Shown here in pieces: positions 1 through 64,000 of a stretch of DNA of 64,000 nucleotides. Numbering within the stretch: position 1 is the first letter of the stretch; each line of letters begins with the position of its first letter. Source of the DNA: a virus; IMG/VR virus record IMGVR_UViG_3300025141_013863, positions 1 through 64,000 of that record; one strand, 5' to 3'. Below the pieces are notes generated by a model. It searched no databases. It worked only from the letters and a program-made list of their open reading frames with translations, and was not told the DNA's origin. The position numbers and the translations under genes are program-made.

Positions 1-2
1 AT

Positions 3-146
3 TACGATTGGTATTACTCTTCTACAGATAATACTATTTACTTTACGGTCATCCCGGGTGGGAATGATTTAGTGGAAGTGGGGTATCGTTATTTTCCTGA
101 CGAAGGAGGAGACACCGGTGATACCGGATTAGATACCGCTGCATAG
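3..146 (+). CDS. 3' end of a gene truncated by the window edge; secreted/surface-type protein C-terminus with DTG low-complexity tail
   Basis: Open frame YDWYYSSTDNTIYFTVIPGGNDLVEVGYRYFPDEGGDTGDTGLDTAA*; stop TAG 144-146 merges into the GGAGG RBS of the next gene. Confidence 0.7.
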   Translation, partial: YDWYYSSTDNTIYFTVIPGGNDLVEVGYRYFPDEGGDTGDTGLDTAA

Positions 147-157
147 GAGGGCGCAGT

Positions 158-451
158 ATGGAAATTTTTGGAATTATTTTATTGATGAATTTGTGTATCT
201 TCGGATATTTTACTTATAGTTTCATTCAGTTTAGAAAAAACGAAAAATATAGAACACAAGAACTCAATCATAAGGTACAATGTTTATTGGATCAGGCACA
301 AAGAGACTACAAGGCTGAAAGAGAAGCTGAGTTGAGCGAAGAGCCTATTAATAATATTTTTAGAGAGCACGTAATTGACGAGATATCCAAACAACGACTC
401 ATCTACGACGAGGCCACTGGGCGATACATCAGACTACGACAGATCAAATAG
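158..451 (+). CDS. hypothetical protein with N-terminal transmembrane helix
   Basis: GGAGG RBS upstream; hydrophobic N-terminus followed by coiled-coil-like segment. Confidence 0.7.
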   Translation: MEIFGIILLMNLCIFGYFTYSFIQFRKNEKYRTQELNHKVQCLLDQAQRDYKAEREAELSEEPINNIFREHVIDEISKQRLIYDEATGRYIRLRQIK

Positions 452-707
452 AAGACCGCCAGAGCCTCCAGATCCCTTAGCGTCATTAGATTTATCATTT
501 ATTGCTAAGGGAATACTTTACATCTGTGCGACGGTGATTATAATTGTGTTTGTGAACTCTTGTCAAGTAGACGAAGAGGTTATTAAACAATGTGAGACAT
601 CATGTAGTTCCAATGGCAATCGTATGGATTCAGTTTCTGTGTTTGGGTGTGACTGCGAACAGAAAGAGAGTGTTATACCATCACCTTTTGTTATACCGGG
701 AGAATAA
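375..707 (+). CDS. hypothetical membrane protein with Cys-rich C-terminal part
   Basis: TM segment GILYICATVIIIVFV, then several Cys; stop abuts next ATG; start uncertain. Confidence 0.6.
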   Translation: MTRYPNNDSSTTRPLGDTSDYDRSNRRPPEPPDPLASLDLSFIAKGILYICATVIIIVFVNSCQVDEEVIKQCETSCSSNGNRMDSVSVFGCDCEQKESVIPSPFVIPGE

Positions 708-1382
708 ATGAGTTTAATAAAGGTTGGCAATGACTTAAAAAAAGAATTTATTTTTATTCATATACCAAAAACCGGAGGGACATCAGTAAAAAATATTATT
801 GGAGAAACGGGCAGTCATCTTACTATAAACGAGATCATAACAAGTGGCGAAGATGAATTGGGTACCAAATTTGATATTAACAAAAATTTACCTTTAGTAT
901 ATTTTGTTAGAAATCCTTTTGATAGATTGGTTTCTGCTTATCATTATGTTGTTGAAATCGAGAAAGTTAAGCTTCCTGAAATTTTTGACACCTTTGATAA
1001 TTTTGTTAATGAATTTTTGCCGTTAATAACTCCATATAATTATTTTTATTTTCTTGAGACTGCAGATGAAATTAATCGATTAGATCCTGATGCTATAGCT
1101 GCCAGACACGCATTGATGTGGCAATGTCAAACACTATTTGTTCGATCATCCGAAGAAGTTTTGCACTATAGATATAAATTTGAAACCATAGAACAAGGAT
1201 TTCAACACTTTGTAGAAACTTTTATAGGACAAAGTACTGATATTGAACTACCTCACTTAAACAAGAGAAAAAAGAAAAGAAAACCATATCAAGAATATTA
1301 TAAAAACAAAGAAACTTATAAGATAGTCTGTGATTTTTATGATGATGATTTTGTAAATTTTAATTACTCAAAAGAGTTATAA
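708..1382 (+). CDS. carbohydrate sulfotransferase (Sulfotransfer_2 family)
   Basis: PAPS-binding motifs FIHIPKTGGTS and VRNPFDRLVSAY. Confidence 0.85.
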   Translation: MSLIKVGNDLKKEFIFIHIPKTGGTSVKNIIGETGSHLTINEIITSGEDELGTKFDINKNLPLVYFVRNPFDRLVSAYHYVVEIEKVKLPEIFDTFDNFVNEFLPLITPYNYFYFLETADEINRLDPDAIAARHALMWQCQTLFVRSSEEVLHYRYKFETIEQGFQHFVETFIGQSTDIELPHLNKRKKKRKPYQEYYKNKETYKIVCDFYDDDFVNFNYSKEL

Positions 1383-1391
1383 GGAGAATAA

Positions 1392-1481
1392 ATGAGTAGA
1401 AAAGCACCAATGCGAAAATTTCGGCGCCGCCGAAAAGTCGGTTCAAAGAAACGTGGAAATAAGAAGAAGAGCAAGAAGTAA
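1392..1481 (+). CDS. 29-aa highly basic peptide (not in ORF track)
   Basis: AAGGAG RBS at 1381; MSRKAPMRKFRRRRKVGSKKRGNKKKSKK*; TAATG overlap with next gene. Confidence 0.7.
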   Translation: MSRKAPMRKFRRRRKVGSKKRGNKKKSKK

Positions 1482-1672
1482 TGGAAAAAACACCAAAAAA
1501 ATGGCAAAAGGTTAGAATTTTCGACAGATATGCAGATGCAAACGAATTGCGCTGTGTAATGTTAGATAATGATGATACAGGACTTTTGGAAGTAAAAGTT
1601 CGTCGGTGTGGCCCTGGAGGCTCACAATTTAAAGTAAAGAGGTACTTCCCGGATTTAAAGAAAGGAAAATAG
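1481..1672 (+). CDS. small hypothetical protein
   Basis: Coupled to upstream stop (TAATG); ends 2 nt before next ATG. Confidence 0.65.
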   Translation: MEKTPKKWQKVRIFDRYADANELRCVMLDNDDTGLLEVKVRRCGPGGSQFKVKRYFPDLKKGK

Positions 1673-1674
1673 AA

Positions 1675-2190
1675 ATGCCAGTTCATAATAAAATGTATGA
1701 TAAAAATGATAAAAGACATAGTGATGAAAAATCAAAGAAACCAACAGTAATGGTATCTGGAGGCTTTGATCCTGTTCACGCTGGTCATATTCGGATGATT
1801 AGGGACGCAGCTAATTTTGGAGAAGTTGTAGTTGTAGCAAATTCAGATGATTGGCTATTTCGTAAGAAAGGCTTTGTATTCATGACTTTTGCTCAGCGCG
1901 CCGAGATCCTTAACGCAATTAAAGGCGTGATTTTAGTAGACTCGGTAGATGATACCGATGGTACTGTATGTGAAGCAATCCGACGCATTAAGCCAGACTT
2001 TTTTGCGAATGGAGGCGATCGAGGAAGAACTAATACTCCCGAAGTTGATGTTTGTAATGAAATGGAAATTAAATTATTATGGGGTGTTGGAGGAGATAAA
2101 AAGATGGCCAGCTCATCAGATTTAGTAAAAAATTCTAGAACTTTCGAGTCGGCCCCCATTAGAGCAAGAGCAAAACATTCTGATAGATAA
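1675..2190 (+). CDS. cytidylyltransferase-like nucleotidyltransferase (CTP_transf_like, TagD/RfaE-II type)
   Basis: SGGFDPVHAGH (HxGH) motif, NSD, ANGGDR, C-terminal SSS. Confidence 0.88.
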   Translation: MPVHNKMYDKNDKRHSDEKSKKPTVMVSGGFDPVHAGHIRMIRDAANFGEVVVVANSDDWLFRKKGFVFMTFAQRAEILNAIKGVILVDSVDDTDGTVCEAIRRIKPDFFANGGDRGRTNTPEVDVCNEMEIKLLWGVGGDKKMASSSDLVKNSRTFESAPIRARAKHSDR

Positions 2191-2193
2191 TCC

Positions 2194-2222
2194 TTGACAT
2201 ATATTTATAAATCAGTTATATT
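2194..2222 (+). promoter_or_regulatory. sigma70-type promoter
   Basis: TTGACA (2194-2199), 17-bp spacer, TATATT (2217-2222), intergenic. Confidence 0.75.
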
Positions 2223-2245
2223 ATAGACCATAAGCCAGGAAAAAT

Positions 2246-2512
2246 ATGAAAATCGAAAAAAATACAATATGCTATACGTCCGAAATCGGACATAATAATT
2301 TTTGGTACCCTTCACATGAAAAAGTCTTAATAAAGGAAAATTGTGAAGCGCAAACGGTACCATGGATTAGCGGTGGTACTAAAATAGCAATAAGAATTTT
2401 GAAGTCTTGCCTTATTCCTATGGATATTACTGAAAATACAACAAATAATATTTCACCTCCAACTAGGAATCAATACACCGTAGTTTGGATCGAGAAATGT
2501 TTAAAAAATTGA
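2246..2512 (+). CDS. hypothetical protein
   Basis: First ORF after promoter, AGGA RBS. Confidence 0.6.
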   Translation: MKIEKNTICYTSEIGHNNFWYPSHEKVLIKENCEAQTVPWISGGTKIAIRILKSCLIPMDITENTTNNISPPTRNQYTVVWIEKCLKN

Positions 2513-2544
2513 AAGATTTGTGTACGTTTAAAAAGGAGAAAAAA

Positions 2545-2748
2545 ATGTCACCCACATCAACTGAAACAAGAACAACAAAACAACTAAAAGAAAAGGTAAG
2601 TCAGCAATCACAGGAACTCTCTAAGCTTCGCTCAAGAGTCAGCCAACTGGTAGATGAAATCAATTCTTTAAAGTATGAAATTGAAACTTTCCGCGATAGG
2701 ATCACAAGCGACATGAAGGTTGTTTTCGAATCCCTGCAGAAGCAATAA
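2545..2748 (+). CDS. coiled-coil hypothetical protein
   Basis: AAGGAG RBS favours ATG 2545 over 2485; heptad pattern. Confidence 0.65.
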   Translation: MSPTSTETRTTKQLKEKVSQQSQELSKLRSRVSQLVDEINSLKYEIETFRDRITSDMKVVFESLQKQ

Positions 2749-2753
2749 ATAAA

Positions 2754-3227
2754 ATGTCATTTATAGAAAAATTACAAAGCTTGCATCTTGAGTCCGATGC
2801 TATAGCTACACTTACGTATAGCGAAGGCGCCGATGTATTTCTTATGAATGAAGACGAAGTAGAAACTGCTCTTTCTGAAACAAATGTAGTTCAACAATTT
2901 AGCGAACTTATTACAACTCCCGGTATTAATGCTACTACGCCGTTTGGTACCAATATTATAGGAGAACTTCGCCATAACGACTATCTTTTAGATTATGAAC
3001 GAGGCAGCTTTTCATTTTCGGACTATATTAGCGAAACAATTCGTGATAATTTTTACGAATTGGACTTTATTGATAAGTCTGTTAAAAAATATGATTATAA
3101 GCGAGGATTTTGTACGCTCACAGCCGAAATACAAATTCCCGTCGCAGAACTAATTAACGAACGGCCGCATATTGATGCTTGGACAATTTCTGTTCCTACA
3201 AAATTTGGCACAGTTACTGTTCAGTAA
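2754..3227 (+). CDS. hypothetical protein
   Basis: 157-aa ORF in the coupled + strand series. Confidence 0.7.
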   Translation: MSFIEKLQSLHLESDAIATLTYSEGADVFLMNEDEVETALSETNVVQQFSELITTPGINATTPFGTNIIGELRHNDYLLDYERGSFSFSDYISETIRDNFYELDFIDKSVKKYDYKRGFCTLTAEIQIPVAELINERPHIDAWTISVPTKFGTVTVQ

Positions 3228-3235
3228 AATCGCTG

Positions 3236-3322
3236 TATCGTCGGTTTAATAACGATAGGTGGCTGCCGATCCTTACGTAGGCAGGGGTTTCCGGTCATCC
3301 TAGTTCGCGACAAAAAACCGGG
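3236..3322 (+). ncRNA. candidate structured RNA / tRNA-operon leader
   Basis: GC-richer intergenic stretch with three hairpins: TATCGT/ACGATA, CTGCC/GGCAG, CCGGT/ACCGG. Confidence 0.3.
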
Positions 3323-3325
3323 TTT

Positions 3326-3401
3326 GCCACTTTAGCTCAGTTGGCAGAGCAGCTGATTTGTAATCAGCAGGTCGTAGGTTCGACTCCTATAAGTGGCTCC
3401 A
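3326..3401 (+). tRNA. tRNA-Thr(UGU)
   Basis: Acceptor GCCACTT/AAGTGGC, D-arm GCTC/GAGC, anticodon stem GCTGA/TCAGC with loop TTTGTAA, TTCGA T-loop, encoded CCA. Confidence 0.96.
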
Positions 3402-3402
3402 T

Positions 3403-3477
3403 GCGAGTGTAGCTCAGTGGTAGAGCCCCACGTTGCCAACGTGGCTGTCGCTGGTTCGAACCCAGTCACTCGCTCCA
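3403..3477 (+). tRNA. tRNA-Gly(GCC)
   Basis: Acceptor GCGAGTG/CACTCGC, anticodon stem CCACG/CGTGG with loop TTGCCAA, TTCGAA T-loop, encoded CCA. Confidence 0.96.
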
Positions 3478-3483
3478 TTTAAA

Positions 3484-3747
3484 ATGAAATATAAAGAGGG
3501 CGATATAGTATTAGTAAAATCGGAAGCTGGACCGGCTATTCCGCCATTTCATGTTAAGTTAATACAAAAAATAAAACGCGAGACTTCTTTTGATCCGGCC
3601 TATATAATATGGAAGGCCCGCTTGACAAAACGTAAAGAAGCAGATATGCTTAGAAGAGAATGGCAAATACCATTTAAGTTTCCCGATCTGATGGAAACAT
3701 TTGTATATGAAACAAATATAATCAAACTAATTAAATCAAATGGCTAA
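3484..3747 (+). CDS. hypothetical protein (SH3/KOW-like start YKEGDIVLVK)
   Basis: ATG 3484 just after tRNA-Gly; the longer track ORF overlaps the tRNA. Confidence 0.65.
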   Translation: MKYKEGDIVLVKSEAGPAIPPFHVKLIQKIKRETSFDPAYIIWKARLTKRKEADMLRREWQIPFKFPDLMETFVYETNIIKLIKSNG

Positions 3748-5074
3748 AAAGAATTATCTTTTAGATACAAGCGTTTATTTAACGGATGCCAACTCTATCT
3801 TTGAATTTGGCAATAACGATATTTTCATTCCTCTTAAAGTGCTTGAAGAAATAGATAAACATAAAAAACGCCAGGATTCTGCTGGTGCAAATGCTAGAAG
3901 AATAATCAGAACTCTCGATGAACTAAGAATAGCGGGCGATTTGCAAAAGGGCGTCAGGCTTGGTAAAGGAAAAGGCCTCGTCAAGGTAATGTCTTATACT
4001 TGTTTATCTGGATCTATTTTTCCTCCCGATTTGGACATTAGAATTCCTGATCATGCGATTCTTGCAACTGGTAAAGCGGTCCAACAAGAACAGCCAAATC
4101 GAAAGATGATAGTTGTATCGCGTGATATTAATATGCGTGTCATCTGTGATTCCATTGGTATGATAGCAGAAGATTATATTACCGAAAGAGCCGCAGAATC
4201 ATCCGACCAACTTTACAGCGGCTTTATTGAGCACTTGGTGGATGATCAGATAATCGATCGATTTTATGAGGGAGAAGATATACTCATTGAAGAGGACGAA
4301 GTGCAAACACTATGGTATCCAAATCAATTTATTATGATGGTGTCCAATGCTAATGACAAGAAAACAGCCCTAGCACGCTTTAAAAGCCATCATATACCAT
4401 TGAAAAAAATTATACATGACAAGCTCCCTGACTGGAAAATCAATTCAAGAAACAAGGAGCAGGCGTTTGCTATGGACTTGCTGATGAATCCTGATGTTAA
4501 GATTGTTTCTCTGATTGGAAGAGCGGGCAGCGGCAAAACTTTAATGGCAATTGCTGCAGGCCTACAACAAACAATTGGAATGAGACAAGAACACAATCAT
4601 TATTCACGACTTATTGTCTCGCGACCCGTGCAGCCACTTGGAAAAGATATTGGCTTTCTACCGGGAACCATGCAAGAAAAAATGCTTCCCTGGTTAATGC
4701 CTATTCAAGATAATCTTAAATTTCTTATGGGGGATCGTACATCTTTAGAAATGTATATGGAGAAAGGAAAGATTGAAATTGAAGCCCTTACTTATATTCG
4801 AGGCCGCTCAATTGCAAATGCGTTTGTTGTGATTGATGAAGCTCAAAATTTAACAAAACATGAGATTAAAACTATTATTACGCGTATCGGAGATGGTACA
4901 AAAATTATATTAACAGGAGATATTGAACAGATTGATAATATTTATGTTAATGAAACATCAAATGGTCTAGCACATGCAATTGAAAGCTTTAAGCAGCATC
5001 CAATAGCCGGCCATGTAACTTTTAAGAAAGGCGAAAGAAGCGAGTTAGCCACACTTGCTTCAAAAGTCTTATAA
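3740..5074 (+). CDS. phoH: PIN-domain PhoH family ATPase (PhoH2/YlaK type)
   Basis: PIN motifs LLDTSVY, LEEID, D..IL, SRDINMR; Walker A GRAGSGKT; GFLPG, RGRS, IDEAQN, GDIEQID. Confidence 0.93.
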   Translation: MAKKNYLLDTSVYLTDANSIFEFGNNDIFIPLKVLEEIDKHKKRQDSAGANARRIIRTLDELRIAGDLQKGVRLGKGKGLVKVMSYTCLSGSIFPPDLDIRIPDHAILATGKAVQQEQPNRKMIVVSRDINMRVICDSIGMIAEDYITERAAESSDQLYSGFIEHLVDDQIIDRFYEGEDILIEEDEVQTLWYPNQFIMMVSNANDKKTALARFKSHHIPLKKIIHDKLPDWKINSRNKEQAFAMDLLMNPDVKIVSLIGRAGSGKTLMAIAAGLQQTIGMRQEHNHYSRLIVSRPVQPLGKDIGFLPGTMQEKMLPWLMPIQDNLKFLMGDRTSLEMYMEKGKIEIEALTYIRGRSIANAFVVIDEAQNLTKHEIKTIITRIGDGTKIILTGDIEQIDNIYVNETSNGLAHAIESFKQHPIAGHVTFKKGERSELATLASKVL

Positions 5075-5104
5075 TTTATGATATAGTTTAAAGGAGAAAT
5101 TTAT

Positions 5105-5398
5105 ATGTCAGAACAAAAAATAACCACAGAACGAGAGATACACACAAATCCAATGTTGGCAATGCCGGTGCAGCCTGATTCAGAACTTAAGAATTATCTT
5201 GTAGAATATGTTGGAACAAAATTAGACAATGAAGAAGTTACTGTTAATATGATAGCAGAAGTTCTTGCTACTGATTTTCCAGAGTTTGTATATGCATTTG
5301 CGGAAGAAAACTTTCTTCGGGGATATCAATTAGGATTAAATGACGCTACGAGATTACATACACCAGAAACAGAAGATGCTTCTGGAACAACAGACTAA
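5105..5398 (+). CDS. hypothetical protein
   Basis: AAGGAG RBS; acidic 97-aa ORF. Confidence 0.7.
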   Translation: MSEQKITTEREIHTNPMLAMPVQPDSELKNYLVEYVGTKLDNEEVTVNMIAEVLATDFPEFVYAFAEENFLRGYQLGLNDATRLHTPETEDASGTTD

Positions 5399-6041
5399 TT
5401 TTTATACATCAACAGGGATTCATGTATTTTTTAAGGATCCGCTGAAAAATCCAGATCTTGATATTGAAGAGCTGGTCTCTAAATTAGAATCTACAATGCC
5501 TTCACATCTTTTATCTGAAGTTGAGATGATTATAATTGGCTGGTTTGATGAATTTGATGAGCGCGGCATAAATGCTTTTTATGATGGCGGTACCTTGTTT
5601 GTTTCAAATATTCAAGATGACTTTATGGATATGTATGATGATCTAATTCATGAAATTTCACACTCTCTAGAAGAGTCGCATGGATATTTTATTTATGGTG
5701 ATAAAAAAATTGAACAAGAATTTCTAAGAAAGAGAAAGCATCTTCATGATTTGTTGTGGAAAAAAGGTGTCAAGGCGCCTTTATCGTCTTTTTTGGATTC
5801 AGAGTATGATAAAGAATTTGATATGTTTTTATATCAAAAAATAGGATATGATAAATTGTCTGGAATTATGATGGGCTTATTCTTAACTCCTTACGCCGCA
5901 ACATCATTAAAAGAATACTTTGCTACAGGCTTCACGGAATTTTATCTACATCCAGAAACCCATGACTTTTTTCAAAAAGTAAGCCCTGAGTTATATAAAA
6001 AAATATTTTTATTACAAGATCCAGAAGAACTTGACAACTAA
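5340..6041 (+). CDS. putative zinc metallopeptidase (zincin, HEXXH)
   Basis: NAFY strand, LIHEISHSLE, downstream EYFA third-ligand-type motif. Confidence 0.55.
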   Translation: MTLRDYIHQKQKMLLEQQTNFYTSTGIHVFFKDPLKNPDLDIEELVSKLESTMPSHLLSEVEMIIIGWFDEFDERGINAFYDGGTLFVSNIQDDFMDMYDDLIHEISHSLEESHGYFIYGDKKIEQEFLRKRKHLHDLLWKKGVKAPLSSFLDSEYDKEFDMFLYQKIGYDKLSGIMMGLFLTPYAATSLKEYFATGFTEFYLHPETHDFFQKVSPELYKKIFLLQDPEELDN

Positions 6042-6059
6042 TAAAAAAGTGGTTATAAT
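6031..6059 (+). promoter_or_regulatory. perfect-consensus sigma70 promoter
   Basis: TTGACA (6031-6036), 17-bp spacer, TATAAT (6054-6059); GGAGG RBS before TTG 6082. Confidence 0.88.
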
Positions 6060-6081
6060 ATAATATAAATCTGGAGGGATT

Positions 6082-6846
6082 TTGCCACATATATCATATT
6101 CAGAACTCAAAGATTGGAATACTTGCGCGTTTTATCATAAACTTACGCGCATTGACAAGCTAAAAGGGTTCAAAGGAAATGCTTTTACAGCATTTGGAAC
6201 AGCTATTCATGCTGTTTGCGAGAAGAAACTATTAAAGGAAGAGATTGACGATGAAGGATTTTTTGTTAGTAGCTTCTCTGATTGTATTGCTTCACTGGAC
6301 GACGATGTGGATGTGGATGATCGACTCGTTGCTGATATGGTGGGACAAGGGAAAGCTATACTTCCAGAAATTGAAGAAGCGGTCAAAGAATACTTCGGAG
6401 AATATAACGTCGAAGCAGTAGAATTGCAGCTTTATGAGCCTATCGATGGTGAAGATGATTATAAGTTCAAAGGTTTTATTGACGCGATTGTATCGACACC
6501 AGATGGAAAAGTTCATATTTTTGATTGGAAGACTTGCGGCTGGGGATGGGACTCTCGTCGCCGAAGCGAAAAGATGACAACGTACCAACTTACGCTTTAT
6601 AAACACTTTTTTGCGCAAAAGATGAATGTAGATCCTAAAAATATTGAAACCCACTTTGCTCTTCTTAAAAGAACAGCAAAGAAAAACAGAGTAGAACTAT
6701 TTAGAGTGACGAGCGGCCCAAGAAAAACTGAAAACGCTCTTAAATTATTGCACAAAGCATTGTACAATATTAAAAATAAACGTTACATTAAAAATAGACT
6801 CTCGTGTGAGCGATGTACGTTTAGACACACAAAAGAATGTCCATGA
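6082..6846 (+). CDS. PD-(D/E)XK exonuclease, Cas4/AddB-like with predicted 4Fe-4S staple
   Basis: SYS..C, GTAIH, GFIDAI, IFDWKT, QLTLY, C-terminal CxxC-x7-C. Confidence 0.88.
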   Translation: MPHISYSELKDWNTCAFYHKLTRIDKLKGFKGNAFTAFGTAIHAVCEKKLLKEEIDDEGFFVSSFSDCIASLDDDVDVDDRLVADMVGQGKAILPEIEEAVKEYFGEYNVEAVELQLYEPIDGEDDYKFKGFIDAIVSTPDGKVHIFDWKTCGWGWDSRRRSEKMTTYQLTLYKHFFAQKMNVDPKNIETHFALLKRTAKKNRVELFRVTSGPRKTENALKLLHKALYNIKNKRYIKNRLSCERCTFRHTKECP

Positions 6847-6853
6847 GGAATAA

Positions 6854-8143
6854 ATGACAGAAAAAAAGAAGATTTTGGTCTTATCCGACCATCCGCTATC
6901 GCCTTCAGGCGTTGGCACACAAACAAGGTATTTTATTGAAGCATTATTAAATACCGGCCAATATAGCTTTATTTGCTTAGGCGGAGCAATGAAACATAAA
7001 GACTATAGACCACAGAAAGTTGATCCGTGGGGTGAAGACTGGAGAATATTTCCGGTCGATGGATACGGAAATCATGAAATTATCCGCTCTATCCTACAAA
7101 AAGAAAAACCAGACGTTCTTTGGTTTATGACAGATCCAAGATTTTATGGCTGGCTGTGGGAGATTGAAAATGAAGTTCGATCGCATATTCCGATGGTATA
7201 TTATCATGTTTGGGATAACTGGCCTGCCCCAGTATATAATGGTTCGTTCTATCGTTCAACTGATGAGGTAGTGTGCATTTCGAAGGTTACTCATGATATC
7301 GTTAAAGATGTGGTGCCAGAAGTTTCATCTTGCTATCTGCCACATGCTGTAGATGATAATGTGTTTAAGAAATTTATCACAGAACAAGAAAAGCAACATT
7401 GCCAAGAAATAAGAGAAAAACTTCAGGTTGGCTCTAGTATAAACTTGAAGAATCCAAATAAAACGATTTTCTTTTGGAACAATAGAAACGCCCGCCGCAA
7501 GCAGAGCGGTACTTTAATTTGGTGGTTTAAGGAATTTCTTGACGAAGTAGGACACGACAAAGCAACGCTTTTGATGCACACAGACGCCAGGGATCCTCAT
7601 GGACAGGATCTACCTCATATTATAAATCATCTTGGTGTTAATGATGGGCAGGTTTTGCTTTCAACCGATAAGATTGACAGTAGGCAGTTGGCAGGAATGT
7701 ATAATGCCGCAGACTTTACAATTAATATATCTGATGCTGAAGGGTTTGGATTAGCCACTCTAGAATCATTATCTTGTGGCACGCCCATTATTGTAACAAT
7801 GACGGGCGGATTACAAGAACAGGTGACAGATGGAGATAATTGGTTTGGATGGGGTATCCAGCCAGCCAGTTCAGCAGTGATTGGATCCTTGCAAGTCCCT
7901 TATATTTATGAAGATAGAATATCACAGAAAGACTTTCATAAAACCCTTAAAAAGGCCCTTAATATCAGACCAAAGGCATATAAACAAATGTCAGACTTGG
8001 GGCAAAAACATGTACAACAAAACTATAGTTTTGCAAAATTTAATAAAAGTTGGGTTGAAAAGATGGACTCAATTGTTGAAAAGCATAGTTCTTGGGAGAA
8101 TAGAAAGGTTTATAAACGTTGGCATTTATTGGAGGTGGCATGA
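6854..8143 (+). CDS. glycosyltransferase GT4 (GT-B)
   Basis: SGVG acceptor loop, NRNARRK, YNAAD..EGFGLATLESLSCGTPII. Confidence 0.9.
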   Translation: MTEKKKILVLSDHPLSPSGVGTQTRYFIEALLNTGQYSFICLGGAMKHKDYRPQKVDPWGEDWRIFPVDGYGNHEIIRSILQKEKPDVLWFMTDPRFYGWLWEIENEVRSHIPMVYYHVWDNWPAPVYNGSFYRSTDEVVCISKVTHDIVKDVVPEVSSCYLPHAVDDNVFKKFITEQEKQHCQEIREKLQVGSSINLKNPNKTIFFWNNRNARRKQSGTLIWWFKEFLDEVGHDKATLLMHTDARDPHGQDLPHIINHLGVNDGQVLLSTDKIDSRQLAGMYNAADFTINISDAEGFGLATLESLSCGTPIIVTMTGGLQEQVTDGDNWFGWGIQPASSAVIGSLQVPYIYEDRISQKDFHKTLKKALNIRPKAYKQMSDLGQKHVQQNYSFAKFNKSWVEKMDSIVEKHSSWENRKVYKRWHLLEVA

Positions 8144-9399
8144 CAACAAAGTTATTTTTTAAAGGACCGTTATTGACTCGCTCTGGATATGGAGAACAGT
8201 CCAGATTTGCAATGCGAGCCATCCGATCGCGTCCGGATCTTTTTGATGTTTATATTCAGCCTCTTCAGTGGGGACAAACATCATGGATCAGCGAAGAAGA
8301 CGAAGAAAGAAGGTGGATTGATCAAGCAATTGAGAAGACAATAGCATATGCCCAGCAAGGCGGAAAATTTGATGCAAGTTTTCAAGTTACAATCCCCAAT
8401 GAATGGGAAATTTTGGCGCCAGTTAATATAGGATTTACAGCCGGAATGGAGACAACTAAGGTTGCACATCAATGGATTCACAAAGGAAACGAGATGGATA
8501 GAATTGTGGTTGTTTCAAATCATTCTAAAAAGATTTATGAAAATACCGTTTATATAGCCGGCTCCCAAAACTCAGATCAAGAATTTGAAGTCAGGCTAGA
8601 GACTGAGATTGATGCTGTAAATTATCCTGTTAAGGATTTTGGAGCATGCACTCAACTACCTCTAGAACTAGAATATGATTTTAACTTTCTCTCAATGGCT
8701 CAGTTTGGGCCTCGTAAAAATTTACCAAATACAATAAAATGGTTTATTGAAGAATTTCACGATGAAGAAGTGGGCCTTGTTTTAAAGTCAAATATAGCTA
8801 AGAATTGTTTAATGGATAGAGAAAAGTTATTTCACGATCTAAAGAATTTTACTGCAAATTATCCAAATAGAAAGTGTAAAGTTTATCTTCTCCATGGAGA
8901 CTTGGATGATAAAGAGATACACTCACTATTTGAACATCCGAAGATTAAAGCTTTTGTTAGTTTTACTCATGGAGAAGGTTTCGGCCTGCCGCTTTTTGAA
9001 GCAGCATATTCAGGCATGCCTATTGTTGTTCCTGGGTGGTCTGGACAATTAGATTTTCTAGTCAACAAAAACACAGGAAAGTCAGAATTTTACAGTGTAG
9101 AATATGATCTTCATCAGGTGCCAGATAGCGTTGTTTGGGAAGGTGTAATTATTAAAGAATCAATGTGGGCAAATAGTCGCGAACACTCTGCAAAACAAAA
9201 AATGCGAGAATGTTATTCAGATTTAACCTCAGAAAATTCAGCCACAGTGCTTCAAAGATTTTCCGATCACGCTAAAGTACTGCACGAAACGTTTTCAGAA
9301 GAAAAACAAAATGCATTAATGGTTGAATCTATTTGCAAAGCATTAAATATTGATACATCTGAAAAAAGTATAGACGATATAGTATTAGAATTTGATTAA
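8140..9399 (+). CDS. glycosyltransferase GT4 (GT-B)
   Basis: SGYG, PRKN, HGEGFGLPLFEAAYSGMPIV; GGAGG RBS and ATGA overlap favour start 8140. Confidence 0.88.
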   Translation: MTTKLFFKGPLLTRSGYGEQSRFAMRAIRSRPDLFDVYIQPLQWGQTSWISEEDEERRWIDQAIEKTIAYAQQGGKFDASFQVTIPNEWEILAPVNIGFTAGMETTKVAHQWIHKGNEMDRIVVVSNHSKKIYENTVYIAGSQNSDQEFEVRLETEIDAVNYPVKDFGACTQLPLELEYDFNFLSMAQFGPRKNLPNTIKWFIEEFHDEEVGLVLKSNIAKNCLMDREKLFHDLKNFTANYPNRKCKVYLLHGDLDDKEIHSLFEHPKIKAFVSFTHGEGFGLPLFEAAYSGMPIVVPGWSGQLDFLVNKNTGKSEFYSVEYDLHQVPDSVVWEGVIIKESMWANSREHSAKQKMRECYSDLTSENSATVLQRFSDHAKVLHETFSEEKQNALMVESICKALNIDTSEKSIDDIVLEFD

Positions 9400-11018
9400 T
9401 GAAAAAGATAGTTTTTATATCTGATTTTTTTGTTCACCAAATCGCCGGCGGCGGTGAAATATGCGACGATGTGCTTGTTTCAATGTTGTCTGAAGATGAT
9501 ACAAAGGTTATAAAACTAAATTCCCACACAGTAATAGATAAACATATTAAACTTTATCGTCAGTGTGGGTTTAAATTTTTAGTTTCTAACTTTTGCAATC
9601 TTAGAGAAGATGTAAAACAGGAATTAATAAAATATCCCGGAACATACTCTATTATGGAGCATGATCATAAATATTTACGCTCTAGAGATCCTTCTATTTT
9701 CAAAGATTTTATCGCTCCTCCAAATCAAATTATTAATCGTATGTTTTATACAAATGCAAAAGCTATTTTTGCACAGTCAAAATTACACAAAGAGGTTATT
9801 CAAAAGAATCTTAAGATTAATAATATAATAAGCCTTGGAATGAATCTCTGGACAGATCAACAACTAGCAATTATTGAAAAGAATATAGATAACGAGAAGA
9901 AGAATGATTTCGCAATTGTCAATAGTAAGAATCCTACAAAAAACACACAAGCTTGTGTGTCGTATTGCGTTGAAAAGAATTTGGACTATACCCTTGTTGG
10001 ATCACCAGACTACGCTGAATTTATCAAACAGCTCTCTTCTCATACGAGATATTTATACTTTCCAAAGGTATTAGAAACCTTCAATCGTGTCATAATTGAA
10101 GCACGAATGCTTAATTGCAAAGTAATAACAACTCAAAATAACGGATGTTTATCAGAAGACTGGTTTGCTAAATATAGAGGTAAAGAGCTTGTTGAGTTTG
10201 TTAGAGAACAGCGCCAAAGAGTATATAATGATATTAAAAACGCGATGTTTAAAGAGCAAAAATCTTTGCATGGCGATTCTGATATAACTGTTATTTTAAA
10301 TGCCTATAGGCGCCCATATAATCTTAAGATGCAGATCGAAGCGATTCGTAGCCAGACCATAAAACCAAAACAAATATGGTTATGGGTGAATGCACATGAA
10401 GACAATGAAGGGTTTGATTTTAAATCTCTAGGCGTTGATAGGATATTCCATAACGATTTTAATTGGAAGTTCTATGGAAGATTTGCTAGCGCCCTTTTGG
10501 CAGATACAGAATATCTTGCGCTATTTGATGACGATACCGTGCCCGGCTCAAAGTGGCTTGAAAATTGTATGAATACAATGCAGACAAACGAGGGTATTCT
10601 AGGATCCGCCGGCATAATACTAAATGATATATATTATATTAGGCACGACCGCTGTGGATGGCCAACACACAACCCAGAAGTCACAGAAGTCGACTTAGTT
10701 GGCCATGCGTGGTTTTTTAAGAGAGAATGGTTGCGTTATTTATGGCAAGAAAAGCCTACAACATGGAACAACGGTGAAGATATTCAATTTGCATTTATGG
10801 CAAAGATTCATGGAGGCATTCCTACATATTGCCCGCCACATCCTCCGGACGACAAGGAAATGCACGGATCAATATTAGGCAATGAGCTGGGGATTGATAA
10901 TAAGGCAACCTCCACCAACAGTAACGTGTCTCATAAACAATTTTTTTCTGAGCGAGATATGTGCGTGCAAGCTGGCTTAAGAAAAGGCTGGCAAACAGTT
11001 AGGAATATTAAATTATGA
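9399..11018 (+). CDS. two-domain glycosyltransferase (GT-B-like N-terminus fused to GT2/GT-A C-terminus)
   Basis: N-half GGGE and ETFNRVIIEARMLNC; C-half ITVILNAYRR and FDDD. Confidence 0.78.
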   Translation: MKKIVFISDFFVHQIAGGGEICDDVLVSMLSEDDTKVIKLNSHTVIDKHIKLYRQCGFKFLVSNFCNLREDVKQELIKYPGTYSIMEHDHKYLRSRDPSIFKDFIAPPNQIINRMFYTNAKAIFAQSKLHKEVIQKNLKINNIISLGMNLWTDQQLAIIEKNIDNEKKNDFAIVNSKNPTKNTQACVSYCVEKNLDYTLVGSPDYAEFIKQLSSHTRYLYFPKVLETFNRVIIEARMLNCKVITTQNNGCLSEDWFAKYRGKELVEFVREQRQRVYNDIKNAMFKEQKSLHGDSDITVILNAYRRPYNLKMQIEAIRSQTIKPKQIWLWVNAHEDNEGFDFKSLGVDRIFHNDFNWKFYGRFASALLADTEYLALFDDDTVPGSKWLENCMNTMQTNEGILGSAGIILNDIYYIRHDRCGWPTHNPEVTEVDLVGHAWFFKREWLRYLWQEKPTTWNNGEDIQFAFMAKIHGGIPTYCPPHPPDDKEMHGSILGNELGIDNKATSTNSNVSHKQFFSERDMCVQAGLRKGWQTVRNIKL

Positions 11019-11797
11019 AAGATTTTAATAAGGATTTTGACTCGGTTTTAGGATTAATTAAGACAAAACAACATTTTGCGTTTACCCGATTCTCTGACGG
11101 TGAATTATATATGATGCAAAATAGAAAGTTTAAGATCGAAAAGGATAAAGTTTTCCTTAGAGGAGATACACACAAAGGTGTCTGGGGCGAAGAAGAACTA
11201 AAAGAGTTTATTCCCGAAGAACAACAGATGCATAGAGAAAAGCTCATTAAGGCGTTCAAATTTAAGAAGCACAATTATATTAAAGGGATTAGTTGTAAAT
11301 GCTGTGTTGGGCCCGAAGATTGGAAATGGCAACAGCAATACGTTTTAGAAGACACACAACTTACTTGGGCCAACTTATTGATCAATGGAAACTATACAAG
11401 ATTTATAGAAGAGATGGTGCCTGAATTTGTTAAATATTCTGTGGTATATATTTGTAATAAATCTGCCAATATACAAAAGCTCCCCTTTGATGTTAAAAAG
11501 GTATTTAGAATTGGCAATAATTGTCATGTTAATGATCTTCATCTGATTGAAGAAGTTAAAAATTGGGTGAAGGACAATGATATTAAACATCATTTATTCT
11601 TGTTTTCTGCTGCAACTCTTACAAATTATATGATTCATGAATTGTATAAAGAGCATGATAAAAATACATATTTAGACATTGGGAGCACGCTTAATCCGCT
11701 TATGGATATGGACGGCTGGATCGCTTCTCGGGCCTATCTACGTGGCTATTGGATGAAGGAAAATAATCAATATATTGATATGAAATGCGTGTGGTGA
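11015..11797 (+). CDS. putative GT-D fold glycosyltransferase (DUF1792-like)
   Basis: FTRFSDGE motif and C-terminal YLDIGS. Confidence 0.65.
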   Translation: MKDFNKDFDSVLGLIKTKQHFAFTRFSDGELYMMQNRKFKIEKDKVFLRGDTHKGVWGEEELKEFIPEEQQMHREKLIKAFKFKKHNYIKGISCKCCVGPEDWKWQQQYVLEDTQLTWANLLINGNYTRFIEEMVPEFVKYSVVYICNKSANIQKLPFDVKKVFRIGNNCHVNDLHLIEEVKNWVKDNDIKHHLFLFSAATLTNYMIHELYKEHDKNTYLDIGSTLNPLMDMDGWIASRAYLRGYWMKENNQYIDMKCVW

Positions 11798-11798
11798 T

Positions 11799-12455
11799 AT
11801 GCAAGATATTTTATATATAATAACCGGCACTAGCCGTGGTATTGGATATGAGATAAAACAATTGTTATTGAAAGAGAAAATAGATATAATTTCATTAAAT
11901 CGTAAAAAATTTGATGAATATGATTATAAAATAGACCTTTCTCACATTGGAGAAGTGTATAAATTTTCGCATTACTTTAGAGAAAAAATTAAATCTGACT
12001 TTTCAAACCATACATTGGTTTTTATAAACAACGCATTTTCTTTAGGCCCGATCGGTAAAGTATCAGATTATAAAAACTATGAAATTGTTGATTCATTAAA
12101 TACAAATATATTTTCACCATTAATTTTATTAAAACTCTTGACAGAGCTGCCTAATAAGTTGTATATTATTAATATTACTTCGGGAGCAGCTCATAGTACG
12201 AACAAGCATCTTGGCCTCTATAGTTCAAGTAAATTATTTATTGAGAATTTTCTAAAGTTTATTGAAGTAGAAGACAACAATTGTTTAGAAACATATAATT
12301 TTGATCCTGGAATTACCAAAACAAGAATGTACGAGACACTTTCCGCAAGCGAAAAATTCGAAAATGAAAGCTTTAGTGATGCAATACCACTTGATCCGGC
12401 CTTTGTGGCAGCCCATTTATATAATATTATATCAAAAGAGTTGATTAATGATTAA
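11799..12455 (+). CDS. short-chain dehydrogenase/reductase
   Basis: TGTSRGIG, INNA, YSSSK catalytic motif, PG. Confidence 0.85.
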   Translation: MQDILYIITGTSRGIGYEIKQLLLKEKIDIISLNRKKFDEYDYKIDLSHIGEVYKFSHYFREKIKSDFSNHTLVFINNAFSLGPIGKVSDYKNYEIVDSLNTNIFSPLILLKLLTELPNKLYIINITSGAAHSTNKHLGLYSSSKLFIENFLKFIEVEDNNCLETYNFDPGITKTRMYETLSASEKFENESFSDAIPLDPAFVAAHLYNIISKELIND

Positions 12456-13416
12456 CGTTTTAGTTAGCGGCGTTGGAGGTGATGTAGGACAAGGAGTTAT
12501 CAGGTGTCTTAATAAATCTGATTTAGAATTGCGTATATTTAAAATTAGCTCAAGTGTTAATGATTCGTGGCTTTATCTTGATAATGATTGTTTTATTAGT
12601 CCTACAATTTACGAAGATTATATATCTTACTTAATTAAGTTTATTAATACTCATAAGATTGATATATTCTTTCCTTGCATAGATTTAGAAATACCCATAA
12701 TTTCAAAAAATAAAGACAAAATACAGTCTAAAACAAGTTGCAAAGTTTTTGTTGATGATTATCATAAAATTCAAATTTGTAACGACAAATATATGACAGC
12801 AAGATATCTAGAGGATTTTTCGTTATCATGCCCAGAAACAGATCTGATCACAACGATTGATCACAATAAGTTTCCTGTAATTATTAAGTCAAGAGAGGGT
12901 TGTGGCTCAAAAGATATTCACCTTATATATAGCAAAGAAGAGATAAGGCCATTTCTAAATAATAAAGACTATATTATTCAAGAATATTTAGATGGAGACG
13001 AATACACCGCTGGTGTTTATCTTGGAGAGGATAATAGAATAAAAGGCGTTTGCATTTTAAAAAGAACCCTCAAAGACGGCTCAACATATACTGCCGAACG
13101 TGTATTAGACTTGCAGCTGGAAGAAGAGATTGCAGCTATAGCTAGCCACGTCAGAATGAAATATTTAAATATTCAATTTAGATTAAAGAATGGAAAAGTT
13201 TGTCCTTTCGAACTAAATGGTCGTTTTTCCGGAACTACTGGTATTATTAGCAATGTTTTTAATGCACCAGAAATGGCAATCAAAGAACTTGTTTTAAAAA
13301 AAAATGTGTCTCCTTTCTTGCATAGTAAGAAATTTTATGTTATGAGATATTATGAAGAAATTTTTTCCACACAAGAGCAGCGAGAAGAACTTTTAAATAG
13401 GAGTAAGGATGATTGA
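12448..13416 (+). CDS. ATP-grasp ligase (polysaccharide-locus CarB-like type)
   Basis: DKY, PVIIKSREGCGS, IIQEYLDGDEYT, FELNGRFSG. Confidence 0.85.
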   Translation: MINVLVSGVGGDVGQGVIRCLNKSDLELRIFKISSSVNDSWLYLDNDCFISPTIYEDYISYLIKFINTHKIDIFFPCIDLEIPIISKNKDKIQSKTSCKVFVDDYHKIQICNDKYMTARYLEDFSLSCPETDLITTIDHNKFPVIIKSREGCGSKDIHLIYSKEEIRPFLNNKDYIIQEYLDGDEYTAGVYLGEDNRIKGVCILKRTLKDGSTYTAERVLDLQLEEEIAAIASHVRMKYLNIQFRLKNGKVCPFELNGRFSGTTGIISNVFNAPEMAIKELVLKKNVSPFLHSKKFYVMRYYEEIFSTQEQREELLNRSKDD

Positions 13417-14098
13417 TACCGTAGTATTTGATTTTGTCAATACATTAGCTTATCTAAACCCAAAAAGAGAAGATGTGATTTATAACTTTTTGATCGATAA
13501 GGGAATAAAGCTCAACAAGAGCAAGGTTCTTGATGCGTTAAAGATAGCCGACGATCAATGTCATTATAGTTGTTTTGAGATTGTTGATAAAGACTCTAAG
13601 AAAAACTTTTTTCAAACGAAATATAACAAAGCACTTTTAATGGCCCTAGACGTAGACTATACAATTGCAAATTGTATTGCGCTTTATGACTATTTCGATA
13701 ACTTATATAAAGAGTGGATTTTACATGATGGCGCCATGGAAACAATTAAAGAATTAAAGAAACTAGGCTATACTGTTGGAGTGGCATCTAATTTTGAACG
13801 CAGTCTAAAAACAAAGTTGGCAGATAGTTTGGGCCTCGTAGAACATTTAGATTTTCTAGAAGTCTCTCAGTGCATTGGCTTAGAAAAGCCAGATATCAAA
13901 TTTTATGAATATGTTATAAAGAACAATAATTTAAAGCCAAACAATACATTATATATTGGCGACAGCTATATGTTAGATTACCTGCCAGGAGAAGAAGTGG
14001 GCTTTAATTGTTGCTTATACGATAAGAATAATATTTATGGATCTGTGTCTAATAGAATAAATCACTTTAATAAAGTTTTGGAGTATATTAACAAATGA
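13409..14098 (+). CDS. HAD-superfamily hydrolase
   Basis: FDFVNTL, SN, EKPD, IGDSYMLD. Confidence 0.85.
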   Translation: MIDTVVFDFVNTLAYLNPKREDVIYNFLIDKGIKLNKSKVLDALKIADDQCHYSCFEIVDKDSKKNFFQTKYNKALLMALDVDYTIANCIALYDYFDNLYKEWILHDGAMETIKELKKLGYTVGVASNFERSLKTKLADSLGLVEHLDFLEVSQCIGLEKPDIKFYEYVIKNNNLKPNNTLYIGDSYMLDYLPGEEVGFNCCLYDKNNIYGSVSNRINHFNKVLEYINK

Positions 14099-14706
14099 GA
14101 CACAATCCGTACAAAATTGTAAAAATGTTTGAAGAAACAATGGCCGATTACTGCGGTTCAAAATATGCTGTATCTACAGATAACTGTACAGATGCATTAT
14201 TGTTGTGTTGTGAATATCTTAATGTTAAAGAGGTTACGATCCCATCGCGGACTTATCTTTCTGTTCCGCAATCGATTTTGCATGCCGGCGGAACATTGAA
14301 ATTTAGAGATTATAGATGGAAGGGAGTATATCAACTGGAGCCCTATCCGATTTATGATGCAGCTAGGCGCCTTACGAGTAATATGTACATCCCAGGAAGC
14401 TTCATGTGCCTTTCCTTTCACATCAAAAAACACCTAAAGATAGGCAAGGGTGGTATGATTTTAACTGACGACGAGCAGGCCGCAAGGTGGTTTAGAAAAG
14501 GTCGTTATGAAGGCAGATCTGAGGTGATGTATCATAAGGACAATATTGAAATTAATGGCTGGAACGCATATATGAGTCCTGAGCAGGCGGCTCGCGGCCT
14601 AATGCTAATGCAAAATTATCCAGAACACAATGAGGATATACCCGAAGAACCGTTTTACAGAGATCTAAGAGAGTTTAGCCTGTTTAAAGATGTAGAGACA
14701 AAATAA
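14095..14706 (+). CDS. compact DegT/DnrJ/EryC1/StrS PLP aminotransferase
   Basis: FEE..A.Y.G.KYAVS.DNCT, YDAA, SFHIKKHL..GKGG. Confidence 0.8.
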   Translation: MRHNPYKIVKMFEETMADYCGSKYAVSTDNCTDALLLCCEYLNVKEVTIPSRTYLSVPQSILHAGGTLKFRDYRWKGVYQLEPYPIYDAARRLTSNMYIPGSFMCLSFHIKKHLKIGKGGMILTDDEQAARWFRKGRYEGRSEVMYHKDNIEINGWNAYMSPEQAARGLMLMQNYPEHNEDIPEEPFYRDLREFSLFKDVETK

Positions 14707-15434
14707 TGGAAGCACCCAAAGTCATTCCCGCTGAACTATATAATGCATATTCCATGAATGGTAAAATAAGCATGGGATATAACTATAGAAATGATTGCAG
14801 CGAAGAAATACAAAATGAAATAAATGCCAAATTTACTAAAGAAGAATTTGATAAGTGTATTGAGAAAATTAAAAAAAGAGAATACAACTATTATATGGAC
14901 ACTGATTATTGGCTTTATGCTGCTTTATCAGATTTCCCAATTGAAGGAAAGCATATATGTATCATAGGCTCCGCATATCCTTGGTATGAAGCCATGGCTA
15001 TCTTGTTTGGAGCAGAAAAGTGTACAGTCATAGAGTACTCTGACAGAAAAAGCTTTCACCCAAAAATAGAATATATAAAGCCATCTGAAGTAGGAGAGCA
15101 ACTATACGACGCTTGTTTTTCTATATCTTCTTTTGAGCACGATGGCCTAGGAAGATATGGCGATCCGCTAAATCCAGATGGGGATCTGGAGGCGATGAAA
15201 AATATGAAAAAAATCCTTAAAAAAGATGCACTAATATACTTGGCTGTTCCGACTGGCAATGATTGTGTTTATTTTAATGTACACAGAGTTTATGGTATAC
15301 ATAGATTTCCGTTGCTTATCGAAGGGTGGGAACAAGTAGCATTTTATGGAGTTACCGACGAAATGTTTACCAATTCGTATAATAACGCTTACGAATCCCC
15401 ATATCAGCCCGTCTGTGTGCTAAGGAACGCTTAA
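14706..15434 (+). CDS. DUF268-like SAM-dependent methyltransferase
   Basis: IIGSAYPWYE, SISSFEHDGLGRYGDPLNPDGD, FNVHRVYG. Confidence 0.78.
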   Translation: MEAPKVIPAELYNAYSMNGKISMGYNYRNDCSEEIQNEINAKFTKEEFDKCIEKIKKREYNYYMDTDYWLYAALSDFPIEGKHICIIGSAYPWYEAMAILFGAEKCTVIEYSDRKSFHPKIEYIKPSEVGEQLYDACFSISSFEHDGLGRYGDPLNPDGDLEAMKNMKKILKKDALIYLAVPTGNDCVYFNVHRVYGIHRFPLLIEGWEQVAFYGVTDEMFTNSYNNAYESPYQPVCVLRNA

Positions 15435-15435
15435 T

Positions 15436-16326
15436 ATGATTACATTTTCAGAACTAGGTCGCCTTGGGCGTTTAGGAAATCAATTTTTTCAATATAGTGC
15501 CCTTCGATCGTTATCGTTATATCACGGATATGCCATGGCCATTCCAAATCCTAAAGATAGAGATTGGCATGGACAAAATTGTTTATTGAATGAGTTTAAT
15601 ATTGAATGCCAATTTTTAAACGCACAGAATTCTAGCGACATAACCATGTTATATCGTGAGCCAAATCATATGAGCTTTGATCCTGAATTTTTTAATATCA
15701 AGGACAATACAAACTTGTATGGTTTTTTTCAAAGTACTTTGTATTTTAAACATTGTGAGGAGCAAATCAAAAAAGAGCTTACTCCGAAGCAACATCACCT
15801 TGATAATGCTAAAAAAGCTATTCAACACATAAAAGAAAAATATCCCAATCATGAGATAGTGTCAATTCACTTGCGTCGAGGGGATAATACAGATGGTTCA
15901 AATCCAAGCAAAGAGCTTAATGAAATGTATGGAAAAAACAATGAACTTGATCCAAACAGTTTTTATGGTAAGTATATTAATGCTGCTTTTGAACAGTTTG
16001 AAAATAAAAAAGTAAAGTACTTAGTATTTTCAGGAGGAGCAAGATTTGCCGGCAATGACAATATATCTGATATCGAATGGTGCAGACAAAATCTTAAAGG
16101 AGATAATTTTGTTTTTTCAAAAGGAAATACCGCTATAAATGATTTTTCATTGATAATGTCTTGTGATCACAACATTATAAGCCATATTAGCTCTTTTGGC
16201 TGGTGGGCCGCATATTTGAACCAAAATCAGGATAAAATCGTAGTAGCACCAGAAAAATACCACCCAGATATGCCAGAATACACCTATAGAGAGGGATTTT
16301 ATCCCGATAACTGGAGATTAGTGTGA
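15436..16326 (+). CDS. GT11 alpha-1,2-fucosyl/colitosyltransferase
   Basis: GRLGNQFFQY, GFFQS, HLRRGD, SSFGWWAAYL. Confidence 0.9.
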   Translation: MITFSELGRLGRLGNQFFQYSALRSLSLYHGYAMAIPNPKDRDWHGQNCLLNEFNIECQFLNAQNSSDITMLYREPNHMSFDPEFFNIKDNTNLYGFFQSTLYFKHCEEQIKKELTPKQHHLDNAKKAIQHIKEKYPNHEIVSIHLRRGDNTDGSNPSKELNEMYGKNNELDPNSFYGKYINAAFEQFENKKVKYLVFSGGARFAGNDNISDIEWCRQNLKGDNFVFSKGNTAINDFSLIMSCDHNIISHISSFGWWAAYLNQNQDKIVVAPEKYHPDMPEYTYREGFYPDNWRLV

Positions 16327-17321
16327 GTTTTTGGAAGGATAAAAAGGTTCTTGTAACTGGTGGCGCCGGGTTCATAGGCTCAAATTTATGTAAAAATTTA
16401 GTTTTAGAGGGCTCTAATGTCGTTATAGTTGATAATTTCGAAAGAGGAAAGGTAGAATACGTTCAAGAAATCTTAGATTCTTGCAAATTGATAGAAGGCG
16501 ATCTAAAGGATGTGAGTTTTTGCGAAGAAATTTTCACTTCAGATGTTGATATTGTCATTCATATGGCATCCAAAGTGGGCGGAATTGGTCTTTATACATC
16601 ACAGCCACACACAGTAATGAGAGAAAACATGCTGATTGACTCTAATGTTTTAAAATCTGTCTTACACAACAATATTAAAAGGTATTTTTATGCTTCAAGT
16701 GCTCATATTTATCCGAAACAGCTGCAAGGTACCCCAAACTCCATAGCAATTAGAGAGTACCATGCATACCCAGCAGATCCAGAGCTGTCATATGGTTGGG
16801 CAAAATTAATTTCGGAGAAAGAAATTGAATGTGCACTAATAGAAAGACCAGATTTGTGTGTAGCAATCGCAAGATATATTGGAATTTATGGAGAAAATCA
16901 AGATTTTAATTTAGAAACAGGCTCCTGTATTCCTGTATTTACAAATCGTGCAATAAATTATCCACAGATTCCGTTTAGTGTGTGGGGCACAGGAAGAGAA
17001 ACAAGATCATATTGTTTTATTGATGATGCAATTGAATGCACGAAACTGATGATTGAAAAAATGGAAGAGAAGAATCAAGTTGGGCCCTATAATGTTGGCA
17101 AGCAAGAGCGTGTTTCAATTAAAGAACTAGCCGAAGCGGTCATAAAAACATCCGGCAAAGAAATTGATATTGAATTTGATCTAACAAAAGAGACTCTTAT
17201 ATGGGGCCAATGGTGTGATTGCAGCAAAGCAAAACAAGAAATAGGATTTGAAGCCAAAACAAGCCTACAAGAAGGCCTTAAAAGAGTTTATAATGATATA
17301 CAAGGAAGGATAAAAAAATGA
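16323..17321 (+). CDS. NAD-dependent NDP-sugar epimerase (GDP-mannose 3,5-epimerase-like)
   Basis: TGGAGFIGS, HMASKVGG, YASSA, YGWAK, WGTG..TRSY. Confidence 0.85.
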   Translation: MSFWKDKKVLVTGGAGFIGSNLCKNLVLEGSNVVIVDNFERGKVEYVQEILDSCKLIEGDLKDVSFCEEIFTSDVDIVIHMASKVGGIGLYTSQPHTVMRENMLIDSNVLKSVLHNNIKRYFYASSAHIYPKQLQGTPNSIAIREYHAYPADPELSYGWAKLISEKEIECALIERPDLCVAIARYIGIYGENQDFNLETGSCIPVFTNRAINYPQIPFSVWGTGRETRSYCFIDDAIECTKLMIEKMEEKNQVGPYNVGKQERVSIKELAEAVIKTSGKEIDIEFDLTKETLIWGQWCDCSKAKQEIGFEAKTSLQEGLKRVYNDIQGRIKK

Positions 17322-18247
17322 GGATTCTTATAACTGGAGGCGCCGGGTATATCGGTAGTGAACTAGTAGATCATCTTTTAAGAGATGGTCATGAAGTTAC
17401 TGCGATGGATAATTTGATGTACGATGCGACATCTTTATTGAGATATACGATTCATCCAAATTTTAATTTTATAAAAGCAGATGTTGTTAACATAGATTTA
17501 TTGAGAGAACAAGTGTCTAAGGCTGATGTTATTATTCCTTTGGCTGCTCTCGTTGGATTTCCGCTCTGTGACAGAGATAAGAGAGGCGCCGTAGAAATTA
17601 ATCATGGAGTAAATGCCTGGATTGCTAAAAATAAATCTGATGATCAGATGGTAATATATCCTTGTACTAATTCTGGCTATGGAGTTAGTGTCGACGGCTC
17701 TGTTTGTACAGAAGAGTCTCCGCTAAATCCTGTCTCATTATATGGACAGACGAAGGTCGCTGCCGAAAAAGAATATAAGAATGTTGATAATCATGTAACG
17801 TTTAGACTGGCAACAGTATTTGGCCCCGGTTCAAGAATGAGAACAGACTTGCTTGTTAATAATTTTGTTCTTAGGACTCTTCGCGATCGAGTATTGGTTC
17901 TTTATGAGTGTGAATTTATGAGAAATTATGTACACCTACAAGATGTATGTCGGGCATTTAAATATGTTATTGACAACTGGGAATCTTGTAAAAACGAAAC
18001 TTACAACGTGGGCAACGATGCAATTAATATGAATAAGCTGCAGCTTGCAAGAAAGATTGGCCAACATCTCCCACTTGAGATTATAAAAGCGGAATTTACT
18101 TCTGATCCTGATACGCGCGATTATATCGTAAGCAGCCAAAAATTTTATGATAAAGGATTTGAATGTAAGTATGATTTAGATGATGGAATACGACAACTTA
18201 TTAAAGCGTATAGCATTATTGAATCTCCATGGTACGCAAATTATTAG
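17318..18247 (+). CDS. NAD-dependent NDP-sugar epimerase/dehydratase
   Basis: TGGAGYIGS, LAALVG, YGQTK, RLATVFG. Confidence 0.88.
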   Translation: MRILITGGAGYIGSELVDHLLRDGHEVTAMDNLMYDATSLLRYTIHPNFNFIKADVVNIDLLREQVSKADVIIPLAALVGFPLCDRDKRGAVEINHGVNAWIAKNKSDDQMVIYPCTNSGYGVSVDGSVCTEESPLNPVSLYGQTKVAAEKEYKNVDNHVTFRLATVFGPGSRMRTDLLVNNFVLRTLRDRVLVLYECEFMRNYVHLQDVCRAFKYVIDNWESCKNETYNVGNDAINMNKLQLARKIGQHLPLEIIKAEFTSDPDTRDYIVSSQKFYDKGFECKYDLDDGIRQLIKAYSIIESPWYANY

Positions 18248-18255
18248 GAAAGAAA

Positions 18256-19206
18256 ATGTCATTTTGGAAAGATAAAACAGTATTAGTAACCGGCGGCCAT
18301 GGCTTTGTGGGTACTCACGTTATAAGAATGTTAAAAGAAAAAGAGGCTGCAACCATACATGCCCCATCTAGATATGATTATGATTTAACAGTTGAACAGC
18401 AGGTGCAATTAATGTTTGAGCACCTCAGACCTGATGTCGTAATTCACTTAGCAGGAAAGGTTGGTGGAATTGCCGCAAACAAGTCAGATCCGGGAACATT
18501 TTTTTATGACAACATTATGATGGGTACCCTTGTATTAGAATATGCTCGCCGCTATAATGTTCAGAAAACGGTTGCTCTAGCGGCAGGATGCGGCTATCCA
18601 TTAAATTTAGAGGTGCCATATACTGAAAATGATTTTTGGAGTGGTTTACCTCAAGAAGAATCGATGGGATATTCAATGGCAAAAAAGATGTTAATAGTAC
18701 AATCTTGGACGTACCGATTACAATATGGGTTCAACTCATCGATATTATTACCAGCAAATCTTTATGGACCTAATGATAATTTTGATCTAGAGAAGAGCCA
18801 TGTTGTTCCAGCCCTGATAAGAAAATTTTTAGATGCCAAGCAAAACAATATACCACTAGTAGAAGTGTGGGGTACAGGCGCCGCGACAAGAGAGTTTTTA
18901 TATGTAGAAGATACTGCGAAAGCTATTCTTGATGTTGCTGAAAAGTTTAATCATAGCGGTCCTTTAAATTTAGGCACGGGTGTCGAAACATCTATTAAAG
19001 TACTTGTCGAAACAATTGTAGAACTTGTTGGCTATGAAGGAGATGTAGTGTGGAACACTGATCGTCCGGACGGACAGCCTAGAAGATTTTACTGTATGGA
19101 AAGATTTAGAAAGCACATGGGATATGTTCCGAGCACACCATTAAAAGAAGGCCTACAGAAGACAATCGATTGGTACCTAAATTCGACAGATAAGAAGAGG
19201 TTGTAA
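18256..19206 (+). CDS. fcl: GDP-L-fucose synthase family (Fcl/WcaG/ColC)
   Basis: GGHGFVG, HLAGKVGGI, YSMAKK, PANLYGPNDNF, SHVVPALI, WGTG..TREFLYV. Confidence 0.85.
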   Translation: MSFWKDKTVLVTGGHGFVGTHVIRMLKEKEAATIHAPSRYDYDLTVEQQVQLMFEHLRPDVVIHLAGKVGGIAANKSDPGTFFYDNIMMGTLVLEYARRYNVQKTVALAAGCGYPLNLEVPYTENDFWSGLPQEESMGYSMAKKMLIVQSWTYRLQYGFNSSILLPANLYGPNDNFDLEKSHVVPALIRKFLDAKQNNIPLVEVWGTGAATREFLYVEDTAKAILDVAEKFNHSGPLNLGTGVETSIKVLVETIVELVGYEGDVVWNTDRPDGQPRRFYCMERFRKHMGYVPSTPLKEGLQKTIDWYLNSTDKKRL

Positions 19207-20232
19207 ATGAAAGTTGTATATGATTTATCGGGAGGCTACCCAGATGATATTGATCATTATTTAAAATATCATGAAATGGGTGATGATAGTGAGACCAACA
19301 TAATGTTTTTTGGATATAATGCGATAAACAATAAAGCATTAAAAGAAAAATATAAACACTATGATAGAAAGATAGCCGTTACTGGAGAGCAGCCTTGTGC
19401 ATTTTTATCAGGACAACAAGATGTAATAAATCTAAGCGCTGATGCAGATAATTATTTTGATAAGGTTTATACCATTTGTCCATACACCGCCAAATGGCTA
19501 AATGGACTACACGGTAATGAGAAGTTTGAATCAGCTATAATTCCATATAACATAAACGACATCCCTAAAAAAGAATATGAAAAAGAATTTGATGTGATAT
19601 ATTGGGGAAATATTCATTCAGAGGATCATATTGCAATAATGGATTCCTTGCCTCTTTTTAAATCTAATTTATTTACTGTGCATCCGGCACATTGGTCTGC
19701 CCCTGCTTTTAGCTATGGGGGTCGTTTTGATGAGGGCCAGCGAAATCCAGACGGCCGCCCTTATGATAGGTATGTTCCTGAAAAGTATGTGAAACTAATT
19801 TCAGGTGTTAGCACTCCACGTATTGAAATGTGGGATGTTTTAAGAAAAACAAAAATTTTTGTAGTTACAAACACGCTTTACCTCTCAGAAGCTCACACTA
19901 TGAGCGTCAAGGCGCTTCCAGCTCATAATAGCAACGAGGCTTTTTCTCATGTAGACCAGAGGATAGCGCCACAGATGAAAACAAGAGTTGTTGAGGCTGC
20001 TTTTAATAAAACACTTTCGCTTGTTAAAAAAGATCCATGGAATGTTGTTGAGCGATGGTTTGAGCCAGAAAAAGATTATCTTTATTATGAAAGCAATGAA
20101 CAATTACCGCTTCTTATAAAAGAAATATCAAACAATTGGGACAAGTATAAACAAATTACAGAAAATGCATACAACAAAGCAGTAGAAAACTATACTGCTC
20201 AAAAGCTATTTAAGAGATTTAGCGGAGAATAA
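19207..20232 (+). CDS. putative glycosyltransferase (CgeB/Glyco_trans_1_2-like C-terminus)
   Basis: KTRVVEAA...WFEPEKDYLYY pattern. Confidence 0.55.
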   Translation: MKVVYDLSGGYPDDIDHYLKYHEMGDDSETNIMFFGYNAINNKALKEKYKHYDRKIAVTGEQPCAFLSGQQDVINLSADADNYFDKVYTICPYTAKWLNGLHGNEKFESAIIPYNINDIPKKEYEKEFDVIYWGNIHSEDHIAIMDSLPLFKSNLFTVHPAHWSAPAFSYGGRFDEGQRNPDGRPYDRYVPEKYVKLISGVSTPRIEMWDVLRKTKIFVVTNTLYLSEAHTMSVKALPAHNSNEAFSHVDQRIAPQMKTRVVEAAFNKTLSLVKKDPWNVVERWFEPEKDYLYYESNEQLPLLIKEISNNWDKYKQITENAYNKAVENYTAQKLFKRFSGE

Positions 20233-20646
20233 ATGACAAGAAAGTACCTACCCACGCTGTCAGAATTGATAGATAGATTATCAATTGCACAACTAAAAGA
20301 AGTGTTTATTACGGAACATAAAGAGGAGTACGCAGAGGAAATTTCTGATATTCTTCATGATATTAATTTGACTTTAAAAGAAAAAGAGGTTATATTAGAT
20401 GCTGATGCTGTTAGAGCAATTGTTGTTTTGTCACAAATGAATTTGCATATTTGGCACAATGAATCAAATTACCGCAAAGGGATCAAAGATGGCAATAACT
20501 TAGAGCTTACGCACGGCTTAAATGGTATTCGCAACACTGCTAAAAACAAGATACAAGAACTTGCGGGCGGTAGAAAAGATTATAAGATTGACTGCCTTGC
20601 CGCAGAATTTAAAGATTGGGAAATAAGTTGGAAACAAGAAGATTAG
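20233..20646 (+). CDS. helical hypothetical protein (DUF4254-like)
   Basis: LSELIDRLSIAQLK, NLHIWHNE; coupled within operon. Confidence 0.55.
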   Translation: MTRKYLPTLSELIDRLSIAQLKEVFITEHKEEYAEEISDILHDINLTLKEKEVILDADAVRAIVVLSQMNLHIWHNESNYRKGIKDGNNLELTHGLNGIRNTAKNKIQELAGGRKDYKIDCLAAEFKDWEISWKQED

Positions 20647-22154
20647 ATGTCTTATTCGTACACACAAACTCTTCAAAAAAGATTTATCAAGACTTAGCAA
20701 AAGATCATTCAGCGATCGAGCCTCCTATTTGGGCGGCCATGTTAGCTAATCATTGTCGAGCTAATGGTTTTGGTGTTAATATATTAGATTGTGAAGCAGA
20801 AAGAATAGACGATGAAACGTCGGCCAATTTAATCAGTGATATGAATCCTAGAGTGGCTTGTTTTGTGGTTTATGGTCAACAGCCTAGTGCGTCTACACAG
20901 AATATGCAAGGCGCCGTGGATACTGCAAATATGTTAAAGAAGGTTGATCCTTCTATCCCTATCTTATTTGTCGGCGGCCATGTGTCGGCATTGCCCAGAG
21001 ATGTGTTGCGTAATGAGCCATCTATTGATTATATATGCCAGAATGAAGGCGTATACACTATCAGTAATTTGTTAGCAGCCCTTCAAAGTTCAAATTTTGA
21101 TCCGAGCAAAATCCGTGGCTTAGGCTACAGAGATGATTCTGGAAATCCTATCTTAAATGAAACAGAATCTATTGTTGCCAAGAAAGATCTTGCACACCAA
21201 TTGCCTGGAATGGCTTGGGATTTATTGCCTGATATTACAAAGTATAGAACAGCCGGCTGGCATTCCTGGTCTAATAATACCGAAAAAGAGCCTTTTGCTG
21301 CTTTATATACAAGCTTAGGGTGTCCCTATAGATGTTCATTTTGTATGATCAACATTATTAATCGAACTAATTCGGCCGTCAACATTGCAAGTGCTGATAG
21401 TAATATATTCAGATGGTGGGAGCCCGAATTTATTATAGGCCAATTTGATGAAATTGCCAGGATGGGTGTCAAAAATGTTAAAATTGCTGACGAGTTGTTT
21501 GTATTAAACCCTCGACATTTTATGAAAGTTTGTGAATTGCTAATTGAAAGAGACTATGGTTTTAATATTTGGGCATACTCTAGAATTGATACCTGTAAGC
21601 CTGCATATCTAGATACTTTAAAGAAAGCTGGTGTAAACTGGTTAGGTCTTGGTATTGAAAACCCCAACCAGACTTTGCGCCAGCAAATACATAAAGACAA
21701 CTACAAAGAAGTAAAGATTACTGATATCATGGATAGTATGAGAAACGCTGGTATAAATGTAGCAGCGAACTATATTTTTGGCTTACCAATGGACACAGAA
21801 GAAAGCATGCAAGGCACCCTTGATTTTGCAATGGAAAATATGTCAGAGATGGTGAATTTATATTGTGCCATGGCATACCCAGGAAGCCCACTACACCTAA
21901 CTGCAAAGAAAGAAGGCTTGATCCTTCCACAGGCTTATTCTGGTTATAGTCAACATTCTTACGATACATTAAATTTATCAAGCAACAACCTTACATCGAA
22001 ACAGATATTGGGCTTTAGAGATAAAGCATGGATGCAATATCATACGAATCCAGAGTATTTGAAGCTATTAGAAACAAAGTTTGGTACCGTGGCTCGCCAA
22101 AATGTGGAAGCCACAACAAAGATTAAATTAAAAAGAAAATTATTAGGAGATTAA
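20616..22154 (+). CDS. cobalamin-binding radical SAM enzyme (class B methyltransferase-like)
   Basis: N-terminal B12 domain (PPIW, VGGH, EG), CPYRCSFC, DELF, LGIE, IFGLP; exact start uncertain. Confidence 0.9.
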   Translation: MGNKLETRRLDVLFVHTNSSKKIYQDLAKDHSAIEPPIWAAMLANHCRANGFGVNILDCEAERIDDETSANLISDMNPRVACFVVYGQQPSASTQNMQGAVDTANMLKKVDPSIPILFVGGHVSALPRDVLRNEPSIDYICQNEGVYTISNLLAALQSSNFDPSKIRGLGYRDDSGNPILNETESIVAKKDLAHQLPGMAWDLLPDITKYRTAGWHSWSNNTEKEPFAALYTSLGCPYRCSFCMINIINRTNSAVNIASADSNIFRWWEPEFIIGQFDEIARMGVKNVKIADELFVLNPRHFMKVCELLIERDYGFNIWAYSRIDTCKPAYLDTLKKAGVNWLGLGIENPNQTLRQQIHKDNYKEVKITDIMDSMRNAGINVAANYIFGLPMDTEESMQGTLDFAMENMSEMVNLYCAMAYPGSPLHLTAKKEGLILPQAYSGYSQHSYDTLNLSSNNLTSKQILGFRDKAWMQYHTNPEYLKLLETKFGTVARQNVEATTKIKLKRKLLGD

Positions 22155-22159
22155 ATAAT

Positions 22160-23104
22160 ATGCCCGCAGACAATAAAAACAAAGTTACTGTTTTAAAACT
22201 TAGAAGACAAAAGAGAGAAGGAACAAAGACTGTGCTAGTCACAGCATATGATTATCCGCAAGCACGTATTGCTGATAATGCCGGGGTCGATGCTATTTTG
22301 GTAGGCGACTCTTTGGGAATGACAACTCTTGGCCACAAGACAACAATCCCGGTTACTATGGATGACATGATGGCGCACTGCGAAGCGGTGTCCCGTGGTT
22401 CAAAGCGTGCTTTTTTGATTGGTGATATGCCTTATATGTCGTATCAGATTTCCAACGAAGAAGCTGTTAGGAACGCCGGCAGATTTATTTGTGCTGGAAT
22501 GGATTGTGTCAAGGTCGAGGGCGCCCAAACCGAAAGAATTAAGGCTATTGCTGATTCTGGAATTATGGTAATGAGCCATTTGGGCCTCACTCCCCACACT
22601 CGCGCAAAGTTAGGCGGATATCGCGTGCAAGGCAAGACCGCAAAGCAAGCAGAAATTATTCTGGAACAGGCACTAAGGCTACAAGAAGCCGGCTGTTCTT
22701 TCTTGCTCTTAGAGGGTATGCCAAGAGAATCTGCAGCAATGATTACAGAAAGCTTAAGAATTCCTGTTTATGGTATTGGCGGCGGAGATATGGTCGATGG
22801 ACAACTTGTGATCTTTCACGATCTAACTGGATTATTTTGGGAGTTCAAGTCTAAGTTTGTCAAGAGATACTGCGAGGCCGGCCAGCTTATGCAATCTGCA
22901 CTAGAACAATATGCACAAGAAGTCAGAGAGGGCGTTTTTCCCGCAGAAGAGAATTTTTACGCCATCAGGGAAGAAGAGCTTGAAAAGCTTCTCGGAGACT
23001 CAAAGTGGAAGTATGAAACTGATCAGGGTTTTCCTACAAACCATAGCGTAACTCCAAACACCGTTACATTAAAAGAAGATCCTTATAAAAAAAAATTGTC
23101 ATGA
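22160..23104 (+). CDS. panB: 3-methyl-2-oxobutanoate hydroxymethyltransferase family
   Basis: TAYD, LVGDSLGM, GDMPYMSY, VKVEG, HLGLTP, LLLE, GIG, DGQ. Confidence 0.92.
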   Translation: MPADNKNKVTVLKLRRQKREGTKTVLVTAYDYPQARIADNAGVDAILVGDSLGMTTLGHKTTIPVTMDDMMAHCEAVSRGSKRAFLIGDMPYMSYQISNEEAVRNAGRFICAGMDCVKVEGAQTERIKAIADSGIMVMSHLGLTPHTRAKLGGYRVQGKTAKQAEIILEQALRLQEAGCSFLLLEGMPRESAAMITESLRIPVYGIGGGDMVDGQLVIFHDLTGLFWEFKSKFVKRYCEAGQLMQSALEQYAQEVREGVFPAEENFYAIREEELEKLLGDSKWKYETDQGFPTNHSVTPNTVTLKEDPYKKKLS

Positions 23105-23173
23105 CCAATGAGTTAAGACGAGAACTATTAGAAATTTTTAAAGAACCATGGTCAATACAATAAAGAGAAATAA

Positions 23174-25006
23174 ATGAAATTAGCTGATTATGTTATAAAT
23201 TATCTTGCCGATATCGGAGTTAAAGAAGTGTTTGTTGTTTATGGCGCCGCCAATGGTAGCCTTATCGACGCATTTACAAGAAACGATCAAATTAGATATG
23301 TGGCGACCATGCACGAACAGGGTGCCGGATTTGCAGCAGAAGGATATGCCAAGGTTTCAAAAAACATAGGTGTTGCGATCGCCACTAGCGGCCCTGGTGG
23401 AATGAATTTTGTAACATCTGTCGGTAATTGTTTTTATGATTCGGTGCCCTGTCTGTTTATTACGGGCCAGATTAAAACAAAGTACATGCGACCTGACGAG
23501 TCAATTCGCCAGATCGGATTCCAAGAGACAGATATTGTAAGCATTGTGAAGCCATTAGCTAAATATGCGAAGCTTATCGAAGACCCGAATAGTATCAAAT
23601 ATGAACTACAGAAGGCCATTTATCTTGCAAAGAACGGTCGACCGGGCCCAGTATTTTTAGATATTCCCATTGATGTACAAAAAGCAGATATTGTTCCTGA
23701 AAGGTTAATTGGTTTTGATGAAGAACTCCAAGAAGTTTGCTACAATAATAGTAGAATCGAGGAACAAATAGATCGTTTTCTGAAAGATTTATTCAAGTCA
23801 GAGCGTCCCTGCTTAATGGTTGGCGGCGGCGTTCGTCTAGCGGATGCTGAAAAAGAGCTGCTTGAGTTGGCAAGAATCTTAAAGATACCGTGTTTTCCCA
23901 CATGGAATGCATTAGATATTGTTGCTTCAGATTTTGAATATTATGGCGGCCGTATTGGAACATATGGTGGAGCCGGAAGAAACTTTGGAATCCAAAATTC
24001 CGATCTATTGTTGGCAATTGGAAGTCGTATTTCTGGTAGAATTACTGGCGGAGAGCCTCACTTGTTCGCAAGAGGAGCTAAGAAATATATGGTAGACGTT
24101 GATGGAGCCGCTATGCAAAGAAAGCTACAACAGCTGCCATTTGATGAGTGTATCCTTTCGGATGCTAAGCTATTTATTAGCCTGATGATTAAGAAACTAA
24201 AGAACTATGATGTTCCAGATTATACACAATGGACAGAGAGAGTGATGGAATGGAAAGTAAAATATGATCCAGTAACAAAAGACATGTATAATCCTTCTCA
24301 ATATATTCATCCATATGTGTTTTTAAGAATTCTTTCCGAAGAAATGGGCGCCAATGATATTCTAGCAGGTGATTGTGGTGGAAATATTGTTGCCATTAAT
24401 CACTCTTTTGAAACCAAAGTGGGACAACATTATTTTACTAATAATGGAAACTCTCCCATGGGATTTTCATTCGCCGGCGCAATGGGCGCATGCTTTGTAG
24501 CAGAGGATACACAGAATGTTGTATGTGTAATTGGTGATGGTGGAATGAATATGAATATTCAAGAAATTCAAACCGTAATAAATTATGGTGTTAAACTAAA
24601 AACTATTATATTGAATAATCATATTTACGGAATTACAAAAGCTTTTCAAGAAGTTAACTTTGAAGGTCGCAGCGAAGCATGTGGACCAAAAGGTTATAAT
24701 CCTCCAGACTTTATTAAAATTGCAAAAGCATATGGCATCGATAACATGATTATTGAAGATGGAACAGACTATGAAAAAGTTCGTAGACAGATTCGTGAAT
24801 TTTTAGATCATGATTCGGCAGTTATTTGTGACGTAAATTGTCACGAGTATCACACATATGAACCAAAGATTGTTGGATGGTCTACTCCTATTGAAGATAT
24901 GTACCCTTATCTTCCGCGAGAAGAATTCTATTCTAACATGGAGATCGAGCCATTAGAAATTTCTAAGGATCCTCCAATGCCAAGTATTTTTAATAAAAAG
25001 GATTAA
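23174..25006 (+). CDS. ThDP-dependent acetolactate-synthase-like enzyme (YerE-like context)
   Basis: HEQGAGFAAEGY, TSGPG, GRPGPV, GDGG...LNN ThDP motif. Confidence 0.9.
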   Translation: MKLADYVINYLADIGVKEVFVVYGAANGSLIDAFTRNDQIRYVATMHEQGAGFAAEGYAKVSKNIGVAIATSGPGGMNFVTSVGNCFYDSVPCLFITGQIKTKYMRPDESIRQIGFQETDIVSIVKPLAKYAKLIEDPNSIKYELQKAIYLAKNGRPGPVFLDIPIDVQKADIVPERLIGFDEELQEVCYNNSRIEEQIDRFLKDLFKSERPCLMVGGGVRLADAEKELLELARILKIPCFPTWNALDIVASDFEYYGGRIGTYGGAGRNFGIQNSDLLLAIGSRISGRITGGEPHLFARGAKKYMVDVDGAAMQRKLQQLPFDECILSDAKLFISLMIKKLKNYDVPDYTQWTERVMEWKVKYDPVTKDMYNPSQYIHPYVFLRILSEEMGANDILAGDCGGNIVAINHSFETKVGQHYFTNNGNSPMGFSFAGAMGACFVAEDTQNVVCVIGDGGMNMNIQEIQTVINYGVKLKTIILNNHIYGITKAFQEVNFEGRSEACGPKGYNPPDFIKIAKAYGIDNMIIEDGTDYEKVRRQIREFLDHDSAVICDVNCHEYHTYEPKIVGWSTPIEDMYPYLPREEFYSNMEIEPLEISKDPPMPSIFNKKD

Positions 25007-25008
25007 AT

Positions 25009-25902
25009 ATGGAATACAACATGAAGTACCTTGAAGGGGGTGTTTGGAATGAAACTGACAACAGAGTTGTTGCAACTATACTTCCTTACCTAGTTTATTC
25101 TTTTGCAAAGCCAAAGATGGTTGTTGCAGAAGTCGGCGTTTGGGAAGGTAACTCATTAGCGCTTTATATTCGAAAGATAAAAGACTTAGATGGAAAGCTA
25201 TATTTAATTGATTGGTGGAAAGGCAGCAAGCATGTCGAAGAAGAAGCAGAGATGTCATTTAACGAAGACATCTATGAAGAAGCATATCAGAAAGTTTTAA
25301 AGATCGTTAATGAAAACGATGCACAAGATAATGTAGTGATTCTTAAGGGCGATAGTGTTGAAATGGCAAAACAAATACCCGATGGAGAGCTGGATTTATG
25401 CTTTATTGATGCTGGTCACACGTATGAAGAATGTAAAAAAGATATTAAAGCTTATTTGCCTAAAGTTAAAAAAGGCGGCATAATGGCCGGCGACGATATG
25501 GATGGAGTAGTAAGTTTTTATACATATCTTGTTAACCTTGGCACCTATACCGTAGAAGAATTAAGCATGGATGTCGTTGACAACAAGGGACATCCAGGCG
25601 TACATGCAGCTGTGTGGGATTGCTTTCAAGTTAATGTTAATACGATCTCGGATGGATGGTATACTTTTGCTGGATATAAAATAGTCAGAGCGGCTATTGG
25701 TATTGTTGACGCCGAAGCCGATGCAAAATTTTGGAGTAAAGGTATTTCATCTGGAGAATATACGGGCCAAATTGTTCCCTTTAAGGGAGGATACCACCTC
25801 TTAACAAATAAACATGTTTTTCTTGTCCCAGAAGGATGGACACAGCCATCAGGCATGCACACAGTTACGGAAAACAAAACGACAGCTTGGTTGATGAAGT
25901 AA
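25009..25902 (+). CDS. class I SAM methyltransferase (Methyltransf_24-like)
   Basis: EVGVWEGNS, IDWW, FIDAGHTYE, GGIMAGDD. Confidence 0.82.
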   Translation: MEYNMKYLEGGVWNETDNRVVATILPYLVYSFAKPKMVVAEVGVWEGNSLALYIRKIKDLDGKLYLIDWWKGSKHVEEEAEMSFNEDIYEEAYQKVLKIVNENDAQDNVVILKGDSVEMAKQIPDGELDLCFIDAGHTYEECKKDIKAYLPKVKKGGIMAGDDMDGVVSFYTYLVNLGTYTVEELSMDVVDNKGHPGVHAAVWDCFQVNVNTISDGWYTFAGYKIVRAAIGIVDAEADAKFWSKGISSGEYTGQIVPFKGGYHLLTNKHVFLVPEGWTQPSGMHTVTENKTTAWLMK

Positions 25903-25923
25903 TAATTTAAAGAGAATAAACTT

Positions 25924-27111
25924 ATGACATTCAAAAAAGAAAGAGAAAAAGAAATTAGGTTTCCACTAGCGATGGAAACAATCGATAACAACGATATTGA
26001 TGCCTTGTGCAGCTGGCTTAAATCTTATCCTAGGCTTACGAAAGGTGATCTAACTAAGGAGTTTGAGAGTCAGTGGGCAGAATATATTGGAACGAAATAT
26101 TCAGTCTTTTGTAATTCTGGATCCTCCGCTAATCTTCTTATGATCTACGCTGCATATGCTTCTGGCAAAATGAAAAATAATAAGATCGCCGTGCCTTCTG
26201 TTGGGTGGGTCACCACGATTGCCCCAGCAATGCAATTTGGCTTAGAACCAATTATGATTGGCGCAGATAAAGAAACATTTGGCATGGACTTAGACCAGTT
26301 AGAGAAGCTGTGTGAAGAAGACATTCCTGGCGCCGTAATTTTTGTTCAAGTGTTGGGTGTCCCTCACTATAAAGAAAGAATCCTGCAATTACAGAAGAAG
26401 TATGGCTTTGTGCTTTTAGAAGATTCGTGTGCCGCTTTAGGGGCAGAATACTCCGATGGAACTATGATTGGTGCCCTGGGCGATATGTCTAGTTTTTCCT
26501 TTTATTTTGGACACCAGCTGTCATCTATTGAGGGAGGCATGGTTAATACCGACAACAAAGAGCTTTATGATTTGATGTTGATGCTGCGCAGCCATGGCTG
26601 GGGAAAGGATCTTGATCAAGAGACATACGATGGGCTGATTCAACAGCACGGTGTGGATGATTTTCATAAGCCGTTTACTTTCTTTGTCGCAGGATTTAAC
26701 CTGCGCTCGACAGATCTACAGGCATTTTTGGGACTCAGACAGATGAAAAAAGCAGGCTGGGTTGCCCAAAGAAGGTATGAAAACCACAAACGATATGCAG
26801 AAAATTTAAAGGGCTATGTAGAATTTCAAAATTGGCGTGATCATAAACCAGTATCTATTTCATTTGGAGCCCTTGCAGACAGTACGGAACATCGACAAAC
26901 TATTGTAGAAAGACTTGTTGAGAACAAGATAGAGACAAGAATTTTTAGCGCCGGTAATCTAGGACTGCATCCTTTTTGGACGGAGCAGTATGGCGAATTT
27001 GATGACGAAATGAGCAATAAGATACATTCATGTGGGTTCTTTGTACCAAATTACCCAGAACTCACTAACGAAGATATTGATTATATTTGTAGCGTTATAA
27101 AAGGTGAGTAA
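25924..27111 (+). CDS. DegT-family PLP/PMP NDP-4-keto-6-deoxyhexose 3-dehydratase (ColD/RfbH type)
   Basis: NSGSSANL, EDSC, SFYFGHQLSSIEGG (His replaces Schiff-base Lys), RSHGW, GFNLR. Confidence 0.85.
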   Translation: MTFKKEREKEIRFPLAMETIDNNDIDALCSWLKSYPRLTKGDLTKEFESQWAEYIGTKYSVFCNSGSSANLLMIYAAYASGKMKNNKIAVPSVGWVTTIAPAMQFGLEPIMIGADKETFGMDLDQLEKLCEEDIPGAVIFVQVLGVPHYKERILQLQKKYGFVLLEDSCAALGAEYSDGTMIGALGDMSSFSFYFGHQLSSIEGGMVNTDNKELYDLMLMLRSHGWGKDLDQETYDGLIQQHGVDDFHKPFTFFVAGFNLRSTDLQAFLGLRQMKKAGWVAQRRYENHKRYAENLKGYVEFQNWRDHKPVSISFGALADSTEHRQTIVERLVENKIETRIFSAGNLGLHPFWTEQYGEFDDEMSNKIHSCGFFVPNYPELTNEDIDYICSVIKGE

Positions 27112-27848
27112 TGAGAATTCTTGTTATTGGAGATAGTTGCAAAGACGTTTTTATTTATGGAGATTGTAGTAGATTAGCTCCAGCAGCGCCAGTTCCTGTA
27201 TTTGTCGAAAAGTATAGAAAGACCAATAAAGGCATGGCCGGCAATGTTTATGAAAATGTATTATCTCTAGGGGTAAAGTGCGATATAATTACTAATAAAG
27301 CCGAGATTATAAAGACTCGTTATGTTGAAAAAAAGACCAATCATATGATAGTGCGTGTTGATTCTGATGAAGAAAAGATCGATAGAATCAAAGATATTAA
27401 CATAGAAGCTCTACAGCAATATGACGCAGTTATAATTTCTGATTATAATAAGGGCTTTTTGCTTGAAGAAGATATACAATTTATTGCTGATAATCATGAG
27501 CTTGTTTTTTTGGATACAAAAAAACTTTTAGGCGATTGGGCAAGGAATATAAATTTTATTAAAATTAACGAACAAGAATATGAAAGAACTAGACACCTTT
27601 TGGTAGATAAAGAATGGCTTGACGAAAAGTTGATTGTTACAATGGGCGCCCGCGGCTGTATATACAATGGTAATATTTATCGAGTTCTTCAAGTTGAAAT
27701 TAAAGATTTGACAGGAGCCGGCGACTCGTTTTTGGCAGCCTTAGTTTATAAGTTTGTTAAAGAGGCAGATATAATATCTGCTATAAAATATGCCAATGAA
27801 TGTGCTACAAGAGTTGTACAACAAAAAGGAGTTAATACAATTAAATGA
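27111..27848 (+). CDS. PfkB-family heptose-7-phosphate kinase (HldA / HldE N-domain)
   Basis: VIGD..KD, RLAPAAPVPV, GMAGNV, ISDYNKG, DLTGAGDSF. Confidence 0.85.
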   Translation: MRILVIGDSCKDVFIYGDCSRLAPAAPVPVFVEKYRKTNKGMAGNVYENVLSLGVKCDIITNKAEIIKTRYVEKKTNHMIVRVDSDEEKIDRIKDINIEALQQYDAVIISDYNKGFLLEEDIQFIADNHELVFLDTKKLLGDWARNINFIKINEQEYERTRHLLVDKEWLDEKLIVTMGARGCIYNGNIYRVLQVEIKDLTGAGDSFLAALVYKFVKEADIISAIKYANECATRVVQQKGVNTIK

Positions 27849-28132
27849 CATTTAAAGAATACTATCAATATTATTTGACTTTACATCAGAATCCTACAAA
27901 TAGATATTTACACGTACTAGGCCAAATGGTGACCATTAGTTATGTTGTATCAATGATCGCAGCCGGCTGGTGGTGGGCACTATTAGCAGCACCATTTGTG
28001 GTATATCCGTTTGCGTGGACCGGACACTTTTTCTTTGAGAAGAATACACCGGCCGCCTTTTCGCGCCCTATTTGGGCGAAAGCGTGCGATTGGGTTATGC
28101 TTAAAGATATTTTGACTGGAAAACTTAAGTGA
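27845..28132 (+). CDS. DUF962/Mpo1-like membrane protein
   Basis: YLTLHQNPTNRYLHVLG, FAWTGHFFFEKNTPA. Confidence 0.8.
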   Translation: MTFKEYYQYYLTLHQNPTNRYLHVLGQMVTISYVVSMIAAGWWWALLAAPFVVYPFAWTGHFFFEKNTPAAFSRPIWAKACDWVMLKDILTGKLK

Positions 28133-28521
28133 AACTAGTTTGGGTAAATGGGTGTTTTGATGTTTTACATCGTGGGCATCTTGAAATGTTGAAGTATGCT
28201 AAGTCTCTCGGTGATTATTTAATGGTAGGCATTGATTCTGATCAAAAAGTAAAGAAAGATAAAGGTAGTAATCGTCCGTTTAATAATGCTGAAGATCGTA
28301 AGTTTGCTTTAGAATCAATAAGATATGTTGACAAGGTGCTGGTTTTTAATTCTCGTGCAGGATTAGAACACTTAATAAAACTATTAGAACCAGATTATAT
28401 GGTTATTGGTTCGGACTGGAAAGGAAAAGAAGTTGTAGGTGAGTCATATTGCACAGAATTAAAATTTTTTGATAGAATAAGTACATACTCAACAACAAAG
28501 ATCCTGGAAAATAATAAATGA
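28129..28521 (+). CDS. heptose-1-phosphate adenylyltransferase (HldC / HldE C-domain)
   Basis: NGCFDVLHRGH, GIDSD, KG..RP, GSDW, YSTT. Confidence 0.85.
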   Translation: MKLVWVNGCFDVLHRGHLEMLKYAKSLGDYLMVGIDSDQKVKKDKGSNRPFNNAEDRKFALESIRYVDKVLVFNSRAGLEHLIKLLEPDYMVIGSDWKGKEVVGESYCTELKFFDRISTYSTTKILENNK

Positions 28522-28856
28522 CGTTTGTATTTGACATCGACGGAACAATCTGCACTACTACAGACGGTGATTATGATTATGCAGAGCCAATACGGGAACG
28601 TATAGAGCTTATAAATAATTTATATGATGAAGGCCACACAATAGTTTTTCAAACAGCCAGAGGTATGGGCAGAACAAACAACAACCAACTGGCGGCATAT
28701 GTAATGTTTTATAATTATACTGCGGAACAGCTAGAAAGTTGGGAAGTTAAATATCATGCCTTATATTTAGGCAAGCCATCTGGAGATATCTATGTTGACG
28801 ATAAAGCGATGCGAGATGTTGATTTTTTTGAACAAATGGAGAAATCTTTACAATGA
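28518..28856 (+). CDS. small HAD phosphatase (capsule-biosynthesis type)
   Basis: FDIDGTI, TARG, GKP, YVDDKA. Confidence 0.82.
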   Translation: MTFVFDIDGTICTTTDGDYDYAEPIRERIELINNLYDEGHTIVFQTARGMGRTNNNQLAAYVMFYNYTAEQLESWEVKYHALYLGKPSGDIYVDDKAMRDVDFFEQMEKSLQ

Positions 28857-29218
28857 GCAAAAAGAAGCCACTATCAATGAAGCACGTCCCTAAAGGCTGG
28901 GGCTGGGAACGATGGATTGTAAATTGTCCAGAATATTGCGGCAAGCTTTTGTTTTTTAATAAAGGGAAGCGATGTTCGTGGCATTATCACAAGATTAAAG
29001 ATGAAGTATTTTACCTACAGTCTGGTAAAATGATGGTTTACTATTCTATGAACGATGATATAAGAGAAGCAAGTCAAATAATACTTAATCCTGGTGAAAA
29101 ATTTCATGTAGCAACTGGCTTGCGACATCAAATGGTTGCACTGGAAGATAGCGAATTATTTGAATTTTCTACAGAACACTTCGACAGTGATAGCCACAGG
29201 ATCATTAAAGGAGATTAA
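28853..29218 (+). CDS. cupin sugar isomerase-like protein
   Basis: KGWG.E, SWHYHKIKDE, H and EFST cupin residues. Confidence 0.8.
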   Translation: MSKKKPLSMKHVPKGWGWERWIVNCPEYCGKLLFFNKGKRCSWHYHKIKDEVFYLQSGKMMVYYSMNDDIREASQIILNPGEKFHVATGLRHQMVALEDSELFEFSTEHFDSDSHRIIKGD

Positions 29219-30178
29219 ATGAAATTAGTTGTTATAACTGGATGTTTAGGACTAATTGGTATGCATGTTACAAGGCACTGTCTTGAAAAAGGATGGAAAG
29301 TGCTGGGCATTGATAAGATTACGTATGCATCTAATCCTAAAGTTTTAGGCCAGTTTTCATATTATGAAAATTTTGATTTTAGAAAAGAAGACATATGTGA
29401 GCTGAAACAAATGCCAGATTGTGATTACGTGATCAACATAGCGGCCGAATCTCATGTTGGAAACAGTATTGTTGATAGTGAAAGCTTTATTCAATCTAAT
29501 ATCTTTGGCGTTAAACATCTTTTAGACTTAATTAAAAATAAGCAAGACAATGTTAGTGATCGTCCTGTGTTTTTTCATTTTAGTACAGATGAAGTATACG
29601 GTGATATTACCAAAGGGGAGCACACCGAATTTGATATTCTTAAGCCAAGCAATCCATATTCTGCATCAAAAGCTGCAGCAGATATGTTAGTTCTTGCGTG
29701 GGCAAGAACTTATGGAATTAAATATTTAATCTTGCGCCCCACAAACAATTATGGGATAGGACAGTATCCTGAAAAACTAATACCGCTAGCTGTCAAAAAT
29801 CTTATGAGAAATAAAAAAATTAAACTTCACGACAAAGGAGAACCAATTAGAAACTGGCTACATGCTGAAGACACAGCTTCTGCGGTCACTACTTTAATTG
29901 AATCGGGAGTTGTAAACGAAATTTACAATGTAGCTGGCGGGTTTGAACAAAAGAATATAGAAACTATTATTAAAATTTTAGAATCTTATTTTGATGAAAT
30001 AAGAGAAGAGGGTGATTGGAGTGAATATCTTGATCTTTCATATGATAGAGAAGGCCAGGATGTTCGTTATGCTCTTAATGACCAGAAACTTCGTGCGCTT
30101 GGTTGGCGCCCCGAAAAACAATTTGATCGAGAGATTAAAAATATAGTTAATTTTTATAAAGATAATTTTAAATGGTAA
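29219..30178 (+). CDS. rfbB: dTDP-glucose 4,6-dehydratase
   Basis: AAESHV, STDEVYG, PSNPYSASKA, NNYG..QYPEKLIP, R.GQDVRY. Confidence 0.88.
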   Translation: MKLVVITGCLGLIGMHVTRHCLEKGWKVLGIDKITYASNPKVLGQFSYYENFDFRKEDICELKQMPDCDYVINIAAESHVGNSIVDSESFIQSNIFGVKHLLDLIKNKQDNVSDRPVFFHFSTDEVYGDITKGEHTEFDILKPSNPYSASKAAADMLVLAWARTYGIKYLILRPTNNYGIGQYPEKLIPLAVKNLMRNKKIKLHDKGEPIRNWLHAEDTASAVTTLIESGVVNEIYNVAGGFEQKNIETIIKILESYFDEIREEGDWSEYLDLSYDREGQDVRYALNDQKLRALGWRPEKQFDREIKNIVNFYKDNFKW

Positions 30179-30187
30179 GGAGAAAAA

Positions 30188-30403
30188 ATGCAATTATCAA
30201 ATCAAGCACTAGGTGCCATCATGATGGCGCTACAAGAGTCGCTTTTAAATCAATTGGATATTGTTCCAATTCTTAAGGGCTTTGAGCTTACTGAGTCAGA
30301 GTCTGGCCTTGTAGTTACAAACCCACCAACAGTAAGGTTTACTGACAACAGTGAAATTACCGAGCAAGACTTGGTTAGTTTGGCGGCCCCCAAGGATGCC
30401 TAG
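30188..30403 (+). CDS. hypothetical protein
   Basis: AAGGAG RBS; 71 aa. Confidence 0.65.
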   Translation: MQLSNQALGAIMMALQESLLNQLDIVPILKGFELTESESGLVVTNPPTVRFTDNSEITEQDLVSLAAPKDA

Positions 30404-30662
30404 ATATAGGTATATGTGCGAAGAGTGCACGCTGACCTTTACAGTATTACACGGAATCAACGAAGTGTTGGTAAAATGTCAAGAATGTGGCGCTTCGCAA
30501 AGTATGCGAAAGCTTTTGTCAACGCCTATATTGATAAAAGATGATATCGTAATTAAAGAAAACAAAATAGGCGAACTAACGAAAGAATATATTGAAGCAA
30601 ATCGTAAGATTTTAGAAAAGCAAAAAAAAGAAGCAAAAAGTAAAGATTATGAGCCGACTTGA
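30396..30662 (+). CDS. FmdB-type zinc-ribbon protein
   Basis: MPRYRYMCEEC...CQECG; start moved to ATG 30396. Confidence 0.75.
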   Translation: MPRYRYMCEECTLTFTVLHGINEVLVKCQECGASQSMRKLLSTPILIKDDIVIKENKIGELTKEYIEANRKILEKQKKEAKSKDYEPT

Positions 30663-30987
30663 AATAATTTTATCTGCCATATCGACATTATCCTTGATTA
30701 TTAATGTTGGCTTGTTCGTGTACGCGCGTTATGCTATCGTACAGCTAATATCAGTTTCAGAAGAATTAGGAGATTTACAACAAATGGTAGATTCATTTAC
30801 AGAACACTTAAAGTCGATCTCTGAGCTTGAGATGTTTTATGGCGATGAAACAGTTAAAGGATTGTTAGAACACTCTCTTTCTTTTGGTGAACAGTTGACT
30901 ACGTTTGAATATATCTATTCATTAACAGAAGAAGGAACTACTCTAATAGATGACGACACAGAAGAAGCAGACCCGCAAGAAACGTAA
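30649..30987 (+). CDS. hypothetical membrane-anchored protein
   Basis: N-terminal TM helix, acidic tail. Confidence 0.65.
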   Translation: MSRLEIILSAISTLSLIINVGLFVYARYAIVQLISVSEELGDLQQMVDSFTEHLKSISELEMFYGDETVKGLLEHSLSFGEQLTTFEYIYSLTEEGTTLIDDDTEEADPQET

Positions 30988-31651
30988 AAATCATTATTTT
31001 ACAAAAGACCATGAGAACGCTATAATTCAATATAGCAACACCGATTGCATTAGAGAAAGAACAGAACTATATGTAAAATGGATCCAGCCAGCATTTAATG
31101 AAATGGTTGATAAGATTGTATTTACTTATAAATTTACAAATTTACCAAATTGTGATGTTTTACGAGATGAATGTAAGATTTGGTTGATGACAATTCTTGA
31201 TAAATATGATCCATCAAAAGGCTCCAAGGCCTTTTCTTATTTTTCAGTTATAACAAAAAACTGGTTTATTCATAAAGTCAAAAGGCAGCAAAAAAGAAAT
31301 AAACGAGAAGTTGATTATGATAATATTTCTAAAAGATTCGAGGAAGAGTTTTTATCAACAAGTGAATCATACCTTTCTAACAGAGAAGAGAACGAATTTT
31401 GGAATTCTTTTTATGGGGAGCTAAAATCTTGGGATGCTTCAACGATGAAAGAAAATGATTTAAAAGTGTATAAGGCAATTAATATTCTTTTTGAATCAAA
31501 AGATGACATCGATATTTTTAATAAAAAAGCTATTTACTTATACCTTCGCGAAATTACTGGCTTGAACACAAAACAGATTGTTAATTCATTAAAGAAATTT
31601 CGTAGAAAATATTATATTTTTAAACAAGATTGGGAAAATGGAGAGCTATGA
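30950..31651 (+). CDS. phage sigma factor (T4 gp55-like, region 2)
   Basis: NHYF, KYDPSKGSKAFSYFSVITKNWF resembles sigma region 2 of gp55-like proteins; C-terminal HTH-like REITGLNTKQI. Confidence 0.7.
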   Translation: MTTQKKQTRKKRKNHYFTKDHENAIIQYSNTDCIRERTELYVKWIQPAFNEMVDKIVFTYKFTNLPNCDVLRDECKIWLMTILDKYDPSKGSKAFSYFSVITKNWFIHKVKRQQKRNKREVDYDNISKRFEEEFLSTSESYLSNREENEFWNSFYGELKSWDASTMKENDLKVYKAINILFESKDDIDIFNKKAIYLYLREITGLNTKQIVNSLKKFRRKYYIFKQDWENGEL

Positions 31652-31938
31652 ACAATAATGATTTAGAATCTCTGATTGACGAGGCGCTAGATAATATTCG
31701 TAACGACAGAAAAGCAGCTAGAGAGTTTCTTAATGAGGTTGCAAATCAAATTGCAAATGATGCAGAACAAAATAAATATCTTAGCCCCGTAGCGGCCAAA
31801 CACATTGAAACCCTTCAGAGATCTAATGAACAATTAGTAAAGCTTATCGGCCTTCGACAAAAGGGCCGACCCCATTCGGTCTCTCTTTCTGACGAAGACA
31901 AGGATAGTATATTTGATATGATCCAGGGAGAGAACTAA
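31648..31938 (+). CDS. helical hypothetical protein
   Basis: ATGA overlap with sigma gene; TAATG overlap with next gene. Confidence 0.65.
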   Translation: MNNNDLESLIDEALDNIRNDRKAAREFLNEVANQIANDAEQNKYLSPVAAKHIETLQRSNEQLVKLIGLRQKGRPHSVSLSDEDKDSIFDMIQGEN

Positions 31939-33164
31939 TGTCTAAAGATTTTGTAGATCCGACCTTGTTATCTGATCCAATAGGCGCCCTGGATATGTAT
32001 GGTAATTCTCTTAGACAAGCTATACGTTTTGATGTCTATGAAGGTAAAACTGTTTTTGAGGCAATCGTTTTGTCAAAGCCAATTTTCCTTGCTGACGCCC
32101 AATTGGGCTCGGAAGCCTCCACTTTTAGCCAAGCATCTGTAGCTGAAGGAAGATTACAAAAATTTTCTTTCAAAGGAAGAATAGTTGATTCCCCTTCGCC
32201 TCACGATTTTTTGCCAGATCCATGTGATTTAAACGATGCTAGCGATGATAAAATTAAAAAGAAGGTCATAAGGAGAACAAACCTTCATACAACATTTATA
32301 TCTTCTGATGATTATACGAGAACAAACTCAACTTTGCCTAATATTGGCGATAAGGTTCGCGTAGAGCTAACTAAAAATGTACACTCTTATAATTTACAAT
32401 ATGGCAAATTCCTTGGGATTGTAAGTAACTTGGTGGGCCCCGATGTTCCCAAAACCGAGCAATGTATATCAGCCAGAGTTGCTTTCGGCACTGGCACTGC
32501 CGCCGGCGTTGCCACCGCTACCGGCGGCAATATGCCCGAGACTGGTTGGAAAATTACTGGAGATGCTCCTTGCACCGGTGAAACTGTAGTTTCTCCATTA
32601 CCCCCCGGCGGTCGAAATAACGGCAGTTTTGCGTCTAGCCGGAAAGGATCCATTCATGGTGCTGCAGACTTTTCCGGCAAGATAGGTACCCCAATATTCG
32701 CCATAGCTGACGGGACGATCTCGGTGGCCTACGCCGGCGAACGAGGCGCACCATGTCCCGATGCCGGCAAGCCCACGTGCGGGCCCAATAAATGCGGAAA
32801 CATGGTCTGGCCATGCCATTGCGGCGGTTGTATGGGAAATTATATAATGATTACACACACTGGGACAGATGAGGGACGAAAAATTGTTTCTTATTATGCA
32901 CATTTAAGCAGCTATACTGTCGCCAAAGGAGCCACGGTGACAGCCGGGCAACAAATTGGCACTATGGGAACTACAGGCAATAGTAGCGGCCCGCATCTTC
33001 ATTTAGAGGTCCGCATCAAGGGTTCCCCAATCGGTCATGGCTCGAAAGGAAAAGTTGATCCTATAGCCTATATGAGCAAGAATGCAGGGGGCAAGTGTGG
33101 CGCCGCCGCGCCAGCCGCTGCACCGGCGCCGGCGGCCGGCGCCGCCGCATCCACTGGCACGTAA
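31938..33164 (+). CDS. tail-associated M23 peptidoglycan peptidase with N-terminal (possibly gp5 OB-like) domain
   Basis: HGAAD (HxxxD), GTPIFAIADG, YAHL, GTTGNSSGPHLHLEV. Confidence 0.85.
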   Translation: MSKDFVDPTLLSDPIGALDMYGNSLRQAIRFDVYEGKTVFEAIVLSKPIFLADAQLGSEASTFSQASVAEGRLQKFSFKGRIVDSPSPHDFLPDPCDLNDASDDKIKKKVIRRTNLHTTFISSDDYTRTNSTLPNIGDKVRVELTKNVHSYNLQYGKFLGIVSNLVGPDVPKTEQCISARVAFGTGTAAGVATATGGNMPETGWKITGDAPCTGETVVSPLPPGGRNNGSFASSRKGSIHGAADFSGKIGTPIFAIADGTISVAYAGERGAPCPDAGKPTCGPNKCGNMVWPCHCGGCMGNYIMITHTGTDEGRKIVSYYAHLSSYTVAKGATVTAGQQIGTMGTTGNSSGPHLHLEVRIKGSPIGHGSKGKVDPIAYMSKNAGGKCGAAAPAAAPAPAAGAAASTGT

Positions 33165-33390
33165 AGGAAATATAATGGGAAAAGATTTTTTAGATCCAGG
33201 TCTGTTTTCGGATGCAATATCTGCAATAGATCTGCACAACAACATGGTTAGACAGCGCTTACGCGGTTTTGATGCTTTTGGAGGGAGAACCGTTTTTGAG
33301 GCAATCGTTTTATCAAAACCTATTTTCCTTGCTGATGCACAGACAGGCGCCGAATCCTCCACCTTTAGCCAAGCATCTGTAGAAGAAGGA
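32051..33390 (+). repeat. diverged direct repeat: 32051-32150 vs 33291-33390
   Basis: 84/100 nt identical by manual alignment; encodes shared VFEAIVLSKPIFLADAQ..STFSQASV.EG. Confidence 0.9.
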
Positions 33391-33439
33391 AGGCTGGCTT
33401 GCAAAAGAGCCATGGCATTGGAGCTATAGCGGCGGATGA
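33175..33439 (+). pseudogene. internally deleted paralogue of 31938 gene with M15 (VanY-like) peptidase C-terminal remnant
   Basis: N-terminal 74 aa paralogous to 31938 ORF; +1 frame 33392-33439 reads GWLAKEPWHWSYSGG*, and its TGA overlaps next ATG. Confidence 0.7.
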
Positions 33440-34518
33440 GTAAAAAAATATTTAATGATGACTTTTTCGGAAAATTTCGAAGATCCGAAGATCCCAAGAT
33501 GCCCGGTGCGGATCCGGAAAAGGATGAAGATGAGGTTCCTGTAGGTGCGGAGGATCCTCCCTCCCGACCTAGGTTTTCAACTTTACATAAACAAATTCAA
33601 GATGGAAAACGCTTCTTTCAAATTCCGGATCGCGCAGGGCCCATGCAGACCGATTCCGCGGAGCCGAAAATTTCCTTTCGGCCGGCCCCTAGCCAGAGAG
33701 TTATAAGCAAAAGAAGCTCATACATAGTCTTTGGTAAAGACAGGCCTTGCCAACTGCCTTCTGGATATGGCGGAAAGGGCGCCCTAGGTGCTGATGCAAT
33801 TGATATTGTTGTTGGAAGAATGTCATCCTTGCCAAAAGTTAATACGAGAAAGCGGCCGAGAATTGTCAATAGTCATTTTGGAGCAGATGCCGCTAGAATA
33901 TATATTAGTCAATTAACAGATATTGATACAAACTTTGCCATTGCCGATGGGGTCATCGGCAACATTAAGGCCCGTTCCGGTATTGGTATAAAAGCAGACG
34001 TAGTAAGAATTGTTGGCAGAGAAGGAATCAAAATTGTCACCGGTAAAGGGGAATTCCCCGGATTTGGATCATCTGGTGAGCCAAACTCTCTTGGAGGAAA
34101 AATAATACAGCCTTCCCCCACAATTGAGCTAATAGCAGGAAATTACGACGGCCCTAGAACGGTGTTTGGAGGAATGTTTCTGCCACGAGAATCCATAAAT
34201 AGCCTACAACCAGTTGTAGCCGGCGATAATTTAAATTCTGCGTTGAAAGATTTAAATGGAATTATTGAAAAAATAATGTCCGCTATATTTAATTTAGCAG
34301 TCATTCAGTCTGCTTTTAACGCTGCAATTGGAGTAAACCTTTGGCCGGCGAATAGTCCTCATTATGGTGCCGCCGGCGGTGCGTCTGCAACACAAATAAT
34401 AGATATGGTAATTAATAATATATGGCAAACAAGAATAAATGCTAATTTATGGGAGAACAATTATTGTACTCCCTACGGATACAAATATATCTGCAGTAGA
34501 AATGTCTTTGCCACATAA
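33436..34518 (+). CDS. putative baseplate spike/hub protein (gp5 C-terminal-like)
   Basis: Beta-strand repeats DAARIYISQ, GIGIKADVVRIVGREGIKIVT; position between lysin and gp25. Confidence 0.45.
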   Translation: MSKKIFNDDFFGKFRRSEDPKMPGADPEKDEDEVPVGAEDPPSRPRFSTLHKQIQDGKRFFQIPDRAGPMQTDSAEPKISFRPAPSQRVISKRSSYIVFGKDRPCQLPSGYGGKGALGADAIDIVVGRMSSLPKVNTRKRPRIVNSHFGADAARIYISQLTDIDTNFAIADGVIGNIKARSGIGIKADVVRIVGREGIKIVTGKGEFPGFGSSGEPNSLGGKIIQPSPTIELIAGNYDGPRTVFGGMFLPRESINSLQPVVAGDNLNSALKDLNGIIEKIMSAIFNLAVIQSAFNAAIGVNLWPANSPHYGAAGGASATQIIDMVINNIWQTRINANLWENNYCTPYGYKYICSRNVFAT

Positions 34519-34529
34519 GGAATTAAAAA

Positions 34530-37500
34530 ATGGCTGAATCAAAATTTTTAAAATATCAAGATAAAAACGGCGATGGCTTAATTGATGTTTGTGAAGACAA
34601 GGTAGATGTTAAAGAACCGTTTTATTGTCCTCCTTGTATTCCAAATCCTTACGCTGCAATCCCAAATTGGAAAGAATTGGATATTGACGAACCGTTCTTT
34701 AACGAAAGGGTGTGTAAATATCAGGTTGCAGTTGTAACAAAATACACCACAACAATGTCTGATGAGAGTTTGGAAAATTCCGATATGACAGGCGAAGAAG
34801 CCATCGAAGCTACGAATGAGCGCTTCGATGAATATCTTGAAGAAGCGGTTGAATCTTTACTGGTTAATAACTCAAAAGACGATTCGGATCCTTCAAAAAG
34901 TGTTATCCGACAGACAATTGAATATACAGATTTTGACTTAGATGTGCGCCCTAATTCTCGATTAACGCTGCTTTACTCTGTTGAGCAAGAAGTATTGTCA
35001 GCCATTGCCGATGCTGATGATGAGGAAGACGATGAAGAAGACGATGAAGAAGAAGGAACAGCCACTACTGTAGAGTTCCTTGCGGACGAAATAAGACCTA
35101 AAATTACTAAAATAAGAAAAGCCTTAAGGCTTTACTCAAAATATTTAAAAGTTTTTAGAGCAGTAGAGGGCGGCAACATTCTTAGAGTAAAAGACAATAG
35201 TGTATTTAACCTAGAAAATTATGGTGACTCAGGGCGCCTTAAAAAATCTACACTGGGCTCTATTCTTATAGACTTGGATGCTTTTTTAAACAGCAAAGGC
35301 TATAATCTTGCTGGTGTAGGCGGAGGATTTCTTCAAGAAAAAGTTACAAAAATAAGCTTTAGGTTTACTTCAAAATATAAACTAAAGAAAATGAAAGTTT
35401 ATACTGCTGGCTGCGGAGATATACCCAAAATATATGGAAAGAAAAAGCTTAAAGCTTTGAATGCAAAAAGTTCCTTTAAAGATCCAACAGCGCTAGCATA
35501 TTTTGCCCAGCTAAACGAAATGGATTCCGTACTTCAAGGCCGAGAATCGCCCGAGTGGATAGACGTTATCAAAGAATATACTTATCCAGAAGTTTATGAT
35601 ACTTTTCCATCAGTGGAACAAGATCTTAGAACCGGAAGTTGTATAGCTGAACGCTTAAAAGAAGAAGGTAAACAGATTGGACAAGATTTGCTTGATGAAG
35701 CTTTTAGTATCGGAGATGCAATTCTCTATTCTTTTCGTAAAAATACATGCATAGATAGCATTGAAGATTTAGAAGAAGAAGATCGACAGCTTGGATTAAC
35801 TTATAATCCAAAAGCTACGAGTACTCCCACAACCATCAAAGGTATGGCTGCCGAACAAGCACTTAAATCAATTGAGGAAGATGATATATCTTTTAATTCT
35901 TTATGCATACAATTCCTTGCATCCTATGGAGACTCTAAGCCGGGCGGCATGTCGCTGGAGGACTTATATAAGGGAAGTCTGGATAAAATAAAGGTTTGTG
36001 GATTATTTGAGCTGTCGCTTGAAGCCATAGGCTGCTTGCTTAAAGGTTTAACCCTGGAAGAGGCCGCGGGTCGTATGATTAAGTCTGCAATAAAAGGAAT
36101 GTCTCTTGAGAATTTAGGAGATTTTTTCTTAGTAGCGCTTCCGCCACAGAAAGCAAAAGAGATTCAAGATTTAGTGCAGACTAAAATAGATGGTGGAAAT
36201 GTTTTCCCAGACAAATCAAGATCTCAAGAAATTTCAAATGCTATAGCAACTGGAGCCACCGTAGGTGAGCCGTGGACTGATAGCGGAAAAGTACAAGAAG
36301 AAAAAGAATCCATGGTAGAAGGAAATCAAGAATCCATGGTTCCTTCTAGAAGTAGCGAAGGAGTAACACAAAGCAATGCTGGGTCCGCTCCCGGTACATT
36401 GGCCACCGCTAGCGCTTTCAAGGCGCTCAGTGATTCTGTAATTATCGAGGCATACGCCGACGCCCTTATAGAGGTTTATGCAGGCGATATTTTATCTCCA
36501 ATTGAGTTACTAAATAAATATCCAGGCGCCCAGATAATTGCTACTGCTTTGGCTATGTTTGACTGTCCGGAGGCGCCTGAAGATCCCCCAGTTCCGTCTT
36601 TTATGAAGACGGGCGAGTTCCCGTTTTGTAATACTCCGTGGGCAATTTCAATACCGAAATTTGAGAACCCATTTCAGTGGATCCCTGAAATTAAAGATTT
36701 TACAGCTGTTATTTTTAAAATACTCAAATTACAAATTAAACAAATGATTGTAAGATTAATTGTTCAAATGATGCAGAAGATTTGTGCTCTAATAAGCAGC
36801 GCCGCTTGTAAGGGCCTAGGCGCCATCGGTGGAGCGATTACTGGAGAAGGAGAAACTAATGGCCCCGGCGCATTTAGAGACGCAATAAAAGGTGCAATTT
36901 GTGGTGATGATGCCGACGATGAACAAGTAGATAATACGATCGCAGACTTATTTAAGAGTTTGGGTCTTGGTGCTGCAGCTTTAGCAAACCAAGAACGTGT
37001 AGATTCGTTTATGTCTGATTTGTCATCTTCGGTGACAAATAAAGAGCTTATGTCTGCATTCGTAGGCGATCCTTCGTCCGAACTACTGCAAATCGTTGAT
37101 AGGCTGATAGAATACGAGTATACCGAATTCAGAGAAGGGCTGCCTAATCAGAATTCTGCAGCAGATTTTTTTGCAAACGTAGGGAACTTATTTCCAGCAG
37201 ATCTTAAAGATGCCATCAGAGATCAATTAGATGCTCCCGGCGATGAAGATGTGCTACCTGCTAATCCGTCGTTGTGTGCTACCCCCGAACAGATAGAAGA
37301 TTTTTGCGAAAGACGCCAAGCACTCCTTGCCGGTCGCGCTACCCCATCACAGATTGCACAGATGTGTGAGAATACCAGAGATCAAGCAAAGAACGATCTT
37401 GAAGATTTAGGTGATTTATTGCAAGGTGGTTTGCCACAATATCTTGCAAACAATATGCCACCTTTGGTCTCGGATCCTGGTTGTGATAATGGTCTAATCC

Positions 37501-40500
37501 CCTATGAATCAGAAGAAGCTGTTGCGGCTGCATCTATGGCAGCAAAAAACGAATTAAAGAGATTGGAAATAGCATTTACTGTAGACATGCTTGGGAATGG
37601 CCCCGGTGAAAGTAGGTGGGGACTAATCAATATGATTATGTCTGATACAATGGGAAATCCACTAACTGCGCATCATAGAAAGGCCTACTTTAACCCATTC
37701 TACGTTGACTATTTTACCGAAGAGGACGAGGACGATACCGATTGGAAAGATTTACTCGCAGGAAGATTTATACCTGTATCTGTTCAAAGAGGCGCCTTTC
37801 CCGCTAAAGTTGCCGAATGGCTAGAATATCAGCTGCTTGGTGATGAGTCCGTCGTAGCAGCCACAGATTTTCGAGATTCTTTGTCTTTTAGTTCTAACAA
37901 TAATTATATAGGACCGCAAGTAACTACGGCTTCCTTTGAAGATTTGGGCCTGACACACAAGCCCCTCGCTGTTCAAGTTGCAGCGGGCGCTCTGACTGTT
38001 GCTGGTGCTGGCATAGCCGGCGCCATGGCCGCCGCAGCTGGTGCAGGGGAGTTATATGAAAAACCAGAAATCAAATTATATGAATTACCTGATTTGGGAT
38101 ATAATGTTGGGATTAAAGTTGATTTAGAAAATGAGGGCATGAGGTTTATACGAAAAGGGAGGAAAGCCGATCCAGATACTACGCTCGTATTCAAAGACAA
38201 TGCTAAAGGGTTGAGACTGGGAGACAATTCAAAAGACTCAGCATATTCATATGGATTTGATCTTGAAATGTATTTGTCGGATTTAGAGAACACAGCGCCA
38301 ACGATGTATGCCAGCAACCTCGCCAGCAAGACCCAGCCCGTGCCGGAAAAAACTATTCACAATATTTATAGTGATAATGTTAGGATATCAATTGTTGAGA
38401 AATATAATCCTGGTGCAAAATTTGAATCTCCGCTCAATAAAATTTCGTTTTTCCCAATCCCAGCTGTTGGTGACGATAACAACGAAGAGACAGTAATATC
38501 TGAGGTAAAGTATGAATTTAGTGCTTCAGATAATGCTCTTGATGAACTAGATCTGTCAAATTATCCTAGCTTTGCTAAGAGCTTTTCGGGCGAAAAAGAA
38601 TATTTGCCGCAAGTTGTGCTCTTGAAAGAGATACTCAATAATAGAGGAGCGAATTTTAGCAGCGCTGATATTAAAAATGCACATGATGAAATAATGACAA
38701 CTTTCTTAGATAATTTTGCAACAATAATTGGAACAGACAATCCTGCCTTTAATTATGGCGCCGAATTCGATCAGCTATCCGAAACTGACGTGGAATATGT
38801 TTTAGGCCCAGGCTATAGAGATTCTGGTATATCATATGGCGAGGCAGAAATTGAAGGAGAGGACGAAGACGGCAATAAAGAATATCGTAAAATTTTGAAT
38901 AATGATATGATTTTAGGCATGAGTCGCATGCAATATCAGCTTGAGGAAGGAACATATGAGGGCTCTGCTACGATAAACAGAGTGCATTATTTAAACCCTA
39001 ACCAGTTTGGAGGAACTTATATGAACCCTCCTGTATATATTGAGCCTATTAAAAATGAAGGTTGGATGGGCGTGTTAGATGCATTATTTCCTGAGTTAAC
39101 ACACTGTAAAAATGGTAAAAAAGATTTAGTTAACTTTGGAGAACTTGAAGACTTAATTACAGATCGTAGACCAAACATACCTCACGATGAAAGACTTAAG
39201 AGTAGCGATCCTGAGTGCATTGAACAGCTTCCATATAACAGAATTTTAGAAAGGGATTCGGCCGCATCCTTAGAGGGAATTATTACTGCAGCCATCAGAA
39301 TTTTTATTGCCACACACGTTGTAAGATCCCTAGCAACATTTTCTAAATTTAAGATGGACTTTCCTGACATATTTAGTGATATATATGCTGCATATATTGT
39401 TGAGAGTATGGAGGAGGCGTTATCTGGCGCCGACGATGATAAGGTGGAAAGGTTTAGCCTCTTTAAAGATTCTGAGTTTTGGATTGCGTTTTTAGAACAG
39501 TCTGTCCAAATGTATGCGCGGAGAATAGACGACGGCTATGTAAGCGATCCGCCCCGACAAGCTCTCGATGCGTTGGCCAATTTAAACGACATGCAAGGAA
39601 GGCACCTGATCGCAAGCAAAGAATCCCTAAAGCGAGCCAAAGAGGCCAATACCGTTAAAAGAACAAAAACACTAAGAAATTATCGTGAAGAGAAAAATTT
39701 CAATGCTGTTTACCGCACGAGAGATGATGCAAAGAAAGTTCTCAAAGAATTGGTCTCAGAACAATTAAATATAATGGGCCCCCGACTTGTTGACGCTCTT
39801 AAATCTATTGGTGTAACCCCAGAAGTTAGAGATATGTCTCACTATGTATTTGAAAATTTAGTACAGGGCGCCGAATTAGATTTGTCAGATGAAGCTATGG
39901 TAATGACAAGTACCGAGCTGCCTACAGAGGGAGGCCTTGAAGATCAATATACTTCTGGTGGTGAGTTTAGTGTTTATAAGGTAAATGATCCTGATGCTGG
40001 ATATTCCCAAGGCGATGAATATGTTGGATATTATCATACACATTTAGACGAAGAAGATAACTTAAACTATATGGCAGGAGAAGTTCATGTTGACGGTCCT
40101 CATAATTTATTAATGCCTTTCTCAACTAAAGTTAGTTTACCAATTGGCGATGTTGCCAATTATGGAGCTTCGGCATCGTCGGACAATAGTCAGCCTTTCT
40201 TGATTGAGAAATATATTAGTATTGATAATGTAAAATATTCATCATCTGATGCGGTAGATAAGATTCTAGCAAATGATGGAAATCTAAATATTTCAGATGT
40301 ATATCCAGGCACTTTAGAGCTTATTTATGCTCCCGGCAATATTGAATTAGACTTTCACGGCACTGAGGATGAAGAAGCTGCCACGACCCGCGCAGCGCCA
40401 ACTGATGTGGTAATAGGAATTAAGGGAAACATTGGAGTAAGATATGGCTTGCGTCTTTCCGTTGTTATTGATGGACAAAGAGCCACTGTGACTACTGTAG

Positions 40501-41159
40501 AAATAGACGCATTAGATACCCCAATATCAGAATTTCCTCCCTTTGAAGGAGACAGTAAAACGCTATTGTGTTTGTTAAATTTTCTCAGAGAAGATGTTGA
40601 TTTTAGACTTTTAACTCGTTATATTTTTCCATTAAATAAATTAACTTCTACTCTTGCAATTTATAACGACATGGCGTTTTTGGCCTCTATTGGAGAAGTG
40701 ACTGTTGAAGATGATTCAACTCACGGTGTCGGTGTTGAATATGATCAGAAGCCCGGCATGAAGGCAACCATATCTACGGTGGAAGACGATGATGGGAATG
40801 AGATTGTAGACTCGATTACTGAAGATCCGTCTGCTGGCTGGGCTAGCGTGCTAGATAGAAGCCCTGGCTTGTTTGGTGGTCGAATTGTTAATGAGTGGGA
40901 TAATTGGAACAGAACGCTTCTAACAAGATCAAAGGTAAAACTAAAAAGGATGTTCAGAAGACACTATCGTAATAGATGGCGCCGACCCGGAGATTTTGGG
41001 CTTGATCTCCCCAGCCCAGGCCGAATATTAATGAACAATCTAAGAGAAAATTTAAGACCACCAGCCGGTCGAACCCTCTTGCCATGGTGGAAAAGAAGAA
41101 GAATACGCAGAAATCCGTATGACAAGAATGGAAATATTTGTGAAAAAGATGAGGGCTGA
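34530..41159 (+). CDS. giant (2209 aa) putative virion protein
   Basis: Uninterrupted ORF in baseplate module; EF-hand-like DKNGDGLID, acidic tracts, Arg-rich C-terminus. Confidence 0.7.
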   Translation: MAESKFLKYQDKNGDGLIDVCEDKVDVKEPFYCPPCIPNPYAAIPNWKELDIDEPFFNERVCKYQVAVVTKYTTTMSDESLENSDMTGEEAIEATNERFDEYLEEAVESLLVNNSKDDSDPSKSVIRQTIEYTDFDLDVRPNSRLTLLYSVEQEVLSAIADADDEEDDEEDDEEEGTATTVEFLADEIRPKITKIRKALRLYSKYLKVFRAVEGGNILRVKDNSVFNLENYGDSGRLKKSTLGSILIDLDAFLNSKGYNLAGVGGGFLQEKVTKISFRFTSKYKLKKMKVYTAGCGDIPKIYGKKKLKALNAKSSFKDPTALAYFAQLNEMDSVLQGRESPEWIDVIKEYTYPEVYDTFPSVEQDLRTGSCIAERLKEEGKQIGQDLLDEAFSIGDAILYSFRKNTCIDSIEDLEEEDRQLGLTYNPKATSTPTTIKGMAAEQALKSIEEDDISFNSLCIQFLASYGDSKPGGMSLEDLYKGSLDKIKVCGLFELSLEAIGCLLKGLTLEEAAGRMIKSAIKGMSLENLGDFFLVALPPQKAKEIQDLVQTKIDGGNVFPDKSRSQEISNAIATGATVGEPWTDSGKVQEEKESMVEGNQESMVPSRSSEGVTQSNAGSAPGTLATASAFKALSDSVIIEAYADALIEVYAGDILSPIELLNKYPGAQIIATALAMFDCPEAPEDPPVPSFMKTGEFPFCNTPWAISIPKFENPFQWIPEIKDFTAVIFKILKLQIKQMIVRLIVQMMQKICALISSAACKGLGAIGGAITGEGETNGPGAFRDAIKGAICGDDADDEQVDNTIADLFKSLGLGAAALANQERVDSFMSDLSSSVTNKELMSAFVGDPSSELLQIVDRLIEYEYTEFREGLPNQNSAADFFANVGNLFPADLKDAIRDQLDAPGDEDVLPANPSLCATPEQIEDFCERRQALLAGRATPSQIAQMCENTRDQAKNDLEDLGDLLQGGLPQYLANNMPPLVSDPGCDNGLIPYESEEAVAAASMAAKNELKRLEIAFTVDMLGNGPGESRWGLINMIMSDTMGNPLTAHHRKAYFNPFYVDYFTEEDEDDTDWKDLLAGRFIPVSVQRGAFPAKVAEWLEYQLLGDESVVAATDFRDSLSFSSNNNYIGPQVTTASFEDLGLTHKPLAVQVAAGALTVAGAGIAGAMAAAAGAGELYEKPEIKLYELPDLGYNVGIKVDLENEGMRFIRKGRKADPDTTLVFKDNAKGLRLGDNSKDSAYSYGFDLEMYLSDLENTAPTMYASNLASKTQPVPEKTIHNIYSDNVRISIVEKYNPGAKFESPLNKISFFPIPAVGDDNNEETVISEVKYEFSASDNALDELDLSNYPSFAKSFSGEKEYLPQVVLLKEILNNRGANFSSADIKNAHDEIMTTFLDNFATIIGTDNPAFNYGAEFDQLSETDVEYVLGPGYRDSGISYGEAEIEGEDEDGNKEYRKILNNDMILGMSRMQYQLEEGTYEGSATINRVHYLNPNQFGGTYMNPPVYIEPIKNEGWMGVLDALFPELTHCKNGKKDLVNFGELEDLITDRRPNIPHDERLKSSDPECIEQLPYNRILERDSAASLEGIITAAIRIFIATHVVRSLATFSKFKMDFPDIFSDIYAAYIVESMEEALSGADDDKVERFSLFKDSEFWIAFLEQSVQMYARRIDDGYVSDPPRQALDALANLNDMQGRHLIASKESLKRAKEANTVKRTKTLRNYREEKNFNAVYRTRDDAKKVLKELVSEQLNIMGPRLVDALKSIGVTPEVRDMSHYVFENLVQGAELDLSDEAMVMTSTELPTEGGLEDQYTSGGEFSVYKVNDPDAGYSQGDEYVGYYHTHLDEEDNLNYMAGEVHVDGPHNLLMPFSTKVSLPIGDVANYGASASSDNSQPFLIEKYISIDNVKYSSSDAVDKILANDGNLNISDVYPGTLELIYAPGNIELDFHGTEDEEAATTRAAPTDVVIGIKGNIGVRYGLRLSVVIDGQRATVTTVEIDALDTPISEFPPFEGDSKTLLCLLNFLREDVDFRLLTRYIFPLNKLTSTLAIYNDMAFLASIGEVTVEDDSTHGVGVEYDQKPGMKATISTVEDDDGNEIVDSITEDPSAGWASVLDRSPGLFGGRIVNEWDNWNRTLLTRSKVKLKRMFRRHYRNRWRRPGDFGLDLPSPGRILMNNLRENLRPPAGRTLLPWWKRRRIRRNPYDKNGNICEKDEG

Positions 41160-41181
41160 ATAATTATATTGAGGTAAAAAT

Positions 41182-41550
41182 ATGTCTTCTTTAGGTGTGG
41201 CCTTGCCACTGCGATTATCCGATGCTGATGGTTTTGTTATGATAAAGGGCTTTCGGCGCCTTGTCAGACAAAATTTAAAAATGTTAATTTTGACAATTCC
41301 TGGCGAAAGAGTTATGGAACCAGAGTATGGTGTTGGTATGAAAAAGTATCTATTTTCAAGCTTTCATCAAAATCTATATGGCGATCTAGAGAATAACATT
41401 AGGCGCCAAGTTAAGATATATATGCCGGCAGTCAAGATAGAAAATATAATTTTTAACTCGTCAGACCCGGATAATCAAACTTTGGGGATAACTATACGAT
41501 ATTCAATTCCACAAATATCGATAGATGATGCGCTGCAATTTACTATTTAA
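41182..41550 (+). CDS. baseplate wedge protein gp25/GPW-like
   Basis: QNLKMLILTIPGERVMEPEYGVG motif. Confidence 0.88.
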   Translation: MSSLGVALPLRLSDADGFVMIKGFRRLVRQNLKMLILTIPGERVMEPEYGVGMKKYLFSSFHQNLYGDLENNIRRQVKIYMPAVKIENIIFNSSDPDNQTLGITIRYSIPQISIDDALQFTI

Positions 41551-41565
41551 AATGAGGATTCTTTA

Positions 41566-43362
41566 ATGGCCGACAATAGAAAAAAAATGGTACCCATAGA
41601 TTATACTAATAGGGAATTTAATGGGATTAGAGACGATTTAATGGAAATCGTAGAAAGGTTTTATCCCGATAAGTTTCGGGATTGGAGCGAGGGCTCTTTT
41701 GGTTCTTTGATGTTAGATGCGGTTGCATATGTCGGAGATCAGCTTTCGTTTTACTTGGATTACAACGTAAACGAGACCTTTTTAGATACAGCATATCAAT
41801 ATGGCAATATATTAAGACAAGGAAGAGTCCTTGGCTATAAAAGCACAGGAAGGCCCTCTACATATGGAATAGTTGCTATGTTTGTTTTGGTGCCCGCCTC
41901 CCCGACCGCTATAGGTCCAGATACAAGATATATACCGATACTTAAAAGAGGTACTTCTTTTCTATCTCGCGCCGGCCTATCGTATATATTAACGCAAAAT
42001 ATTGATTTTTCTAACGTTACTTATCCTAGAGTGGTAGCAAGAGTAAACGATGATACAGGATCTCCAACACATTATGCCATTAAAGCATATGGGAACGTGG
42101 TCTCGGGCCAATTACAACAAGAAGAAATAGATGTTGGACCTTATGAGAGATTTAAGAGGGTTGCGATTGCTGATCCAAATGTTTCCGAAGTTATTAAAGT
42201 GGTAGATACAGAGGGTAATGAATATTTTGAAGTAGATTATCTATCTCAAGATATGATATATAAGGAAATATCAAATAAAAACTTTTTAAATGATAATGTG
42301 CCCTCTATATTAAAGCCCACTTTGGTATCTAGAAAATTTGTTGTTGAGAGAGGCAGAGAATCTACCATTATACAATTTGGTAGCGGCAAAGAGGGCGAAT
42401 CAAGCGTTGTTGCTTCACCGCAAGAAGTTGCGATAGATTTATTTGGAAAAAATTATACCACTGATGTTACATTTGACCCTACTAGATTGTCTAAAAATGA
42501 GAATTTTGGAATTGTTCCCTCTAATACGACGTTAACGGTGGTGTATAGAAGCACGAATCCTGTAAACTCTAATGCTGGCGCCGGATCTATCAATAAAGTT
42601 ACAAACGCTATAATGTCGTTTTCGGATAGACAAATATTATCAAATGATGAGGTAGTAGCGGTGAGAAACTCAATAGAGGTGTTTAATGAATCTCCAATAA
42701 CTGGTGATGTCACGGCTATAAGTCCCTATGAATTAAAGCAAAGAATTTACGATACATTTCCTACGCAGAATCGAGCAGTAACTCAATCAGACTATGAAAA
42801 CATTGCCTTAAGAATGCCAGCAAAATTTGGCTCGGTATCGCGGGTTAGCGTCCAGAAGGATCCTAGCGCCAAGAAAAGAAATCTAAATATGTACATCGTA
42901 TCGGAAGATTTAGCTGGCAAACTAACACTTACGAACCAGACTATAAAAAATAATTTAAAAGTTTGGTTAAACAATTATAGAATGATAAATGATACTATAG
43001 ATATTTTAGATCCTTATATTATTAATATTGGAATATTCTTTGATATTAAAGCTTCAGCCGGTGCAGAAAAGTTTGACACACTCCAAGAGTGTATAGATGC
43101 TATAACAAAACAATATAGTTCAAAGTTTTTTATTGGAGAATCTTTGTATGTAAGCGATATTTATAAAGCATTGAATGAAGTTCCGGGAGTCCTGGACGTA
43201 ATCAGTGTTAAACTATTAAATAAAATAGGCTCTAATTATTCTGGGAATGTTCTTGATATTAAAAGAAACATGTCGCCAGATGGGGGTCATTTAGTGGCGC
43301 CAAAAAACGCTATATTAGAAATTAAGTTTCCTGAAGTTGACATAAAAGGAAAGGTTAGATAA
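41566..43362 (+). CDS. baseplate wedge protein gp6 / baseplate J-like
   Basis: IDYTNREF, LDAVAYVGDQLSFYLD, ETFLDTA, IQFGSG, QNRAVTQSDY, VPGV. Confidence 0.88.
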   Translation: MADNRKKMVPIDYTNREFNGIRDDLMEIVERFYPDKFRDWSEGSFGSLMLDAVAYVGDQLSFYLDYNVNETFLDTAYQYGNILRQGRVLGYKSTGRPSTYGIVAMFVLVPASPTAIGPDTRYIPILKRGTSFLSRAGLSYILTQNIDFSNVTYPRVVARVNDDTGSPTHYAIKAYGNVVSGQLQQEEIDVGPYERFKRVAIADPNVSEVIKVVDTEGNEYFEVDYLSQDMIYKEISNKNFLNDNVPSILKPTLVSRKFVVERGRESTIIQFGSGKEGESSVVASPQEVAIDLFGKNYTTDVTFDPTRLSKNENFGIVPSNTTLTVVYRSTNPVNSNAGAGSINKVTNAIMSFSDRQILSNDEVVAVRNSIEVFNESPITGDVTAISPYELKQRIYDTFPTQNRAVTQSDYENIALRMPAKFGSVSRVSVQKDPSAKKRNLNMYIVSEDLAGKLTLTNQTIKNNLKVWLNNYRMINDTIDILDPYIINIGIFFDIKASAGAEKFDTLQECIDAITKQYSSKFFIGESLYVSDIYKALNEVPGVLDVISVKLLNKIGSNYSGNVLDIKRNMSPDGGHLVAPKNAILEIKFPEVDIKGKVR

Positions 43363-45035
43363 TGGCCCTAAAGAGATACACAGCGAGCGCTGACACTACG
43401 ATTGCGAACGCATACGAGCCTGGACTTATTACTAGAGCCACCGGCGCAAATATGGGAGCATCTGATGTGTTAGATGTTTTTTCTGTCTATGCAAGACAAT
43501 CAACTAGTTCCGCTGAGCTGTCTCGCGTGTTGGTTAAATTTCCCATAACTGATATATCAACAGACCGAACAAATTCTATAATACCAGCAAGTGGTAGTGT
43601 TAGCTTTTACTTGCACCTTTATAATGCTTCTCATTCGCGAACAGTTCCGAAAGAGGCCAAATATACTTTTATGATGGTTTCTCAATCATGGCAGGAGGGC
43701 GCCGGCTTAGATATGGAAGGCTATACCGACTTGACACTTGGCAATGAGGGGGCCGATTGGATGTCTGCATCTAATAGTGCCTATTGGACAGATGCCTGCA
43801 GTACGTTGTTGGCCGGCGGTTCTTATCATACACAATCTGGCGCGCCAAACGATCAGGTAGATACTGAAATTCACATCTTTGACCAAACTTTGTCCGATGG
43901 AACCGAAGATATAGAAGTTGATATTACGCCATGGGTCGAGCAATGGATCGCGGGCACTTACTCAAATTATGGTGTTGGGGTAATGTTAACAGCTAGCCAG
44001 GAGGCCTCCAGTTCTGTTGATGCTCTAGCCGGCCTCCCAACAGGCAGAGCGGATGACGATGGGCTTATTCAAAACCCAAGCGGTTCTACTACATCATATT
44101 ATATTAAAAGATTTTTTGGTAGAAAAAGTCAATATTTTTTCAAGCGCCCTCACATAGAAGCTCGTTGGGATGATAGTTTAAGAGATGATCGGGGAGACTT
44201 TCATTATAGTAGCTCTTTGGCAGATGGTCCTGATAACTTAAATACCATTTATTTATATAATTATGTTCGTGGTATATTGAAAGATATTCCCGGAATTGAG
44301 AAAACGGGCTCTATCATGGTTAGTTTATTTTCTGGCAACCTTGATGACACTAGACCAACGGGATCAAGTGGACAGCTGCACATTAATAGCTCTTCAAACC
44401 CCGGCAACGAGGGTAAGGTTGGGGGCGTTAAACTTCATGTTACCGGCGGCTGGGTTTCGACTGGAATATATTCAGCCTCGTTAGCCATAACTGCTTCTAA
44501 AACAACAAGCGGATTTGATCCAATATTGACCTTATATGATGTTTGGTCCACAGGCAGTATCGTAGACGCTGATCATCTGCAAACACAATTTCATACTGGA
44601 ACAATTAAGCCGATAATATTAGAATCAGATAATAGAATGCAGAAGCATAGAAATTATTTAAGCATTACTAACCTGCGCAACAGCTATAGAGCCGACGAAA
44701 CAGCTCGGTTCAATTTATTTGTGAGAGAGAAGAATTGGAGCCCCAATATTTACACAAAAGCCAGCTCTAATATTGAGACAAAGACAGTTCACAGTGCATC
44801 CTATAGAGTTTATAGAACTTTAGATGCTAATGATTCGGTTACATATGGTACCGGAAGCGATAAACATACATATTTGTCATATGATGTATCTGGAAATTAT
44901 TTTGATTTCGATATGAGCTTGCTGGAACCTGGATACGAATATTCGTTTAAATTTTCTTTTTATGATAATTCGTTATCAACGTGGGTTGAACAAGAACAGG
45001 CTTTTAAGTTTCGAGTAGAAGATTATGAGTATTAA
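43362..45035 (+). CDS. virion protein with DNRLRE/CBM96-like beta-sandwich
   Basis: DTTI..N.G, SRVLVKF, LHLY, VSQSWQEG, DITPWVEQW..NYG pattern. Confidence 0.55.
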   Translation: MALKRYTASADTTIANAYEPGLITRATGANMGASDVLDVFSVYARQSTSSAELSRVLVKFPITDISTDRTNSIIPASGSVSFYLHLYNASHSRTVPKEAKYTFMMVSQSWQEGAGLDMEGYTDLTLGNEGADWMSASNSAYWTDACSTLLAGGSYHTQSGAPNDQVDTEIHIFDQTLSDGTEDIEVDITPWVEQWIAGTYSNYGVGVMLTASQEASSSVDALAGLPTGRADDDGLIQNPSGSTTSYYIKRFFGRKSQYFFKRPHIEARWDDSLRDDRGDFHYSSSLADGPDNLNTIYLYNYVRGILKDIPGIEKTGSIMVSLFSGNLDDTRPTGSSGQLHINSSSNPGNEGKVGGVKLHVTGGWVSTGIYSASLAITASKTTSGFDPILTLYDVWSTGSIVDADHLQTQFHTGTIKPIILESDNRMQKHRNYLSITNLRNSYRADETARFNLFVREKNWSPNIYTKASSNIETKTVHSASYRVYRTLDANDSVTYGTGSDKHTYLSYDVSGNYFDFDMSLLEPGYEYSFKFSFYDNSLSTWVEQEQAFKFRVEDYEY

Positions 45036-48000
45036 AAAGCTTTTTGATTCGCAAAGATCAAAAAATTATTTATCTGAGACCGACGAAAGAGAGGCTTTCG
45101 CCGATATAGAGTCGTCCAGAAACATGAAGGCGATCTCAAAGAGGCAGAAGACTTTTGTTCCTCAAATAGATTATACAAAGCCTGAAAGATTTGCACGCTA
45201 CGGATCGGCATATCTTTATTATAAATCTGCTATTGAATGGATTCATGATTATTATCCATATGATGGTTCCGATGCAGAAATAAATGAATATAGAAATAAA
45301 CTATTAGATATCGAAAGGTATATATTTGATAATATCTATCCTCGTACAAACGGGTTTGTTACTTTTGCTAATCCTCATGATGGCGGCTGGGGCGGCACCA
45401 CTAATGATCCAGATGATTCTGATGGTTATGGAATTCCATCCACGCTAGAGTACATTACATTTAAAGGAGGGCCCGGCACTGGTTCCGCCGAAGATGGTGC
45501 ATTGTCTTCTCTTGTGCCCAATCCTTATAATGAAAAGATAAAACACGCCAACATATATGATGAAGATATCTACACAAATGCTGGCTTACCAGCAACTTAT
45601 GGATCGGGCTCTAGAGAGTCTAATCTTAAAGCTAATTTTAATACAGGCGTCACAGTTGAGTTTTGGTTAAAAACAGGCTCCGCTATTCCTCTAAGTACAC
45701 TGAATAACGAAACAGAAAAGCAAGTTATCTTTGATATGTGGAACAACAATGCCGACACTACGCATGATTATGGACGCATAACGATTGAGTTAAATGGGAC
45801 AGCTAGCAGCGGATCTCCATTTATAGTCACAGTCCAGTCTGGTAATGCTAACCCTGGAATTTTTCAACAATCAATCGGCGCCGACATAGATGTCGACACC
45901 CTTTCAAAATGGCATCATTATGCTTTTGTAATGGAGAATACTGGCAGCGGCCATGCTATTAAATTCTATGTAGACGGCGATTATAATGATGTACTGGCCC
46001 ATACTGGTTCTTTTGGAGAGTTGCCTCAAAAAGACATGATGGGGCGCCTTGGAGCACTCTTAACGACTCCTTCTGAAACAACCGCCACTGGCTCCCTTGC
46101 CGGCGCCGGAAAACTTTCTGGCTCTATGGATGAATTTCGATATTGGAAAGTCGCTAGAACTGCCAGAGAAATTGGTTTAAACTGGCTCGATCAAATTAGA
46201 GGCGGAGTAAACACAGATATTTCTAATACGACCCTTGGTGTCTATTATAAATTTAATGAGGGTATAACAACTGTAGCGGCCACCGATAGCGTTGTTCTGG
46301 ACTATGGAGGCCGCGTTTGCAATGGTGTTTGGACAGGCTACGGAAGTAATTCCCGCGCCACTGGCTCTGCGATGGTCTTGGCCAGCGGCTCGGCAATTTC
46401 ATCAGAATACAAAGATCCAATTATGTATTCAAACCACCCAGATGTGTCTGCATTAAAAACAGCTTTATTAAATAGTGGCTCCTATCACGATAGACAAAAC
46501 AACTCTTCTATGTTGAGCATGGCGCCTTCTTGGATTATCGAAGAAGACGAAGATCATGGTAGTGAATTTACTACAAATCTTCGATACGTATCTCATATTG
46601 TAGGAACATATTTCGATAAATTATACTTACAAATTCAGTCTCTTCCAAAATTTAAGCAAGCCGGATATACAAGCGCTTCATATACGCCATTTCCCTTTGC
46701 ACAGCATATGCCACAATCAATGGGGCTCGTCTCCCCGGAGCTGTTTATTGATGCATCTGTTATGGAGAAATTTCTCAATAGAAACCAGACCGGATCCTTT
46801 GAGGGCGACTTAGCAGAAACTAAGAATCTAATTTATCTCAATCTTTATAATAATATAACAAATATTTTTAAGAGCAAAGGTACTGAAAAATCAATTAGAA
46901 ATGTATTTAGGTGCTTTAATCTTGATGAGAGCTTGATCCGATTAAACGCATATGCCGATAATACAACATATTTGTTAAGAAACAATACCCTGCAGACTCT
47001 TATAAATAAAAATAGTATTAACTTTAATCAGAAGCAAAATACAAACGCCGTTATTTATCAGAAGCAATATACTGGCTCCGCGTATGAACCGGCCCCAAAT
47101 GATGTAATTGCTGATGATACCATAGGACATATTTCTGGTTCGTGGGGTATCGGCTATAATGCCACCAATGCTCCGGATGATAGGGGTATTGAAGATCCTT
47201 ATGGATTTACAATGGAAGCTGATATTACGTTTCCAACATTCTATAGAACCCAAGATAGATTTGATAGAAATTTTTTAACAGGCTCTTTGTTTGGGCTATA
47301 TACTGTTCCGTCCGGTGCTTCTGGTTATCCTCTTACTAGGATTAAAAACGGTACCGACACTACGTGGATAACAAGCCTTGGAAACAATGCAGCAGGAGAT
47401 TCCGAAAAAGGCCCAGACGCAGCAAACTTTCAAGTTTTTGCAATTAGAGATAGCGAATATTCAAAAAATATTCGGTTTATGATTTCTTCCTCTAATGAGC
47501 CGACCCCGATTCCGCTATTAACAAGTAGCACCTTTTATGATGTCTACTCAGATAGTCGTTGGAACCTTTCCGTTAGAATTGTTCCGTCCCTAACAAGCTC
47601 TTATGGTGCTGCCGGCATTGTTAGCGGCTCCCGAGAATCAGAAAGCAATTATGATCTGATCTTTAATGGCTATCATAATGAAGTTGGTACAATTCAGAAT
47701 AGTTTTAAGTTAACTGCATCGATAGACTATGATACTGCGGTAAACTTTTTAAATGCGGCCAAAAGGGTTTATGCCGGCGCCCGCCGAACAAATATAACTG
47801 GTGCTATTTTAAATCAAACAGATGTTAATATAAACTCTATAAAATATTGGACAAAATATATTGAAGATGGAGTATTAGAACAACACGCGAATGATCTTAC
47901 TAACGCCGGCATATCTGCATCGTACCAAAACACCTCCCCAAGAGATTTAAATAGTTTTGGCCACGATATTTTAAATTTAAATACTTTGGCTCTCCATTGG

Positions 48001-51000
48001 AACTTTGAAAATATAACAGGCTCAGATAGTAATGGTAATTTTTATATTACGGATATGAGTTCAGGCTCATCAGAGATAAGAGATAATTTTGGCTGGGCTG
48101 GCAACTGGGCAGGATATCAACATACTGGATATGGATTTGGGTTTAGTACCTCGTCCACCAACGTTGTTGAAAAAAATGCGATCAACTACTTTAAGTTTAT
48201 AGATCCAGAAAGAGTAGTTTCATCAGATATGGTCCAGATCTTGTCTAGTGATGATCGAGTTTTTGGCACAGATGATGTCGTTCCGGACTATTATTTCACA
48301 GTTGAAAAAAGCATGTATAATGCAATTTCAGAAGAAATTCTTGACTTCTTTGCTGGGGTTGTAGACTTTAATAATATTATTGGCGAGGCCGTTAATAGAT
48401 ATCGCCATAGATATAAATCACTAGAAAAACTCCGAGAGATTTTCTTCAGGAAAGTGTCGAACACCAAGGATGTAGAAAAGTTTGTTGATTATTATAAGTG
48501 GTTTGATGACTCTTTAACAACAATTATATCGCAATTGATCCCGGCATCGGCTGATTTTGAAAACGACATGATGAATATTATTGAAAGCCACGTGCTTGAA
48601 AGAAATAAGTATCAAACTAAATTTCCAACATTCGATTTTAAAGAGCCAGATTTAGATTTTGCCATGAAAGGGGCAAAAGAAAGCTCGTATTCGTGGAAAG
48701 ATGGTAGCTCTACAATTCCGGCTTCTCCTCGTTCTACAAAAAAGAATAGACTATATTGGGATCGACGCGCTGAAAGATCCGCAACAGAGTTATCCTCCAG
48801 TCGCTCAACTAACTCTCCCACGGTTAATTCAACTATTGACGGGCAGAGAGAAAAGTTTAAAACGATTATATATTCTAATCCACATATGAGCCAAAGTACG
48901 CGCCTTTCCTATACTAGCACTGGTACATCATATGATATTGGAGCCCACCGAAGTCGTAGTTATGGAGGCCTCTATAATCTTCAATACGATAGTTATATAG
49001 GTTCCGGCAGTACCATTAAAGGCGGCACGAACTTCACAGATAATAAAAATATTGATTTTACATATAATGCACTTCGTCCTGCAGGTCCAGTTAATAATGA
49101 CGGCACCATATTTGTTCCTCAAAATGTTATTTTGGGATTTGCCAATGACTTGGTTGAACTGCATGAAACTCACCAATGGGAGACTGATAAGTATCCAAGA
49201 ATATTAACTAAAAGATATCTAAAAACTCTCCACGGAAGAAACTTTGAGTACGATGGAACCGGATATAGTAATGTTAAATCTTCCTTCGCATTTCCTTTTA
49301 ATATTGTAAGTTCTTCAATAAAAAGTGGATACAACAAAGTTGTAACCGATAGAGTTACCGGAGGTATTGAAATTGTTAACTTGCATCATGATACTTATGG
49401 AGATTCTTTTGAGATTCCAATGCAGGGCCCATTTACCAATACTCATGTTGGGGGCCACCAATCACGCCACATTGCAATAAATACAGGTTCAGATCAGTGG
49501 TATAACCGTCCGGAAGCATGGAAGATACTTCTTGGAACTAGTGATCTTGGAACACATAATTTAACAGGCGCAATCGGCATGGTGGGCCCAGATTATCCGT
49601 GGCCCGAGGCCAACGAAAGAGGCGGCTCGTCTCCAGGCGCTTGGATCTCACCATACCCAATGACAGCTTCTCACAAGGCTTGGCTGTATAGAGGCATGGT
49701 CGCGAAGAGTCCAGTAAACATTAGGAACATATTAACTACAACTGGATCCAGGGTACTTGGAAATTATCAGAGAAATTACGAAATAGTACAGTCGGTTGGT
49801 GCATATGAAAATGCTAGAGCATTTATTGAAGAACAGCCCACCTTGCCATCTACGGTATACTTGAGCCATTCGGGCAGCACCACAAACGTAAGAACGTTAT
49901 TAGATCTCCGTCGTGAGTCTGGAAGTCATTTCAAGTTTGTAGATGAATATAACGCTGGTTATTTAACGGGTACCGAAAACAAATCAATTATGCTATCTAG
50001 ATTTGCTGCTCCTGGTGGCATAGAAGTGATGGGTCGAGGCTATTTAGATTTTAGAGCTTCAGAATATTCTGTTTATAATTCATTATTGAATAGAAACTTG
50101 ACAGTTATCAAGCCCTCTCAGGGCCCAACTGGTTCGTATTCTGAACTTGTTGGCTCGGGTACTGCGGGAATTCGAGTATTCGATATTCATGGAAAAGATT
50201 TTGGATTGCGCTCACACTTGGCAAGACATAGTGCCAGATTTGGTAGAGATTCCATGTTTGTTACTTCTTCGAATGATATGCCCGGCGCCTCCTATGACCA
50301 GCTTCCATCTTTTCATAAGCTTAATAGAAATCGAAGAGCAGTAATAAAAATAACCAATGCCGGCGACATCTTTAGTCCAAAGACGATAACAACCGCGACG
50401 GCCTCGAAATACGATAACTATTATGTGTCCTACCCCATCCCCAGATCGGACAGACAATATTCGTGGGTTACTGGCTCAATTACTGGCTCAGATATAAGAT
50501 TTTATGGCCATGCCCGAATACATGGCGAGCAAGCAGGTTTGTTTTCTAGTTCTGCTAATGGTTATGTTGCTTATTTTGATTATGTGAGTGCCAGTTCTGT
50601 TGTGCCACAACTTACACAAAGTTTATACCAGCCGACAACAAGATTAAATATTTTAACACACGATCCTTTAACTGCCTCTGGCGACAACAACACGCTTGGA
50701 CATGCAACAACAATTGATTACGATGAGTATTTTAATAAAACAATTGTAGATAGATTCCAGATCGAAAACTTCCTTACGACATCCGCGAATTACTTTAACT
50801 TGCTGATGACAAGGCGTGGTGGTACTTTTGGTTGGAACTGGAAGAGGTTAAGGATTCAAGATCACCCAATCTTAGTTGATCAATATTTAAGTAGTACTTT
50901 TACGCGTGCCGCCATTACTGATGATGATGTCACAACGTATAGTCTCCCACCTGTGTCCATGAGAGGCCGTCCTCTCCTTATTAATTATAGCCAGGATGAT

Positions 51001-54000
51001 TCAGATACAACACTCAAAATTACTCACAACAATGAAAAGATTTATTTTAACAGCACGACTTTAAATGATGAGCTAGGCTTGCCTAATATGGAAACTGTTA
51101 CTGCGTATGATCAAGTTTTATCGATTATACAGTCGGCCGATTATTCATTAAATTGGATTATGTATTGCGAAAATGTTTTCCCATCTTTAAGAAACGAATT
51201 TGTTTCCTCGTCTCGCGAAAGAATTGGTTTTGATAATAAATTTTGGAGAGATGCATCAATAGATCGCTTGGCGGTTGGAAATGCTTTGAAAAATTCCTTT
51301 GGTGTAAGGTCTCCCGCTGTTTCACAAAGTTGTTGGCCCTTAGACGCGCCGGCTAATTTCTTGACGCGCTCAAAAGTGCCAAATGTTGGAACTGGCGGCG
51401 GCGATCATGATTTCTTTGAAGAGGGTCAAGCAGGAGAGCTTCAAAATACTTATTTTGCATATCACACAGGCGCCGCCAAGACCAGCGATGAAGTGTTTAC
51501 TTTCATGGCCCCCGCCGCCCTTTACGCCAGAAAACACACTCTTAGTTCACCATTTTCGGTGGCATCTCCATCAGGAATGGATATTCCAGAAACAGGAAGT
51601 ATTTCAATTGGAGTTCCATTTTGGAAAGGCAGCTCGCAGATTGATATTTATGCAGGCGAAGCAGTATGGGAAGCCGGCTCACAAGCTGGAATTGTTACAG
51701 TTTCTGGTTCTACCTCAATTTTTCAAGCGACCGCTTCTATTCCCTGGTTCAACGATTATGATGATTATAAAGAAGACTTATTATTGTTGGCTCGCGACTA
51801 CTCCATTATTCCAGAATTTAGGATTAGTGAACATATCGAAGATTACATAAAGTATGGCTTGGCATCAAAAAATAAATCAAACACTTTCGAGATTCCAGGG
51901 ACATCAATCAACAGCTCGACAAGTTCTTTTTATGTAGATTATTCTAATTCTGAGTTTATGACAGAATTTCTCAACATTAAGCAAGATTCATTGCTTGATG
52001 CAACAGAAATTAGATTAGTATGTAGCGCTGCAATTAGATTTAATCCGTATAAAGGGTTTTATCCCGCACAAAGAACTTTAGATCTAGTCTCACAGTTTTC
52101 TCGTTCTTATGGCGATGGATTGTTTGCGTCCAAGAAGGGCGACGGTACACAATTTTCAGTCGCCGGCGAAGAGCTTATCAAGAACAGGCCGGGCTTATTG
52201 AGGCCTTTGATGACGACACTATATTCTCCAGGTATTTTATTCAACAGTATTAAATCTGGACTGGCAGTTAATTATCCAGGAATAACTGATACTAGAAAAT
52301 TAAGTGCATCATATTATGGTAAATCAAAATTAGAAAATACAGAAAATTGGATGATCACGCCGGCCCTCCCTCCCAATAGTACAAAAGTTGGATATCGCGG
52401 CGGAGAGTTCTGGGACATTAAAGTTCCTTTCGAGGCCATCTTAGCCCCAGAAAAATATATTGCAGGGATACAATTTTTGGATATAGAGCCCCACCCCTCT
52501 TGTTCTCTGAATGCAACTGCTTCTTTGGGAGCGGCAAGTGATGAAATTTATTCTATGATGGCCAGTAATTTTCTCGGAGAAGTTGGGTCTTTCTTCTTGA
52601 AAGATAATATGTTTACACAGCTTGCCTCTGAGCCAGTTACAGATGATCTAAGATTTACATCCGGTAGCGTTTATGGGGCTAGAATAAAGTTAAGAAGATC
52701 TGTGTCGGGCTCTAGAGGTTATCTTCTAGAATCTGGCTCTGTTGGAGGAAGCGATCCATATGATCTAACAGGTGGTAGAATTTATGATTCAACTTTGGGG
52801 GCATATCAAAACGGTGCCTTTCCAATACCACAAGATCCAAGAGCAACTAACAAATCTTTTCAAGAAAGTTTTACAATGTATTCTCGCCCCTCCGCCTTCG
52901 GTCCTCCCGTTGCCGGCCAACCGGATTCAACAGGATCGAAAGACTCAGTTGTCTTAGCTTCAGATCCATTAGATAGTGTAAATGGGTATTATTGGTCATT
53001 CACCCCTCCATATTACAATGGTGAAGCTTGGTGCGATGTAATTTTTAGACCGGATAGTACGAAAAGCTATGATTTAGAACAAATATTAGCTGAGGCCTCT
53101 TTGGTATATTGGCGAGCTGATCCTGGGATTGGCACAGGTAGTGCTGGCTATTTGGGCTCTAATCCTGTTTTAATCTCCTCTTTTGGTTCTGCCTCATTTA
53201 CAAATGCTGATAATTATATTTATTCTGGACACAATGTTAATGCAAACGCTATGCAAATCAGCGCCAGCATTAATTTGCTTGGTGTTGAAAGGGTCTTGCA
53301 GCAAGAAGAAGATAAGTTTGGAAACAAGATCAAAGGCACAAATATTACCGCAGCAAAACGTTGGGTAATTCAGCCAAAATGGGAAACCCCAATGCTCAAT
53401 TTTGGTAATCAAGGGGTGCACCCAATAACCGAAAATGATGGTAACTTAACATTGCCTGATTATGGAAAAGCATCAGTGCCAAGAGGGATGTGGCATCAAT
53501 TTGGTATAATGCCAGAATCGCCAGATAAAGGAATTTTCTTAGAAATTGGAGATATTCCAAAGGATTGGTTAAAAAATCATTACGATGTATTAACAAACGA
53601 TACCGTTTATAATAATGATGATGCTGATACCGGCGACAAGGTATTTAAAGAAATGCAATCTTTAACAGATCTGGCAGGCTTTAAATCATCAACGTCAAAG
53701 CGCTTAGGAGAAATAGCAGAAAGTAAAATTATCAGGGAAGCAGTTGTGGCGGTTCCTTATGTAATACAGAATGAAGCAGGCATATCTAACGAGGCTAGCG
53801 CACTTACATCGACCATGAAGTCTCTTATAAGCATTCCAAAACAGAGATATGAAGCTGCCATGTCTAGTGCTAAGGGAACGGCGGAAGGTGATTCATTAGA
53901 TGCCGCTGGAGAGTCAATAAGAAAGCTAGTTCAAAAAATGGAAAGGTACGTTTTGCCACCTCAGTTTGACTTCCTAACTAATCCAGATGTTGATCCGGTT

Positions 54001-54441
54001 GTTATGTATATTTTTGAATTTAAGTATATTTTAGATCAAAATGATCTATCGTATATATGGCAGAATTTAGCGCCAAGAGATTATAAAAAAATATCCTTTC
54101 AATATGAATCAGTTGCACATGAGCTTATGGACACTGAATTGCTGACGGAGGCAAACTTAGTAGATAATGAAAACTTAAGATGGATGGTCTTTAAAGTAAA
54201 ACAGCGTTCCGGCACTCACTATTATGATCTAACGACTGCTCAAGCAGGCCAAGCCTCAAAAGATGTATTTAGCTTTGATGATGATACTTCTGGATACAAG
54301 CTTGGATTCAATTGGCCTTATGATTATTTATCTTTTGTTGAGCTAATTAAGATGGATGCGGAAGTTCTTTTTAAATCATCTGACGATACAGATACCACAA
54401 ATGGCTCAACTGATGTATATGGCGAACTGGAGAGCGAATAA
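45025..54441 (+). CDS. giant (3138 aa) baseplate protein: gp7/gpI-like core plus LamG domains
   Basis: LamG motifs TVEFWLK, WHHYAFV, FYVDG, MDEFRYW; gp7/gpI-like NIFKSKGTEKSIRNVFRCF. Confidence 0.7.
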   Translation: MSIKKLFDSQRSKNYLSETDEREAFADIESSRNMKAISKRQKTFVPQIDYTKPERFARYGSAYLYYKSAIEWIHDYYPYDGSDAEINEYRNKLLDIERYIFDNIYPRTNGFVTFANPHDGGWGGTTNDPDDSDGYGIPSTLEYITFKGGPGTGSAEDGALSSLVPNPYNEKIKHANIYDEDIYTNAGLPATYGSGSRESNLKANFNTGVTVEFWLKTGSAIPLSTLNNETEKQVIFDMWNNNADTTHDYGRITIELNGTASSGSPFIVTVQSGNANPGIFQQSIGADIDVDTLSKWHHYAFVMENTGSGHAIKFYVDGDYNDVLAHTGSFGELPQKDMMGRLGALLTTPSETTATGSLAGAGKLSGSMDEFRYWKVARTAREIGLNWLDQIRGGVNTDISNTTLGVYYKFNEGITTVAATDSVVLDYGGRVCNGVWTGYGSNSRATGSAMVLASGSAISSEYKDPIMYSNHPDVSALKTALLNSGSYHDRQNNSSMLSMAPSWIIEEDEDHGSEFTTNLRYVSHIVGTYFDKLYLQIQSLPKFKQAGYTSASYTPFPFAQHMPQSMGLVSPELFIDASVMEKFLNRNQTGSFEGDLAETKNLIYLNLYNNITNIFKSKGTEKSIRNVFRCFNLDESLIRLNAYADNTTYLLRNNTLQTLINKNSINFNQKQNTNAVIYQKQYTGSAYEPAPNDVIADDTIGHISGSWGIGYNATNAPDDRGIEDPYGFTMEADITFPTFYRTQDRFDRNFLTGSLFGLYTVPSGASGYPLTRIKNGTDTTWITSLGNNAAGDSEKGPDAANFQVFAIRDSEYSKNIRFMISSSNEPTPIPLLTSSTFYDVYSDSRWNLSVRIVPSLTSSYGAAGIVSGSRESESNYDLIFNGYHNEVGTIQNSFKLTASIDYDTAVNFLNAAKRVYAGARRTNITGAILNQTDVNINSIKYWTKYIEDGVLEQHANDLTNAGISASYQNTSPRDLNSFGHDILNLNTLALHWNFENITGSDSNGNFYITDMSSGSSEIRDNFGWAGNWAGYQHTGYGFGFSTSSTNVVEKNAINYFKFIDPERVVSSDMVQILSSDDRVFGTDDVVPDYYFTVEKSMYNAISEEILDFFAGVVDFNNIIGEAVNRYRHRYKSLEKLREIFFRKVSNTKDVEKFVDYYKWFDDSLTTIISQLIPASADFENDMMNIIESHVLERNKYQTKFPTFDFKEPDLDFAMKGAKESSYSWKDGSSTIPASPRSTKKNRLYWDRRAERSATELSSSRSTNSPTVNSTIDGQREKFKTIIYSNPHMSQSTRLSYTSTGTSYDIGAHRSRSYGGLYNLQYDSYIGSGSTIKGGTNFTDNKNIDFTYNALRPAGPVNNDGTIFVPQNVILGFANDLVELHETHQWETDKYPRILTKRYLKTLHGRNFEYDGTGYSNVKSSFAFPFNIVSSSIKSGYNKVVTDRVTGGIEIVNLHHDTYGDSFEIPMQGPFTNTHVGGHQSRHIAINTGSDQWYNRPEAWKILLGTSDLGTHNLTGAIGMVGPDYPWPEANERGGSSPGAWISPYPMTASHKAWLYRGMVAKSPVNIRNILTTTGSRVLGNYQRNYEIVQSVGAYENARAFIEEQPTLPSTVYLSHSGSTTNVRTLLDLRRESGSHFKFVDEYNAGYLTGTENKSIMLSRFAAPGGIEVMGRGYLDFRASEYSVYNSLLNRNLTVIKPSQGPTGSYSELVGSGTAGIRVFDIHGKDFGLRSHLARHSARFGRDSMFVTSSNDMPGASYDQLPSFHKLNRNRRAVIKITNAGDIFSPKTITTATASKYDNYYVSYPIPRSDRQYSWVTGSITGSDIRFYGHARIHGEQAGLFSSSANGYVAYFDYVSASSVVPQLTQSLYQPTTRLNILTHDPLTASGDNNTLGHATTIDYDEYFNKTIVDRFQIENFLTTSANYFNLLMTRRGGTFGWNWKRLRIQDHPILVDQYLSSTFTRAAITDDDVTTYSLPPVSMRGRPLLINYSQDDSDTTLKITHNNEKIYFNSTTLNDELGLPNMETVTAYDQVLSIIQSADYSLNWIMYCENVFPSLRNEFVSSSRERIGFDNKFWRDASIDRLAVGNALKNSFGVRSPAVSQSCWPLDAPANFLTRSKVPNVGTGGGDHDFFEEGQAGELQNTYFAYHTGAAKTSDEVFTFMAPAALYARKHTLSSPFSVASPSGMDIPETGSISIGVPFWKGSSQIDIYAGEAVWEAGSQAGIVTVSGSTSIFQATASIPWFNDYDDYKEDLLLLARDYSIIPEFRISEHIEDYIKYGLASKNKSNTFEIPGTSINSSTSSFYVDYSNSEFMTEFLNIKQDSLLDATEIRLVCSAAIRFNPYKGFYPAQRTLDLVSQFSRSYGDGLFASKKGDGTQFSVAGEELIKNRPGLLRPLMTTLYSPGILFNSIKSGLAVNYPGITDTRKLSASYYGKSKLENTENWMITPALPPNSTKVGYRGGEFWDIKVPFEAILAPEKYIAGIQFLDIEPHPSCSLNATASLGAASDEIYSMMASNFLGEVGSFFLKDNMFTQLASEPVTDDLRFTSGSVYGARIKLRRSVSGSRGYLLESGSVGGSDPYDLTGGRIYDSTLGAYQNGAFPIPQDPRATNKSFQESFTMYSRPSAFGPPVAGQPDSTGSKDSVVLASDPLDSVNGYYWSFTPPYYNGEAWCDVIFRPDSTKSYDLEQILAEASLVYWRADPGIGTGSAGYLGSNPVLISSFGSASFTNADNYIYSGHNVNANAMQISASINLLGVERVLQQEEDKFGNKIKGTNITAAKRWVIQPKWETPMLNFGNQGVHPITENDGNLTLPDYGKASVPRGMWHQFGIMPESPDKGIFLEIGDIPKDWLKNHYDVLTNDTVYNNDDADTGDKVFKEMQSLTDLAGFKSSTSKRLGEIAESKIIREAVVAVPYVIQNEAGISNEASALTSTMKSLISIPKQRYEAAMSSAKGTAEGDSLDAAGESIRKLVQKMERYVLPPQFDFLTNPDVDPVVMYIFEFKYILDQNDLSYIWQNLAPRDYKKISFQYESVAHELMDTELLTEANLVDNENLRWMVFKVKQRSGTHYYDLTTAQAGQASKDVFSFDDDTSGYKLGFNWPYDYLSFVELIKMDAEVLFKSSDDTDTTNGSTDVYGELESE

Positions 54442-55877
54442 TGGCTAAATTTTTAAATAAAAAAGAGCAAGTTTATGATTTAAAGCTTACCTCGTATGGC
54501 CACTATTTGATGTCGGTTGGTAAATTCAAGCCAGCATACTATAAATTTTTTGATGACAATATTCTATATGATGGTCGTTATGCTATGTATACCGGCTCAA
54601 GTGCCCCAGAGAAATCTAGTGTCGATTTAATGTTATATGAAAGTCAAAATCAAGTTCACAAAAGAATAAAAGAAGAGACTCAGTATTTAGAAAGCTTAGT
54701 CTTATTTGAAGATGTCGAAAATAACATAGGAAAACTATCTGATGACAATTTTGAAACAGACGTTACAGCGACCATGGTCGAGCCAAGGTTGGATGTGTTC
54801 AGGATTGATGAAGGCATAGGAGACGCATTTTTAGATGCCGGCACTCAAGCTGCCCCTGCTTGGAAAATAGTTGCTTTAAATGGAGAAATTTCCTCTTCCG
54901 CAACAAGTGATCCAGCAAATAATTCAAAAATCCCTCAAATAAATATCTCTTTAAATTATGAGAAAAAGTTGCTATCTGATATTGAACCCTTGATCGCCCC
55001 CGATTCCGTACCTGAAATGGCAGCTAGAACCGCAAAATTTTCAGACAATTACCAAATCGAACTAGTGTATGATGATGGTCTAATTTATGCTGAAGAAATG
55101 AACACCTTATTATTAACTGATAATTTTGATATTGAAGTTTTCGAACAACAAACGGAAGATGCGGAAAATGCTGCAGCACAATTTTCCTTTAATGCATCTG
55201 GGCCCGGAATCCGAGATGAAACGTTTACAATAAACGATGGTACAACATCGGCGACGTTTACTTTCAAAGAGACAGCTGCCTCTTCTACACAAATAAAAGA
55301 CGGTGCTCCACCCAGCACCGCTGCGGTTACATTAGCAGAACGAGCCGTTAGAATAATAAACAATTATGTTGCACAGTCTAGCGTCGATCTTAAAGTTAGT
55401 GCCGCGTCTGATGAAACCACAGGAGTGATAACGATAACCAACACTAATGGCACCGGTAAAAAAACAAATTCCGAAGGCACTACGGCTAGAATAACATCTT
55501 CAGATGAAGACAAGATTGCAACTGATGGTGGATTTTTTACTGGCGGCACGGATGTAAAGACAAGCCTTATAAAGAAATTTTTTAAGCAAGGGGTACCTCA
55601 AGTAGTAGATGGTTTTATGGTTTCACCACAGCCAATAGAAACCCCACTAGAAGAGCTTCATACAGGTAGCGTAGAATATTACTTCAGCATTGTTGCGGAT
55701 CAAGAAGTCGATCCAAAGCTAGCATGCCGTGCCACAGAACTTTTTAATAAAGAATCATATTATATTGATTTAGATTACGATTGCAGTCAATATACATCTT
55801 TAACTGAAGATGTATCGCCCAAATATTTTGATATTTATGGGCCAGTAACGGAGCCAGAGATATGCCAAGAGCCATAG
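54441..55877 (+). CDS. putative virion structural protein (tail-collar-fibre-like N-terminus)
   Basis: DLKLTSYG...GKFK...FFDDNILY, paralogous to 63192 N-terminus. Confidence 0.6.
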   Translation: MAKFLNKKEQVYDLKLTSYGHYLMSVGKFKPAYYKFFDDNILYDGRYAMYTGSSAPEKSSVDLMLYESQNQVHKRIKEETQYLESLVLFEDVENNIGKLSDDNFETDVTATMVEPRLDVFRIDEGIGDAFLDAGTQAAPAWKIVALNGEISSSATSDPANNSKIPQINISLNYEKKLLSDIEPLIAPDSVPEMAARTAKFSDNYQIELVYDDGLIYAEEMNTLLLTDNFDIEVFEQQTEDAENAAAQFSFNASGPGIRDETFTINDGTTSATFTFKETAASSTQIKDGAPPSTAAVTLAERAVRIINNYVAQSSVDLKVSAASDETTGVITITNTNGTGKKTNSEGTTARITSSDEDKIATDGGFFTGGTDVKTSLIKKFFKQGVPQVVDGFMVSPQPIETPLEELHTGSVEYYFSIVADQEVDPKLACRATELFNKESYYIDLDYDCSQYTSLTEDVSPKYFDIYGPVTEPEICQEP

Positions 55878-58348
55878 AAGATCTTATGTCGGGAAAATTC
55901 CCGACGCCCTTTATTGAAAGAGTGTACGTTCAAAGTCAGCAGACTAATGATTATGAAGATAATACTTCGGATGGCTTACAGGTTGACATAGCGATTTATC
56001 TACCCGAGATTGATGGCGCCGAACCAACAGAACAAAGAGAAGCTATAAATGATCTGATTTTTTATGCTGTTTATATTGTTGGTGATCCATCAATTACTGC
56101 AATCAGCAGAAGAGAAGAGTCTATCTTCGAACATATGAAAAAAATGTATATGTCTGACGCATCTTTTGCCAATAATGCAATGTCAGATATTAAAGCAAAC
56201 CCTAGCTATCACGATAATCTTATAGCTTATGGCTACGGAGTATCTACTGAGGCATCTTATACTAATGCAACCTATGCAGAAGATACCAATTCCTCGTCAT
56301 TGCGCGCCTATTGCAAAACCAACTATAATGCAATAACATTTGATGAGTTTAGTGACGAGGGAGAGCTAGTAATTGTTGAAGAGACAGAACGATTTTATAA
56401 ATATATAGCCTCAATCAGTATCCCTATGATTGGTGATTATACCTTATTTGACGACTTGATGGATGCTGCTTATCAATCAGACGACAGAAAGGTTGATTAT
56501 AAAAGCATCAATGTTTATGCATTTAGTTCAACAATAGAACATGATTTGGAGAGTGTTGATGTCTTTTCTATTGTAAATGAAAATAAAAATCTCATCAATA
56601 AGAGGCACTCAGGTTTAGCATATGAGCAGGTTTTTGACGACGGCTCGATCACTTCCGAGCCGCGTCTGAGGTGGTTTTTGGCCGACACACTTTGGGACGG
56701 CATTCCAATGATCGCGACAGACGGCACGACACGAGAGTACTCAGATTTCGATCGAGAACGAATTGTAGAGGCAATATATACGATTATGCCACAAGATCCG
56801 GTCACGGAAGAGGGGCAAGAAATTTTAGAGAATTTGATGTATTTGGTTGAGGCTGACGCATATGAGCCTACTTTTTTAACAAGATTAAATGAGTATAGAA
56901 GAGCTTTCCCTTACAAAGAAGATGCTTTCTATACAAAGCTTACAGAATTAGTAGCTAATGAAAATAATGTTTTATCGGATTCCAGCCCACTACAAAAAAA
57001 ATTAATTAGAAATTTTAAAGTAATCGACGCAAGACAGGTGGAGTTTGAAGTAAGTTATGATTATCCGGATGTAGAGGAGTTTGCGGCCGGCACTTATTTA
57101 GCTGGTGATGATGAAACTATGGATTCTGAAAGGATATATGAAAACTCTATAGAGTATTTTACTAGATACGCATATTCATCCGCCGTTGTCAGCGGTACTG
57201 ATCTCCCTGATTATGAAGATGCAGAAGATATGTTTTTAAGTTATGGATTTATATTCTTTGATTTTGAAAAAGCGGTTAGATATGATACTGCCTTAGCTGG
57301 TGTTTTTAACATACAGTCCCTGGAAGCTTGGTTTGGCAAGTCTCTTATAAACGCATCATTAAGATTTGATTATACAAGATTGCGAAGATTTTATGATGGA
57401 GGTAAAATTCGAACAATAGAGACCCATTATGATACACATTCTCCAAGTTATCCGTTTCCGCTTTATACAGCATATAGCACGACAATCGTCGGTGGCTACA
57501 CTGGTGATCCTGGAGAAGTAGAAGTTTATCCTGGGGCGAATTCTGATGGTACCCAGGGCTTCGGAGACTATTCATATTGTATGTTGGCGCCATTTTCTGT
57601 GCCGGGAATGTCTCTCGGCGCCGCAACAACTGACTATCGATTGGCGTGTTTTGCCTTCCAAGATTACTATGATTTAGATTCGACATCGGATGCAACAGTG
57701 ACTGAATATTCAAATAGCGACACAATGACTAGCACTAGTGGTGACGATATGTCTATAGAGTCATATGACTTTCAAATAGTTACGGAAGATAAAAGTGCAG
57801 ACGTTCTTATGGCTATTACTGGTTCGTACTACACAGCAGTTTATGAAGAGTTTCAAGCTTATTATGATTATGCTAATGAATATTGTAGCTATAACGATGT
57901 TGAAGGCTATTTTAATGAATTTTTTGTAAATGCTATGGATGAAATTTATCCTGACGATAGCGCAAAGCCGTGGATGCGGATGCCTGTAATTTATAATGTG
58001 CATCAAGATATTCTATATTCTGAATTTGGAGGAGATTCAGAGAAGCTGTTAGACACTGCCCAAAGCATTTCTGATAGAATCGGACCGTATACAGGAAATT
58101 TAGTACAGCTAGAGACGTTTAAAGATCAAATAGAGGCACTATGGACGCAATTTTATTCAGATGGTGGTCTTGTTGAAACAGCCATAGAGTCTATGATTGA
58201 GTCCAGAGGCGCCACTACTATATGGTATAATCAAGAATGGAAAAGTCTTCCAGAAATAATATATTCTGGCGATGGATCCACTTGGCTTCCTGAAACCGCC
58301 AAGGATTATGGCGCGGACACCGGCGATGACGGCGAGGAAAGTTCATAG
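55862..58348 (+). CDS. acidic putative virion protein
   Basis: 828-aa D/E/Y-rich ORF in structural module. Confidence 0.65.
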   Translation: MPRAIEDLMSGKFPTPFIERVYVQSQQTNDYEDNTSDGLQVDIAIYLPEIDGAEPTEQREAINDLIFYAVYIVGDPSITAISRREESIFEHMKKMYMSDASFANNAMSDIKANPSYHDNLIAYGYGVSTEASYTNATYAEDTNSSSLRAYCKTNYNAITFDEFSDEGELVIVEETERFYKYIASISIPMIGDYTLFDDLMDAAYQSDDRKVDYKSINVYAFSSTIEHDLESVDVFSIVNENKNLINKRHSGLAYEQVFDDGSITSEPRLRWFLADTLWDGIPMIATDGTTREYSDFDRERIVEAIYTIMPQDPVTEEGQEILENLMYLVEADAYEPTFLTRLNEYRRAFPYKEDAFYTKLTELVANENNVLSDSSPLQKKLIRNFKVIDARQVEFEVSYDYPDVEEFAAGTYLAGDDETMDSERIYENSIEYFTRYAYSSAVVSGTDLPDYEDAEDMFLSYGFIFFDFEKAVRYDTALAGVFNIQSLEAWFGKSLINASLRFDYTRLRRFYDGGKIRTIETHYDTHSPSYPFPLYTAYSTTIVGGYTGDPGEVEVYPGANSDGTQGFGDYSYCMLAPFSVPGMSLGAATTDYRLACFAFQDYYDLDSTSDATVTEYSNSDTMTSTSGDDMSIESYDFQIVTEDKSADVLMAITGSYYTAVYEEFQAYYDYANEYCSYNDVEGYFNEFFVNAMDEIYPDDSAKPWMRMPVIYNVHQDILYSEFGGDSEKLLDTAQSISDRIGPYTGNLVQLETFKDQIEALWTQFYSDGGLVETAIESMIESRGATTIWYNQEWKSLPEIIYSGDGSTWLPETAKDYGADTGDDGEESS

Positions 58349-58390
58349 AATTTAACATGAAGATAAATAAAAACAAGGAGAACAAAATAA

Positions 58391-58942
58391 ATGCCATCAT
58401 TTAAACTTAAAAAATCAAGCGCTTCAAGCATTGTTTCCGGTATATCGGCAGGAAGCAGTGTTGCGATTATAAGAGGTCAGCTGGTAACATCTGATAGCGC
58501 CGACGCTAGCAATTTGCTGGCGATACAAGGCGCCTATAAAAAAATGAATTCAAATGGAATAATTACCGTACAATCTCCAACTACTTCTGATAATGATAGC
58601 GCGCTAGGCGTGTTGGGGGCTTTAGGGTGCTCTGTGTGCTCCATGTCAACAGAAATGTCTCTCTTGCCCTCTCAAACTGATACAGACATTGTAGAAAATG
58701 AAAATATTTTTGACAAATCTGTTCTCAAGCTTACTCCGGATAATGTTTCAGCAACTGATAAGTTTCCTAATTCCGATAGTGATCCGTTTTTTACATTGGA
58801 CGATGCGCCACCCAGAACCCTTAGAGACAAGATTAGTCGAACAACGTCCTATGAGACAACTTCCGATGTTATACAAATAACAGCAGATCTGGTATCATTA
58901 AATATATCCAGAGAAGATAGCACATTAAAACAATTTGGATAA
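58391..58942 (+). CDS. hypothetical Ser/Thr-rich protein
   Basis: AAGGAG RBS; 183 aa. Confidence 0.65.
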   Translation: MPSFKLKKSSASSIVSGISAGSSVAIIRGQLVTSDSADASNLLAIQGAYKKMNSNGIITVQSPTTSDNDSALGVLGALGCSVCSMSTEMSLLPSQTDTDIVENENIFDKSVLKLTPDNVSATDKFPNSDSDPFFTLDDAPPRTLRDKISRTTSYETTSDVIQITADLVSLNISREDSTLKQFG

Positions 58943-58966
58943 TATTTATTAAATATGGAGTAAAAC

Positions 58967-59395
58967 ATGGCCACCGGCTTTCCTCAAACATATATGATCA
59001 CACCAGTAACAGGATCGAGCGATTATGATTCAGATACTGAGCTATTAACATCTTTTTCTCCAGCTCACTTTGGCCCACTTGAAGAAGAAGAAGACGCCGG
59101 CGCCGAGGAGCTTGCAGATCTTCCGTCTTATTCATTTTGCCTTATACAGGCGGTCAACTATACTGATGCTGGTTTTTATGAATACATGAATTATGCCGCG
59201 TACACTGACGATGATATAATTGAGTCATTCAAATTTGTGGAGTTGTCAGAGGCGCCATATAGTCCGTATGATCCAGAACTTCCAGGAGATGCGGAAGTTG
59301 ACGAGGTAGACACTGAAGAAGATGAATCAGAAGAAATGGGAACAGAGGAAGAAGAGGAATATGCATCTGGGGGCGATGGCGAAGGCTACTCGTAG
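58967..59395 (+). CDS. highly acidic hypothetical protein
   Basis: GGAG RBS; Glu/Asp-rich, no Lys/Arg. Confidence 0.65.
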   Translation: MATGFPQTYMITPVTGSSDYDSDTELLTSFSPAHFGPLEEEEDAGAEELADLPSYSFCLIQAVNYTDAGFYEYMNYAAYTDDDIIESFKFVELSEAPYSPYDPELPGDAEVDEVDTEEDESEEMGTEEEEEYASGGDGEGYS

Positions 59396-59403
59396 GAATT
59401 CGT

Positions 59404-60030
59404 ATGAAGGCAAAAAAATTTGAATATGTTAAGGGAAACACCAAAACCAATATTCCGTGGTTTAGGCCGGATCCGCACCAGTTAAATCTCTGGAAAGAAC
59501 AATTTTTCAAAATAGAGGGCGTCGAACACTACAAATACTGGATCTGCGGAGGGGTTTTGGAAAACTGGAAAACATGGGATATAGATATTTTAGTAACAGG
59601 AAAAGTAAATTCATACAAAGAATTACAAAATATTTTATCTAGTGCCACACAGATTGGTTTTGATTATAGACAACTTGTCGATATTAATTGGAACGATTCG
59701 TATGAGAAATTTTTAAGCAAAGGTCCGTGCCTTAGAAGAAGTATTTGTTGTGAACATTACTATGAAAACGATACTTGTGAATTGCAACATTGCCTCACGC
59801 CCCACACATTTGAATCAATAACTATAGCGTCGGAAATAATTAAAAATGAAAAAAAGGTTTCAAACAGGAAATTAGGATCTTCAAAAATATTTGATTCCCT
59901 GTGGAGAACTAAATTAACTCTTCCATCAAAAAAACAACACGAAAGAATTAAAAAAGGCATTATTTATAAGAGCAGGCCTGTTTTACTCACAAAAAATTTA
60001 GATTTTAAAGATATTATAGACTGGCCATAA
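59404..60030 (+). CDS. putative Pol-beta-superfamily nucleotidyltransferase
   Basis: WICGGVLE...TWDIDIL (hG[GS]..DxD) plus later LVDI. Confidence 0.55.
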   Translation: MKAKKFEYVKGNTKTNIPWFRPDPHQLNLWKEQFFKIEGVEHYKYWICGGVLENWKTWDIDILVTGKVNSYKELQNILSSATQIGFDYRQLVDINWNDSYEKFLSKGPCLRRSICCEHYYENDTCELQHCLTPHTFESITIASEIIKNEKKVSNRKLGSSKIFDSLWRTKLTLPSKKQHERIKKGIIYKSRPVLLTKNLDFKDIIDWP

Positions 60031-60044
60031 AGGAGATTTAAAAA

Positions 60045-60479
60045 ATGTCATACGTATATTATTCACATTTTGGCGCCAAAGAATCCGGCACCGGTACTAC
60101 CACTTTTACTTGGTACATTGGCGGCACCAAAGATTACGGAACTACGGCAAACACCGACACCACCTATGCTCTTGGTCCAGACAGCCAGAGTGACACTTGG
60201 TCTAGCAAAAAATCAATGACACGAAAACTACAAAATCAATTTGGCAATCATTCAAGTTCTGAAAATGCATTCGAGGATATCCAATCTATAATTAGCGATG
60301 GTATTGACGACTTGGTAGGTCAAATGGAACCAAACACGCAGGAGGCCACTGACTATATGTCTGTTATCGATTTTGGAGGCACGCTTGAAACCTTTACTAC
60401 CGCCTTTGAGACCACAGAAACACAAGTAGGCGTTGAACTAGAAACAACCACGGTAACCGTATCGGAGACATCCTACTAA
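60045..60479 (+). CDS. Thr-rich hypothetical protein
   Basis: AAGGAG RBS; TAATG overlap with next gene. Confidence 0.65.
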   Translation: MSYVYYSHFGAKESGTGTTTFTWYIGGTKDYGTTANTDTTYALGPDSQSDTWSSKKSMTRKLQNQFGNHSSSENAFEDIQSIISDGIDDLVGQMEPNTQEATDYMSVIDFGGTLETFTTAFETTETQVGVELETTTVTVSETSY

Positions 60480-63151
60480 TGGCATCAGTTTCTGTTGAAT
60501 ATGTTGATACCAATTTGATATCAGGTTCTGAACCGTTGCGAACGCAACTGGAGCAATCTTGGGAATATGTAAGTTCTTCTGAGGGCGTTACTTTAAGTTT
60601 TAATGGAAATGTTGATTATGACGGCGGAATAACCTATTACTTAAAAGAGGTTCTTACTGATTACGAACAAGTAGCCGAAATGTCAGAAGACGCCATAATA
60701 CCAAATTACAAAATACCGGTTCGAATTCGCGGCAATGAAGATCTCATATTAAATGATAATATGTGGAAGTCTTATTTGCTGGGATACTCCTATGGAACAG
60801 CGTCTTTCGCTGCGGCTTATAATACCAACGTAAATGATGATTATTATATTTCATTTAATATGCCTTATGATAATTATGCGGCCAGAGTGTTATCTGAGCT
60901 TGACGGAGATAGCTATGAATCTATAAGAGTTCAGCCAGTTTATAATTATTATATAAAAGAATATCAAGAAGCTATCGCATCCGATGCTGACTATTTAATT
61001 CCAAATATATATCTTTATCAAATAGCAGCAGATGCAGAGTCCACTGGCCAAAATTTCGATGAAGATATGATGGCTTACCTTACATTAGATGGCGAATTGG
61101 GTAATATTATGGGATATTCAACCGACTCCAATGTGCTTAGTTCCCTACTTTCGCCAACTGCACACCAGATGCTGCCCCCAGCGGAATCGTTATATGAAGG
61201 TTCTGATCTTGATGGCGACTCCACCGATGATATTATGCTTGATAGAAATTATGATCTTCGACGTTTTTTAAGCTCATCTTATCCAAACCGTACACTCTCT
61301 GCATCCTCAGCCGCTAGCGCTTTCGTTGCATCGCAACATCTTATTTTTGATCATGAGTCAGCCGGCACGCTATTGAACTCAACCTCTAAAGTTCATACTG
61401 ACGCCGGCCTCTGGCCATATTATACTGAAATAGAAATGCCTTTGGGTCGTTCTGGGGGAACAACATTTAGAGATATACTTAAGACCCGAAAATATGTTGA
61501 AAGATTTATGTTAGATCTTCAATATTTTACAGATGATCGCGTTTCGAAAGAAGGGCACAATATAGTAGCAAACTATTCGTACAATTCAGGCTCAGAGGCC
61601 TCCGATATAGTTTCATCTTTAAAAAACTCTGCAGTTGAAACACACCAATCAATAGATTTTTTGGATTTTTTATATTCATCATATAATAATATTGGCAACC
61701 GCAGCTTCGGACAGGGGGCCTTTTACGCAAAACCTCTTACTTATGATTCGAAAGCCTCGCAGGCCATAGATGCTCCTTACATATACTATAACATTGGAAA
61801 GAATTTAAAAGTAGTTGATGATGTGATATCCTATTTAGAGAGCAATCCACCATCAATTGAAAGCATTGAGGATTTATATGATCTGGCCTCATCGTCTAAA
61901 TATTATGAAGTCTTAGCATATCGAATTGAAAAAGCTGCACCCAATGGTGAGAATATACAAAACTTTTGGATTTTTAATGCCACCGGCCTGGAAGATACAA
62001 TAACACTTTATGATTCACAGCTGAGATACGGCGCCGATTATGTATATAATATTTATATGTATAAATTAATACACGGCATTAGATATAGTCTTTCTGATTT
62101 GGTATACACAAAACAAATAGCCCAGCCAGCCACATTATCAGACGATACGACAGCCTATTGTTTGCAGTTTTTAAGTGCTGAAACTGGAGAGTTAGCTCAG
62201 CCGCTTTATGGTGTTACAGCTGAAGAAGAGACGGAAGAAGAGGAAGAAGAGGAAACTTCAACGGATTTAGCAGATTATCTGGGTGATTCGATTTTTAGAG
62301 ATGCATCAGATCCCTATTTGGCTGATTTTATGTTAAATTATGAACCGTCATTAAAACTAGTTGAAATTGCGCTGGGCTCAAAAACAATTAGAATTTTAGA
62401 TCATCCAGCCCCCTCCTTAGACGTATCTTCATATCAGATGCTAGATGATTCTGGAGTAATTGGGTTTTCGATAAACGTAGAAGCATTCGCAAAAACGAAA
62501 CTGCCAACTCCATTAACGACAGGCGATATGCAATATAACAGTAATTACAGATACCATAATGATTTATTAGAAGACGAAAAAGTTACAATGCCCGCTCGAT
62601 CGCCAACACGTACAATCGAAGTATTTAGACTAGCGACGAGACCAACCGCGATCGCAGACTTTGGCGAATCGCCATTTAAAACATACGATCTCACAATACA
62701 AAATGAAAAGGGCACAAGAGCGGTAGTACAGTGTCATGATAAAATCTCCACAAATACAAAATATTATTATATGTTTAGAGTATTAAATGAATTTGGTATA
62801 GCTGGCCCATTGACTGAAATTTATGAAGTTGAGCTGGTTAGCGATGGCGGTTATAATTATATGATAACAGAAATTCTTTTTGAAGAGGATCTGGACACAG
62901 CCACATATACTAACCCAACAAAATCATTTGGTAAAATTTTTCAAATTATGCCCCACGCGAGTCAGCTGACTTTAGTGGACTCAGATGTTGACTATGCCGA
63001 GCCGTCTTACACACAGATTGATAATTTAGAAGTAGGAAATGCAGATTTAGAAGATAAAATATGGGGCAAAACATTTAAACTTCGCCTTACATCAAAGAAA
63101 ACTGGTAAAAAAATTGATTTAAATATTACTTATAATGTAAGCAGCGGATAA
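60479..63151 (+). CDS. acidic putative virion protein with C-terminal Ig/FN3-like segments
   Basis: 890 aa; AYRIEK, YVYNIY, KYYYMFRVLN patterns. Confidence 0.6.
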   Translation: MASVSVEYVDTNLISGSEPLRTQLEQSWEYVSSSEGVTLSFNGNVDYDGGITYYLKEVLTDYEQVAEMSEDAIIPNYKIPVRIRGNEDLILNDNMWKSYLLGYSYGTASFAAAYNTNVNDDYYISFNMPYDNYAARVLSELDGDSYESIRVQPVYNYYIKEYQEAIASDADYLIPNIYLYQIAADAESTGQNFDEDMMAYLTLDGELGNIMGYSTDSNVLSSLLSPTAHQMLPPAESLYEGSDLDGDSTDDIMLDRNYDLRRFLSSSYPNRTLSASSAASAFVASQHLIFDHESAGTLLNSTSKVHTDAGLWPYYTEIEMPLGRSGGTTFRDILKTRKYVERFMLDLQYFTDDRVSKEGHNIVANYSYNSGSEASDIVSSLKNSAVETHQSIDFLDFLYSSYNNIGNRSFGQGAFYAKPLTYDSKASQAIDAPYIYYNIGKNLKVVDDVISYLESNPPSIESIEDLYDLASSSKYYEVLAYRIEKAAPNGENIQNFWIFNATGLEDTITLYDSQLRYGADYVYNIYMYKLIHGIRYSLSDLVYTKQIAQPATLSDDTTAYCLQFLSAETGELAQPLYGVTAEEETEEEEEEETSTDLADYLGDSIFRDASDPYLADFMLNYEPSLKLVEIALGSKTIRILDHPAPSLDVSSYQMLDDSGVIGFSINVEAFAKTKLPTPLTTGDMQYNSNYRYHNDLLEDEKVTMPARSPTRTIEVFRLATRPTAIADFGESPFKTYDLTIQNEKGTRAVVQCHDKISTNTKYYYMFRVLNEFGIAGPLTEIYEVELVSDGGYNYMITEILFEEDLDTATYTNPTKSFGKIFQIMPHASQLTLVDSDVDYAEPSYTQIDNLEVGNADLEDKIWGKTFKLRLTSKKTGKKIDLNITYNVSSG

Positions 63152-63164
63152 ACCAAAATTACTA

Positions 63165-63174
63165 ACTATTTATA
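63165..63174 (+). promoter_or_regulatory. candidate phage late promoter ACTATTTATA
   Basis: Intergenic, immediately before GGAG RBS; related TATTTAT at 58943 and 2202. Confidence 0.35.
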
Positions 63175-63191
63175 GGAGAGAGAATAATTAA

Positions 63192-64000
63192 ATGGCATTT
63201 TTAGATAACTCTGGCGACATTATTTTAGACGCCGTATTAACAGATGTTGGAAGAAAGAGATTAGCGCAAGGAAACTTTAAGATTACTAAGTTTGCTTTAG
63301 GCGACGATGAGATCGATTATACTTTGTTTAATAGAGATCATTCTAGTGGTTCCGCATATTTTGACTTGCAAATTATGCAAACACCGATCTTTGAGGCTTT
63401 CACCCAGACGAATGCAAATATTAATTATGGGCTTACGTCACACACAAGAACAGATTTGCTTTATCTGCCAATTTTAAAAGCAAATGAGCTGGTCAGCACA
63501 GCTGCAAAAGTAACTTCAAGCGTTTACTATGTTGCAGCTAATTCAGAAACAGCAACCAAATTAAAGACTGCGTTCAGCAGCTCTAATTATGTTCTAGAAT
63601 CGAGTCAAGTTTCTGATACTGCGATTTATGTTGAATCCGGCCTTGATACTACAAACTTAACTAGCGATTCATCAAACCGATCTAGCTATATTGTTAATAC
63701 AAACTTGCTTGATTCTGCTTATACAATATACGCTGATAGTCGATTTGTTGCAGGGCTGTTGACTGCGCCGAGAGCGGGTTATTTCCGAAATGGAACAGAC
63801 GGAACATCAAAAATTAGTATGACGCCGCTGGGGACCACTACGGCTACCTCAGCGACAGCAGTTTTAGACAACTATAATACATATAGTGCCATTGGGGTTT
63901 CCAACGAGGTGACATATAATTCGCTCGTTGATGCTACTACGATCTCTGCGATATCGGGCCCTAGAGGATCCGCAACTGCTTTAAATATTGTAGTTGATAG
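63192..64000 (+). CDS. virion structural protein, 3'-truncated by window edge (tail-collar-fibre-like N-terminus)
   Basis: MAFLDNSGDIILDAVLTDVGRKRLAQGNFKITKFALGDDEIDY...; frame stays open as far as read toward the window end; absent from ORF track. Confidence 0.8.
   Translation, partial: MAFLDNSGDIILDAVLTDVGRKRLAQGNFKITKFALGDDEIDYTLFNRDHSSGSAYFDLQIMQTPIFEAFTQTNANINYGLTSHTRTDLLYLPILKANELVSTAAKVTSSVYYVAANSETATKLKTAFSSSNYVLESSQVSDTAIYVESGLDTTNLTSDSSNRSSYIVNTNLLDSAYTIYADSRFVAGLLTAPRAGYFRNGTDGTSKISMTPLGTTTATSATAVLDNYNTYSAIGVSNEVTYNSLVDATTISAISGPRGSATALNIVVD

Follow-up and report, generated by a model that had tools for sequence, protein, structure and literature searches.

GGCGCC and GCCGGC lead a genome-wide excess of uninterrupted GC-rich palindromes in an uncultured marine T4-like phage

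We analysed a window of 64 kb, the initial part of an IMG/VR virus contig 90,332 bp long. The contig has 38% GC, carries almost all of its genes on the + strand and comes from an uncultured marine T4-like phage. The following features are referred to in the text.

1..64000, no strand: signature domain, the entire window.
1423..62035, no strand: GGCGCC, 55 copies, with exact-word starts at 1423, 2826, 5774, 8415, 10309, 13730, 14366, 16362, 17339, 17585, 18877, 20910, 22520, 23243, 24347, 26329, 27645, 30105, 31983, 33099, 33125, 33138, 33346, 33778, 35233, 36525, 36572, 36819, 37791, 38019, 38757, 39426, 39867, 40978, 41255, 41402, 42577, 43296, 43698, 45877, 46043, 46102, 46521, 47776, 50284, 51469, 56015, 57586, 57617, 58208, 58529, 59099, 59251, 60072 and 62030.
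5006..61408, no strand: GCCGGC, 45 copies, with exact-word starts at 5006, 8557, 9444, 10608, 14284, 16048, 21252, 22475, 22688, 22877, 24473, 25486, 27237, 27717, 27962, 32502, 32733, 32763, 33128, 33135, 33681, 34219, 34344, 34372, 38016, 41424, 41971, 43701, 43812, 44028, 46099, 47611, 47773, 47905, 50359, 51348, 51673, 52162, 52359, 52912, 54837, 57086, 59096, 61361 and 61403.
3403..3477, + strand: phage tRNA-Gly (anticodon GCC), which reads GGC.
33099..33143, + strand: densest patch, with overlapping GGCGCC, GCCGGC and CGGCCG, within the Gly/Ala-rich 3′-terminal stretch of an M23-peptidase tail-lysin gene (31938-33164).

Base composition predicts 2.9 copies of each word in the window, so that the observed 55 and 45 represent 19-fold and 15-fold excesses, in agreement with the first-pass annotation (roughly 50 GGCGCC and 40 GCCGGC, with about 2 of each expected). 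Its ordering of the other all-GC palindromes also held, with GGGCCC (13) and CGGCCG (12) intermediate and GCGCGC (4), CCGCGG (3), CGCGCG (2) and CCCGGG (1) near expectation. The whole contig contains 84 GGCGCC and 76 GCCGGC, corresponding to 930 and 841 per Mb. The sites are randomly scattered, with Poisson-like spacing along the contig (CV 0.87-1.13), and no gene class uses them more than another: the share of Gly-Ala spelled GGCGCC is 0.36-0.53, and that of Ala-Gly spelled GCCGGC 0.24-0.47, in the glycan operon and in the blocks of tail, replication and head genes, the sole outlier being the small first block (1-6850; share 0.14, nine opportunities). The flanks of the copies are unique, hence neither a mobile element nor a repeated gene segment accounts for them; beyond codon periodicity, no flanking base is conserved. 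The densest patch includes the 10-mer palindrome CCGGCGCCGG at 33123.

In the contig, 58 of the 84 GGCGCC copies lie in frame 0 (GGC-GCC, Gly-Ala), as do 59-60 of the 76 GCCGGC copies (GCC-GGC, Ala-Gly), and these pairs make up about 70-78% of copies. This frame 0 majority of both words is a point absent from the first-pass annotation. The other frames are enriched as well, with 10 GGCGCC in frame 1 (1.3 expected) and 10 in frame 2 (3.0 expected), and 3 GCCGGC in frame 1 (0.3 expected) and 9 in frame 2 (3.9 expected); in two complete relatives all three frames are enriched too. Earlier examples of three-frame use were sound at 2826 (frame 0), 5774 and 8415 (both starting at codon position 3) and 10309 (codon position 2), while no gene was confidently called at position 1423. 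Apparently intergenic sites mostly look like coding sequence missed by the crude gene caller and were left out of the evidence.

Synonymous-codon shuffling and a 4th-order Markov model had both been proposed as checks on the enrichment. When codons were shuffled within genes (300 replicates), preserving the protein sequence and per-gene codon usage, the expectation was 27.8 ± 4.1 (maximum 42) for the 84 GGCGCC and 29.2 ± 4.7 (maximum 41) for the 76 GCCGGC; the enrichment thus persists at about 3-fold (z = 13.6 and 10) and places the two words first and second among 4096 hexamers. The Markov model largely absorbs the excess, yet 1.3-fold remains (GGCGCC 55 vs 41.0 and GCCGGC 45 vs 33.4 in the window; 84 vs 64 and 76 vs 58 in the contig), and it does so because its conditioning pentamers (GGCGC, GCGCC) mostly sit inside the hexamers; 84 of the 124 GGCGC pentamers (68%) fall within GGCGCC. 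A 3rd-order model expects 20-22 in the window, underpredicting the palindromes 2.1-2.7-fold, and predicts their non-palindromic twin GCCGCC/GGCGGC precisely (37 vs 36.9). Gly-Ala dipeptides are written GGC-GCC in 39% of cases and Ala-Gly GCC-GGC in 34%, where codon usage predicts 10% and the neighbouring-codon C3-C3 background is only 1.05-1.10-fold. The GGC-GCC and GCC-GGC codon pairs are enriched 2.4-3.6-fold, compared with 1.2-1.7-fold for the direct-order GGC-GGC and GCC-GCC, and inverted half-sites without a spacer reach 3.0-fold and 2.6-fold, compared with 1.0-1.5-fold at other spacings. The codon shuffle, the off-frame enrichment and the codon-pair controls exclude a protein or codon-usage effect, and the signal is, as had been claimed, one at the DNA level.

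It is accordingly very improbable that the words are a mere by-product of composition, through preferred GGC and GCC codons (supported by the tRNA-Gly with anticodon GCC), proteins rich in Gly and Ala, and locally varying GC content, in the absence of any pressure on the hexamer. The frame 0 majority, the small Markov residue, the use of GGC for 38% of Gly codons beside the tRNA-Gly(GCC) gene, a site density that follows local GC (r = 0.66) and the Flavobacteriaceae genomes in which GGCGCC is commonly 2-20 times commoner than CCGCGG would all fit such a by-product, but the 3-fold excess after shuffling, the weak direct-order pairs and the enrichment of frames 1 and 2 would not. Nor would genome G002, where tRNA-Gly(GCC) is absent and the GCCGGC excess is strongest; the gene is present in G000 and G001. 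The tRNA accompanies high GGC use, and the signature does not need it. Composition as a sufficient cause was rejected by these tests: it accounts for which words lead, not for their excess.

GGCGCC and GCCGGC are the most conspicuous members of a surplus of uninterrupted GC-rich palindromes (6-10 bp) found throughout the genome, and they lead it because GGC and GCC are mutual reverse complements and preferred Gly/Ala codons. In G000-G002, all-GC palindromes exceed the shuffle 2.0-2.4-fold as 6-mers, 3.6-3.9-fold as 8-mers and 5.5-6.7-fold as 10-mers, and AT-only palindromes stay at about 1.0. Six of the eight all-GC hexamer palindromes are enriched in G001, together with most palindromes with G or C at both ends; the excess spans at least 15 different palindromes, and the enriched sets vary from lineage to lineage. 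The bases flanking palindromic hexamers are complementary 1.26-1.47-fold above chance, alike for A:T, T:A, C:G and G:C, and the controls are flat (1.08 and 0.94 for non-palindromic cores, 0.85-0.90 for 'identical flank'). The extension ratio drops past 8-10 bp (1.52, then 1.27, then 1.18), with no rise with length.

Avoidance of restriction sites (palindromes) in phages was reportedly described by Rocha in 2001. In this phage GAGCTC, CTCGAG, GACGTC (0 vs 7.6 expected) and CGTACG are wholly absent. Restriction-site avoidance as known from phages (Rusinov 2018, PMC6286503) is active in the same genomes, which include the sister clade G003/G004 with palindromic codon pairs at 0.5 times expectation. 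Its sign is nevertheless opposite to that seen for GC-rich palindromes, and the excess extends to 8-10 bp, whereas the avoidance footprint in G003/G004 is limited to the step from 4 to 6 bp. Restriction avoidance counteracts palindrome preference in these genomes.

The excess recurs in most of the relatives, which number more than 90 and are uncultured marine myoviruses of about 190 kb; among 46 related loci 10 kb or longer, 38 are enriched at least 5-fold, including a clade with only 43-47% baseplate identity. The trait is old and characterises the family as a whole, a large set of uncultured T4-like myoviruses from the sea. Relatives of 73-92% nucleotide identity keep only 21-22% of the sites intact, compared with 29% for all hexamers, and compensatory double changes that preserve the palindrome are marginally in excess (120 vs 102.5 in control contexts). 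Purging has removed GGCGCC, GCCGGC and almost all other palindromes from one sister clade, and orthologous Gly-Ala sites in avoider genomes carry different one-off synonymous variants in each genome. With no GGCGCC and 4 GCCGGC in 127 kb, G004 has the same core genes, which shows that the sites are dispensable. The excess is an equilibrium in which sites arise and decay fast.

Strict dyad symmetry without a spacer, a family-wide distribution and a density like that of other genome-wide signals might suggest that the palindromes serve a homodimeric phage or host protein that binds, condenses or packages DNA, their density being held by selection at about one per kb. We regard this as improbable, given the many enriched palindromes with base-agnostic flanks, the irregular spacing and the dispensability just described; genes common to enriched genomes but missing from avoiders showed no DNA-related domain. 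The lack of positional conservation and the loss in whole sister lineages argue against an indispensable binding or packaging site. An excess covering GC-rich uninterrupted palindromes in general, with flanks that are complementary whatever the base, is also not what one DNA-binding factor, as put forward in the first-pass annotation, or a pair of enzymes each specific for one hexamer would predict.

In word, density and dispersal the signature does resemble the 'exceptional' highly iterated palindromes (HIPs) of cyanobacteria, as that annotation had noted. Elhai (2015, PMC4390886) gives densities of about 1000-2000 per Mb for GGCGCC in Calothrix PCC 7103 and for rCCGGy/GCCGGC in Oscillatoria PCC 10802. 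The likeness covers the same all-GC words in AT-rich genomes at about one site per kb, scattered in genes, with unique flanks and spread by substitution rather than transposition, and, for Calothrix, GACGTC depletion beside GGCGCC excess. Here, however, the carrier is a virus (psbA was not found) with no cognate methyltransferase in its genome, both words are enriched together with many GC-rich palindromes of 6-10 bp, and the 15-19-fold enrichment over composition is only about 3-fold over the codon-aware null. HIP1 (GCGATCGC) is likewise a dense short palindrome in cyanobacterial coding DNA, with unconserved positions and a debated cause, but it is a single dominant 8-mer with associated GATC and CGATCG methylases; no word dominates in the phage, and GCGATCGC occurs only 2-7 times per genome.

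Under the HIP mechanism in Elhai's sense, host cytosine methyltransferases and methyl-directed or very-short-patch repair would ratchet near-cognate words into palindromes during replication in such hosts, with GGCGCC (or GrCGyC) and GCCGGC (or rCCGGy) among the targets. The cyanobacterial parallel, the limitation of enrichment to C-containing palindromes and the differing sets among lineages are consistent with it, and the purging of exactly GGCGCC/GCCGGC by sister lineages implies that recognising enzymes exist in the host community. We nonetheless consider this mechanism unlikely. Neither Vsr nor any C5 or N4/N6 cytosine methyltransferase was found in the 90-kb contig or five relatives (three complete), and no MutS, NucS, endonuclease VII or TGT in the contig or the three complete relatives; the agent is not a recognisable phage-encoded enzyme of any of these kinds. 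Deamination-type neighbours are not depleted (GGTGCC/GGCACC 29 vs 29.5, GCTGGC/GCCAGC 51 vs 40.8, GTCGGC/GCCGAC 33 vs 17.3), and to account for at least 15 palindromes with base-agnostic complementary flanks to 8-10 bp, implausibly many specific enzymes would have to act. GGCGCC reaches 49-193 per Mb in MAGs co-binning with relatives and 3-275 per Mb in 151 Flavobacteriaceae genomes, well below 930 in the phage, although, for genomes of candidate hosts, this is a weak point. The first-pass interpretation is supported as to DNA-level, HIP-like phenomenology but not as to cytosine methylation plus repair.

The very-short-patch repair imprint of E. coli (Dcm/Vsr, CCWGG) also over-represents a word, there a methylase target produced by biased T:G to C:G correction. 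The phage differs in having neither Vsr nor C5 methylase, in its undepleted precursors and in its CCWGG-containing words, which are depleted (ACCTGG 1 vs 11.3, ACCAGG 1 vs 12.6). The CCWGG excess in E. coli is roughly 1.3-fold, a figure that the phage effect exceeds.

Rather than two discrete elements, the genome displays, at the level of DNA, a preference for GC-rich words of about 6-10 bp with uninterrupted dyad symmetry, realised via point substitutions, mostly at synonymous positions. We tentatively propose that a substitution bias favouring dyad symmetry, exerted by a putative agent, underlies the excess. Substitution, or the correction of mismatches, would be weakly biased in a direction that rewards self-complementarity as such, independently of recognising two particular hexamers. 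The likeliest form of this bias may be very short template-switch ('U-turn') copying, or correction between near-palindrome halves, during the phage's own replication and recombination, and coding constraints and restriction would then filter the resulting palindromes. Quasi-palindromes with longer arms are known to undergo template-switch mutagenesis, at hotspots in E. coli and in T4 rII, and short events of this kind occur in eukaryotes; the T4 rII work on longer arms is reportedly Ripley's. The process perfects imperfect inverted repeats whatever the base and more readily in GC-rich pairing, a point of likeness with the phage pattern, but known cases have longer arms and usually a loop, whereas the phage arms are contiguous and of 3-5 nt. 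Arms of 3-4 nt yield very little pairing energy, which counts against template switching, and inverted repeats whose loops measure 3 nt or more were no commoner than the direct-repeat background, which leaves the classical hairpin form unsupported. The fall of the extension ratio past 8-10 bp and the merely marginal surplus of palindrome-preserving double changes also speak against the proposed bias. The same equilibrium statistics would be expected from weak selection in favour of palindromes or from a set of enzymes on the host side. The excess is the reverse of the usual avoidance of such words by phages.

The window is the opening 64 kb of a linear contig of 90,332 bp (hereafter G000) that CheckV rates as ~49% complete. 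GC content is 38-39% and the plus strand carries nearly all genes. The window encodes PhoH, a long glycan-synthesis operon, an M23 tail lysin, baseplate wedge proteins and giant tail proteins, while the remainder of the contig carries a T4-type primase, an SbcC/gp46-like protein, the large terminase and the portal. A megablast search with 12 kb against GenBank phages returned zero matches; the closest cultured phages, Microcystis phage Mel-JY01 and Flavobacterium phage immuto, are ~30% identical at the baseplate wedge. More than 90 relatives are present in IMG/VR, with complete genomes of 190-195 kb, and many marine metagenomes yield the phage sequence, with at least 19 public runs covering half or more of a 4-kb stretch. 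Judged by its gene content, distant cultured relatives, IMG/VR relatives and recovery from marine metagenomes, the contig is part of the genome of an uncultured marine T4-like myovirus. As it has no psbA gene (PF00124), the phage does not count as a typical cyanomyovirus. For comparison four relatives were retrieved, G001, G002 and G003 as complete genomes and G004 as a nearly whole one of 127 kb. The SbcC/gp46-like ATPase lies in a 1038-aa protein (L118:5337-8453; contig 69337-72453) that also has an N-terminal metallophosphoesterase match, and it may be a fused Mre11-Rad50-type nuclease.

The first-pass annotation had estimated roughly 50 copies of GGCGCC and 40 of GCCGGC; the window holds 55 and 45, against 2.9 expected of each from composition (18.9x and 15.4x). 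Across the whole contig there are 84 and 76 copies (930 and 841 per Mb), and the two words pooled are 15.7x over composition. The ranking of other all-GC palindromes also held, with GGGCCC (13) and CGGCCG (12) intermediate and GCGCGC, CCGCGG, CGCGCG and CCCGGG at 1-4 copies in the window. The flanks of the copies are all unlike, placing them in unrelated contexts, and the copies are therefore not a repeat family; the idea that a longer motif is conserved around them was likewise rejected on flank inspection. Spacing is Poisson-like (CV ~1), on which grounds a regular ~1-kb spacing was rejected, and the palindromic share of Gly-Ala and Ala-Gly is the same in glycan operon, tail, replication and head genes. 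An apparent enrichment of 'intergenic' sites was set aside on inspection, as these mostly look like uncalled coding sequence.

Most copies lie in frame 0, where 58 of the 84 GGCGCC are GGC-GCC (Gly-Ala) and 59-60 of the 76 GCCGGC are GCC-GGC (Ala-Gly). GGC makes up 38% of Gly codons and GCC 27% of Ala codons, and this usage predicts that the palindromic pair should write 10% of the dipeptides; it writes 39% of Gly-Ala and 34% of Ala-Gly. The high GGC usage is matched by a phage tRNA-Gly(GCC), found in G000 and G001 and missing from G002, G003 and G004:

Window 3326-3477: adjacent pair of tRNA genes, tRNA-Thr(TGT) and tRNA-Gly(GCC)

When synonymous codons were permuted within each gene (300 replicates), the enrichment persisted, with 84 copies against 27.8 ± 4.1 for GGCGCC and 76 against 29.2 ± 4.7 for GCCGGC. 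At z = 13.6 and 10, the two words deviate further than any other of the 4096 hexamers. Enrichment in frames 1 and 2 is 2-9x, and these frames are enriched in two complete relatives as well. The direct-order codon pairs GGC-GGC and GCC-GCC reach 1.2-1.7x at most, and local GC3 autocorrelation was rejected as a cause, with C-ending codons neighbouring one another just 1.05-1.10x. Abutting inverted GGC/GCC trinucleotides are at 3.0x and 2.6x, and at spacers of 3-12 they are at 1.0-1.5x. A third-order Markov model fitted the non-palindromic twin (GCCGCC/GGCGGC) exactly and missed the palindromes 2-3 fold. Under a fourth-order model most of the excess is absorbed (64 and 58 copies predicted against 84 and 76), in a test where the pentamers conditioned on lie mostly inside the hexamers themselves. 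The earlier claim of a DNA-level signal is thus borne out: the excess outlasts the codon shuffle, occurs in all frames and is confined to inverted order, and it belongs to the DNA word, beyond composition and coding. Inside the genes of the contig, Shine-Dalgarno-like words are depleted relative to the same shuffles (AGGAGG 14 vs 33.8, GAGGAA 30 vs 53.2, GGAGGA 17 vs 34.2), as is TTTTTT (57 vs 90.6).

The signal extends through the family and to other palindromes. In the relatives G001 and G002, GCCGGC and GGCGCC again fall within the top three hexamers (z = 10-17), and the enrichment is at least 5x over composition in 38 of 46 related loci of at least 10 kb, including a clade that is 43-47% identical at the baseplate. 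Neither word is present in a 42-kb stretch of immuto. All-GC palindromes exceed the shuffle by 2.0-2.4x as 6-mers, 3.6-3.9x as 8-mers and 5.5-6.7x as 10-mers, and AT-only palindromes are at ~1.0. G001 and G002 are also enriched, in several frames, for GCGCGC, GCTAGC, GGTACC, GGATCC, GCATGC, CGATCG, GTCGAC and others. The bases flanking palindromic hexamers are complementary 1.26-1.47x above chance, with A:T, T:A, C:G and G:C alike, and controls with non-palindromic cores or identical flanks were flat. The extension ratio is 1.32 from 4 to 6 bp, 1.52 from 6 to 8, 1.27 from 8 to 10 and 1.18 from 10 to 12. Inverted 4-nt GC arms are at 3.7x at spacer 0 and 2.2x at spacers 1-2, and equal the direct-repeat background at spacers of at least 3; hairpin-type repeats are therefore not involved. 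The otherwise densely marked genome of G002 (195 kb) contains 13-17 kb stretches without GGCGCC or GCCGGC, which may be recently acquired or compositionally distinct.

An opposing force is visible in the same genomes. GAGCTC (0 vs 9.7), CTCGAG (0 vs 8.1), GACGTC (0 vs 7.6) and CGTACG are all absent from G000, where 4-10 copies of each are expected; GAGCTC is missing from all five genomes (G000-G004), and words containing CCWGG are depleted in G000. Non-palindromic words are affected too: CAGCTC/GAGCTG is strongly avoided in all four relatives, and CTCCTC/GAGGAG occurs 0 times in G001 against 83 expected. Such absences are the imprint of restriction in hosts, with Type IIS-like systems among those involved. 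Avoidance is strong in the sister clade of G003 and G004, where palindromic codon pairs are at 0.5x and dozens of palindromes are at zero; G004 has 0 GGCGCC and 4 GCCGGC over its 127 kb. Within this clade (~80% nucleotide identity), two members have GGCGCC at orthologous Gly-Ala sites where others have GGTGCC, GGCGCT or GGCGCA, and these varied one-off replacements indicate independent purging. The avoidance footprint appears only at the 4 to 6 bp step and is narrower than that of the enrichment.

We then considered how individual sites turn over. Between relatives at 73-92% nucleotide identity, 21-22% of sites are intact, against 29% for the average hexamer and 10% for the non-palindromic twins. 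Retention about twice that of the twins, yet below the average hexamer, fits sites that turn over rapidly about a high equilibrium. At orthologous sites the differences are single synonymous changes. The sites can be dispensed with and carry no mark of functional elements (G004 has lost GGCGCC entirely). The transition neighbours of the two words (C to T or G to A) are all at or above the shuffle expectation, and the CpG odds ratio is 0.94, showing no depletion. In pairs diverged by 1-7% we counted 25 unpolarised site-state differences, where a random-mutation null gives 26.8 losses and 5.5 gains with both directions summed, a null that is distorted in that non-palindromic all-GC words also change 1.6x above prediction. 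Transitions account for 10 of 15 substitutions at sites, equal to their genome-wide share of 66%. Compensatory, symmetry-keeping changes, such as GGCGCC <-> GGTACC and GGCGCC <-> GGATCC, numbered 120 against 102.5 expected, which is not significant. Comparing window positions 32000-48000 with contigs from four other marine runs gave 36 variant positions, too few for a conservation test; two of these (32733 and 32768) destroy GCCGGC sites within a locally divergent segment. This segment of ~90 bp in the tail-lysin gene (window 32733-32825) has 12 clustered differences in contigs of other marine samples and looks like a recombination tract. Another variant from those samples lacks 6 nt at 37722, in a 2209-aa protein.

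A search for an agent gave no candidate within the phages. The first-pass annotation had proposed a cytosine methyltransferase plus methyl-directed repair, or a DNA-binding or packaging factor. A phage-encoded methyltransferase or Vsr is not supported: PF00145 (C5), PF01555 (N4/N6) and PF03852 (Vsr) are absent from G000 and from the relatives G001-G005, of which G001, G002 and G003 are complete. PF01702 (TGT/DpdA), PF02945 (endonuclease VII), PF00488 (MutS) and PF01939 (NucS) are likewise absent from G000-G004. Eighteen genes are common to the enriched G001 and G002 and missing from G003 and G004; ten of these were scanned against Pfam, matching only AhpC/thioredoxin-like and Hsp20 proteins and, weakly, a peptidase, with nothing DNA-related among them.

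On the host side, TerL relatives occur in MAG bins of Legionellales, Flavobacteriaceae (two), Isosphaeraceae, WOR-3 and Acidiferrobacteraceae, but host inference from co-binning was abandoned, the taxa being inconsistent and some bins clearly holding several phage contigs. GGCGCC reaches a HIP-like density in none of the co-binning MAGs or 151 Flavobacteriaceae genomes (3-275 per Mb vs 930). Family contigs lie in published bins of Legionellales, Flavobacteriaceae, Isosphaeraceae and Acidiferrobacteraceae (L120, L121, L123 and L125), and one Flavobacteriaceae bin (G007, contigs C3-C5) seems, from its dense GGCGCC, to contain several; bin contamination is the probable explanation for these phage contigs. 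A TerL homologue of 66% identity sits within the 2.85-Mb 'chromosome' of a WOR-3 MAG (L124; CP070664.1, 2,135,974-2,157,557), in a stretch that could be an integrated relative or a misassembly; its 21.6 kb hold 1 GGCGCC and 1 GCCGGC, with no palindrome excess.

The closest known counterparts are exceptional cyanobacterial HIPs (highly iterated palindromes) with the same words. As in HIP, the repeated unit is a perfect short palindrome in order-of-magnitude excess over composition (Elhai 2015), dispersed, and found in unrelated contexts, with copies arising by substitution rather than as a mobile repeat; the phage densities of 930 and 841 per Mb fall just under the ~1000-2000 copies per Mb of HIP (Elhai 2015, PMC4390886). 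Unlike HIP, no word-recognising methyltransferase is encoded in the phage genome or five relatives, and no single word dominates: two unrelated hexamers lead, followed by GGGCCC and CGGCCG in G000, by GCGCGC, GCTAGC and GGTACC in relatives, and by a general excess of 8-10-mer palindromes. A HIP-type process on the side of the host (Elhai 2015, PMC4390886) is a less likely alternative cause. A very-short-patch repair imprint fits poorly, as both the Vsr endonuclease (PF03852) and its partner C5 methyltransferase (PF00145) are absent and words one C to T (G to A) step from the target are not depleted. Restriction-site avoidance has the opposite sign for GGCGCC and GCCGGC, although other words in G000 do show it. 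Within the literature covered, no paper bore on an excess of palindromes in phages or on HIP1 in cyanophages.

Overall, the data show a preference for GC-rich dyad symmetry without interruption. It is weak, directional and genome-wide, acts by point substitutions, and is filtered by coding constraints and opposed by restriction; GGCGCC and GCCGGC lead because they can be built from preferred Gly and Ala codons. Given that flank complementarity holds whichever bases are paired, that many palindromes take part, that the reach is 8-10 bp and that the sites are dispensable, we infer a mechanism that senses self-complementarity, either template switching of a very short kind or correction of one palindrome half against the other. 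These four features also argue against two hexamer-specific enzymes or one binding protein, and the sites differ from a family of operator, packaging or condensation sites in having neither retained orthologous positions nor regular spacing. The excess does resemble quasi-palindrome or template-switch products in following self-complementarity itself, at 1.3-1.5x for all four base pairs, but differs from them in that looped inverted repeats are not in excess and the effect declines beyond 8-10 bp. Template switching or half correction faces real difficulties: the arms are short, no loop signal is seen, the effect declines beyond 10 bp and the compensatory-change test was not significant. We offer only tentatively, as one possibility among several, that an undescribed mutational or repair process, belonging to the replication-recombination machinery of this phage family or to its hosts, writes short GC-rich palindromes against restriction avoidance, so that the number of palindromes in a lineage would reflect where these two forces settle.

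Palindrome avoidance is taken as the rule in phage genomics. An abundant, globally distributed marine myovirus family reverses this rule for GC-rich palindromes, while its sister lineages are among the strongest avoiders. A practical caveat is that the sites themselves are dispensable and bear no mark of a functional role. Should host methylation-linked repair prove to be the cause, the enzymes of the hosts could be read from the word spectrum. If a mutational or repair bias is responsible instead, it would be a new determinant of oligonucleotide signatures and would affect k-mer based host prediction and binning; relatives have already ended up, probably wrongly, in MAGs of five unrelated taxa. 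Such a bias would also open a new way to study how HIP-type palindromes originate.

Follow-up and report, generated by a model that had tools for sequence, protein, structure and literature searches.

The 64,000 nucleotides analysed here (the window) represent the left half of the ~185-kb genome of a widespread marine Far-T4-type myovirus, half of which makes up the record, and they carry a glycan island of ~23 kb (positions 6854-30178) whose 26 tightly packed genes encode six glycosyltransferase-like proteins and nucleotide-sugar enzymes. When 59 related loci are compared, the island proves to consist of lead glycosyltransferases conserved across the lineage, followed by a swappable cassette. 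The best-supported reading, which we favour tentatively and on the strength of sequence, is that island enzymes O-glycosylate tail proteins in the cytoplasm. Three new results are reported: the conserved lead genes, the variable cassette and a real [ST]-G-S tripeptide motif.

A glycan operon of about 25 genes, directly upstream of a late sigma factor and baseplate genes, had been proposed in a preliminary description of this DNA. Gene assignments with Pfam and NCBIfam profiles support the operon: its genes all lie on the + strand and overlap or are separated by less than 10 nt, apart from 69 nt at 23105-23173, a 172-nt gap at 30179-30350 being the second exception. The island is flanked on the left by a PD-(D/E)XK nuclease gene and on the right by a gp55-like late-sigma gene and then the baseplate genes; the identity of the sigma gene is weak (phrog_234 at E = 0.002, no Pfam match); the gene itself is highly conserved, with 66-85% identity in three complete relatives (G001-G003). 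Ahead of the operon there is only one strong promoter-like site, common to the nuclease gene and the operon and overlapping in part the sole gap between genes (6042-6081) that precedes the former. Since a sigma-70 consensus promoter is of the early type, closeness to late genes is no proof of co-regulation with them. The promoter, the nuclease gene and the lead genes are:

6031..6059, +: sigma-70-type promoter, TTGACA-17-TATAAT (12/12 consensus match, nothing beyond the consensus)
6082..6846, +: PD-(D/E)XK nuclease, conserved left neighbour of the glycosyltransferases (PF12705 3.8e-18)
6854..8143, +: GT4#1, soluble GT-B glycosyltransferase (PF00534 1.4e-11; PF13692; PF20706 3.4e-10)
8119..9399, +: GT4#2, second soluble GT-B glycosyltransferase (PF00534 1.6e-6)
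9399..11018, +: fusion gene, 539 aa (PF00535 at residues 297-419, a C-terminal GT2 (GT-A) domain)

The nuclease gene is present in 55 of the 59 related loci and both GT4 genes in all 59, GT4#1 thus being a core gene of the lineage, with more than 7,900 metagenomic homologues. Both enzymes look active, as the EX7E motif is intact and invariant in the alignment of GT4#1 and is kept in that of GT4#2. In the phage database GT4#1 matches the Far-T4 members immuto, Mel-JY01 and RM378, which were cultured on Flavobacterium, Microcystis and Rhodothermus, respectively, and the uncultured LR756508, with one further, weak match to Pontimonas phage phiPsal1 (23% identity, 2e-11); it is unlike the mycobacteriophage virion transferases, to which no similarity was seen at tblastn E <= 1e-5. 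Orthologues of GT4#2 are found in immuto (1e-49) and Mel-JY01 (2e-46), and the order nuclease-glycosyltransferase recurs in these cultured relatives, on Bacteroidota and Cyanobacteria, respectively. In LR756508 a weak nuclease homologue (21%) stands ahead of GT4#1, and in RM378 its left neighbour is annotated only as 'similar to DNA polymerase I'. Conservation of the lead GT4 genes across phages of Flavobacterium, Rhodothermus and Microcystis, whose envelopes are unrelated, points to an acceptor that is encoded by the phage.

The third gene, found in 42 of the 59 loci, had been described as a GT-B/GT-A fusion. This holds for its C-terminal GT2 domain, whereas the N-terminal half has no Pfam match and the lead comes from neighbouring Atlas clusters, in which 18-65% of members carry PF00534. 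These ~285 N-terminal residues share 27-41% identity with ~283-aa products of separate genes in G001-G003, and form part of a virus-specific family that is probably GT-B-like. A hydropathy scan found a transmembrane segment in none of the glycosyltransferases, in agreement with the earlier claim that they are not membrane-anchored.

Downstream of these genes lies the cassette, assigned as follows:

11015..20646, +: variable cassette, first part (Pfam, NCBIfam)
11015, +: GT-D-like gene, weak call (E = 5e-4, 19.9 bits against a cut-off of 27)
11799, +: adh_short SDR (Pfam)
between 11799 and 14095, +: ATP-grasp gene, then HAD gene (Pfam)
14095, +: DegT-type PLP gene, short (203 aa; Pfam)
between 14095 and 15436, +: DUF268 methyltransferase (Pfam)
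15436, +: GT11 glycosyltransferase (2.5e-25)
16323, 17318 and 18229, +: three NDP-sugar SDRs, one GDP-fucose-synthase-like (Pfam, NCBIfam)
19207, +: CgeB-like Glyco_trans_1_2 glycosyltransferase (6e-8)
last of the first part, +: 137-aa ORF
20616..27111, +: variable cassette, second part (Pfam, NCBIfam), with a B12-radical-SAM enzyme, PanB, an ALS/YerE-like ThDP enzyme (acetolactate synthase large subunit, NCBIfam 3.4e-109, below cut-off), Methyltransf_24 and an RfbH/PseC-like PLP enzyme (RfbH, NCBIfam 5.5e-59; DegT-type PLP gene at 25924)
27111..30178, +: variable cassette, third part (Pfam, NCBIfam)
27111, +: HldE-like heptose kinase half (Pfam, NCBIfam)
after the kinase, +: Mpo1-like protein (Pfam)
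28129, +: heptose-1-P adenylyltransferase-like enzyme, HldE-like half (Pfam, NCBIfam)
28518, +: HAD phosphatase, capsule-type (Pfam, NCBIfam)
ahead of 29219, +: cupin (Pfam)
29219, +: dTDP-glucose-4,6-dehydratase-like SDR, the fourth NDP-sugar SDR (Pfam, NCBIfam)

Pfam and NCBIfam thus match all of the four NDP-sugar SDRs, two PLP enzymes, heptose module and methyltransferases (DUF268, Methyltransf_24 and the B12-radical-SAM enzyme) previously proposed, as well as most of the transferases (two GT4, a GT2 domain, a GT11 and the CgeB-like enzyme), the GT-D-like call being the weak one. The enzymes suggest a chemistry of fucose-type, 3,6-dideoxy or branched hexose-type and heptose-type nucleotide sugars, with methyl, amino and possibly amide-linked or sulfate decorations; the second part is a candidate for branched or deoxy-sugar tailoring. 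Each cassette gene downstream of the lead transferases occurs in 0-16 of the 59 loci (0-9 for the first part), and the third part has a homologue only in G003 among the three complete relatives compared. The 559 downstream ORFs of the 59 loci fall into 197 families, none of which reaches 80% of loci, and the DNA downstream of the lead genes differs in every genome compared; G001-G003 each possess a sugar cassette of 13-14 kb, and all three are different. One relative's cassette has MptE-like (DUF115) genes, i.e. a nonulosonic-acid-type gene content, DUF115 being the family to which Maf flagellin glycosyltransferases belong; CTP_transf_3 cytidylyltransferases occur among the relatives' cassettes when these are pooled, and are not tied to the DUF115-bearing relative.

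To the right of the island lie the late sigma gene and the tail genes:

30950..31651, +: gp55-like late sigma factor, weak
31938..33164, +: M23 peptidase, probably a tail lysin (PF01551 9.6e-23; PHROG matches)
34530..41159, +: 2209-aa virion protein without [ST]GS enrichment, an internal control
41182..43362, +: gp25-like and gp6-like inner baseplate wedge proteins (phrog_261 4e-18; phrog_6 and phrog_219 ~1e-16)
43362..45035, +: 557-aa beta-sandwich baseplate protein, [ST]GS-rich
45025..54441, +: 3138-aa giant baseplate or fibre protein (LamG domain PF13385; 33 [ST]GS)

The baseplate proteins had been called sequon-rich, which does not hold: N-x-S/T is at chance level (34 observed vs 35.9 expected in the 3138-aa protein, 4 vs 5.4 in the 557-aa protein, 10 vs 6.0 in the gp6-like protein), and for the 2209-aa protein it is even depleted (4 vs 13.2). 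What is enriched is [ST]GS, of which the 3138-aa protein has 33 copies vs 4.6 expected (z = 14.7), or vs 5.6 when residues are shuffled within 10-residue blocks (z = 12.4). TGS and SGS head the list of its over-represented tripeptides (p = 2e-12 and 1e-7), and residue order matters, since [ST]SG occurs 4 times, G[ST]S 7 times, AGS once and [ST]GT 4 times. The codons used are diverse, so this is not a DNA motif. The structural proteins of the window hold 56 copies in 7,736 aa, vs 2 in 7,783 aa of operon enzymes. Across the lineage, enrichment is 6-7-fold in peripheral baseplate and fibre proteins and absent from enzymes and inner baseplate proteins, and it recurs in homologous proteins of G001-G003 (including the homologues of the 3138-aa protein), Mel-JY01 and immuto. 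The 557-aa protein has 6 copies vs 1.1 expected and its family of 54 homologues 358 vs 56.9, with seven hot-spot sites occupied in 50-81% of 42 homologues. At such sites conservation is higher for the first residue and for Gly than for the Ser that ends the motif. An AF2 model of the 557-aa protein places its motifs in loops or at the ends of strands.

In contrast, the 2209-aa protein has 1 copy vs 1.2 expected (35 vs 49.6 in its 58 homologues), gp25-like proteins across relatives 0 vs 5.5 (n=80), gp6-like proteins 7 vs 29.9 (n=72) and the 360-aa protein family 0 vs 8.9. For the major capsid protein any enrichment is mild at best (3 vs 0.7 in G001). Neither T4 structural proteins (2 vs 7.2) nor giant proteins of unrelated jumbo phages (Atu_ph07, 4449 aa, 3 vs 3.6; PHA46, 3342 aa, 0 vs 2.0) show the effect. 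Phages with a clear GT4#2 orthologue (the marine clade, immuto and Mel-JY01) show strong enrichment, and it is weak in RM378 and LR756508, where none was detected, LR756508 having little of it in spite of its GT4#1; as a trait common to one clade, this association has hardly more weight than a single evolutionary observation.

According to the preliminary description, assembly of the glycan takes place in the cytoplasm, directly on virion proteins, as lipid-carrier genes and membrane anchors were missing. That remains the best-supported reading, but these two arguments are weak, because transferases acting on undecaprenyl-linked acceptors, including those of O-antigen, are normally soluble or peripheral, and a lytic phage could borrow its host's priming transferase, flippase and ligase. 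The absence of such genes itself extends beyond the window: Wzx, Wzy, WecA-type and WbaP-type genes were found neither in the record nor in eight relatives that are at least 90% complete, and the profiles Wzx, Wzy_C, Glycos_transf_4 and Bac_transf had no match in any of up to 26 records, among them eight of at least 90% completeness, while bacterial control genomes did match. A hydropathy scan of the coding strand of the 90 kb gave no polytopic protein, nor was one of a glycan-related family found there or in relatives. The proposed search for DNA-modification genes likewise gave no ThyA-type pyrimidine hydroxymethylase in 15 records, eight of them at least 90% complete, and no C5 DNA methyltransferase in 5 records; a Tet/JBP search matched no phage record and no control genome either.

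We favour a glycan on virion proteins because lineage-wide lead GT4 enzymes, the lack of carrier, export and DNA-hydroxymethylation genes, and the lineage-specific [ST]GS enrichment all coincide. The conserved GT-B set (GT4#1, GT4#2 and the N-terminal half of the third gene product) would work in the cytoplasm and, we infer, would include the priming enzyme. It would initiate O-glycans at the Ser/Thr of loops that carry [ST]-G-S, in baseplate and fibre proteins at the periphery of the tail. Candidate substrates are the 557-aa and 3138-aa proteins, together with the proteins at 64205 and 65362, just past the window. Cassette enzymes, with the extra GT2, GT11 and CgeB-like transferases, would set the outer, strain-specific part, so that related phages may differ in tail "glycotype", and such a scheme would require no lipid carrier, flippase or polymerase. 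The Megavirinae, whose virion fibrils are glycosylated via clade-specific clusters of 6-33 genes, offer a precedent (PMC10117803).

One may also consider, as an unlikely though serious alternative, that the island serves as an accessory route to an O-antigen, capsule or LPS-like glycan. Its transferases, soluble as is normal in lipid-linked assembly, would extend undecaprenyl-linked intermediates of the host, and export would fall to host enzymes (priming transferase, flippase, polymerase and ligase); the surface of the infected cell would change as a result, e.g. for superinfection exclusion or evasion of grazers or other phages. The gene content looks exactly like that of an O-antigen or capsule locus (GT4, GT2, GT11, RfbH-like, RmlB-like, Fcl-like, HldE-like and capsule-type phosphatase families), the hypervariability of the cassette is typical of surface-polysaccharide loci and the promoter is early-type; similar gene sets of large cyanomyoviruses have been read in this way, by interpretation and not by experiment (PMC12801897). 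Yet the lead transferases are conserved in phages of different host phyla with different envelopes, eight near-complete genomes lack priming transferase, flippase, polymerase and ligase, the borrowed Wzx/Wzy would have to accept ~200 families' worth of different glycans, and the [ST]GS enrichment of tail proteins is left unexplained. We regard other acceptors as rather improbable, be the product a glycoconjugate that is soluble or secreted, a small molecule bearing sugars, or a modified host protein (a pilin, flagellin, S-layer protein or gliding-motility adhesin, for example); that the lead transferases are conserved in phages of different host phyla speaks against a protein target specific to the host. 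For these other acceptors speak the B12-radical-SAM enzyme, ThDP carboligase, PanB, ATP-grasp and methyltransferases, common in natural-product sugar tailoring, and the fact that sequence identifies no acceptor; on the other side, genes that would form a scaffold (PKS, NRPS or an aglycone pathway) and exporter genes are absent from the 90 kb and from relatives. [ST]GS, which could be a structural turn motif or the target of another modification, would then be unrelated to the island.

Most improbable, in our view, is that the conserved transferases and cassette glycosylate bases of the phage DNA and thereby block host nucleases, as reportedly occurs in T-even phages and the systems of Pyle et al. 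2024. In the marine clade, as in immuto and Mel-JY01, the transferase pair does have an annotated PD-(D/E)XK nuclease gene next to it, and in RM378 it lies among replication genes; the promoter is of the sigma-70, early type; GT4#1 reaches the score required by PF20706 ('GT4 in conflict systems'); and GGCGCC (84 copies) and GCCGGC (76 copies) are much commoner than a G+C content of 37% would lead one to expect, which could be a sign of modification or protection at these sites. Against this stand the missing hydroxymethylase and C5 methyltransferase, the unexplained motif in tail proteins, and more than 20 rare-sugar genes with four or more extra transferases, a number far beyond any DNA glycan known to us.

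Two further genes lie left of the island:

708..1382, +: sulfotransferase-like gene (PF03567 1.3e-10)
1675..2190, +: cytidylyltransferase-like gene (PF01467 5.2e-11)

The former may be part of the glycan toolkit, and LR756508 has two ORFs homologous to it ~7 kb from its GT4#1 orthologue; the latter is 63-71% identical in G001-G003.

The IMG/VR virus record that opens with the 64-kb window runs to 90,332 bp and is 49% complete by the CheckV estimate. In this record every long ORF lies on the + strand and the G+C content is 31-47%, mostly about 37%. Genes for a primase, an Mre11-Rad50 fusion, a tubulin homologue, a T4-type large terminase (TerL, PF03237) and a T4-type portal (PF07230 at 9e-75) follow beyond the window. 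When cultured phages and the uncultured phage LR756508 (484 kb) were considered, the portal and the gp6-like wedge protein had their closest matches in Microcystis phage Mel-JY01, Flavobacterium phage immuto and LR756508, at 28-39% identity; Rhodothermus phage RM378 falls within the same range, matching the portal only and not the gp6-like wedge. The wedge proteins are 43-67% identical on more than 80 IMG/VR contigs, several of which are complete genomes of 185-203 kb, and the Gp23 family was matched in all three complete relatives used for comparison (G001-G003). By its portal and TerL, the Gp23 of these relatives and its nearest cultured kin the phage is assigned to the RM378-like T4 superfamily, i.e. 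the Far-T4 lineage (for the name see PMC4360716, PMC7198788), whose marine members are predicted to infect Bacteroidetes (PMC7198788). Glycosyltransferases and sugars go unmentioned in these two Far-T4 papers (PMC4360716, PMC7198788).

Pfam and NCBIfam searches bore out the catalogue of sugar and transferase genes in the preliminary description, uniting nucleotide-sugar biosynthesis with glycosyltransferases in one contiguous cluster (window 6854-30178), which is laid out as follows.

Genes of the island and its surroundings, in order (window coordinates)
708, + strand: sulfotransferase-like gene, upstream of the island
1675, + strand: cytidylyltransferase-like gene, upstream of the island
6082, + strand: PD-(D/E)XK nuclease, then the transferase genes GT4#1 (6854) and GT4#2 (8119)
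9399, + strand: gene 3, 539 aa, C-terminal half GT2; the next gene is GT-D-like, sub-threshold
Next, + strand: adh_short, ATP-grasp, HAD, half-length DegT-like, DUF268 methyltransferase, GT11
Next, + strand: three extended SDRs, one best resembling GDP-L-fucose synthase (272 bits, below cut-off)
Next, + strand: CgeB-like transferase, B12-radical-SAM enzyme, PanB (4e-99), acetolactate-synthase-like ThDP enzyme, Methyltransf_24
Next, + strand: RfbH/PseC-like PLP enzyme, HldE-like kinase half, small Mpo1-like gene, HldE-like adenylyltransferase half
Last in the island, + strand: capsule-type HAD phosphatase, cupin, dTDP-glucose-4,6-dehydratase-like SDR
3' of the island, + strand: Zn-ribbon protein, weak match to a late-sigma PHROG (E = 0.002), M23 peptidase
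Beyond, + strand: 2209-aa protein (34530-41159), gp25-like and gp6-like wedge proteins, 557-aa protein (43362-45035), 3138-aa protein with LamG domain (45025-54441)

The genes of the island overlap or sit less than 10 nt apart almost throughout. In a Kyte-Doolittle hydropathy scan no transferase had a membrane segment, in agreement with the anchor-free enzymes described initially, and no polytopic protein was seen on the coding strand, nor any candidate for one in the island. The gene said to encode a late sigma factor beside the operon has a weak family match (E = 0.002), and the family score of the GT-D-like transferase stays below threshold. Ahead of the operon just one site looks like a strong promoter, a perfect sigma-70 consensus that lies before the nuclease gene at 6031-6059, and therefore the nearness of the island to late genes is no evidence for late co-expression. 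The T4-type late promoter TATAAATA had 11 matches where 9.4 are expected, none of them before operon genes.

Several small genes of this region deserve mention in their own right. The half-length DegT-like protein (14095-14706, 203 aa) matches its Pfam profile in two stretches, the best covering profile positions 23-93 of 360; since each of the three complete relatives has homologues of 197-213 aa, 37-43% identical and adjoining an SDR gene, the gene is probably no pseudogene but encodes a functional short form. An Mpo1-like (DUF962) gene of 95 aa (27845-28132, 1.3e-30) is placed between the two HldE-like halves. The two largest gaps after the operon, 30179-30350 and 33165-33435, each start with a ribosome-binding site and an ATG behind it, and short unannotated ORFs lie within them.

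The two transferases heading the island are assigned to CAZy family GT4 (retaining, GT-B) on their domain and motif: GT4#1 scores 44.7 bits and GT4#2 28.2 bits against the Glycos_transf_1 cut-off of 26.4, and both carry the EX7E motif, which alignment showed to be kept by both proteins in the marine clade, immuto and Mel-JY01, while the second GT gene of RM378 has lost the second Glu. A tblastn search with GT4#1 against 50,697 phage records matched eight of them, namely four immuto isolates, Mel-JY01, RM378, LR756508 and, weakly, Pontimonas phage phiPsal1; no mycobacteriophage was matched at E <= 1e-5, so that homology to transferases of the Che8 type was not seen in these records. An orthologue of GT4#2 was detected in immuto and Mel-JY01 and none was detected in RM378 or LR756508. 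In immuto and Mel-JY01 the gene order is an annotated PD-(D/E)XK nuclease, GT, GT and then a small cassette of GT2, aminotransferases and methyltransferases, with a GuaB gene intervening between nuclease and first GT in Mel-JY01; in RM378 two GT genes stand alone amid replication genes, preceded by one with the annotation "similar to DNA polymerase I". In metagenomes GT4#1 has more than 7,900 homologues, the best 120 of which are 73-100% identical to it, many coming from Tara and JGI samples. Judged by this conservation across Far-T4, the GT4 pair is a host-independent core of the lineage. PDB sequence searches gave only generic GT4 matches for GT4#1 (BshA, chlorovirus B736L), without retrieving GtfA, and no significant match for GT4#2 or gene 3. 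An active/inactive GT4 pair of the GtfA/GtfB kind is ruled out, EX7E being intact in both proteins.

Downstream of this pair the picture is one of turnover. BLASTP against G001-G003 found the flanks conserved, on the left PhoH, the nuclease, GT4#1 (69-73% identity), GT4#2 (54-62%) and the N-terminal half of gene 3 (27-41%), and on the 3' side the Zn-ribbon, the gp55-like gene and the baseplate genes, while nearly all genes between 11 and 30 kb had no counterpart and each relative carried its own 13-14-kb block instead. By Pfam these blocks encode epimerases, dehydratases, DegT, cupins, methyltransferases, GT2, GT6 and GT11, as well as CMP-sugar-type cytidylyltransferases, two MptE-like (DUF115) genes, a GlmS-like gene and a radical-SAM/SPASM enzyme. 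The occurrence of each gene was counted in 59 IMG/VR loci that extend 9 kb or more beyond GT4#1 on its downstream side: GT4#1 and GT4#2 are present in 59/59, gene 3 in 42/59, and the cassette genes of the window in 0-16 loci each. The 559 ORFs downstream of GT4#1 fall into 197 families, none of which occurs in at least 80% of the loci and 175 of which occur in 10% or fewer. The 10 kb upstream of GT4#1 are likewise mosaic (115 families, three in at least 80% of loci), so the contrast with the cassette is a matter of degree. Both the three-genome comparison and the locus survey thus have cluster content varying between clades and strains. One gene among the G001-G003 cassettes has a RuBisCO large-subunit catalytic domain (PF00016, 1.4e-34), which places a RuBisCO-like protein within a phage sugar cassette. 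Between nuclease and GT4#1, G001 and G002 carry a glutamine-synthetase-like gene (PF00120, PF03951; 783-1901 of cassette stretch L123 and 914-1900 of L124, respectively), an insertion absent from the window.

The carrier and export machinery reported missing from the operon was also searched for in the rest of the record and in relatives, up to 26 related records in all, eight of them at least 90% complete, and it was not found there either. Polysacc_synt (Wzx flippase) was absent from 26/26 records, Wzy_C (polymerase/ligase) from 14/14, and Bac_transf or Glycos_transf_4 (initiating phosphoglycosyl transferase) from 15/15, eight of these at least 90% complete; most bacterial control genomes were positive in the same searches. 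By these profiles, the priming, flippase and polymerase/ligase functions of a Wzx/Wzy-dependent surface polysaccharide locus are all lacking. The polytopic proteins of relatives, with 883 (nine hydrophobic segments), 317 and 698 aa, were rejected as exporters, belonging to no glycan-related family, one being weakly PHO4-like. The ThyA-type hydroxymethylase (PF00303) that could make the hydroxyl handle for hmC/hmU-type DNA glycosylation was likewise absent from all 15 records searched (eight at least 90% complete), as was C5 DNA methyltransferase (PF00145), which together with Tet/JBP would offer another route to that handle, from five; Tet/JBP (PF12851) had no match in five records, nor in the control genomes. 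In G001 a five-segment membrane protein at 20325-21278 (325-1275 of stretch L104) has a weak likeness to the PHO4 phosphate transporter (4.9e-5, below cut-off) and could be a candidate phosphate-uptake auxiliary gene.

The "sequon-rich" baseplate proteins of the preliminary description did not survive scrutiny as such: N-x-S/T is at expectation, and depleted in the 2209-aa protein. Neither S-[GA]-x-T nor G-x-T is enriched in this phage. What is enriched is the tripeptide Ser/Thr-Gly-Ser ([ST]GS), found 33 times in the 3138-aa protein where 4.6 are expected (z = 14.7), and in an unbiased scan TGS (18 vs 1.9) and SGS (15 vs 2.6) were the two most over-represented tripeptides of that protein. Shuffling it in 10-residue blocks gave a mean of 5.6 and a maximum of 13 in 500 shuffles; this, together with flanks that have no consensus and with the six to eight motifs contained in one LamG domain of the giant, rules out local composition or tandem domains as the cause. 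A DNA-level artefact is ruled out too, the 46 motifs examined using 38 different 9-mers. Residue order and identity matter: the variants are few ([ST]SG 4, G[ST]S 7, [ST]GT 4, [ST]GA 4, AGS 1, NGS 1 and PGS 0 in the same protein).

The motif is concentrated in few proteins: the 557-aa protein (6), the giant (33), the products at 64205 (7) and 65362 (3) and a 165-aa protein at 87362 (3). Pooled structural proteins from 43362 to 66690 have 56 in 7,736 aa, the operon enzymes 2 in 7,783 aa. Across IMG/VR relatives the 557-aa family has 358 vs 56.9 expected, whereas the gp6-like (7 vs 29.9), gp25-like (0 vs 5.5) and 360-aa (0 vs 8.9) families are motif-poor and the 2209-aa family has 35 vs 49.6. 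Giants of G001-G003 are enriched as well (12, 21 and 23 vs 3-5), as are tail proteins of Mel-JY01, with SGS and TGS the top tripeptides in two, and several of immuto, one partly through tandem repeats; enrichment is weak in RM378 (three adjacent tail genes, 10 vs 1.5) and barely visible in LR756508. Structural proteins of T4 (2 vs 7.2) and the giants of Atu_ph07 (3 vs 3.6) and PHA46 (0 vs 2.0) rule out a general trait of giant baseplate proteins or T4-like tails. Among 42 homologues of the 557-aa protein, with 2-11 motifs each, seven sites bear the motif in 50-81%, the first residue and Gly being better conserved there than the last Ser; in the giant some sites are common to all four genomes and many are gains here where relatives have TSS, TAS or SGT. 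The AF2 model of the 557-aa protein (pLDDT 69, pTM 0.68) is all-beta, with motifs predicted at strand ends or in loops, and its fold matches were all generic domains of the beta-sandwich, CBM and macroglobulin kinds. Adjacent tRNA genes for Thr(TGT) at 3326-3401 and Gly(GCC) at 3403-3477 decode ACA and GGC/GGU, among the codons for the first two residues of TGS, a match that may be a coincidence.

How, then, should the island be read? Cytoplasmic glycosylation of a phage-encoded protein acceptor seems to us quite possible, if somewhat short of probable: the transferase pair is conserved irrespective of host, carrier, export and DNA-handle genes are lacking, and a lineage- and order-specific Ser/Thr tripeptide is confined to the exposed tail periphery. 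The variable cassette would then add strain-specific outer sugars. Against this reading, the operon promoter is of early type and common to the nuclease gene, the motif could serve to form turns or carry some other modification, and its co-occurrence with the transferases is essentially the shared ancestry of one clade. The island could instead be an O-antigen or capsule-type locus for which the host supplies the missing steps; its gene content is indistinguishable from that of such loci, and modification of the host surface is the usual interpretation of similar cyanophage genes (PMC12801897), whereas the profile searches point away from a complete pathway of that kind. Glycosylation of DNA by the island is less likely, since hydroxymethylase and methylase are missing from the records searched.

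The narrower claim, that [ST]GS is a sequon, we regard as doubtful. Should protein glycosylation be the function, we would tentatively propose, as a rather unlikely sum of its parts, sequon-directed cytoplasmic O-glycosylation in Far-T4, in which priming would fall to the GT4 pair conserved in the lineage, and the sequon would recur dozens of times in the peripheral tail proteins. Drawing on about 200 gene families, the hypervariable cassette might then endow every strain with a tail "glycotype" of its own, the phage equivalent of a bacterial serotype.

The closest analogue is the set of clade-specific fibril glycosylation clusters of Megavirinae, the mimivirus family (Notaro et al. 2022, PMC10117803). 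These too are self-contained virus-encoded clusters of rare bacterial-type nucleotide-sugar pathways and glycosyltransferases, with 6-33 genes compared with 26 here (PMC10117803), clade- or strain-specific in content, without lipid-carrier machinery and with an external virion structure as the proposed target. However, Megavirinae are giant viruses of eukaryotes whose virion glycans have been chemically shown, while here we have a tailed phage with a predicted virion glycan, in which a conserved transferase pair heads the variable cassette and a candidate tripeptide acceptor motif is present. In mycobacteriophages Che8, Corndog and Myrna (Freeman et al. 2023, as recounted in PMC12619734 and PMC12801897), soluble transferases encoded by the phage attach O-glycans to its structural proteins in the cytoplasm, as proposed here; in those accounts one to few transferases use host sugars and act on the C-termini of capsid and tail-tube subunits, whereas here about 20 genes serve sugar pathways, peripheral baseplate and fibre proteins with dispersed [ST]GS are the candidate targets, and the mycobacteriophage transferases have no similarity to GT4#1 at tblastn E <= 1e-5.

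For cyanophage sugar-gene sets we know of no reported conserved lead transferase pair or tail-protein motif. The large T4-like cyanophages P-SSM2, S-SCSM1 and S-SCSM2R, with their 'cell-wall/LPS' gene sets, are similar in being large marine myoviruses with up to 13 glycosyltransferases, GT11 and GT2 among the families, and NDP-sugar epimerases in variable regions, but they belong to another lineage (Cyano-T4) and their genes are interpreted as modifying the host surface (PMC12801897). Bacterial Wzx/Wzy-dependent O-antigen and capsule loci share the enzyme families and the hypervariable mosaic cassettes, but they have an initiating phosphoglycosyl transferase as well as a flippase, a polymerase, a chain-length regulator and a ligase, all of which this phage and every near-complete relative tested lack. 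Glycosylation of serine-rich-repeat adhesins employs GtfA/GtfB, Gtf3 and dGT1 (GT-D fold). It resembles the scheme proposed here in the stepwise cytoplasmic Ser/Thr O-glycosylation of a surface fibre and in an adjacent GT4-type pair followed by further GT-B, GT-D and GT2 enzymes; yet EX7E is intact in both GT4s here, unlike in the active/inactive GtfA/GtfB pair, the acceptors are dispersed tripeptides and not Ser-rich repeats, and the GT-D assignment here stays sub-threshold.

Marine myoviruses with large sets of sugar genes are already known, and virion glycosylation by virus-encoded enzymes is, to our knowledge, established only in giant viruses and a few mycobacteriophages. The Far-T4 papers that were searched describe neither conserved transferases at the head of such an island, nor a hypervariable cassette, nor a tripeptide in tail proteins. 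If true, the proposal would make this the first large, self-sufficient, hypervariable glycosylation system among tailed phages, and the host range of a phage, its stability or its escape from defence or grazing would be written partly in sugars as well as in protein sequence. The short motif [ST]GS would then offer a candidate O-glycosylation sequon of the bacterial world, with possible use in glyco-engineering. Far-T4 phages are among the most widespread aquatic myoviruses, and the >7,900 homologues of GT4#1 alone argue for their global abundance. The cassettes are also a source of enzymes for unusual sugars (ThDP-dependent, B12-radical-SAM and PanB-type tailoring steps), and the cultured relatives immuto, Mel-JY01 and RM378 make the hypothesis directly testable.

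Some further features of the whole record may be noted. GGCGCC and GCCGGC occur 84 and 76 times, respectively, where about four each are expected at about 37% G+C, and the cyanobacterial HIP1 sequence GCGATCGC occurs three times. Past the window, a 914-aa ORF (83904-86648 of the record), which matched nothing in Pfam or PHROG and, by BLASTP, nothing in G001-G003, is inserted amid conserved head-morphogenesis genes. The tubulin/FtsZ-family gene at 72797-73936 (PF00091, 1.2e-8) is 86-95% identical in G001-G003 and ranks among the most conserved genes of the clade.

Follow-up and report, generated by a model that had tools for sequence, protein, structure and literature searches.

Gene content of the phage locus

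The stretch of DNA analysed here (the window) corresponds to positions 1–64,000 of a viral contig from IMG/VR (90,332 bases), which originates from a large, uncultured marine phage of T4-like type and covers about half a genome. The window encodes giant virion-type ORFs as well as PhoH and a baseplate wedge protein of T4 type, and the glycan operon found there is, therefore, regarded as phage-encoded. The initial annotation was right in placing the enzymes described below in a glycan operon, but the setting is a T4-like phage contig and no cellular O-antigen locus.

Five consecutive enzyme genes are located on the + strand, separated by 2–70 bases, and the domain calls agreed with the families initially assigned to them. 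These are a class B (B12-binding) radical SAM enzyme of 512 aa (20616..22154) with B12-binding and Radical_SAM domains, PanB of the ketopantoate hydroxymethyltransferase (KPHMT) family (314 aa; 22160..23104), a YerE/JanthE-like three-domain ThDP carboligase with ALS fold (610 aa; 23174..25006), a SAM-dependent methyltransferase (297 aa; 25009..25902; Pfam match to Methyltransf_24 with 71.9 bits) and a DegT-family protein, assigned as a ColD-type, PMP-dependent NDP-4-keto-sugar 3-dehydratase (395 aa; 25924..27111). Among the catalytic features reported to be intact, the CxxxCxxC motif of the radical SAM enzyme, the PanB residues, the catalytic Glu and GDG motif of the ThDP enzyme and the His of the DegT protein were indeed kept.

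The radical SAM motif, C236-x3-C240-x2-C243, was invariant among 17 distinct relatives. The enzyme scored below all equivalog cut-offs (best, HpnJ with 133 bits versus 577.6 required), and its best solved relative was AprD4 with 51 bits. Its gene was present in 21/29 related loci with the gene order PanB>ThDP and in only 1/62 with the order ThDP>PanB; the suggested tailoring of the donor by this enzyme is, thus, not needed, and it is classed as a predicted accessory tailoring enzyme. The 137-aa protein encoded at 20233..20646 (+ strand), which accompanies the radical SAM architecture, gave no significant family match in profile searches; in the Atlas, it neighbours hypothetical proteins found only in viruses, and its orthologs in related loci share 76–97% identity. 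For the methyltransferase, no close solved relative was found. It is not conserved even in the closest relative, L003, which has a GT2 glycosyltransferase in its place, and is, hence, a putative accessory enzyme instead of a conserved pathway member.

The assignment of the DegT-family protein as a ColD-type 3-dehydratase, already made from the initial reading, stands because a His replaces the PLP lysine. His197 sits at the column of ColD His188, which was identified via the H188N and H188K mutant chains, and comparison with solved relatives yielded 182 bits for ColD versus 138 bits for E1. The His was found in 64/64 distinct DegT homologs of related loci, the dehydratases there being of ColD or RfbH/E1 type. 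Of the 61 loci in which PanB is flanked by 6 kb or more in each direction, 56 have a His-type dehydratase, and ColD orthologs (70–90% identity) are found together with the rSAM-PanB-ThDP cassette in L003, L004, L006, L008 and L009.

With ColD as the best solved relative, and with a GT11 transferase gene (15436–16326) and a GDP-fucose-synthase (Fcl)-like SDR of 325 aa (18229..19206, + strand; 272 bits on NF047922, cut-off 500) upstream of the cassette, the ColD-like gene might belong to a GDP-colitose/fucose-type module with an Fcl/ColC-like SDR and GT11, leaving PanB, the ThDP enzyme and the radical SAM enzyme to serve another product. We regard this as distinctly unlikely, as ColD orthologs follow the cassette in the five loci named above, whereas L003 alone has orthologs of the GT11 and Fcl-like genes. 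Moreover, none of the cluster proteins that were scanned could be recognised as a genuine GDP-mannose 4,6-dehydratase, and the frequency of His-type dehydratases around PanB also argues against a separate module. The ColD-like enzyme could serve both pathways in this phage.

Two candidate 4-keto generators flank the cassette. The extended SDR at 17318..18247 (+ strand) scored 292 bits to PDB 6VO6 and also resembles 6VO8, both of which we take to be the GDP-heptose C4-dehydrogenase Cj1427 of C. jejuni, while any other SDR reached at most 73 bits. It is kept with the rSAM-PanB-ThDP cassette in L003–L009 (71–85% identity). The second is an RmlB-like NDP-sugar 4,6-dehydratase of 319 aa (29219..30178, + strand; 307 bits on TIGR01181, cut-off 365), whose orthologs (57–69% identity) are found next to the cassette in many of the loci with the other gene order; the distributions of the two genes across the loci are largely complementary. 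Between the ColD-type and RmlB-like genes, family matches revealed a sugar-activation module of five genes (27111..29218, + strand), coding for an RfaE-I-like PfkB kinase (27111–27848), an Mpo1/DUF962-like protein (27845–28132), an RfaE-II-like nucleotidyltransferase (28129–28521), a HAD phosphatase (28518–28856) and a cupin (28853–29218). The set of kinase, nucleotidyltransferase, HAD and cupin genes recurs by the cassette in both architectures. The RfaE-like genes and the 6VO6-like SDR suggest that the acceptor sugar may be a heptose instead of a hexose; the proposed NDP-4-keto-deoxysugar logic is retained, but the sugar might not be the hexose envisaged.

As reductase, the SDR that follows PanB elsewhere has no clear ortholog in the window. 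It matched the Fcl-like SDR most (56 matches, median 45 bits), so that, within the window, the latter is the leading but weak candidate for a 4-keto/branch-keto reductase (YerF role).

PanB and the ThDP carboligase

The PanB scores were 331.6 bits for PF02548 and 284 bits for TIGR00222, where 207.55 bits is the cut-off, and all catalytic residues of E. coli KPHMT were retained, in the window protein as D50, S51, D89, K118, E120, H140 and E185. In the tree, the viral PanBs form a single compact clade inside the housekeeping PanB radiation, with the two locus architectures interleaved on it. The closest cellular relatives share 65–68% identity and lie in cellular contexts, one of them near genes for an IlvE-type aminotransferase and LeuA. 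The only clade-wide substitution was Q142H (E. coli numbering; LTPQ to LTPH), which is not present in other ThDP-linked PanBs, and comparison with housekeeping PanBs revealed no residue signature of a new specificity.

The phylogenies called for in the initial annotation, thus, gave a divided answer: the ThDP protein fell outside the IlvB clade as anticipated, but PanB did not separate from the housekeeping enzymes, from which it is indistinguishable as judged by its sequence. Because of this nested position and the lack of new-specificity residues, PanB, if it feeds the carboligase, probably acts with canonical chemistry. KPHMT works as a class II aldolase yielding 4-hydroxy-2-oxo acids (PMC7610986), and the window PanB is probably the maker of such an acid as donor. 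With housekeeping KPHMT (E. coli, 1M3U), it has in common the family, the passed equivalog cut-off and the catalytic residues; in contrast to it, viral PanBs are never found with panC (panC, ilvC and ilvD all being absent from the viral genomes searched), adjoin a YerE-like gene, and carry the LTPH motif and a conserved C-terminal extension of ~25–48 aa (~48 aa in the window).

The best solved relatives of the ThDP enzyme were JanthE (8RPH; 291.5 bits) and 5AHK (283.7 bits), the latter presumably PpYerE, while true ALS reached at most 215 bits. On TIGR00118, it scored 366 bits, which is under the cut-off of 538, and in the tree it was placed outside the IlvB clade (SH-aLRT 95) and within the YerE-like clade. 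Scores and tree position are both in line with the earlier view of a YerE-like enzyme distinct from IlvB. It is, therefore, predicted to be an ALS-fold, FAD-containing, ketone-accepting ThDP carboligase like YerE of Yersinia pseudotuberculosis (yersiniose A) and the 5AHK and JanthE enzymes (284–292 bits to these structures), and is proposed as a candidate for the decarboxylation of a 2-oxo acid and acyl addition to C4 of an NDP-4-keto-deoxysugar. Linkage to an E1/ColD-type dehydratase is shared with YerE/YerF, whereas YerE itself uses pyruvate as donor and is not paired with a PanB.

At the JanthE hotspots Y297 and K567, a small-residue pattern was seen in the viral enzymes that is confounded by ancestry, Thr at position 567 being common to the viral enzymes and PanB-less cellular relatives. 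In the window enzyme, Gly occupies the Y297 column, and GDG is found in place of the CDG of JanthE; the physiological substrates of JanthE are unknown (PMC12188165). In the publications consulted, no ThDP carboligase had been assayed with ketopantoate. Ketopantoate has a quaternary carbon beside its carbonyl, a feature that was counted against its proposed use as ThDP donor.

ALS-fold enzymes produce free acyloins, and the cluster also contains an ATP-grasp gene (12448–13416) and a HAD gene. PanB and the ThDP enzyme might, thus, make a free branched hydroxy-keto acid or acyloin that becomes an ester or amide substituent of the glycan, for example via the ATP-grasp enzyme, instead of a carbon branch. 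This is highly improbable: the ATP-grasp gene does not recur with the cassette, which is universally accompanied by sugar 3-dehydratases and 4-keto-generating enzymes, and the ThDP enzyme clusters with sugar-branching enzymes that accept ketones.

Linkage of PanB and ThDP genes across loci

The suggested survey of PanB–ThDP neighbourhoods revealed a conserved pairing in sugar-nucleotide contexts. In 91/92 PanB-selected viral loci (85 unique contigs), a YerE-like ThDP gene directly adjoins PanB, the sole exception being truncated 332 bases upstream of PanB; 60 loci have the order ThDP>PanB>SDR. More distant PanB–ThDP pairs from metagenomes likewise lie among sugar-nucleotide genes. Ordinary PanB loci (at most 49% identity) had a ThDP neighbour in 0/59 cases, and PanB occurred within 10 kb of cellular YerE-like genes in 0/80 loci. 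Some cellular YerE-like loci have HMGL-like aldolases among the neighbours of the ThDP gene. Three high-identity PanBs without ThDP partner were detected, all in cellular contexts; none was found on a viral-type contig.

PanC, IlvC, IlvD and PanE had been noted as absent from the window, and the search extended this absence to the whole 90,332-base contig. PanC, IlvC and IlvD are also absent from relatives 100% and 90% complete, and PanC was not found in five longer relatives (two near-complete); the PanE search covered the 90-kb contig only.

These data bear on the reading of PanB as a true AMG boosting host pantothenate/CoA, merely co-located with an ordinary pyruvate-donor YerE-type sugar pathway; such a role in host metabolism is what papers on marine viromes assume. 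PanB passes the equivalog cut-off, retains its catalytic residues and derives from housekeeping PanBs, and "Pantoate transferase" is reported to be the most abundant vitamin/cofactor AMG in oxygen-minimum-zone viromes (PMC8940887). However, the adjacency to the YerE-like gene persists when the gene order, the ThDP lineage or the type of dehydratase differs, and in the 60 loci mentioned PanB separates the ThDP gene from its reductase. Neither the absence of PanC from the 90-kb contig and five longer relatives, and of PanE from the 90-kb contig, nor the lack of partnerless PanBs on viral-type contigs conforms with this role, which we consider very unlikely. What ocean virome surveys count as a "pantothenate" gene is, thus, probably a glycan gene.

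The adjacency reflects coupling and gives no order of steps. PanB could, then, act after branching, with the ThDP enzyme adding acetyl from pyruvate and PanB hydroxymethylating the sugar-bound methyl ketone, or even the NDP-4-keto sugar itself. The alpha-hydroxy-ketone of a YerE product might chelate metal like a 2-oxo acid, and the conserved C-terminal extension of the viral PanBs was also counted in favour. Against this stand the near-canonical PanB, without consistent specificity-changing residues and with housekeeping sister genes, and its partners: the single PanB clade occurs beside ThDP enzymes of three deeply separated lineages and dehydratases of two types, and so probably alongside different sugar nucleotides. 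With such varied partners, a free-acid substrate is easier to accommodate than a nucleotide sugar, and we judge action after branching unlikely. The combination fits a constant small-molecule supplier with interchangeable sugar-specific enzymes.

Proposed pathway and related systems

We consider it rather probable that this region encodes the central part of a phage pathway to a C4-acyl-branched deoxysugar, a variant of the YerE/ErwE scheme with PanB as donor maker. From the gene identities and linkages observed, each chemical step is inferred as follows. The RfaE-like kinase, phosphatase and nucleotidyltransferase would activate a sugar phosphate, possibly of a heptose; the RmlB-like 4,6-dehydratase and/or the 6VO6-like SDR would convert it to an NDP-4-keto sugar, from which the ColD-type enzyme would take off the C3 hydroxyl. 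In parallel, PanB would hydroxymethylate a host 2-oxo acid with methylene-tetrahydrofolate to a 4-hydroxy-2-oxo acid, the canonical conversion being that of 2-oxoisovalerate to ketopantoate. The YerE-like enzyme would decarboxylate this acid and transfer the acyl unit onto the C4 ketone, yielding a tertiary alcohol, and the branch ketone would then be reduced by an SDR. The B12 radical SAM enzyme and the methyltransferase may add lineage-specific decoration, before neighbouring glycosyltransferases place the sugar into the glycan.

The initially proposed sequence of donor tailoring, ThDP grafting and reduction has a published counterpart in the ErwI aldolase, ErwE and ErwF (PMC9306805). There, ErwE, which refuses pyruvate, grafts onto the keto-sugar a 4-hydroxy-2-oxo acid supplied by an aldolase encoded next to it in the erwiniose cluster, and the "unifying scheme" for acyl-branched sugars of Steitz et al. 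2022 includes the erwiniose, caryophyllose and gastriose clusters (PMC9306805). As in those clusters, the YerE-like gene in the window adjoins a predicted 4-hydroxy-2-oxo-acid maker and is accompanied by a candidate reductase gene and by genes that would lead to a 4-keto-3-deoxy sugar nucleotide. The erwiniose set consists of the ErwI/ErwJ aldolase-dehydrogenase, the ThDP enzyme ErwE and the reductase ErwF, its donor enzyme being an HMGL-type pyruvate aldolase, whereas PanB depends on folate and is a member of the ICL/PEP-mutase fold family. The phage setting, the ColD-type dehydratase, the attached B12 radical SAM enzyme and, possibly, the heptose are further differences.

With the capsular heptose modification pathway of C. 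jejuni (PMC10680097), the region shares the 6VO6-like SDR, a ColD-like 3-dehydratase, a 4,6-dehydratase and a heptose-type activation module; in vitro, Cj1427 together with the C3-dehydratase yielded GDP-3-deoxy-4-keto-heptose (PMC10680097). There, the 4-keto group is reduced and a GDP-heptose set is used for activation, whereas here a carboligase is present and the activation genes are RfaE-type (ADP-heptose-like).

The five-gene cassette in its phage setting

The initial annotation had read five consecutive enzyme genes as a possible pathway to a branched-chain sugar. Judged from sequence comparison, the core of this interpretation is probably correct and is the best-supported explanation of the cassette; four points are corrected here, namely where the genes lie, which sugar is involved, what kind of enzyme PanB is and what part the radical SAM enzyme plays. 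Five open reading frames were recovered as described, all on the + strand and with 2-70 bases between them, and their domain calls were supported by both Pfam and NCBIfam: a B12-binding radical SAM enzyme (20616-22154), PanB (22160-23104), a three-domain ThDP enzyme (23174-25006), a Methyltransf_24 protein (25009-25902) and a DegT-family PLP/PMP enzyme (25924-27111).

The window covers the initial 64 kb of an IMG/VR viral contig of 90,332 bases with a completeness estimate of 49%, and all of its genes share a single orientation. Phage markers in the window comprise PhoH, a T4-type baseplate wedge protein, an M23 lysin and ORFs of 2209 and 3138 aa; identity of gp6 to the nearest cultured relatives was only ~30%. 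The cassette is enclosed by a phage glycan cluster of ~23 kb (6854-30178) with many glycosyltransferases and nucleotide-sugar SDRs. Its placement within a glycan gene cluster was thus borne out, while the setting differs from that implied in being a phage contig. The PanB-ThDP module was found in no cultured phage searched; in marine metagenomes, Tara included, both PanB and the ThDP enzyme have thousands of close relatives.

PanB and its linkage to the carboligase gene

PanB scored 331.6 bits on PF02548, 284.4 on TIGR00222 (cut-off 207.55) and 322.3 on NF001452 (cut-off 272), and its residues D50, S51, D89, K118, E120, H140 and E185 correspond to D45, S46, D84, K112, E114, H136 and E181 of E. 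coli KPHMT. The phylogeny that had been proposed as a check went against a separate origin, as PanB clearly descends from housekeeping PanBs. All viral PanBs fell into one compact clade (SH-aLRT 88, stem 0.086), in which the window's architecture (rSAM-PanB-ThDP) and a second one (ThDP-PanB-SDR) were interleaved.

Comparison of the IMG/VR clade with 71 representatives of other PanB clusters revealed only three clade-separating positions, H146, V217 and S231, equivalent to Q142, L213 and the Pro of the PKF motif in E. coli. These were rejected as evidence of changed chemistry, because V217 and S231 are common to cellular sister PanBs and H146 is missing in other ThDP-linked PanBs. The nucleophile scope of KPHMT is set by I202, I212 and V214 (PMC7610986), and the viral protein is within the normal range at the equivalent positions. 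Since neither the specificity positions nor the scope residues are distinctive, PanB most likely performs ordinary chemistry, hydroxymethylating a 2-oxo acid.

In IMG/VR, PanB as the sole query retrieved 80 loci of 72-95% identity and the ThDP enzyme retrieved 12, which combined to 85 unique contigs. PanB lay immediately beside a ThDP gene in 91 of 92 viral loci, the one exception ending 332 bases upstream of PanB, so that the neighbourhood survey suggested by the initial annotation came out in favour of the pairing. The window-type architecture, (SDR)-rSAM-PanB-ThDP with a ColD-like dehydratase, was present in 29 loci (22 unique), with the radical SAM gene in 21; ThDP-PanB-SDR accounted for 62, the full triad being present in 60.

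To set this linkage against ordinary PanBs, a metagenome scan was seeded by the nearest PanB outside the viral clade. PanBs at least 60% identical to that of the window almost always had a ThDP gene 1-2 kb off; a ThDP neighbour was found for none of 59 ordinary PanBs, whose identity did not exceed 49%. Three high-identity PanBs (65-68% identical to the viral PanB) had no ThDP partner, all of them in cellular contexts. In one (L191, 7368-11863) an IlvE-type aminotransferase and LeuA are encoded near PanB, and in the others it lies amid transporters and other cellular genes, adjoining an ATP-grasp gene and an ornithine-cyclodeaminase-family gene in L192 (5376-8540). These three are evidently housekeeping genes, and the metagenomic contigs L191 and L192, on which viral PanB has its nearest cellular kin, probably mark the source lineage of viral panB.

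Cellular YerE-like enzymes were surveyed by searching the ThDP alignment against 185,579 species genomes, yielding 80 loci of 38-54% identity, in none of which was PanB found within 10 kb of the YerE-like gene. An E1-type dehydratase was nearby in more than half of them. Neighbours in the 24 loci surveyed were SDRs, DegT enzymes, nucleotidyltransferases and glycosyltransferases, with HMGL-like aldolases of the ErwI/BphI type (4 proteins) and NeuB-like enzymes (6 proteins) in some. PanB-ThDP pairs with a more divergent PanB (62-64% identity for those compared over the full length) were found in eight metagenome loci (L193, L197, L201-L204, L207 and L208), beside RmlD and 4,6-dehydratase-family SDRs, TylC3-type C-methyltransferases, GmhA-like SIS proteins and transketolase/E1-type ThDP enzymes; a DegT dehydratase was not found in these loci. 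Such gene neighbourhoods indicate that the pairing reaches other sugar chemistries.

In a marine virome study, 'pantoate transferase' was the vitamin/cofactor auxiliary gene of top abundance and was read as boosting pantothenate and CoA (PMC8940887). Host enzymes could indeed use ketopantoate, but a pure vitamin role of viral PanB is unlikely given the missing pathway genes and a PanB that invariably adjoins a carboligase gene. The absence of IlvC, IlvD, PanC and PanE, originally reported for the window, extended to the whole 90,332-base contig, and that of PanC, IlvC and IlvD also to five longer relatives, two of which are 100% and 90% complete. With IlvC, IlvD and PanC absent even in near-complete relatives, a viral valine or pantothenate route was rejected. 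The panB of Microcystis phage MaAM05, considered as a cultured case, was set aside because its context, next to panC and sufBCD, is of housekeeping type and uninformative here. The end of this 274-kb record (MW495066.1, 253330-273876) carries panB, panC, sufBCD, sufS and iscU consecutively and resembles a piece of bacterial chromosome, so that contamination or misassembly is suspected.

The YerE-like carboligase and the proposed supply of its sugar acceptor

The ThDP enzyme has TPP_enzyme_N, M and C domains, with Glu48 and the GDG motif invariant across the alignment. On TIGR00118, the equivalog of the ALS large subunit, it reached 366 bits (cut-off 538). Among solved structures it was closest to 8RPH (JanthE; 291.5 bits) and 5AHK (283.7 bits), the latter deposited as 'acetolactate synthase II, large subunit' and taken by us to be PpYerE; true ALS structures gave at most 215 bits. 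According to a review, a structure of PpYerE exists. JanthE is a ketone-accepting YerE-like carboligase whose physiological substrates are unknown (PMC12188165, PMC12247030), and the ThDP enzyme of the ThDP-PanB-SDR architecture is closer to it still (432.6 bits).

With six genuine IlvB proteins (720-842 bits on TIGR00118) from bacteria that also carry YerE-like genes as reference, the window enzyme was placed outside the IlvB clade (SH-aLRT 95) and within the YerE-like clade (97-99). The phylogeny suggested for this protein therefore clearly separates it from housekeeping enzymes. The viral enzymes formed three deeply separated lineages. Because one PanB clade is combined with three ThDP lineages and with swapped dehydratases, we infer that PanB supplies a common small molecule, its partners being matched to different sugar nucleotides.

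Hindered tertiary alcohols are obtained in higher yield from JanthE variants with smaller residues, K567 being the main position; the columns of Y297 and K567 hold G293 and K565 in the window enzyme. In each of the 74 viral PanB-linked ThDP enzymes with data, one and only one of the two columns carries a small residue (G+K/R in 31, Y+T in 35 and F+S in 8), and 74 of 80 cellular relatives have large residues at both. This pattern is suggestive, but it was given little weight, because it tracks lineage and is thus confounded by ancestry, and because the Thr of the K567 column also occurs in the PanB-less cellular relatives L096-L098.

The DegT protein (395 aa, a ColD-like length) aligned over its full length to ColD, with His197 in the column of ColD His188; this PLP-lysine column was fixed by the deposited ColD H188N and H188K mutant chains. 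It scored 224.7 bits on PF01041, 182 bits against ColD vs 138 against the E1 dehydratase, and 200 bits on the RfbH model (cut-off 423). The dehydratase of the ThDP-PanB-SDR architecture exceeded the RfbH/E1 cut-off (473.6 vs 423) in the one locus tested. On account of the His at the lysine column, the window protein is predicted to be a PMP-type sugar 3-dehydratase rather than an aminotransferase, which agrees with its original assignment as a ColD/RfbH-type enzyme. Its gene starts 918 bases after the end of the ThDP gene. Of the 61 related loci with sufficient flanking sequence, 56 contained the His-type dehydratase family, and His occupied the lysine column in 64 of 64 distinct DegT-family partners from related loci.

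The grouping of the ColD-like gene with an Fcl-like SDR and a GT11 gene also recalls a colitose-type module, a reading weakened by loci that have neither the Fcl-like SDR nor GT11 and still carry ColD orthologs beside the PanB cassette. Elsewhere in the glycan cluster, a 203-aa ORF (14095-14706) matched the DegT family only partially, in two stretches, the better covering profile positions 23-93 of 360; an aminotransferase gene that has been truncated or split is a possible explanation.

Genes that may supply the sugar acceptor flank the cassette. Directly 3' of it are an RfaE-domain-I-like kinase (27111-27848) and an Mpo1/DUF962-like protein (27845-28132), followed by an RfaE-domain-II-like nucleotidyltransferase (28129-28521), a HAD phosphatase (28518-28856), a cupin (28853-29218) and an RmlB-like 4,6-dehydratase (29219-30178). 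Upstream, an SDR (17318-18247) gave 292 bits to PDB 6VO6/6VO8 and at most 73 to any other SDR structure. These entries are presumably C. jejuni Cj1427, a GDP-heptose C4-dehydrogenase that recycles NADH with 2-oxoglutarate. In C. jejuni, Cj1427 and a ColD-like C3-dehydratase yield GDP-3-deoxy-4-keto-heptose in vitro (PMC10680097). Together with the ColD-like enzyme and the activation genes, the RmlB-like protein and the upstream SDR would seem to let the phage make an NDP-4-keto-3-deoxy sugar on its own, the kind of acceptor that a YerE-type enzyme requires. The 6VO6-like SDR and the RfaE-like kinase/nucleotidyltransferase module suggest that the phage modifies a heptose, so that the 4-keto-deoxy type of sugar given in the initial annotation is retained and its hexose is replaced by what is possibly a heptose. 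The kinase (245 aa vs ~315 in the domain model) matched in two stretches and may be shortened or have lost an internal segment.

Predicted product and accessory genes

The products of PanB would be 4-hydroxy-2-oxo acids, which are the preferred donors of ErwE, an enzyme that rejects pyruvate (PMC9306805). In ErwI/ErwE/ErwF clusters the donor acid is made by an adjacent HMGL/BphI-type pyruvate aldolase, whereas in the phage cluster PanB would hold that role; profile annotation of the cluster proteins found no such aldolase there. With the canonical PanB substrate the donor would be ketopantoate, giving a 1,3-dihydroxy-2,2-dimethylpropyl branch after reduction. As a carboligase donor, ketopantoate is sterically demanding and without precedent.

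Our full proposal is tentative and well short of probable: that large marine phages of an abundant group make an undescribed monosaccharide, a 3-deoxy or 3,6-dideoxy heptose/hexose with a ketopantoate-derived, pantoyl-type C4 side chain (1,3-dihydroxy-2,2-dimethylpropyl), modified by the B12 radical SAM enzyme in the window's lineage and displayed on virion or host-surface glycans. If this were true, both the viral 'acetolactate synthases' and the top 'vitamin' auxiliary gene in ocean viromes would be glycan genes under a wrong name, altering the reading of 'pantoate transferase / panB' and 'acetolactate synthase', now taken for vitamin and amino-acid auxiliary genes of marine viromes. Natural YerE-like enzymes would then also tolerate a quaternary carbon in the donor, and as potential catalysts for very hindered tertiary alcohols they would be of interest to biocatalysis. 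The logic of acyl-branched sugars would gain a donor-forming enzyme that replaces the aldolase, folate-dependent PanB, and would extend to viruses, which a 2025 review regards as unexplored ground for YerE-like ThDP enzymes. The PanB linkage of JanthE's viral relatives suggests 4-hydroxy-2-oxo acids as candidate donors for JanthE-like enzymes. Each of the pathway steps could be probed with a small set of recombinant proteins.

No window gene is a clear ortholog of the SDR found after PanB in other loci; the strongest reductase candidate, itself weak, is the Fcl-like SDR (18229-19206). In the closest relative, the position of the methyltransferase is taken by a glycosyltransferase. Two small proteins co-occur with the radical SAM architecture. 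One of 137 aa (20233-20646) had no family match and virus-only Atlas neighbours. The other is the Mpo1/DUF962-like protein of 95 aa (PF06127, E 1.3e-30), which shows 52-76% identity among relatives of this architecture; Mpo1 itself is an Fe(II) dioxygenase with 2-hydroxy acids as substrates.

The radical SAM enzyme matched PF02310 (B12-binding) with 59.4 bits and PF04055 with 65.4 bits, and C236, C240 and C243 of its CxxxCxxC motif were invariant. It reached the cut-off of no characterised NCBIfam subfamily (best HpnJ, 133 bits vs 577.6), and its best solved relatives were AprD4 (51 bits) and TokK (29 bits). Weak matches of PanB to PEP_mutase and of this enzyme to PhpK-type models had raised a phosphonate pathway (PEP mutase, phosphonopyruvate decarboxylase, P-methylase), which was rejected since PanB reached 332 bits with the PanB profile, the ThDP enzyme has the ALS fold with all three of its domains, and the radical SAM scores are far under the cut-offs. 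The enzyme had also been considered for tailoring the donor; being essentially confined to one architecture, it cannot be needed for donor synthesis. It may catalyse C-methylation, dehydration or rearrangement.

The radical SAM content of the cluster varies between relatives, as at L010 (9814-14034) and L012 (12472-13677): in some, B12 radical SAM paralogs lie on either side of the ColD-like gene, and others carry an extra SPASM-domain radical SAM enzyme; radical chemistry on the sugar appears to differ among lineages.
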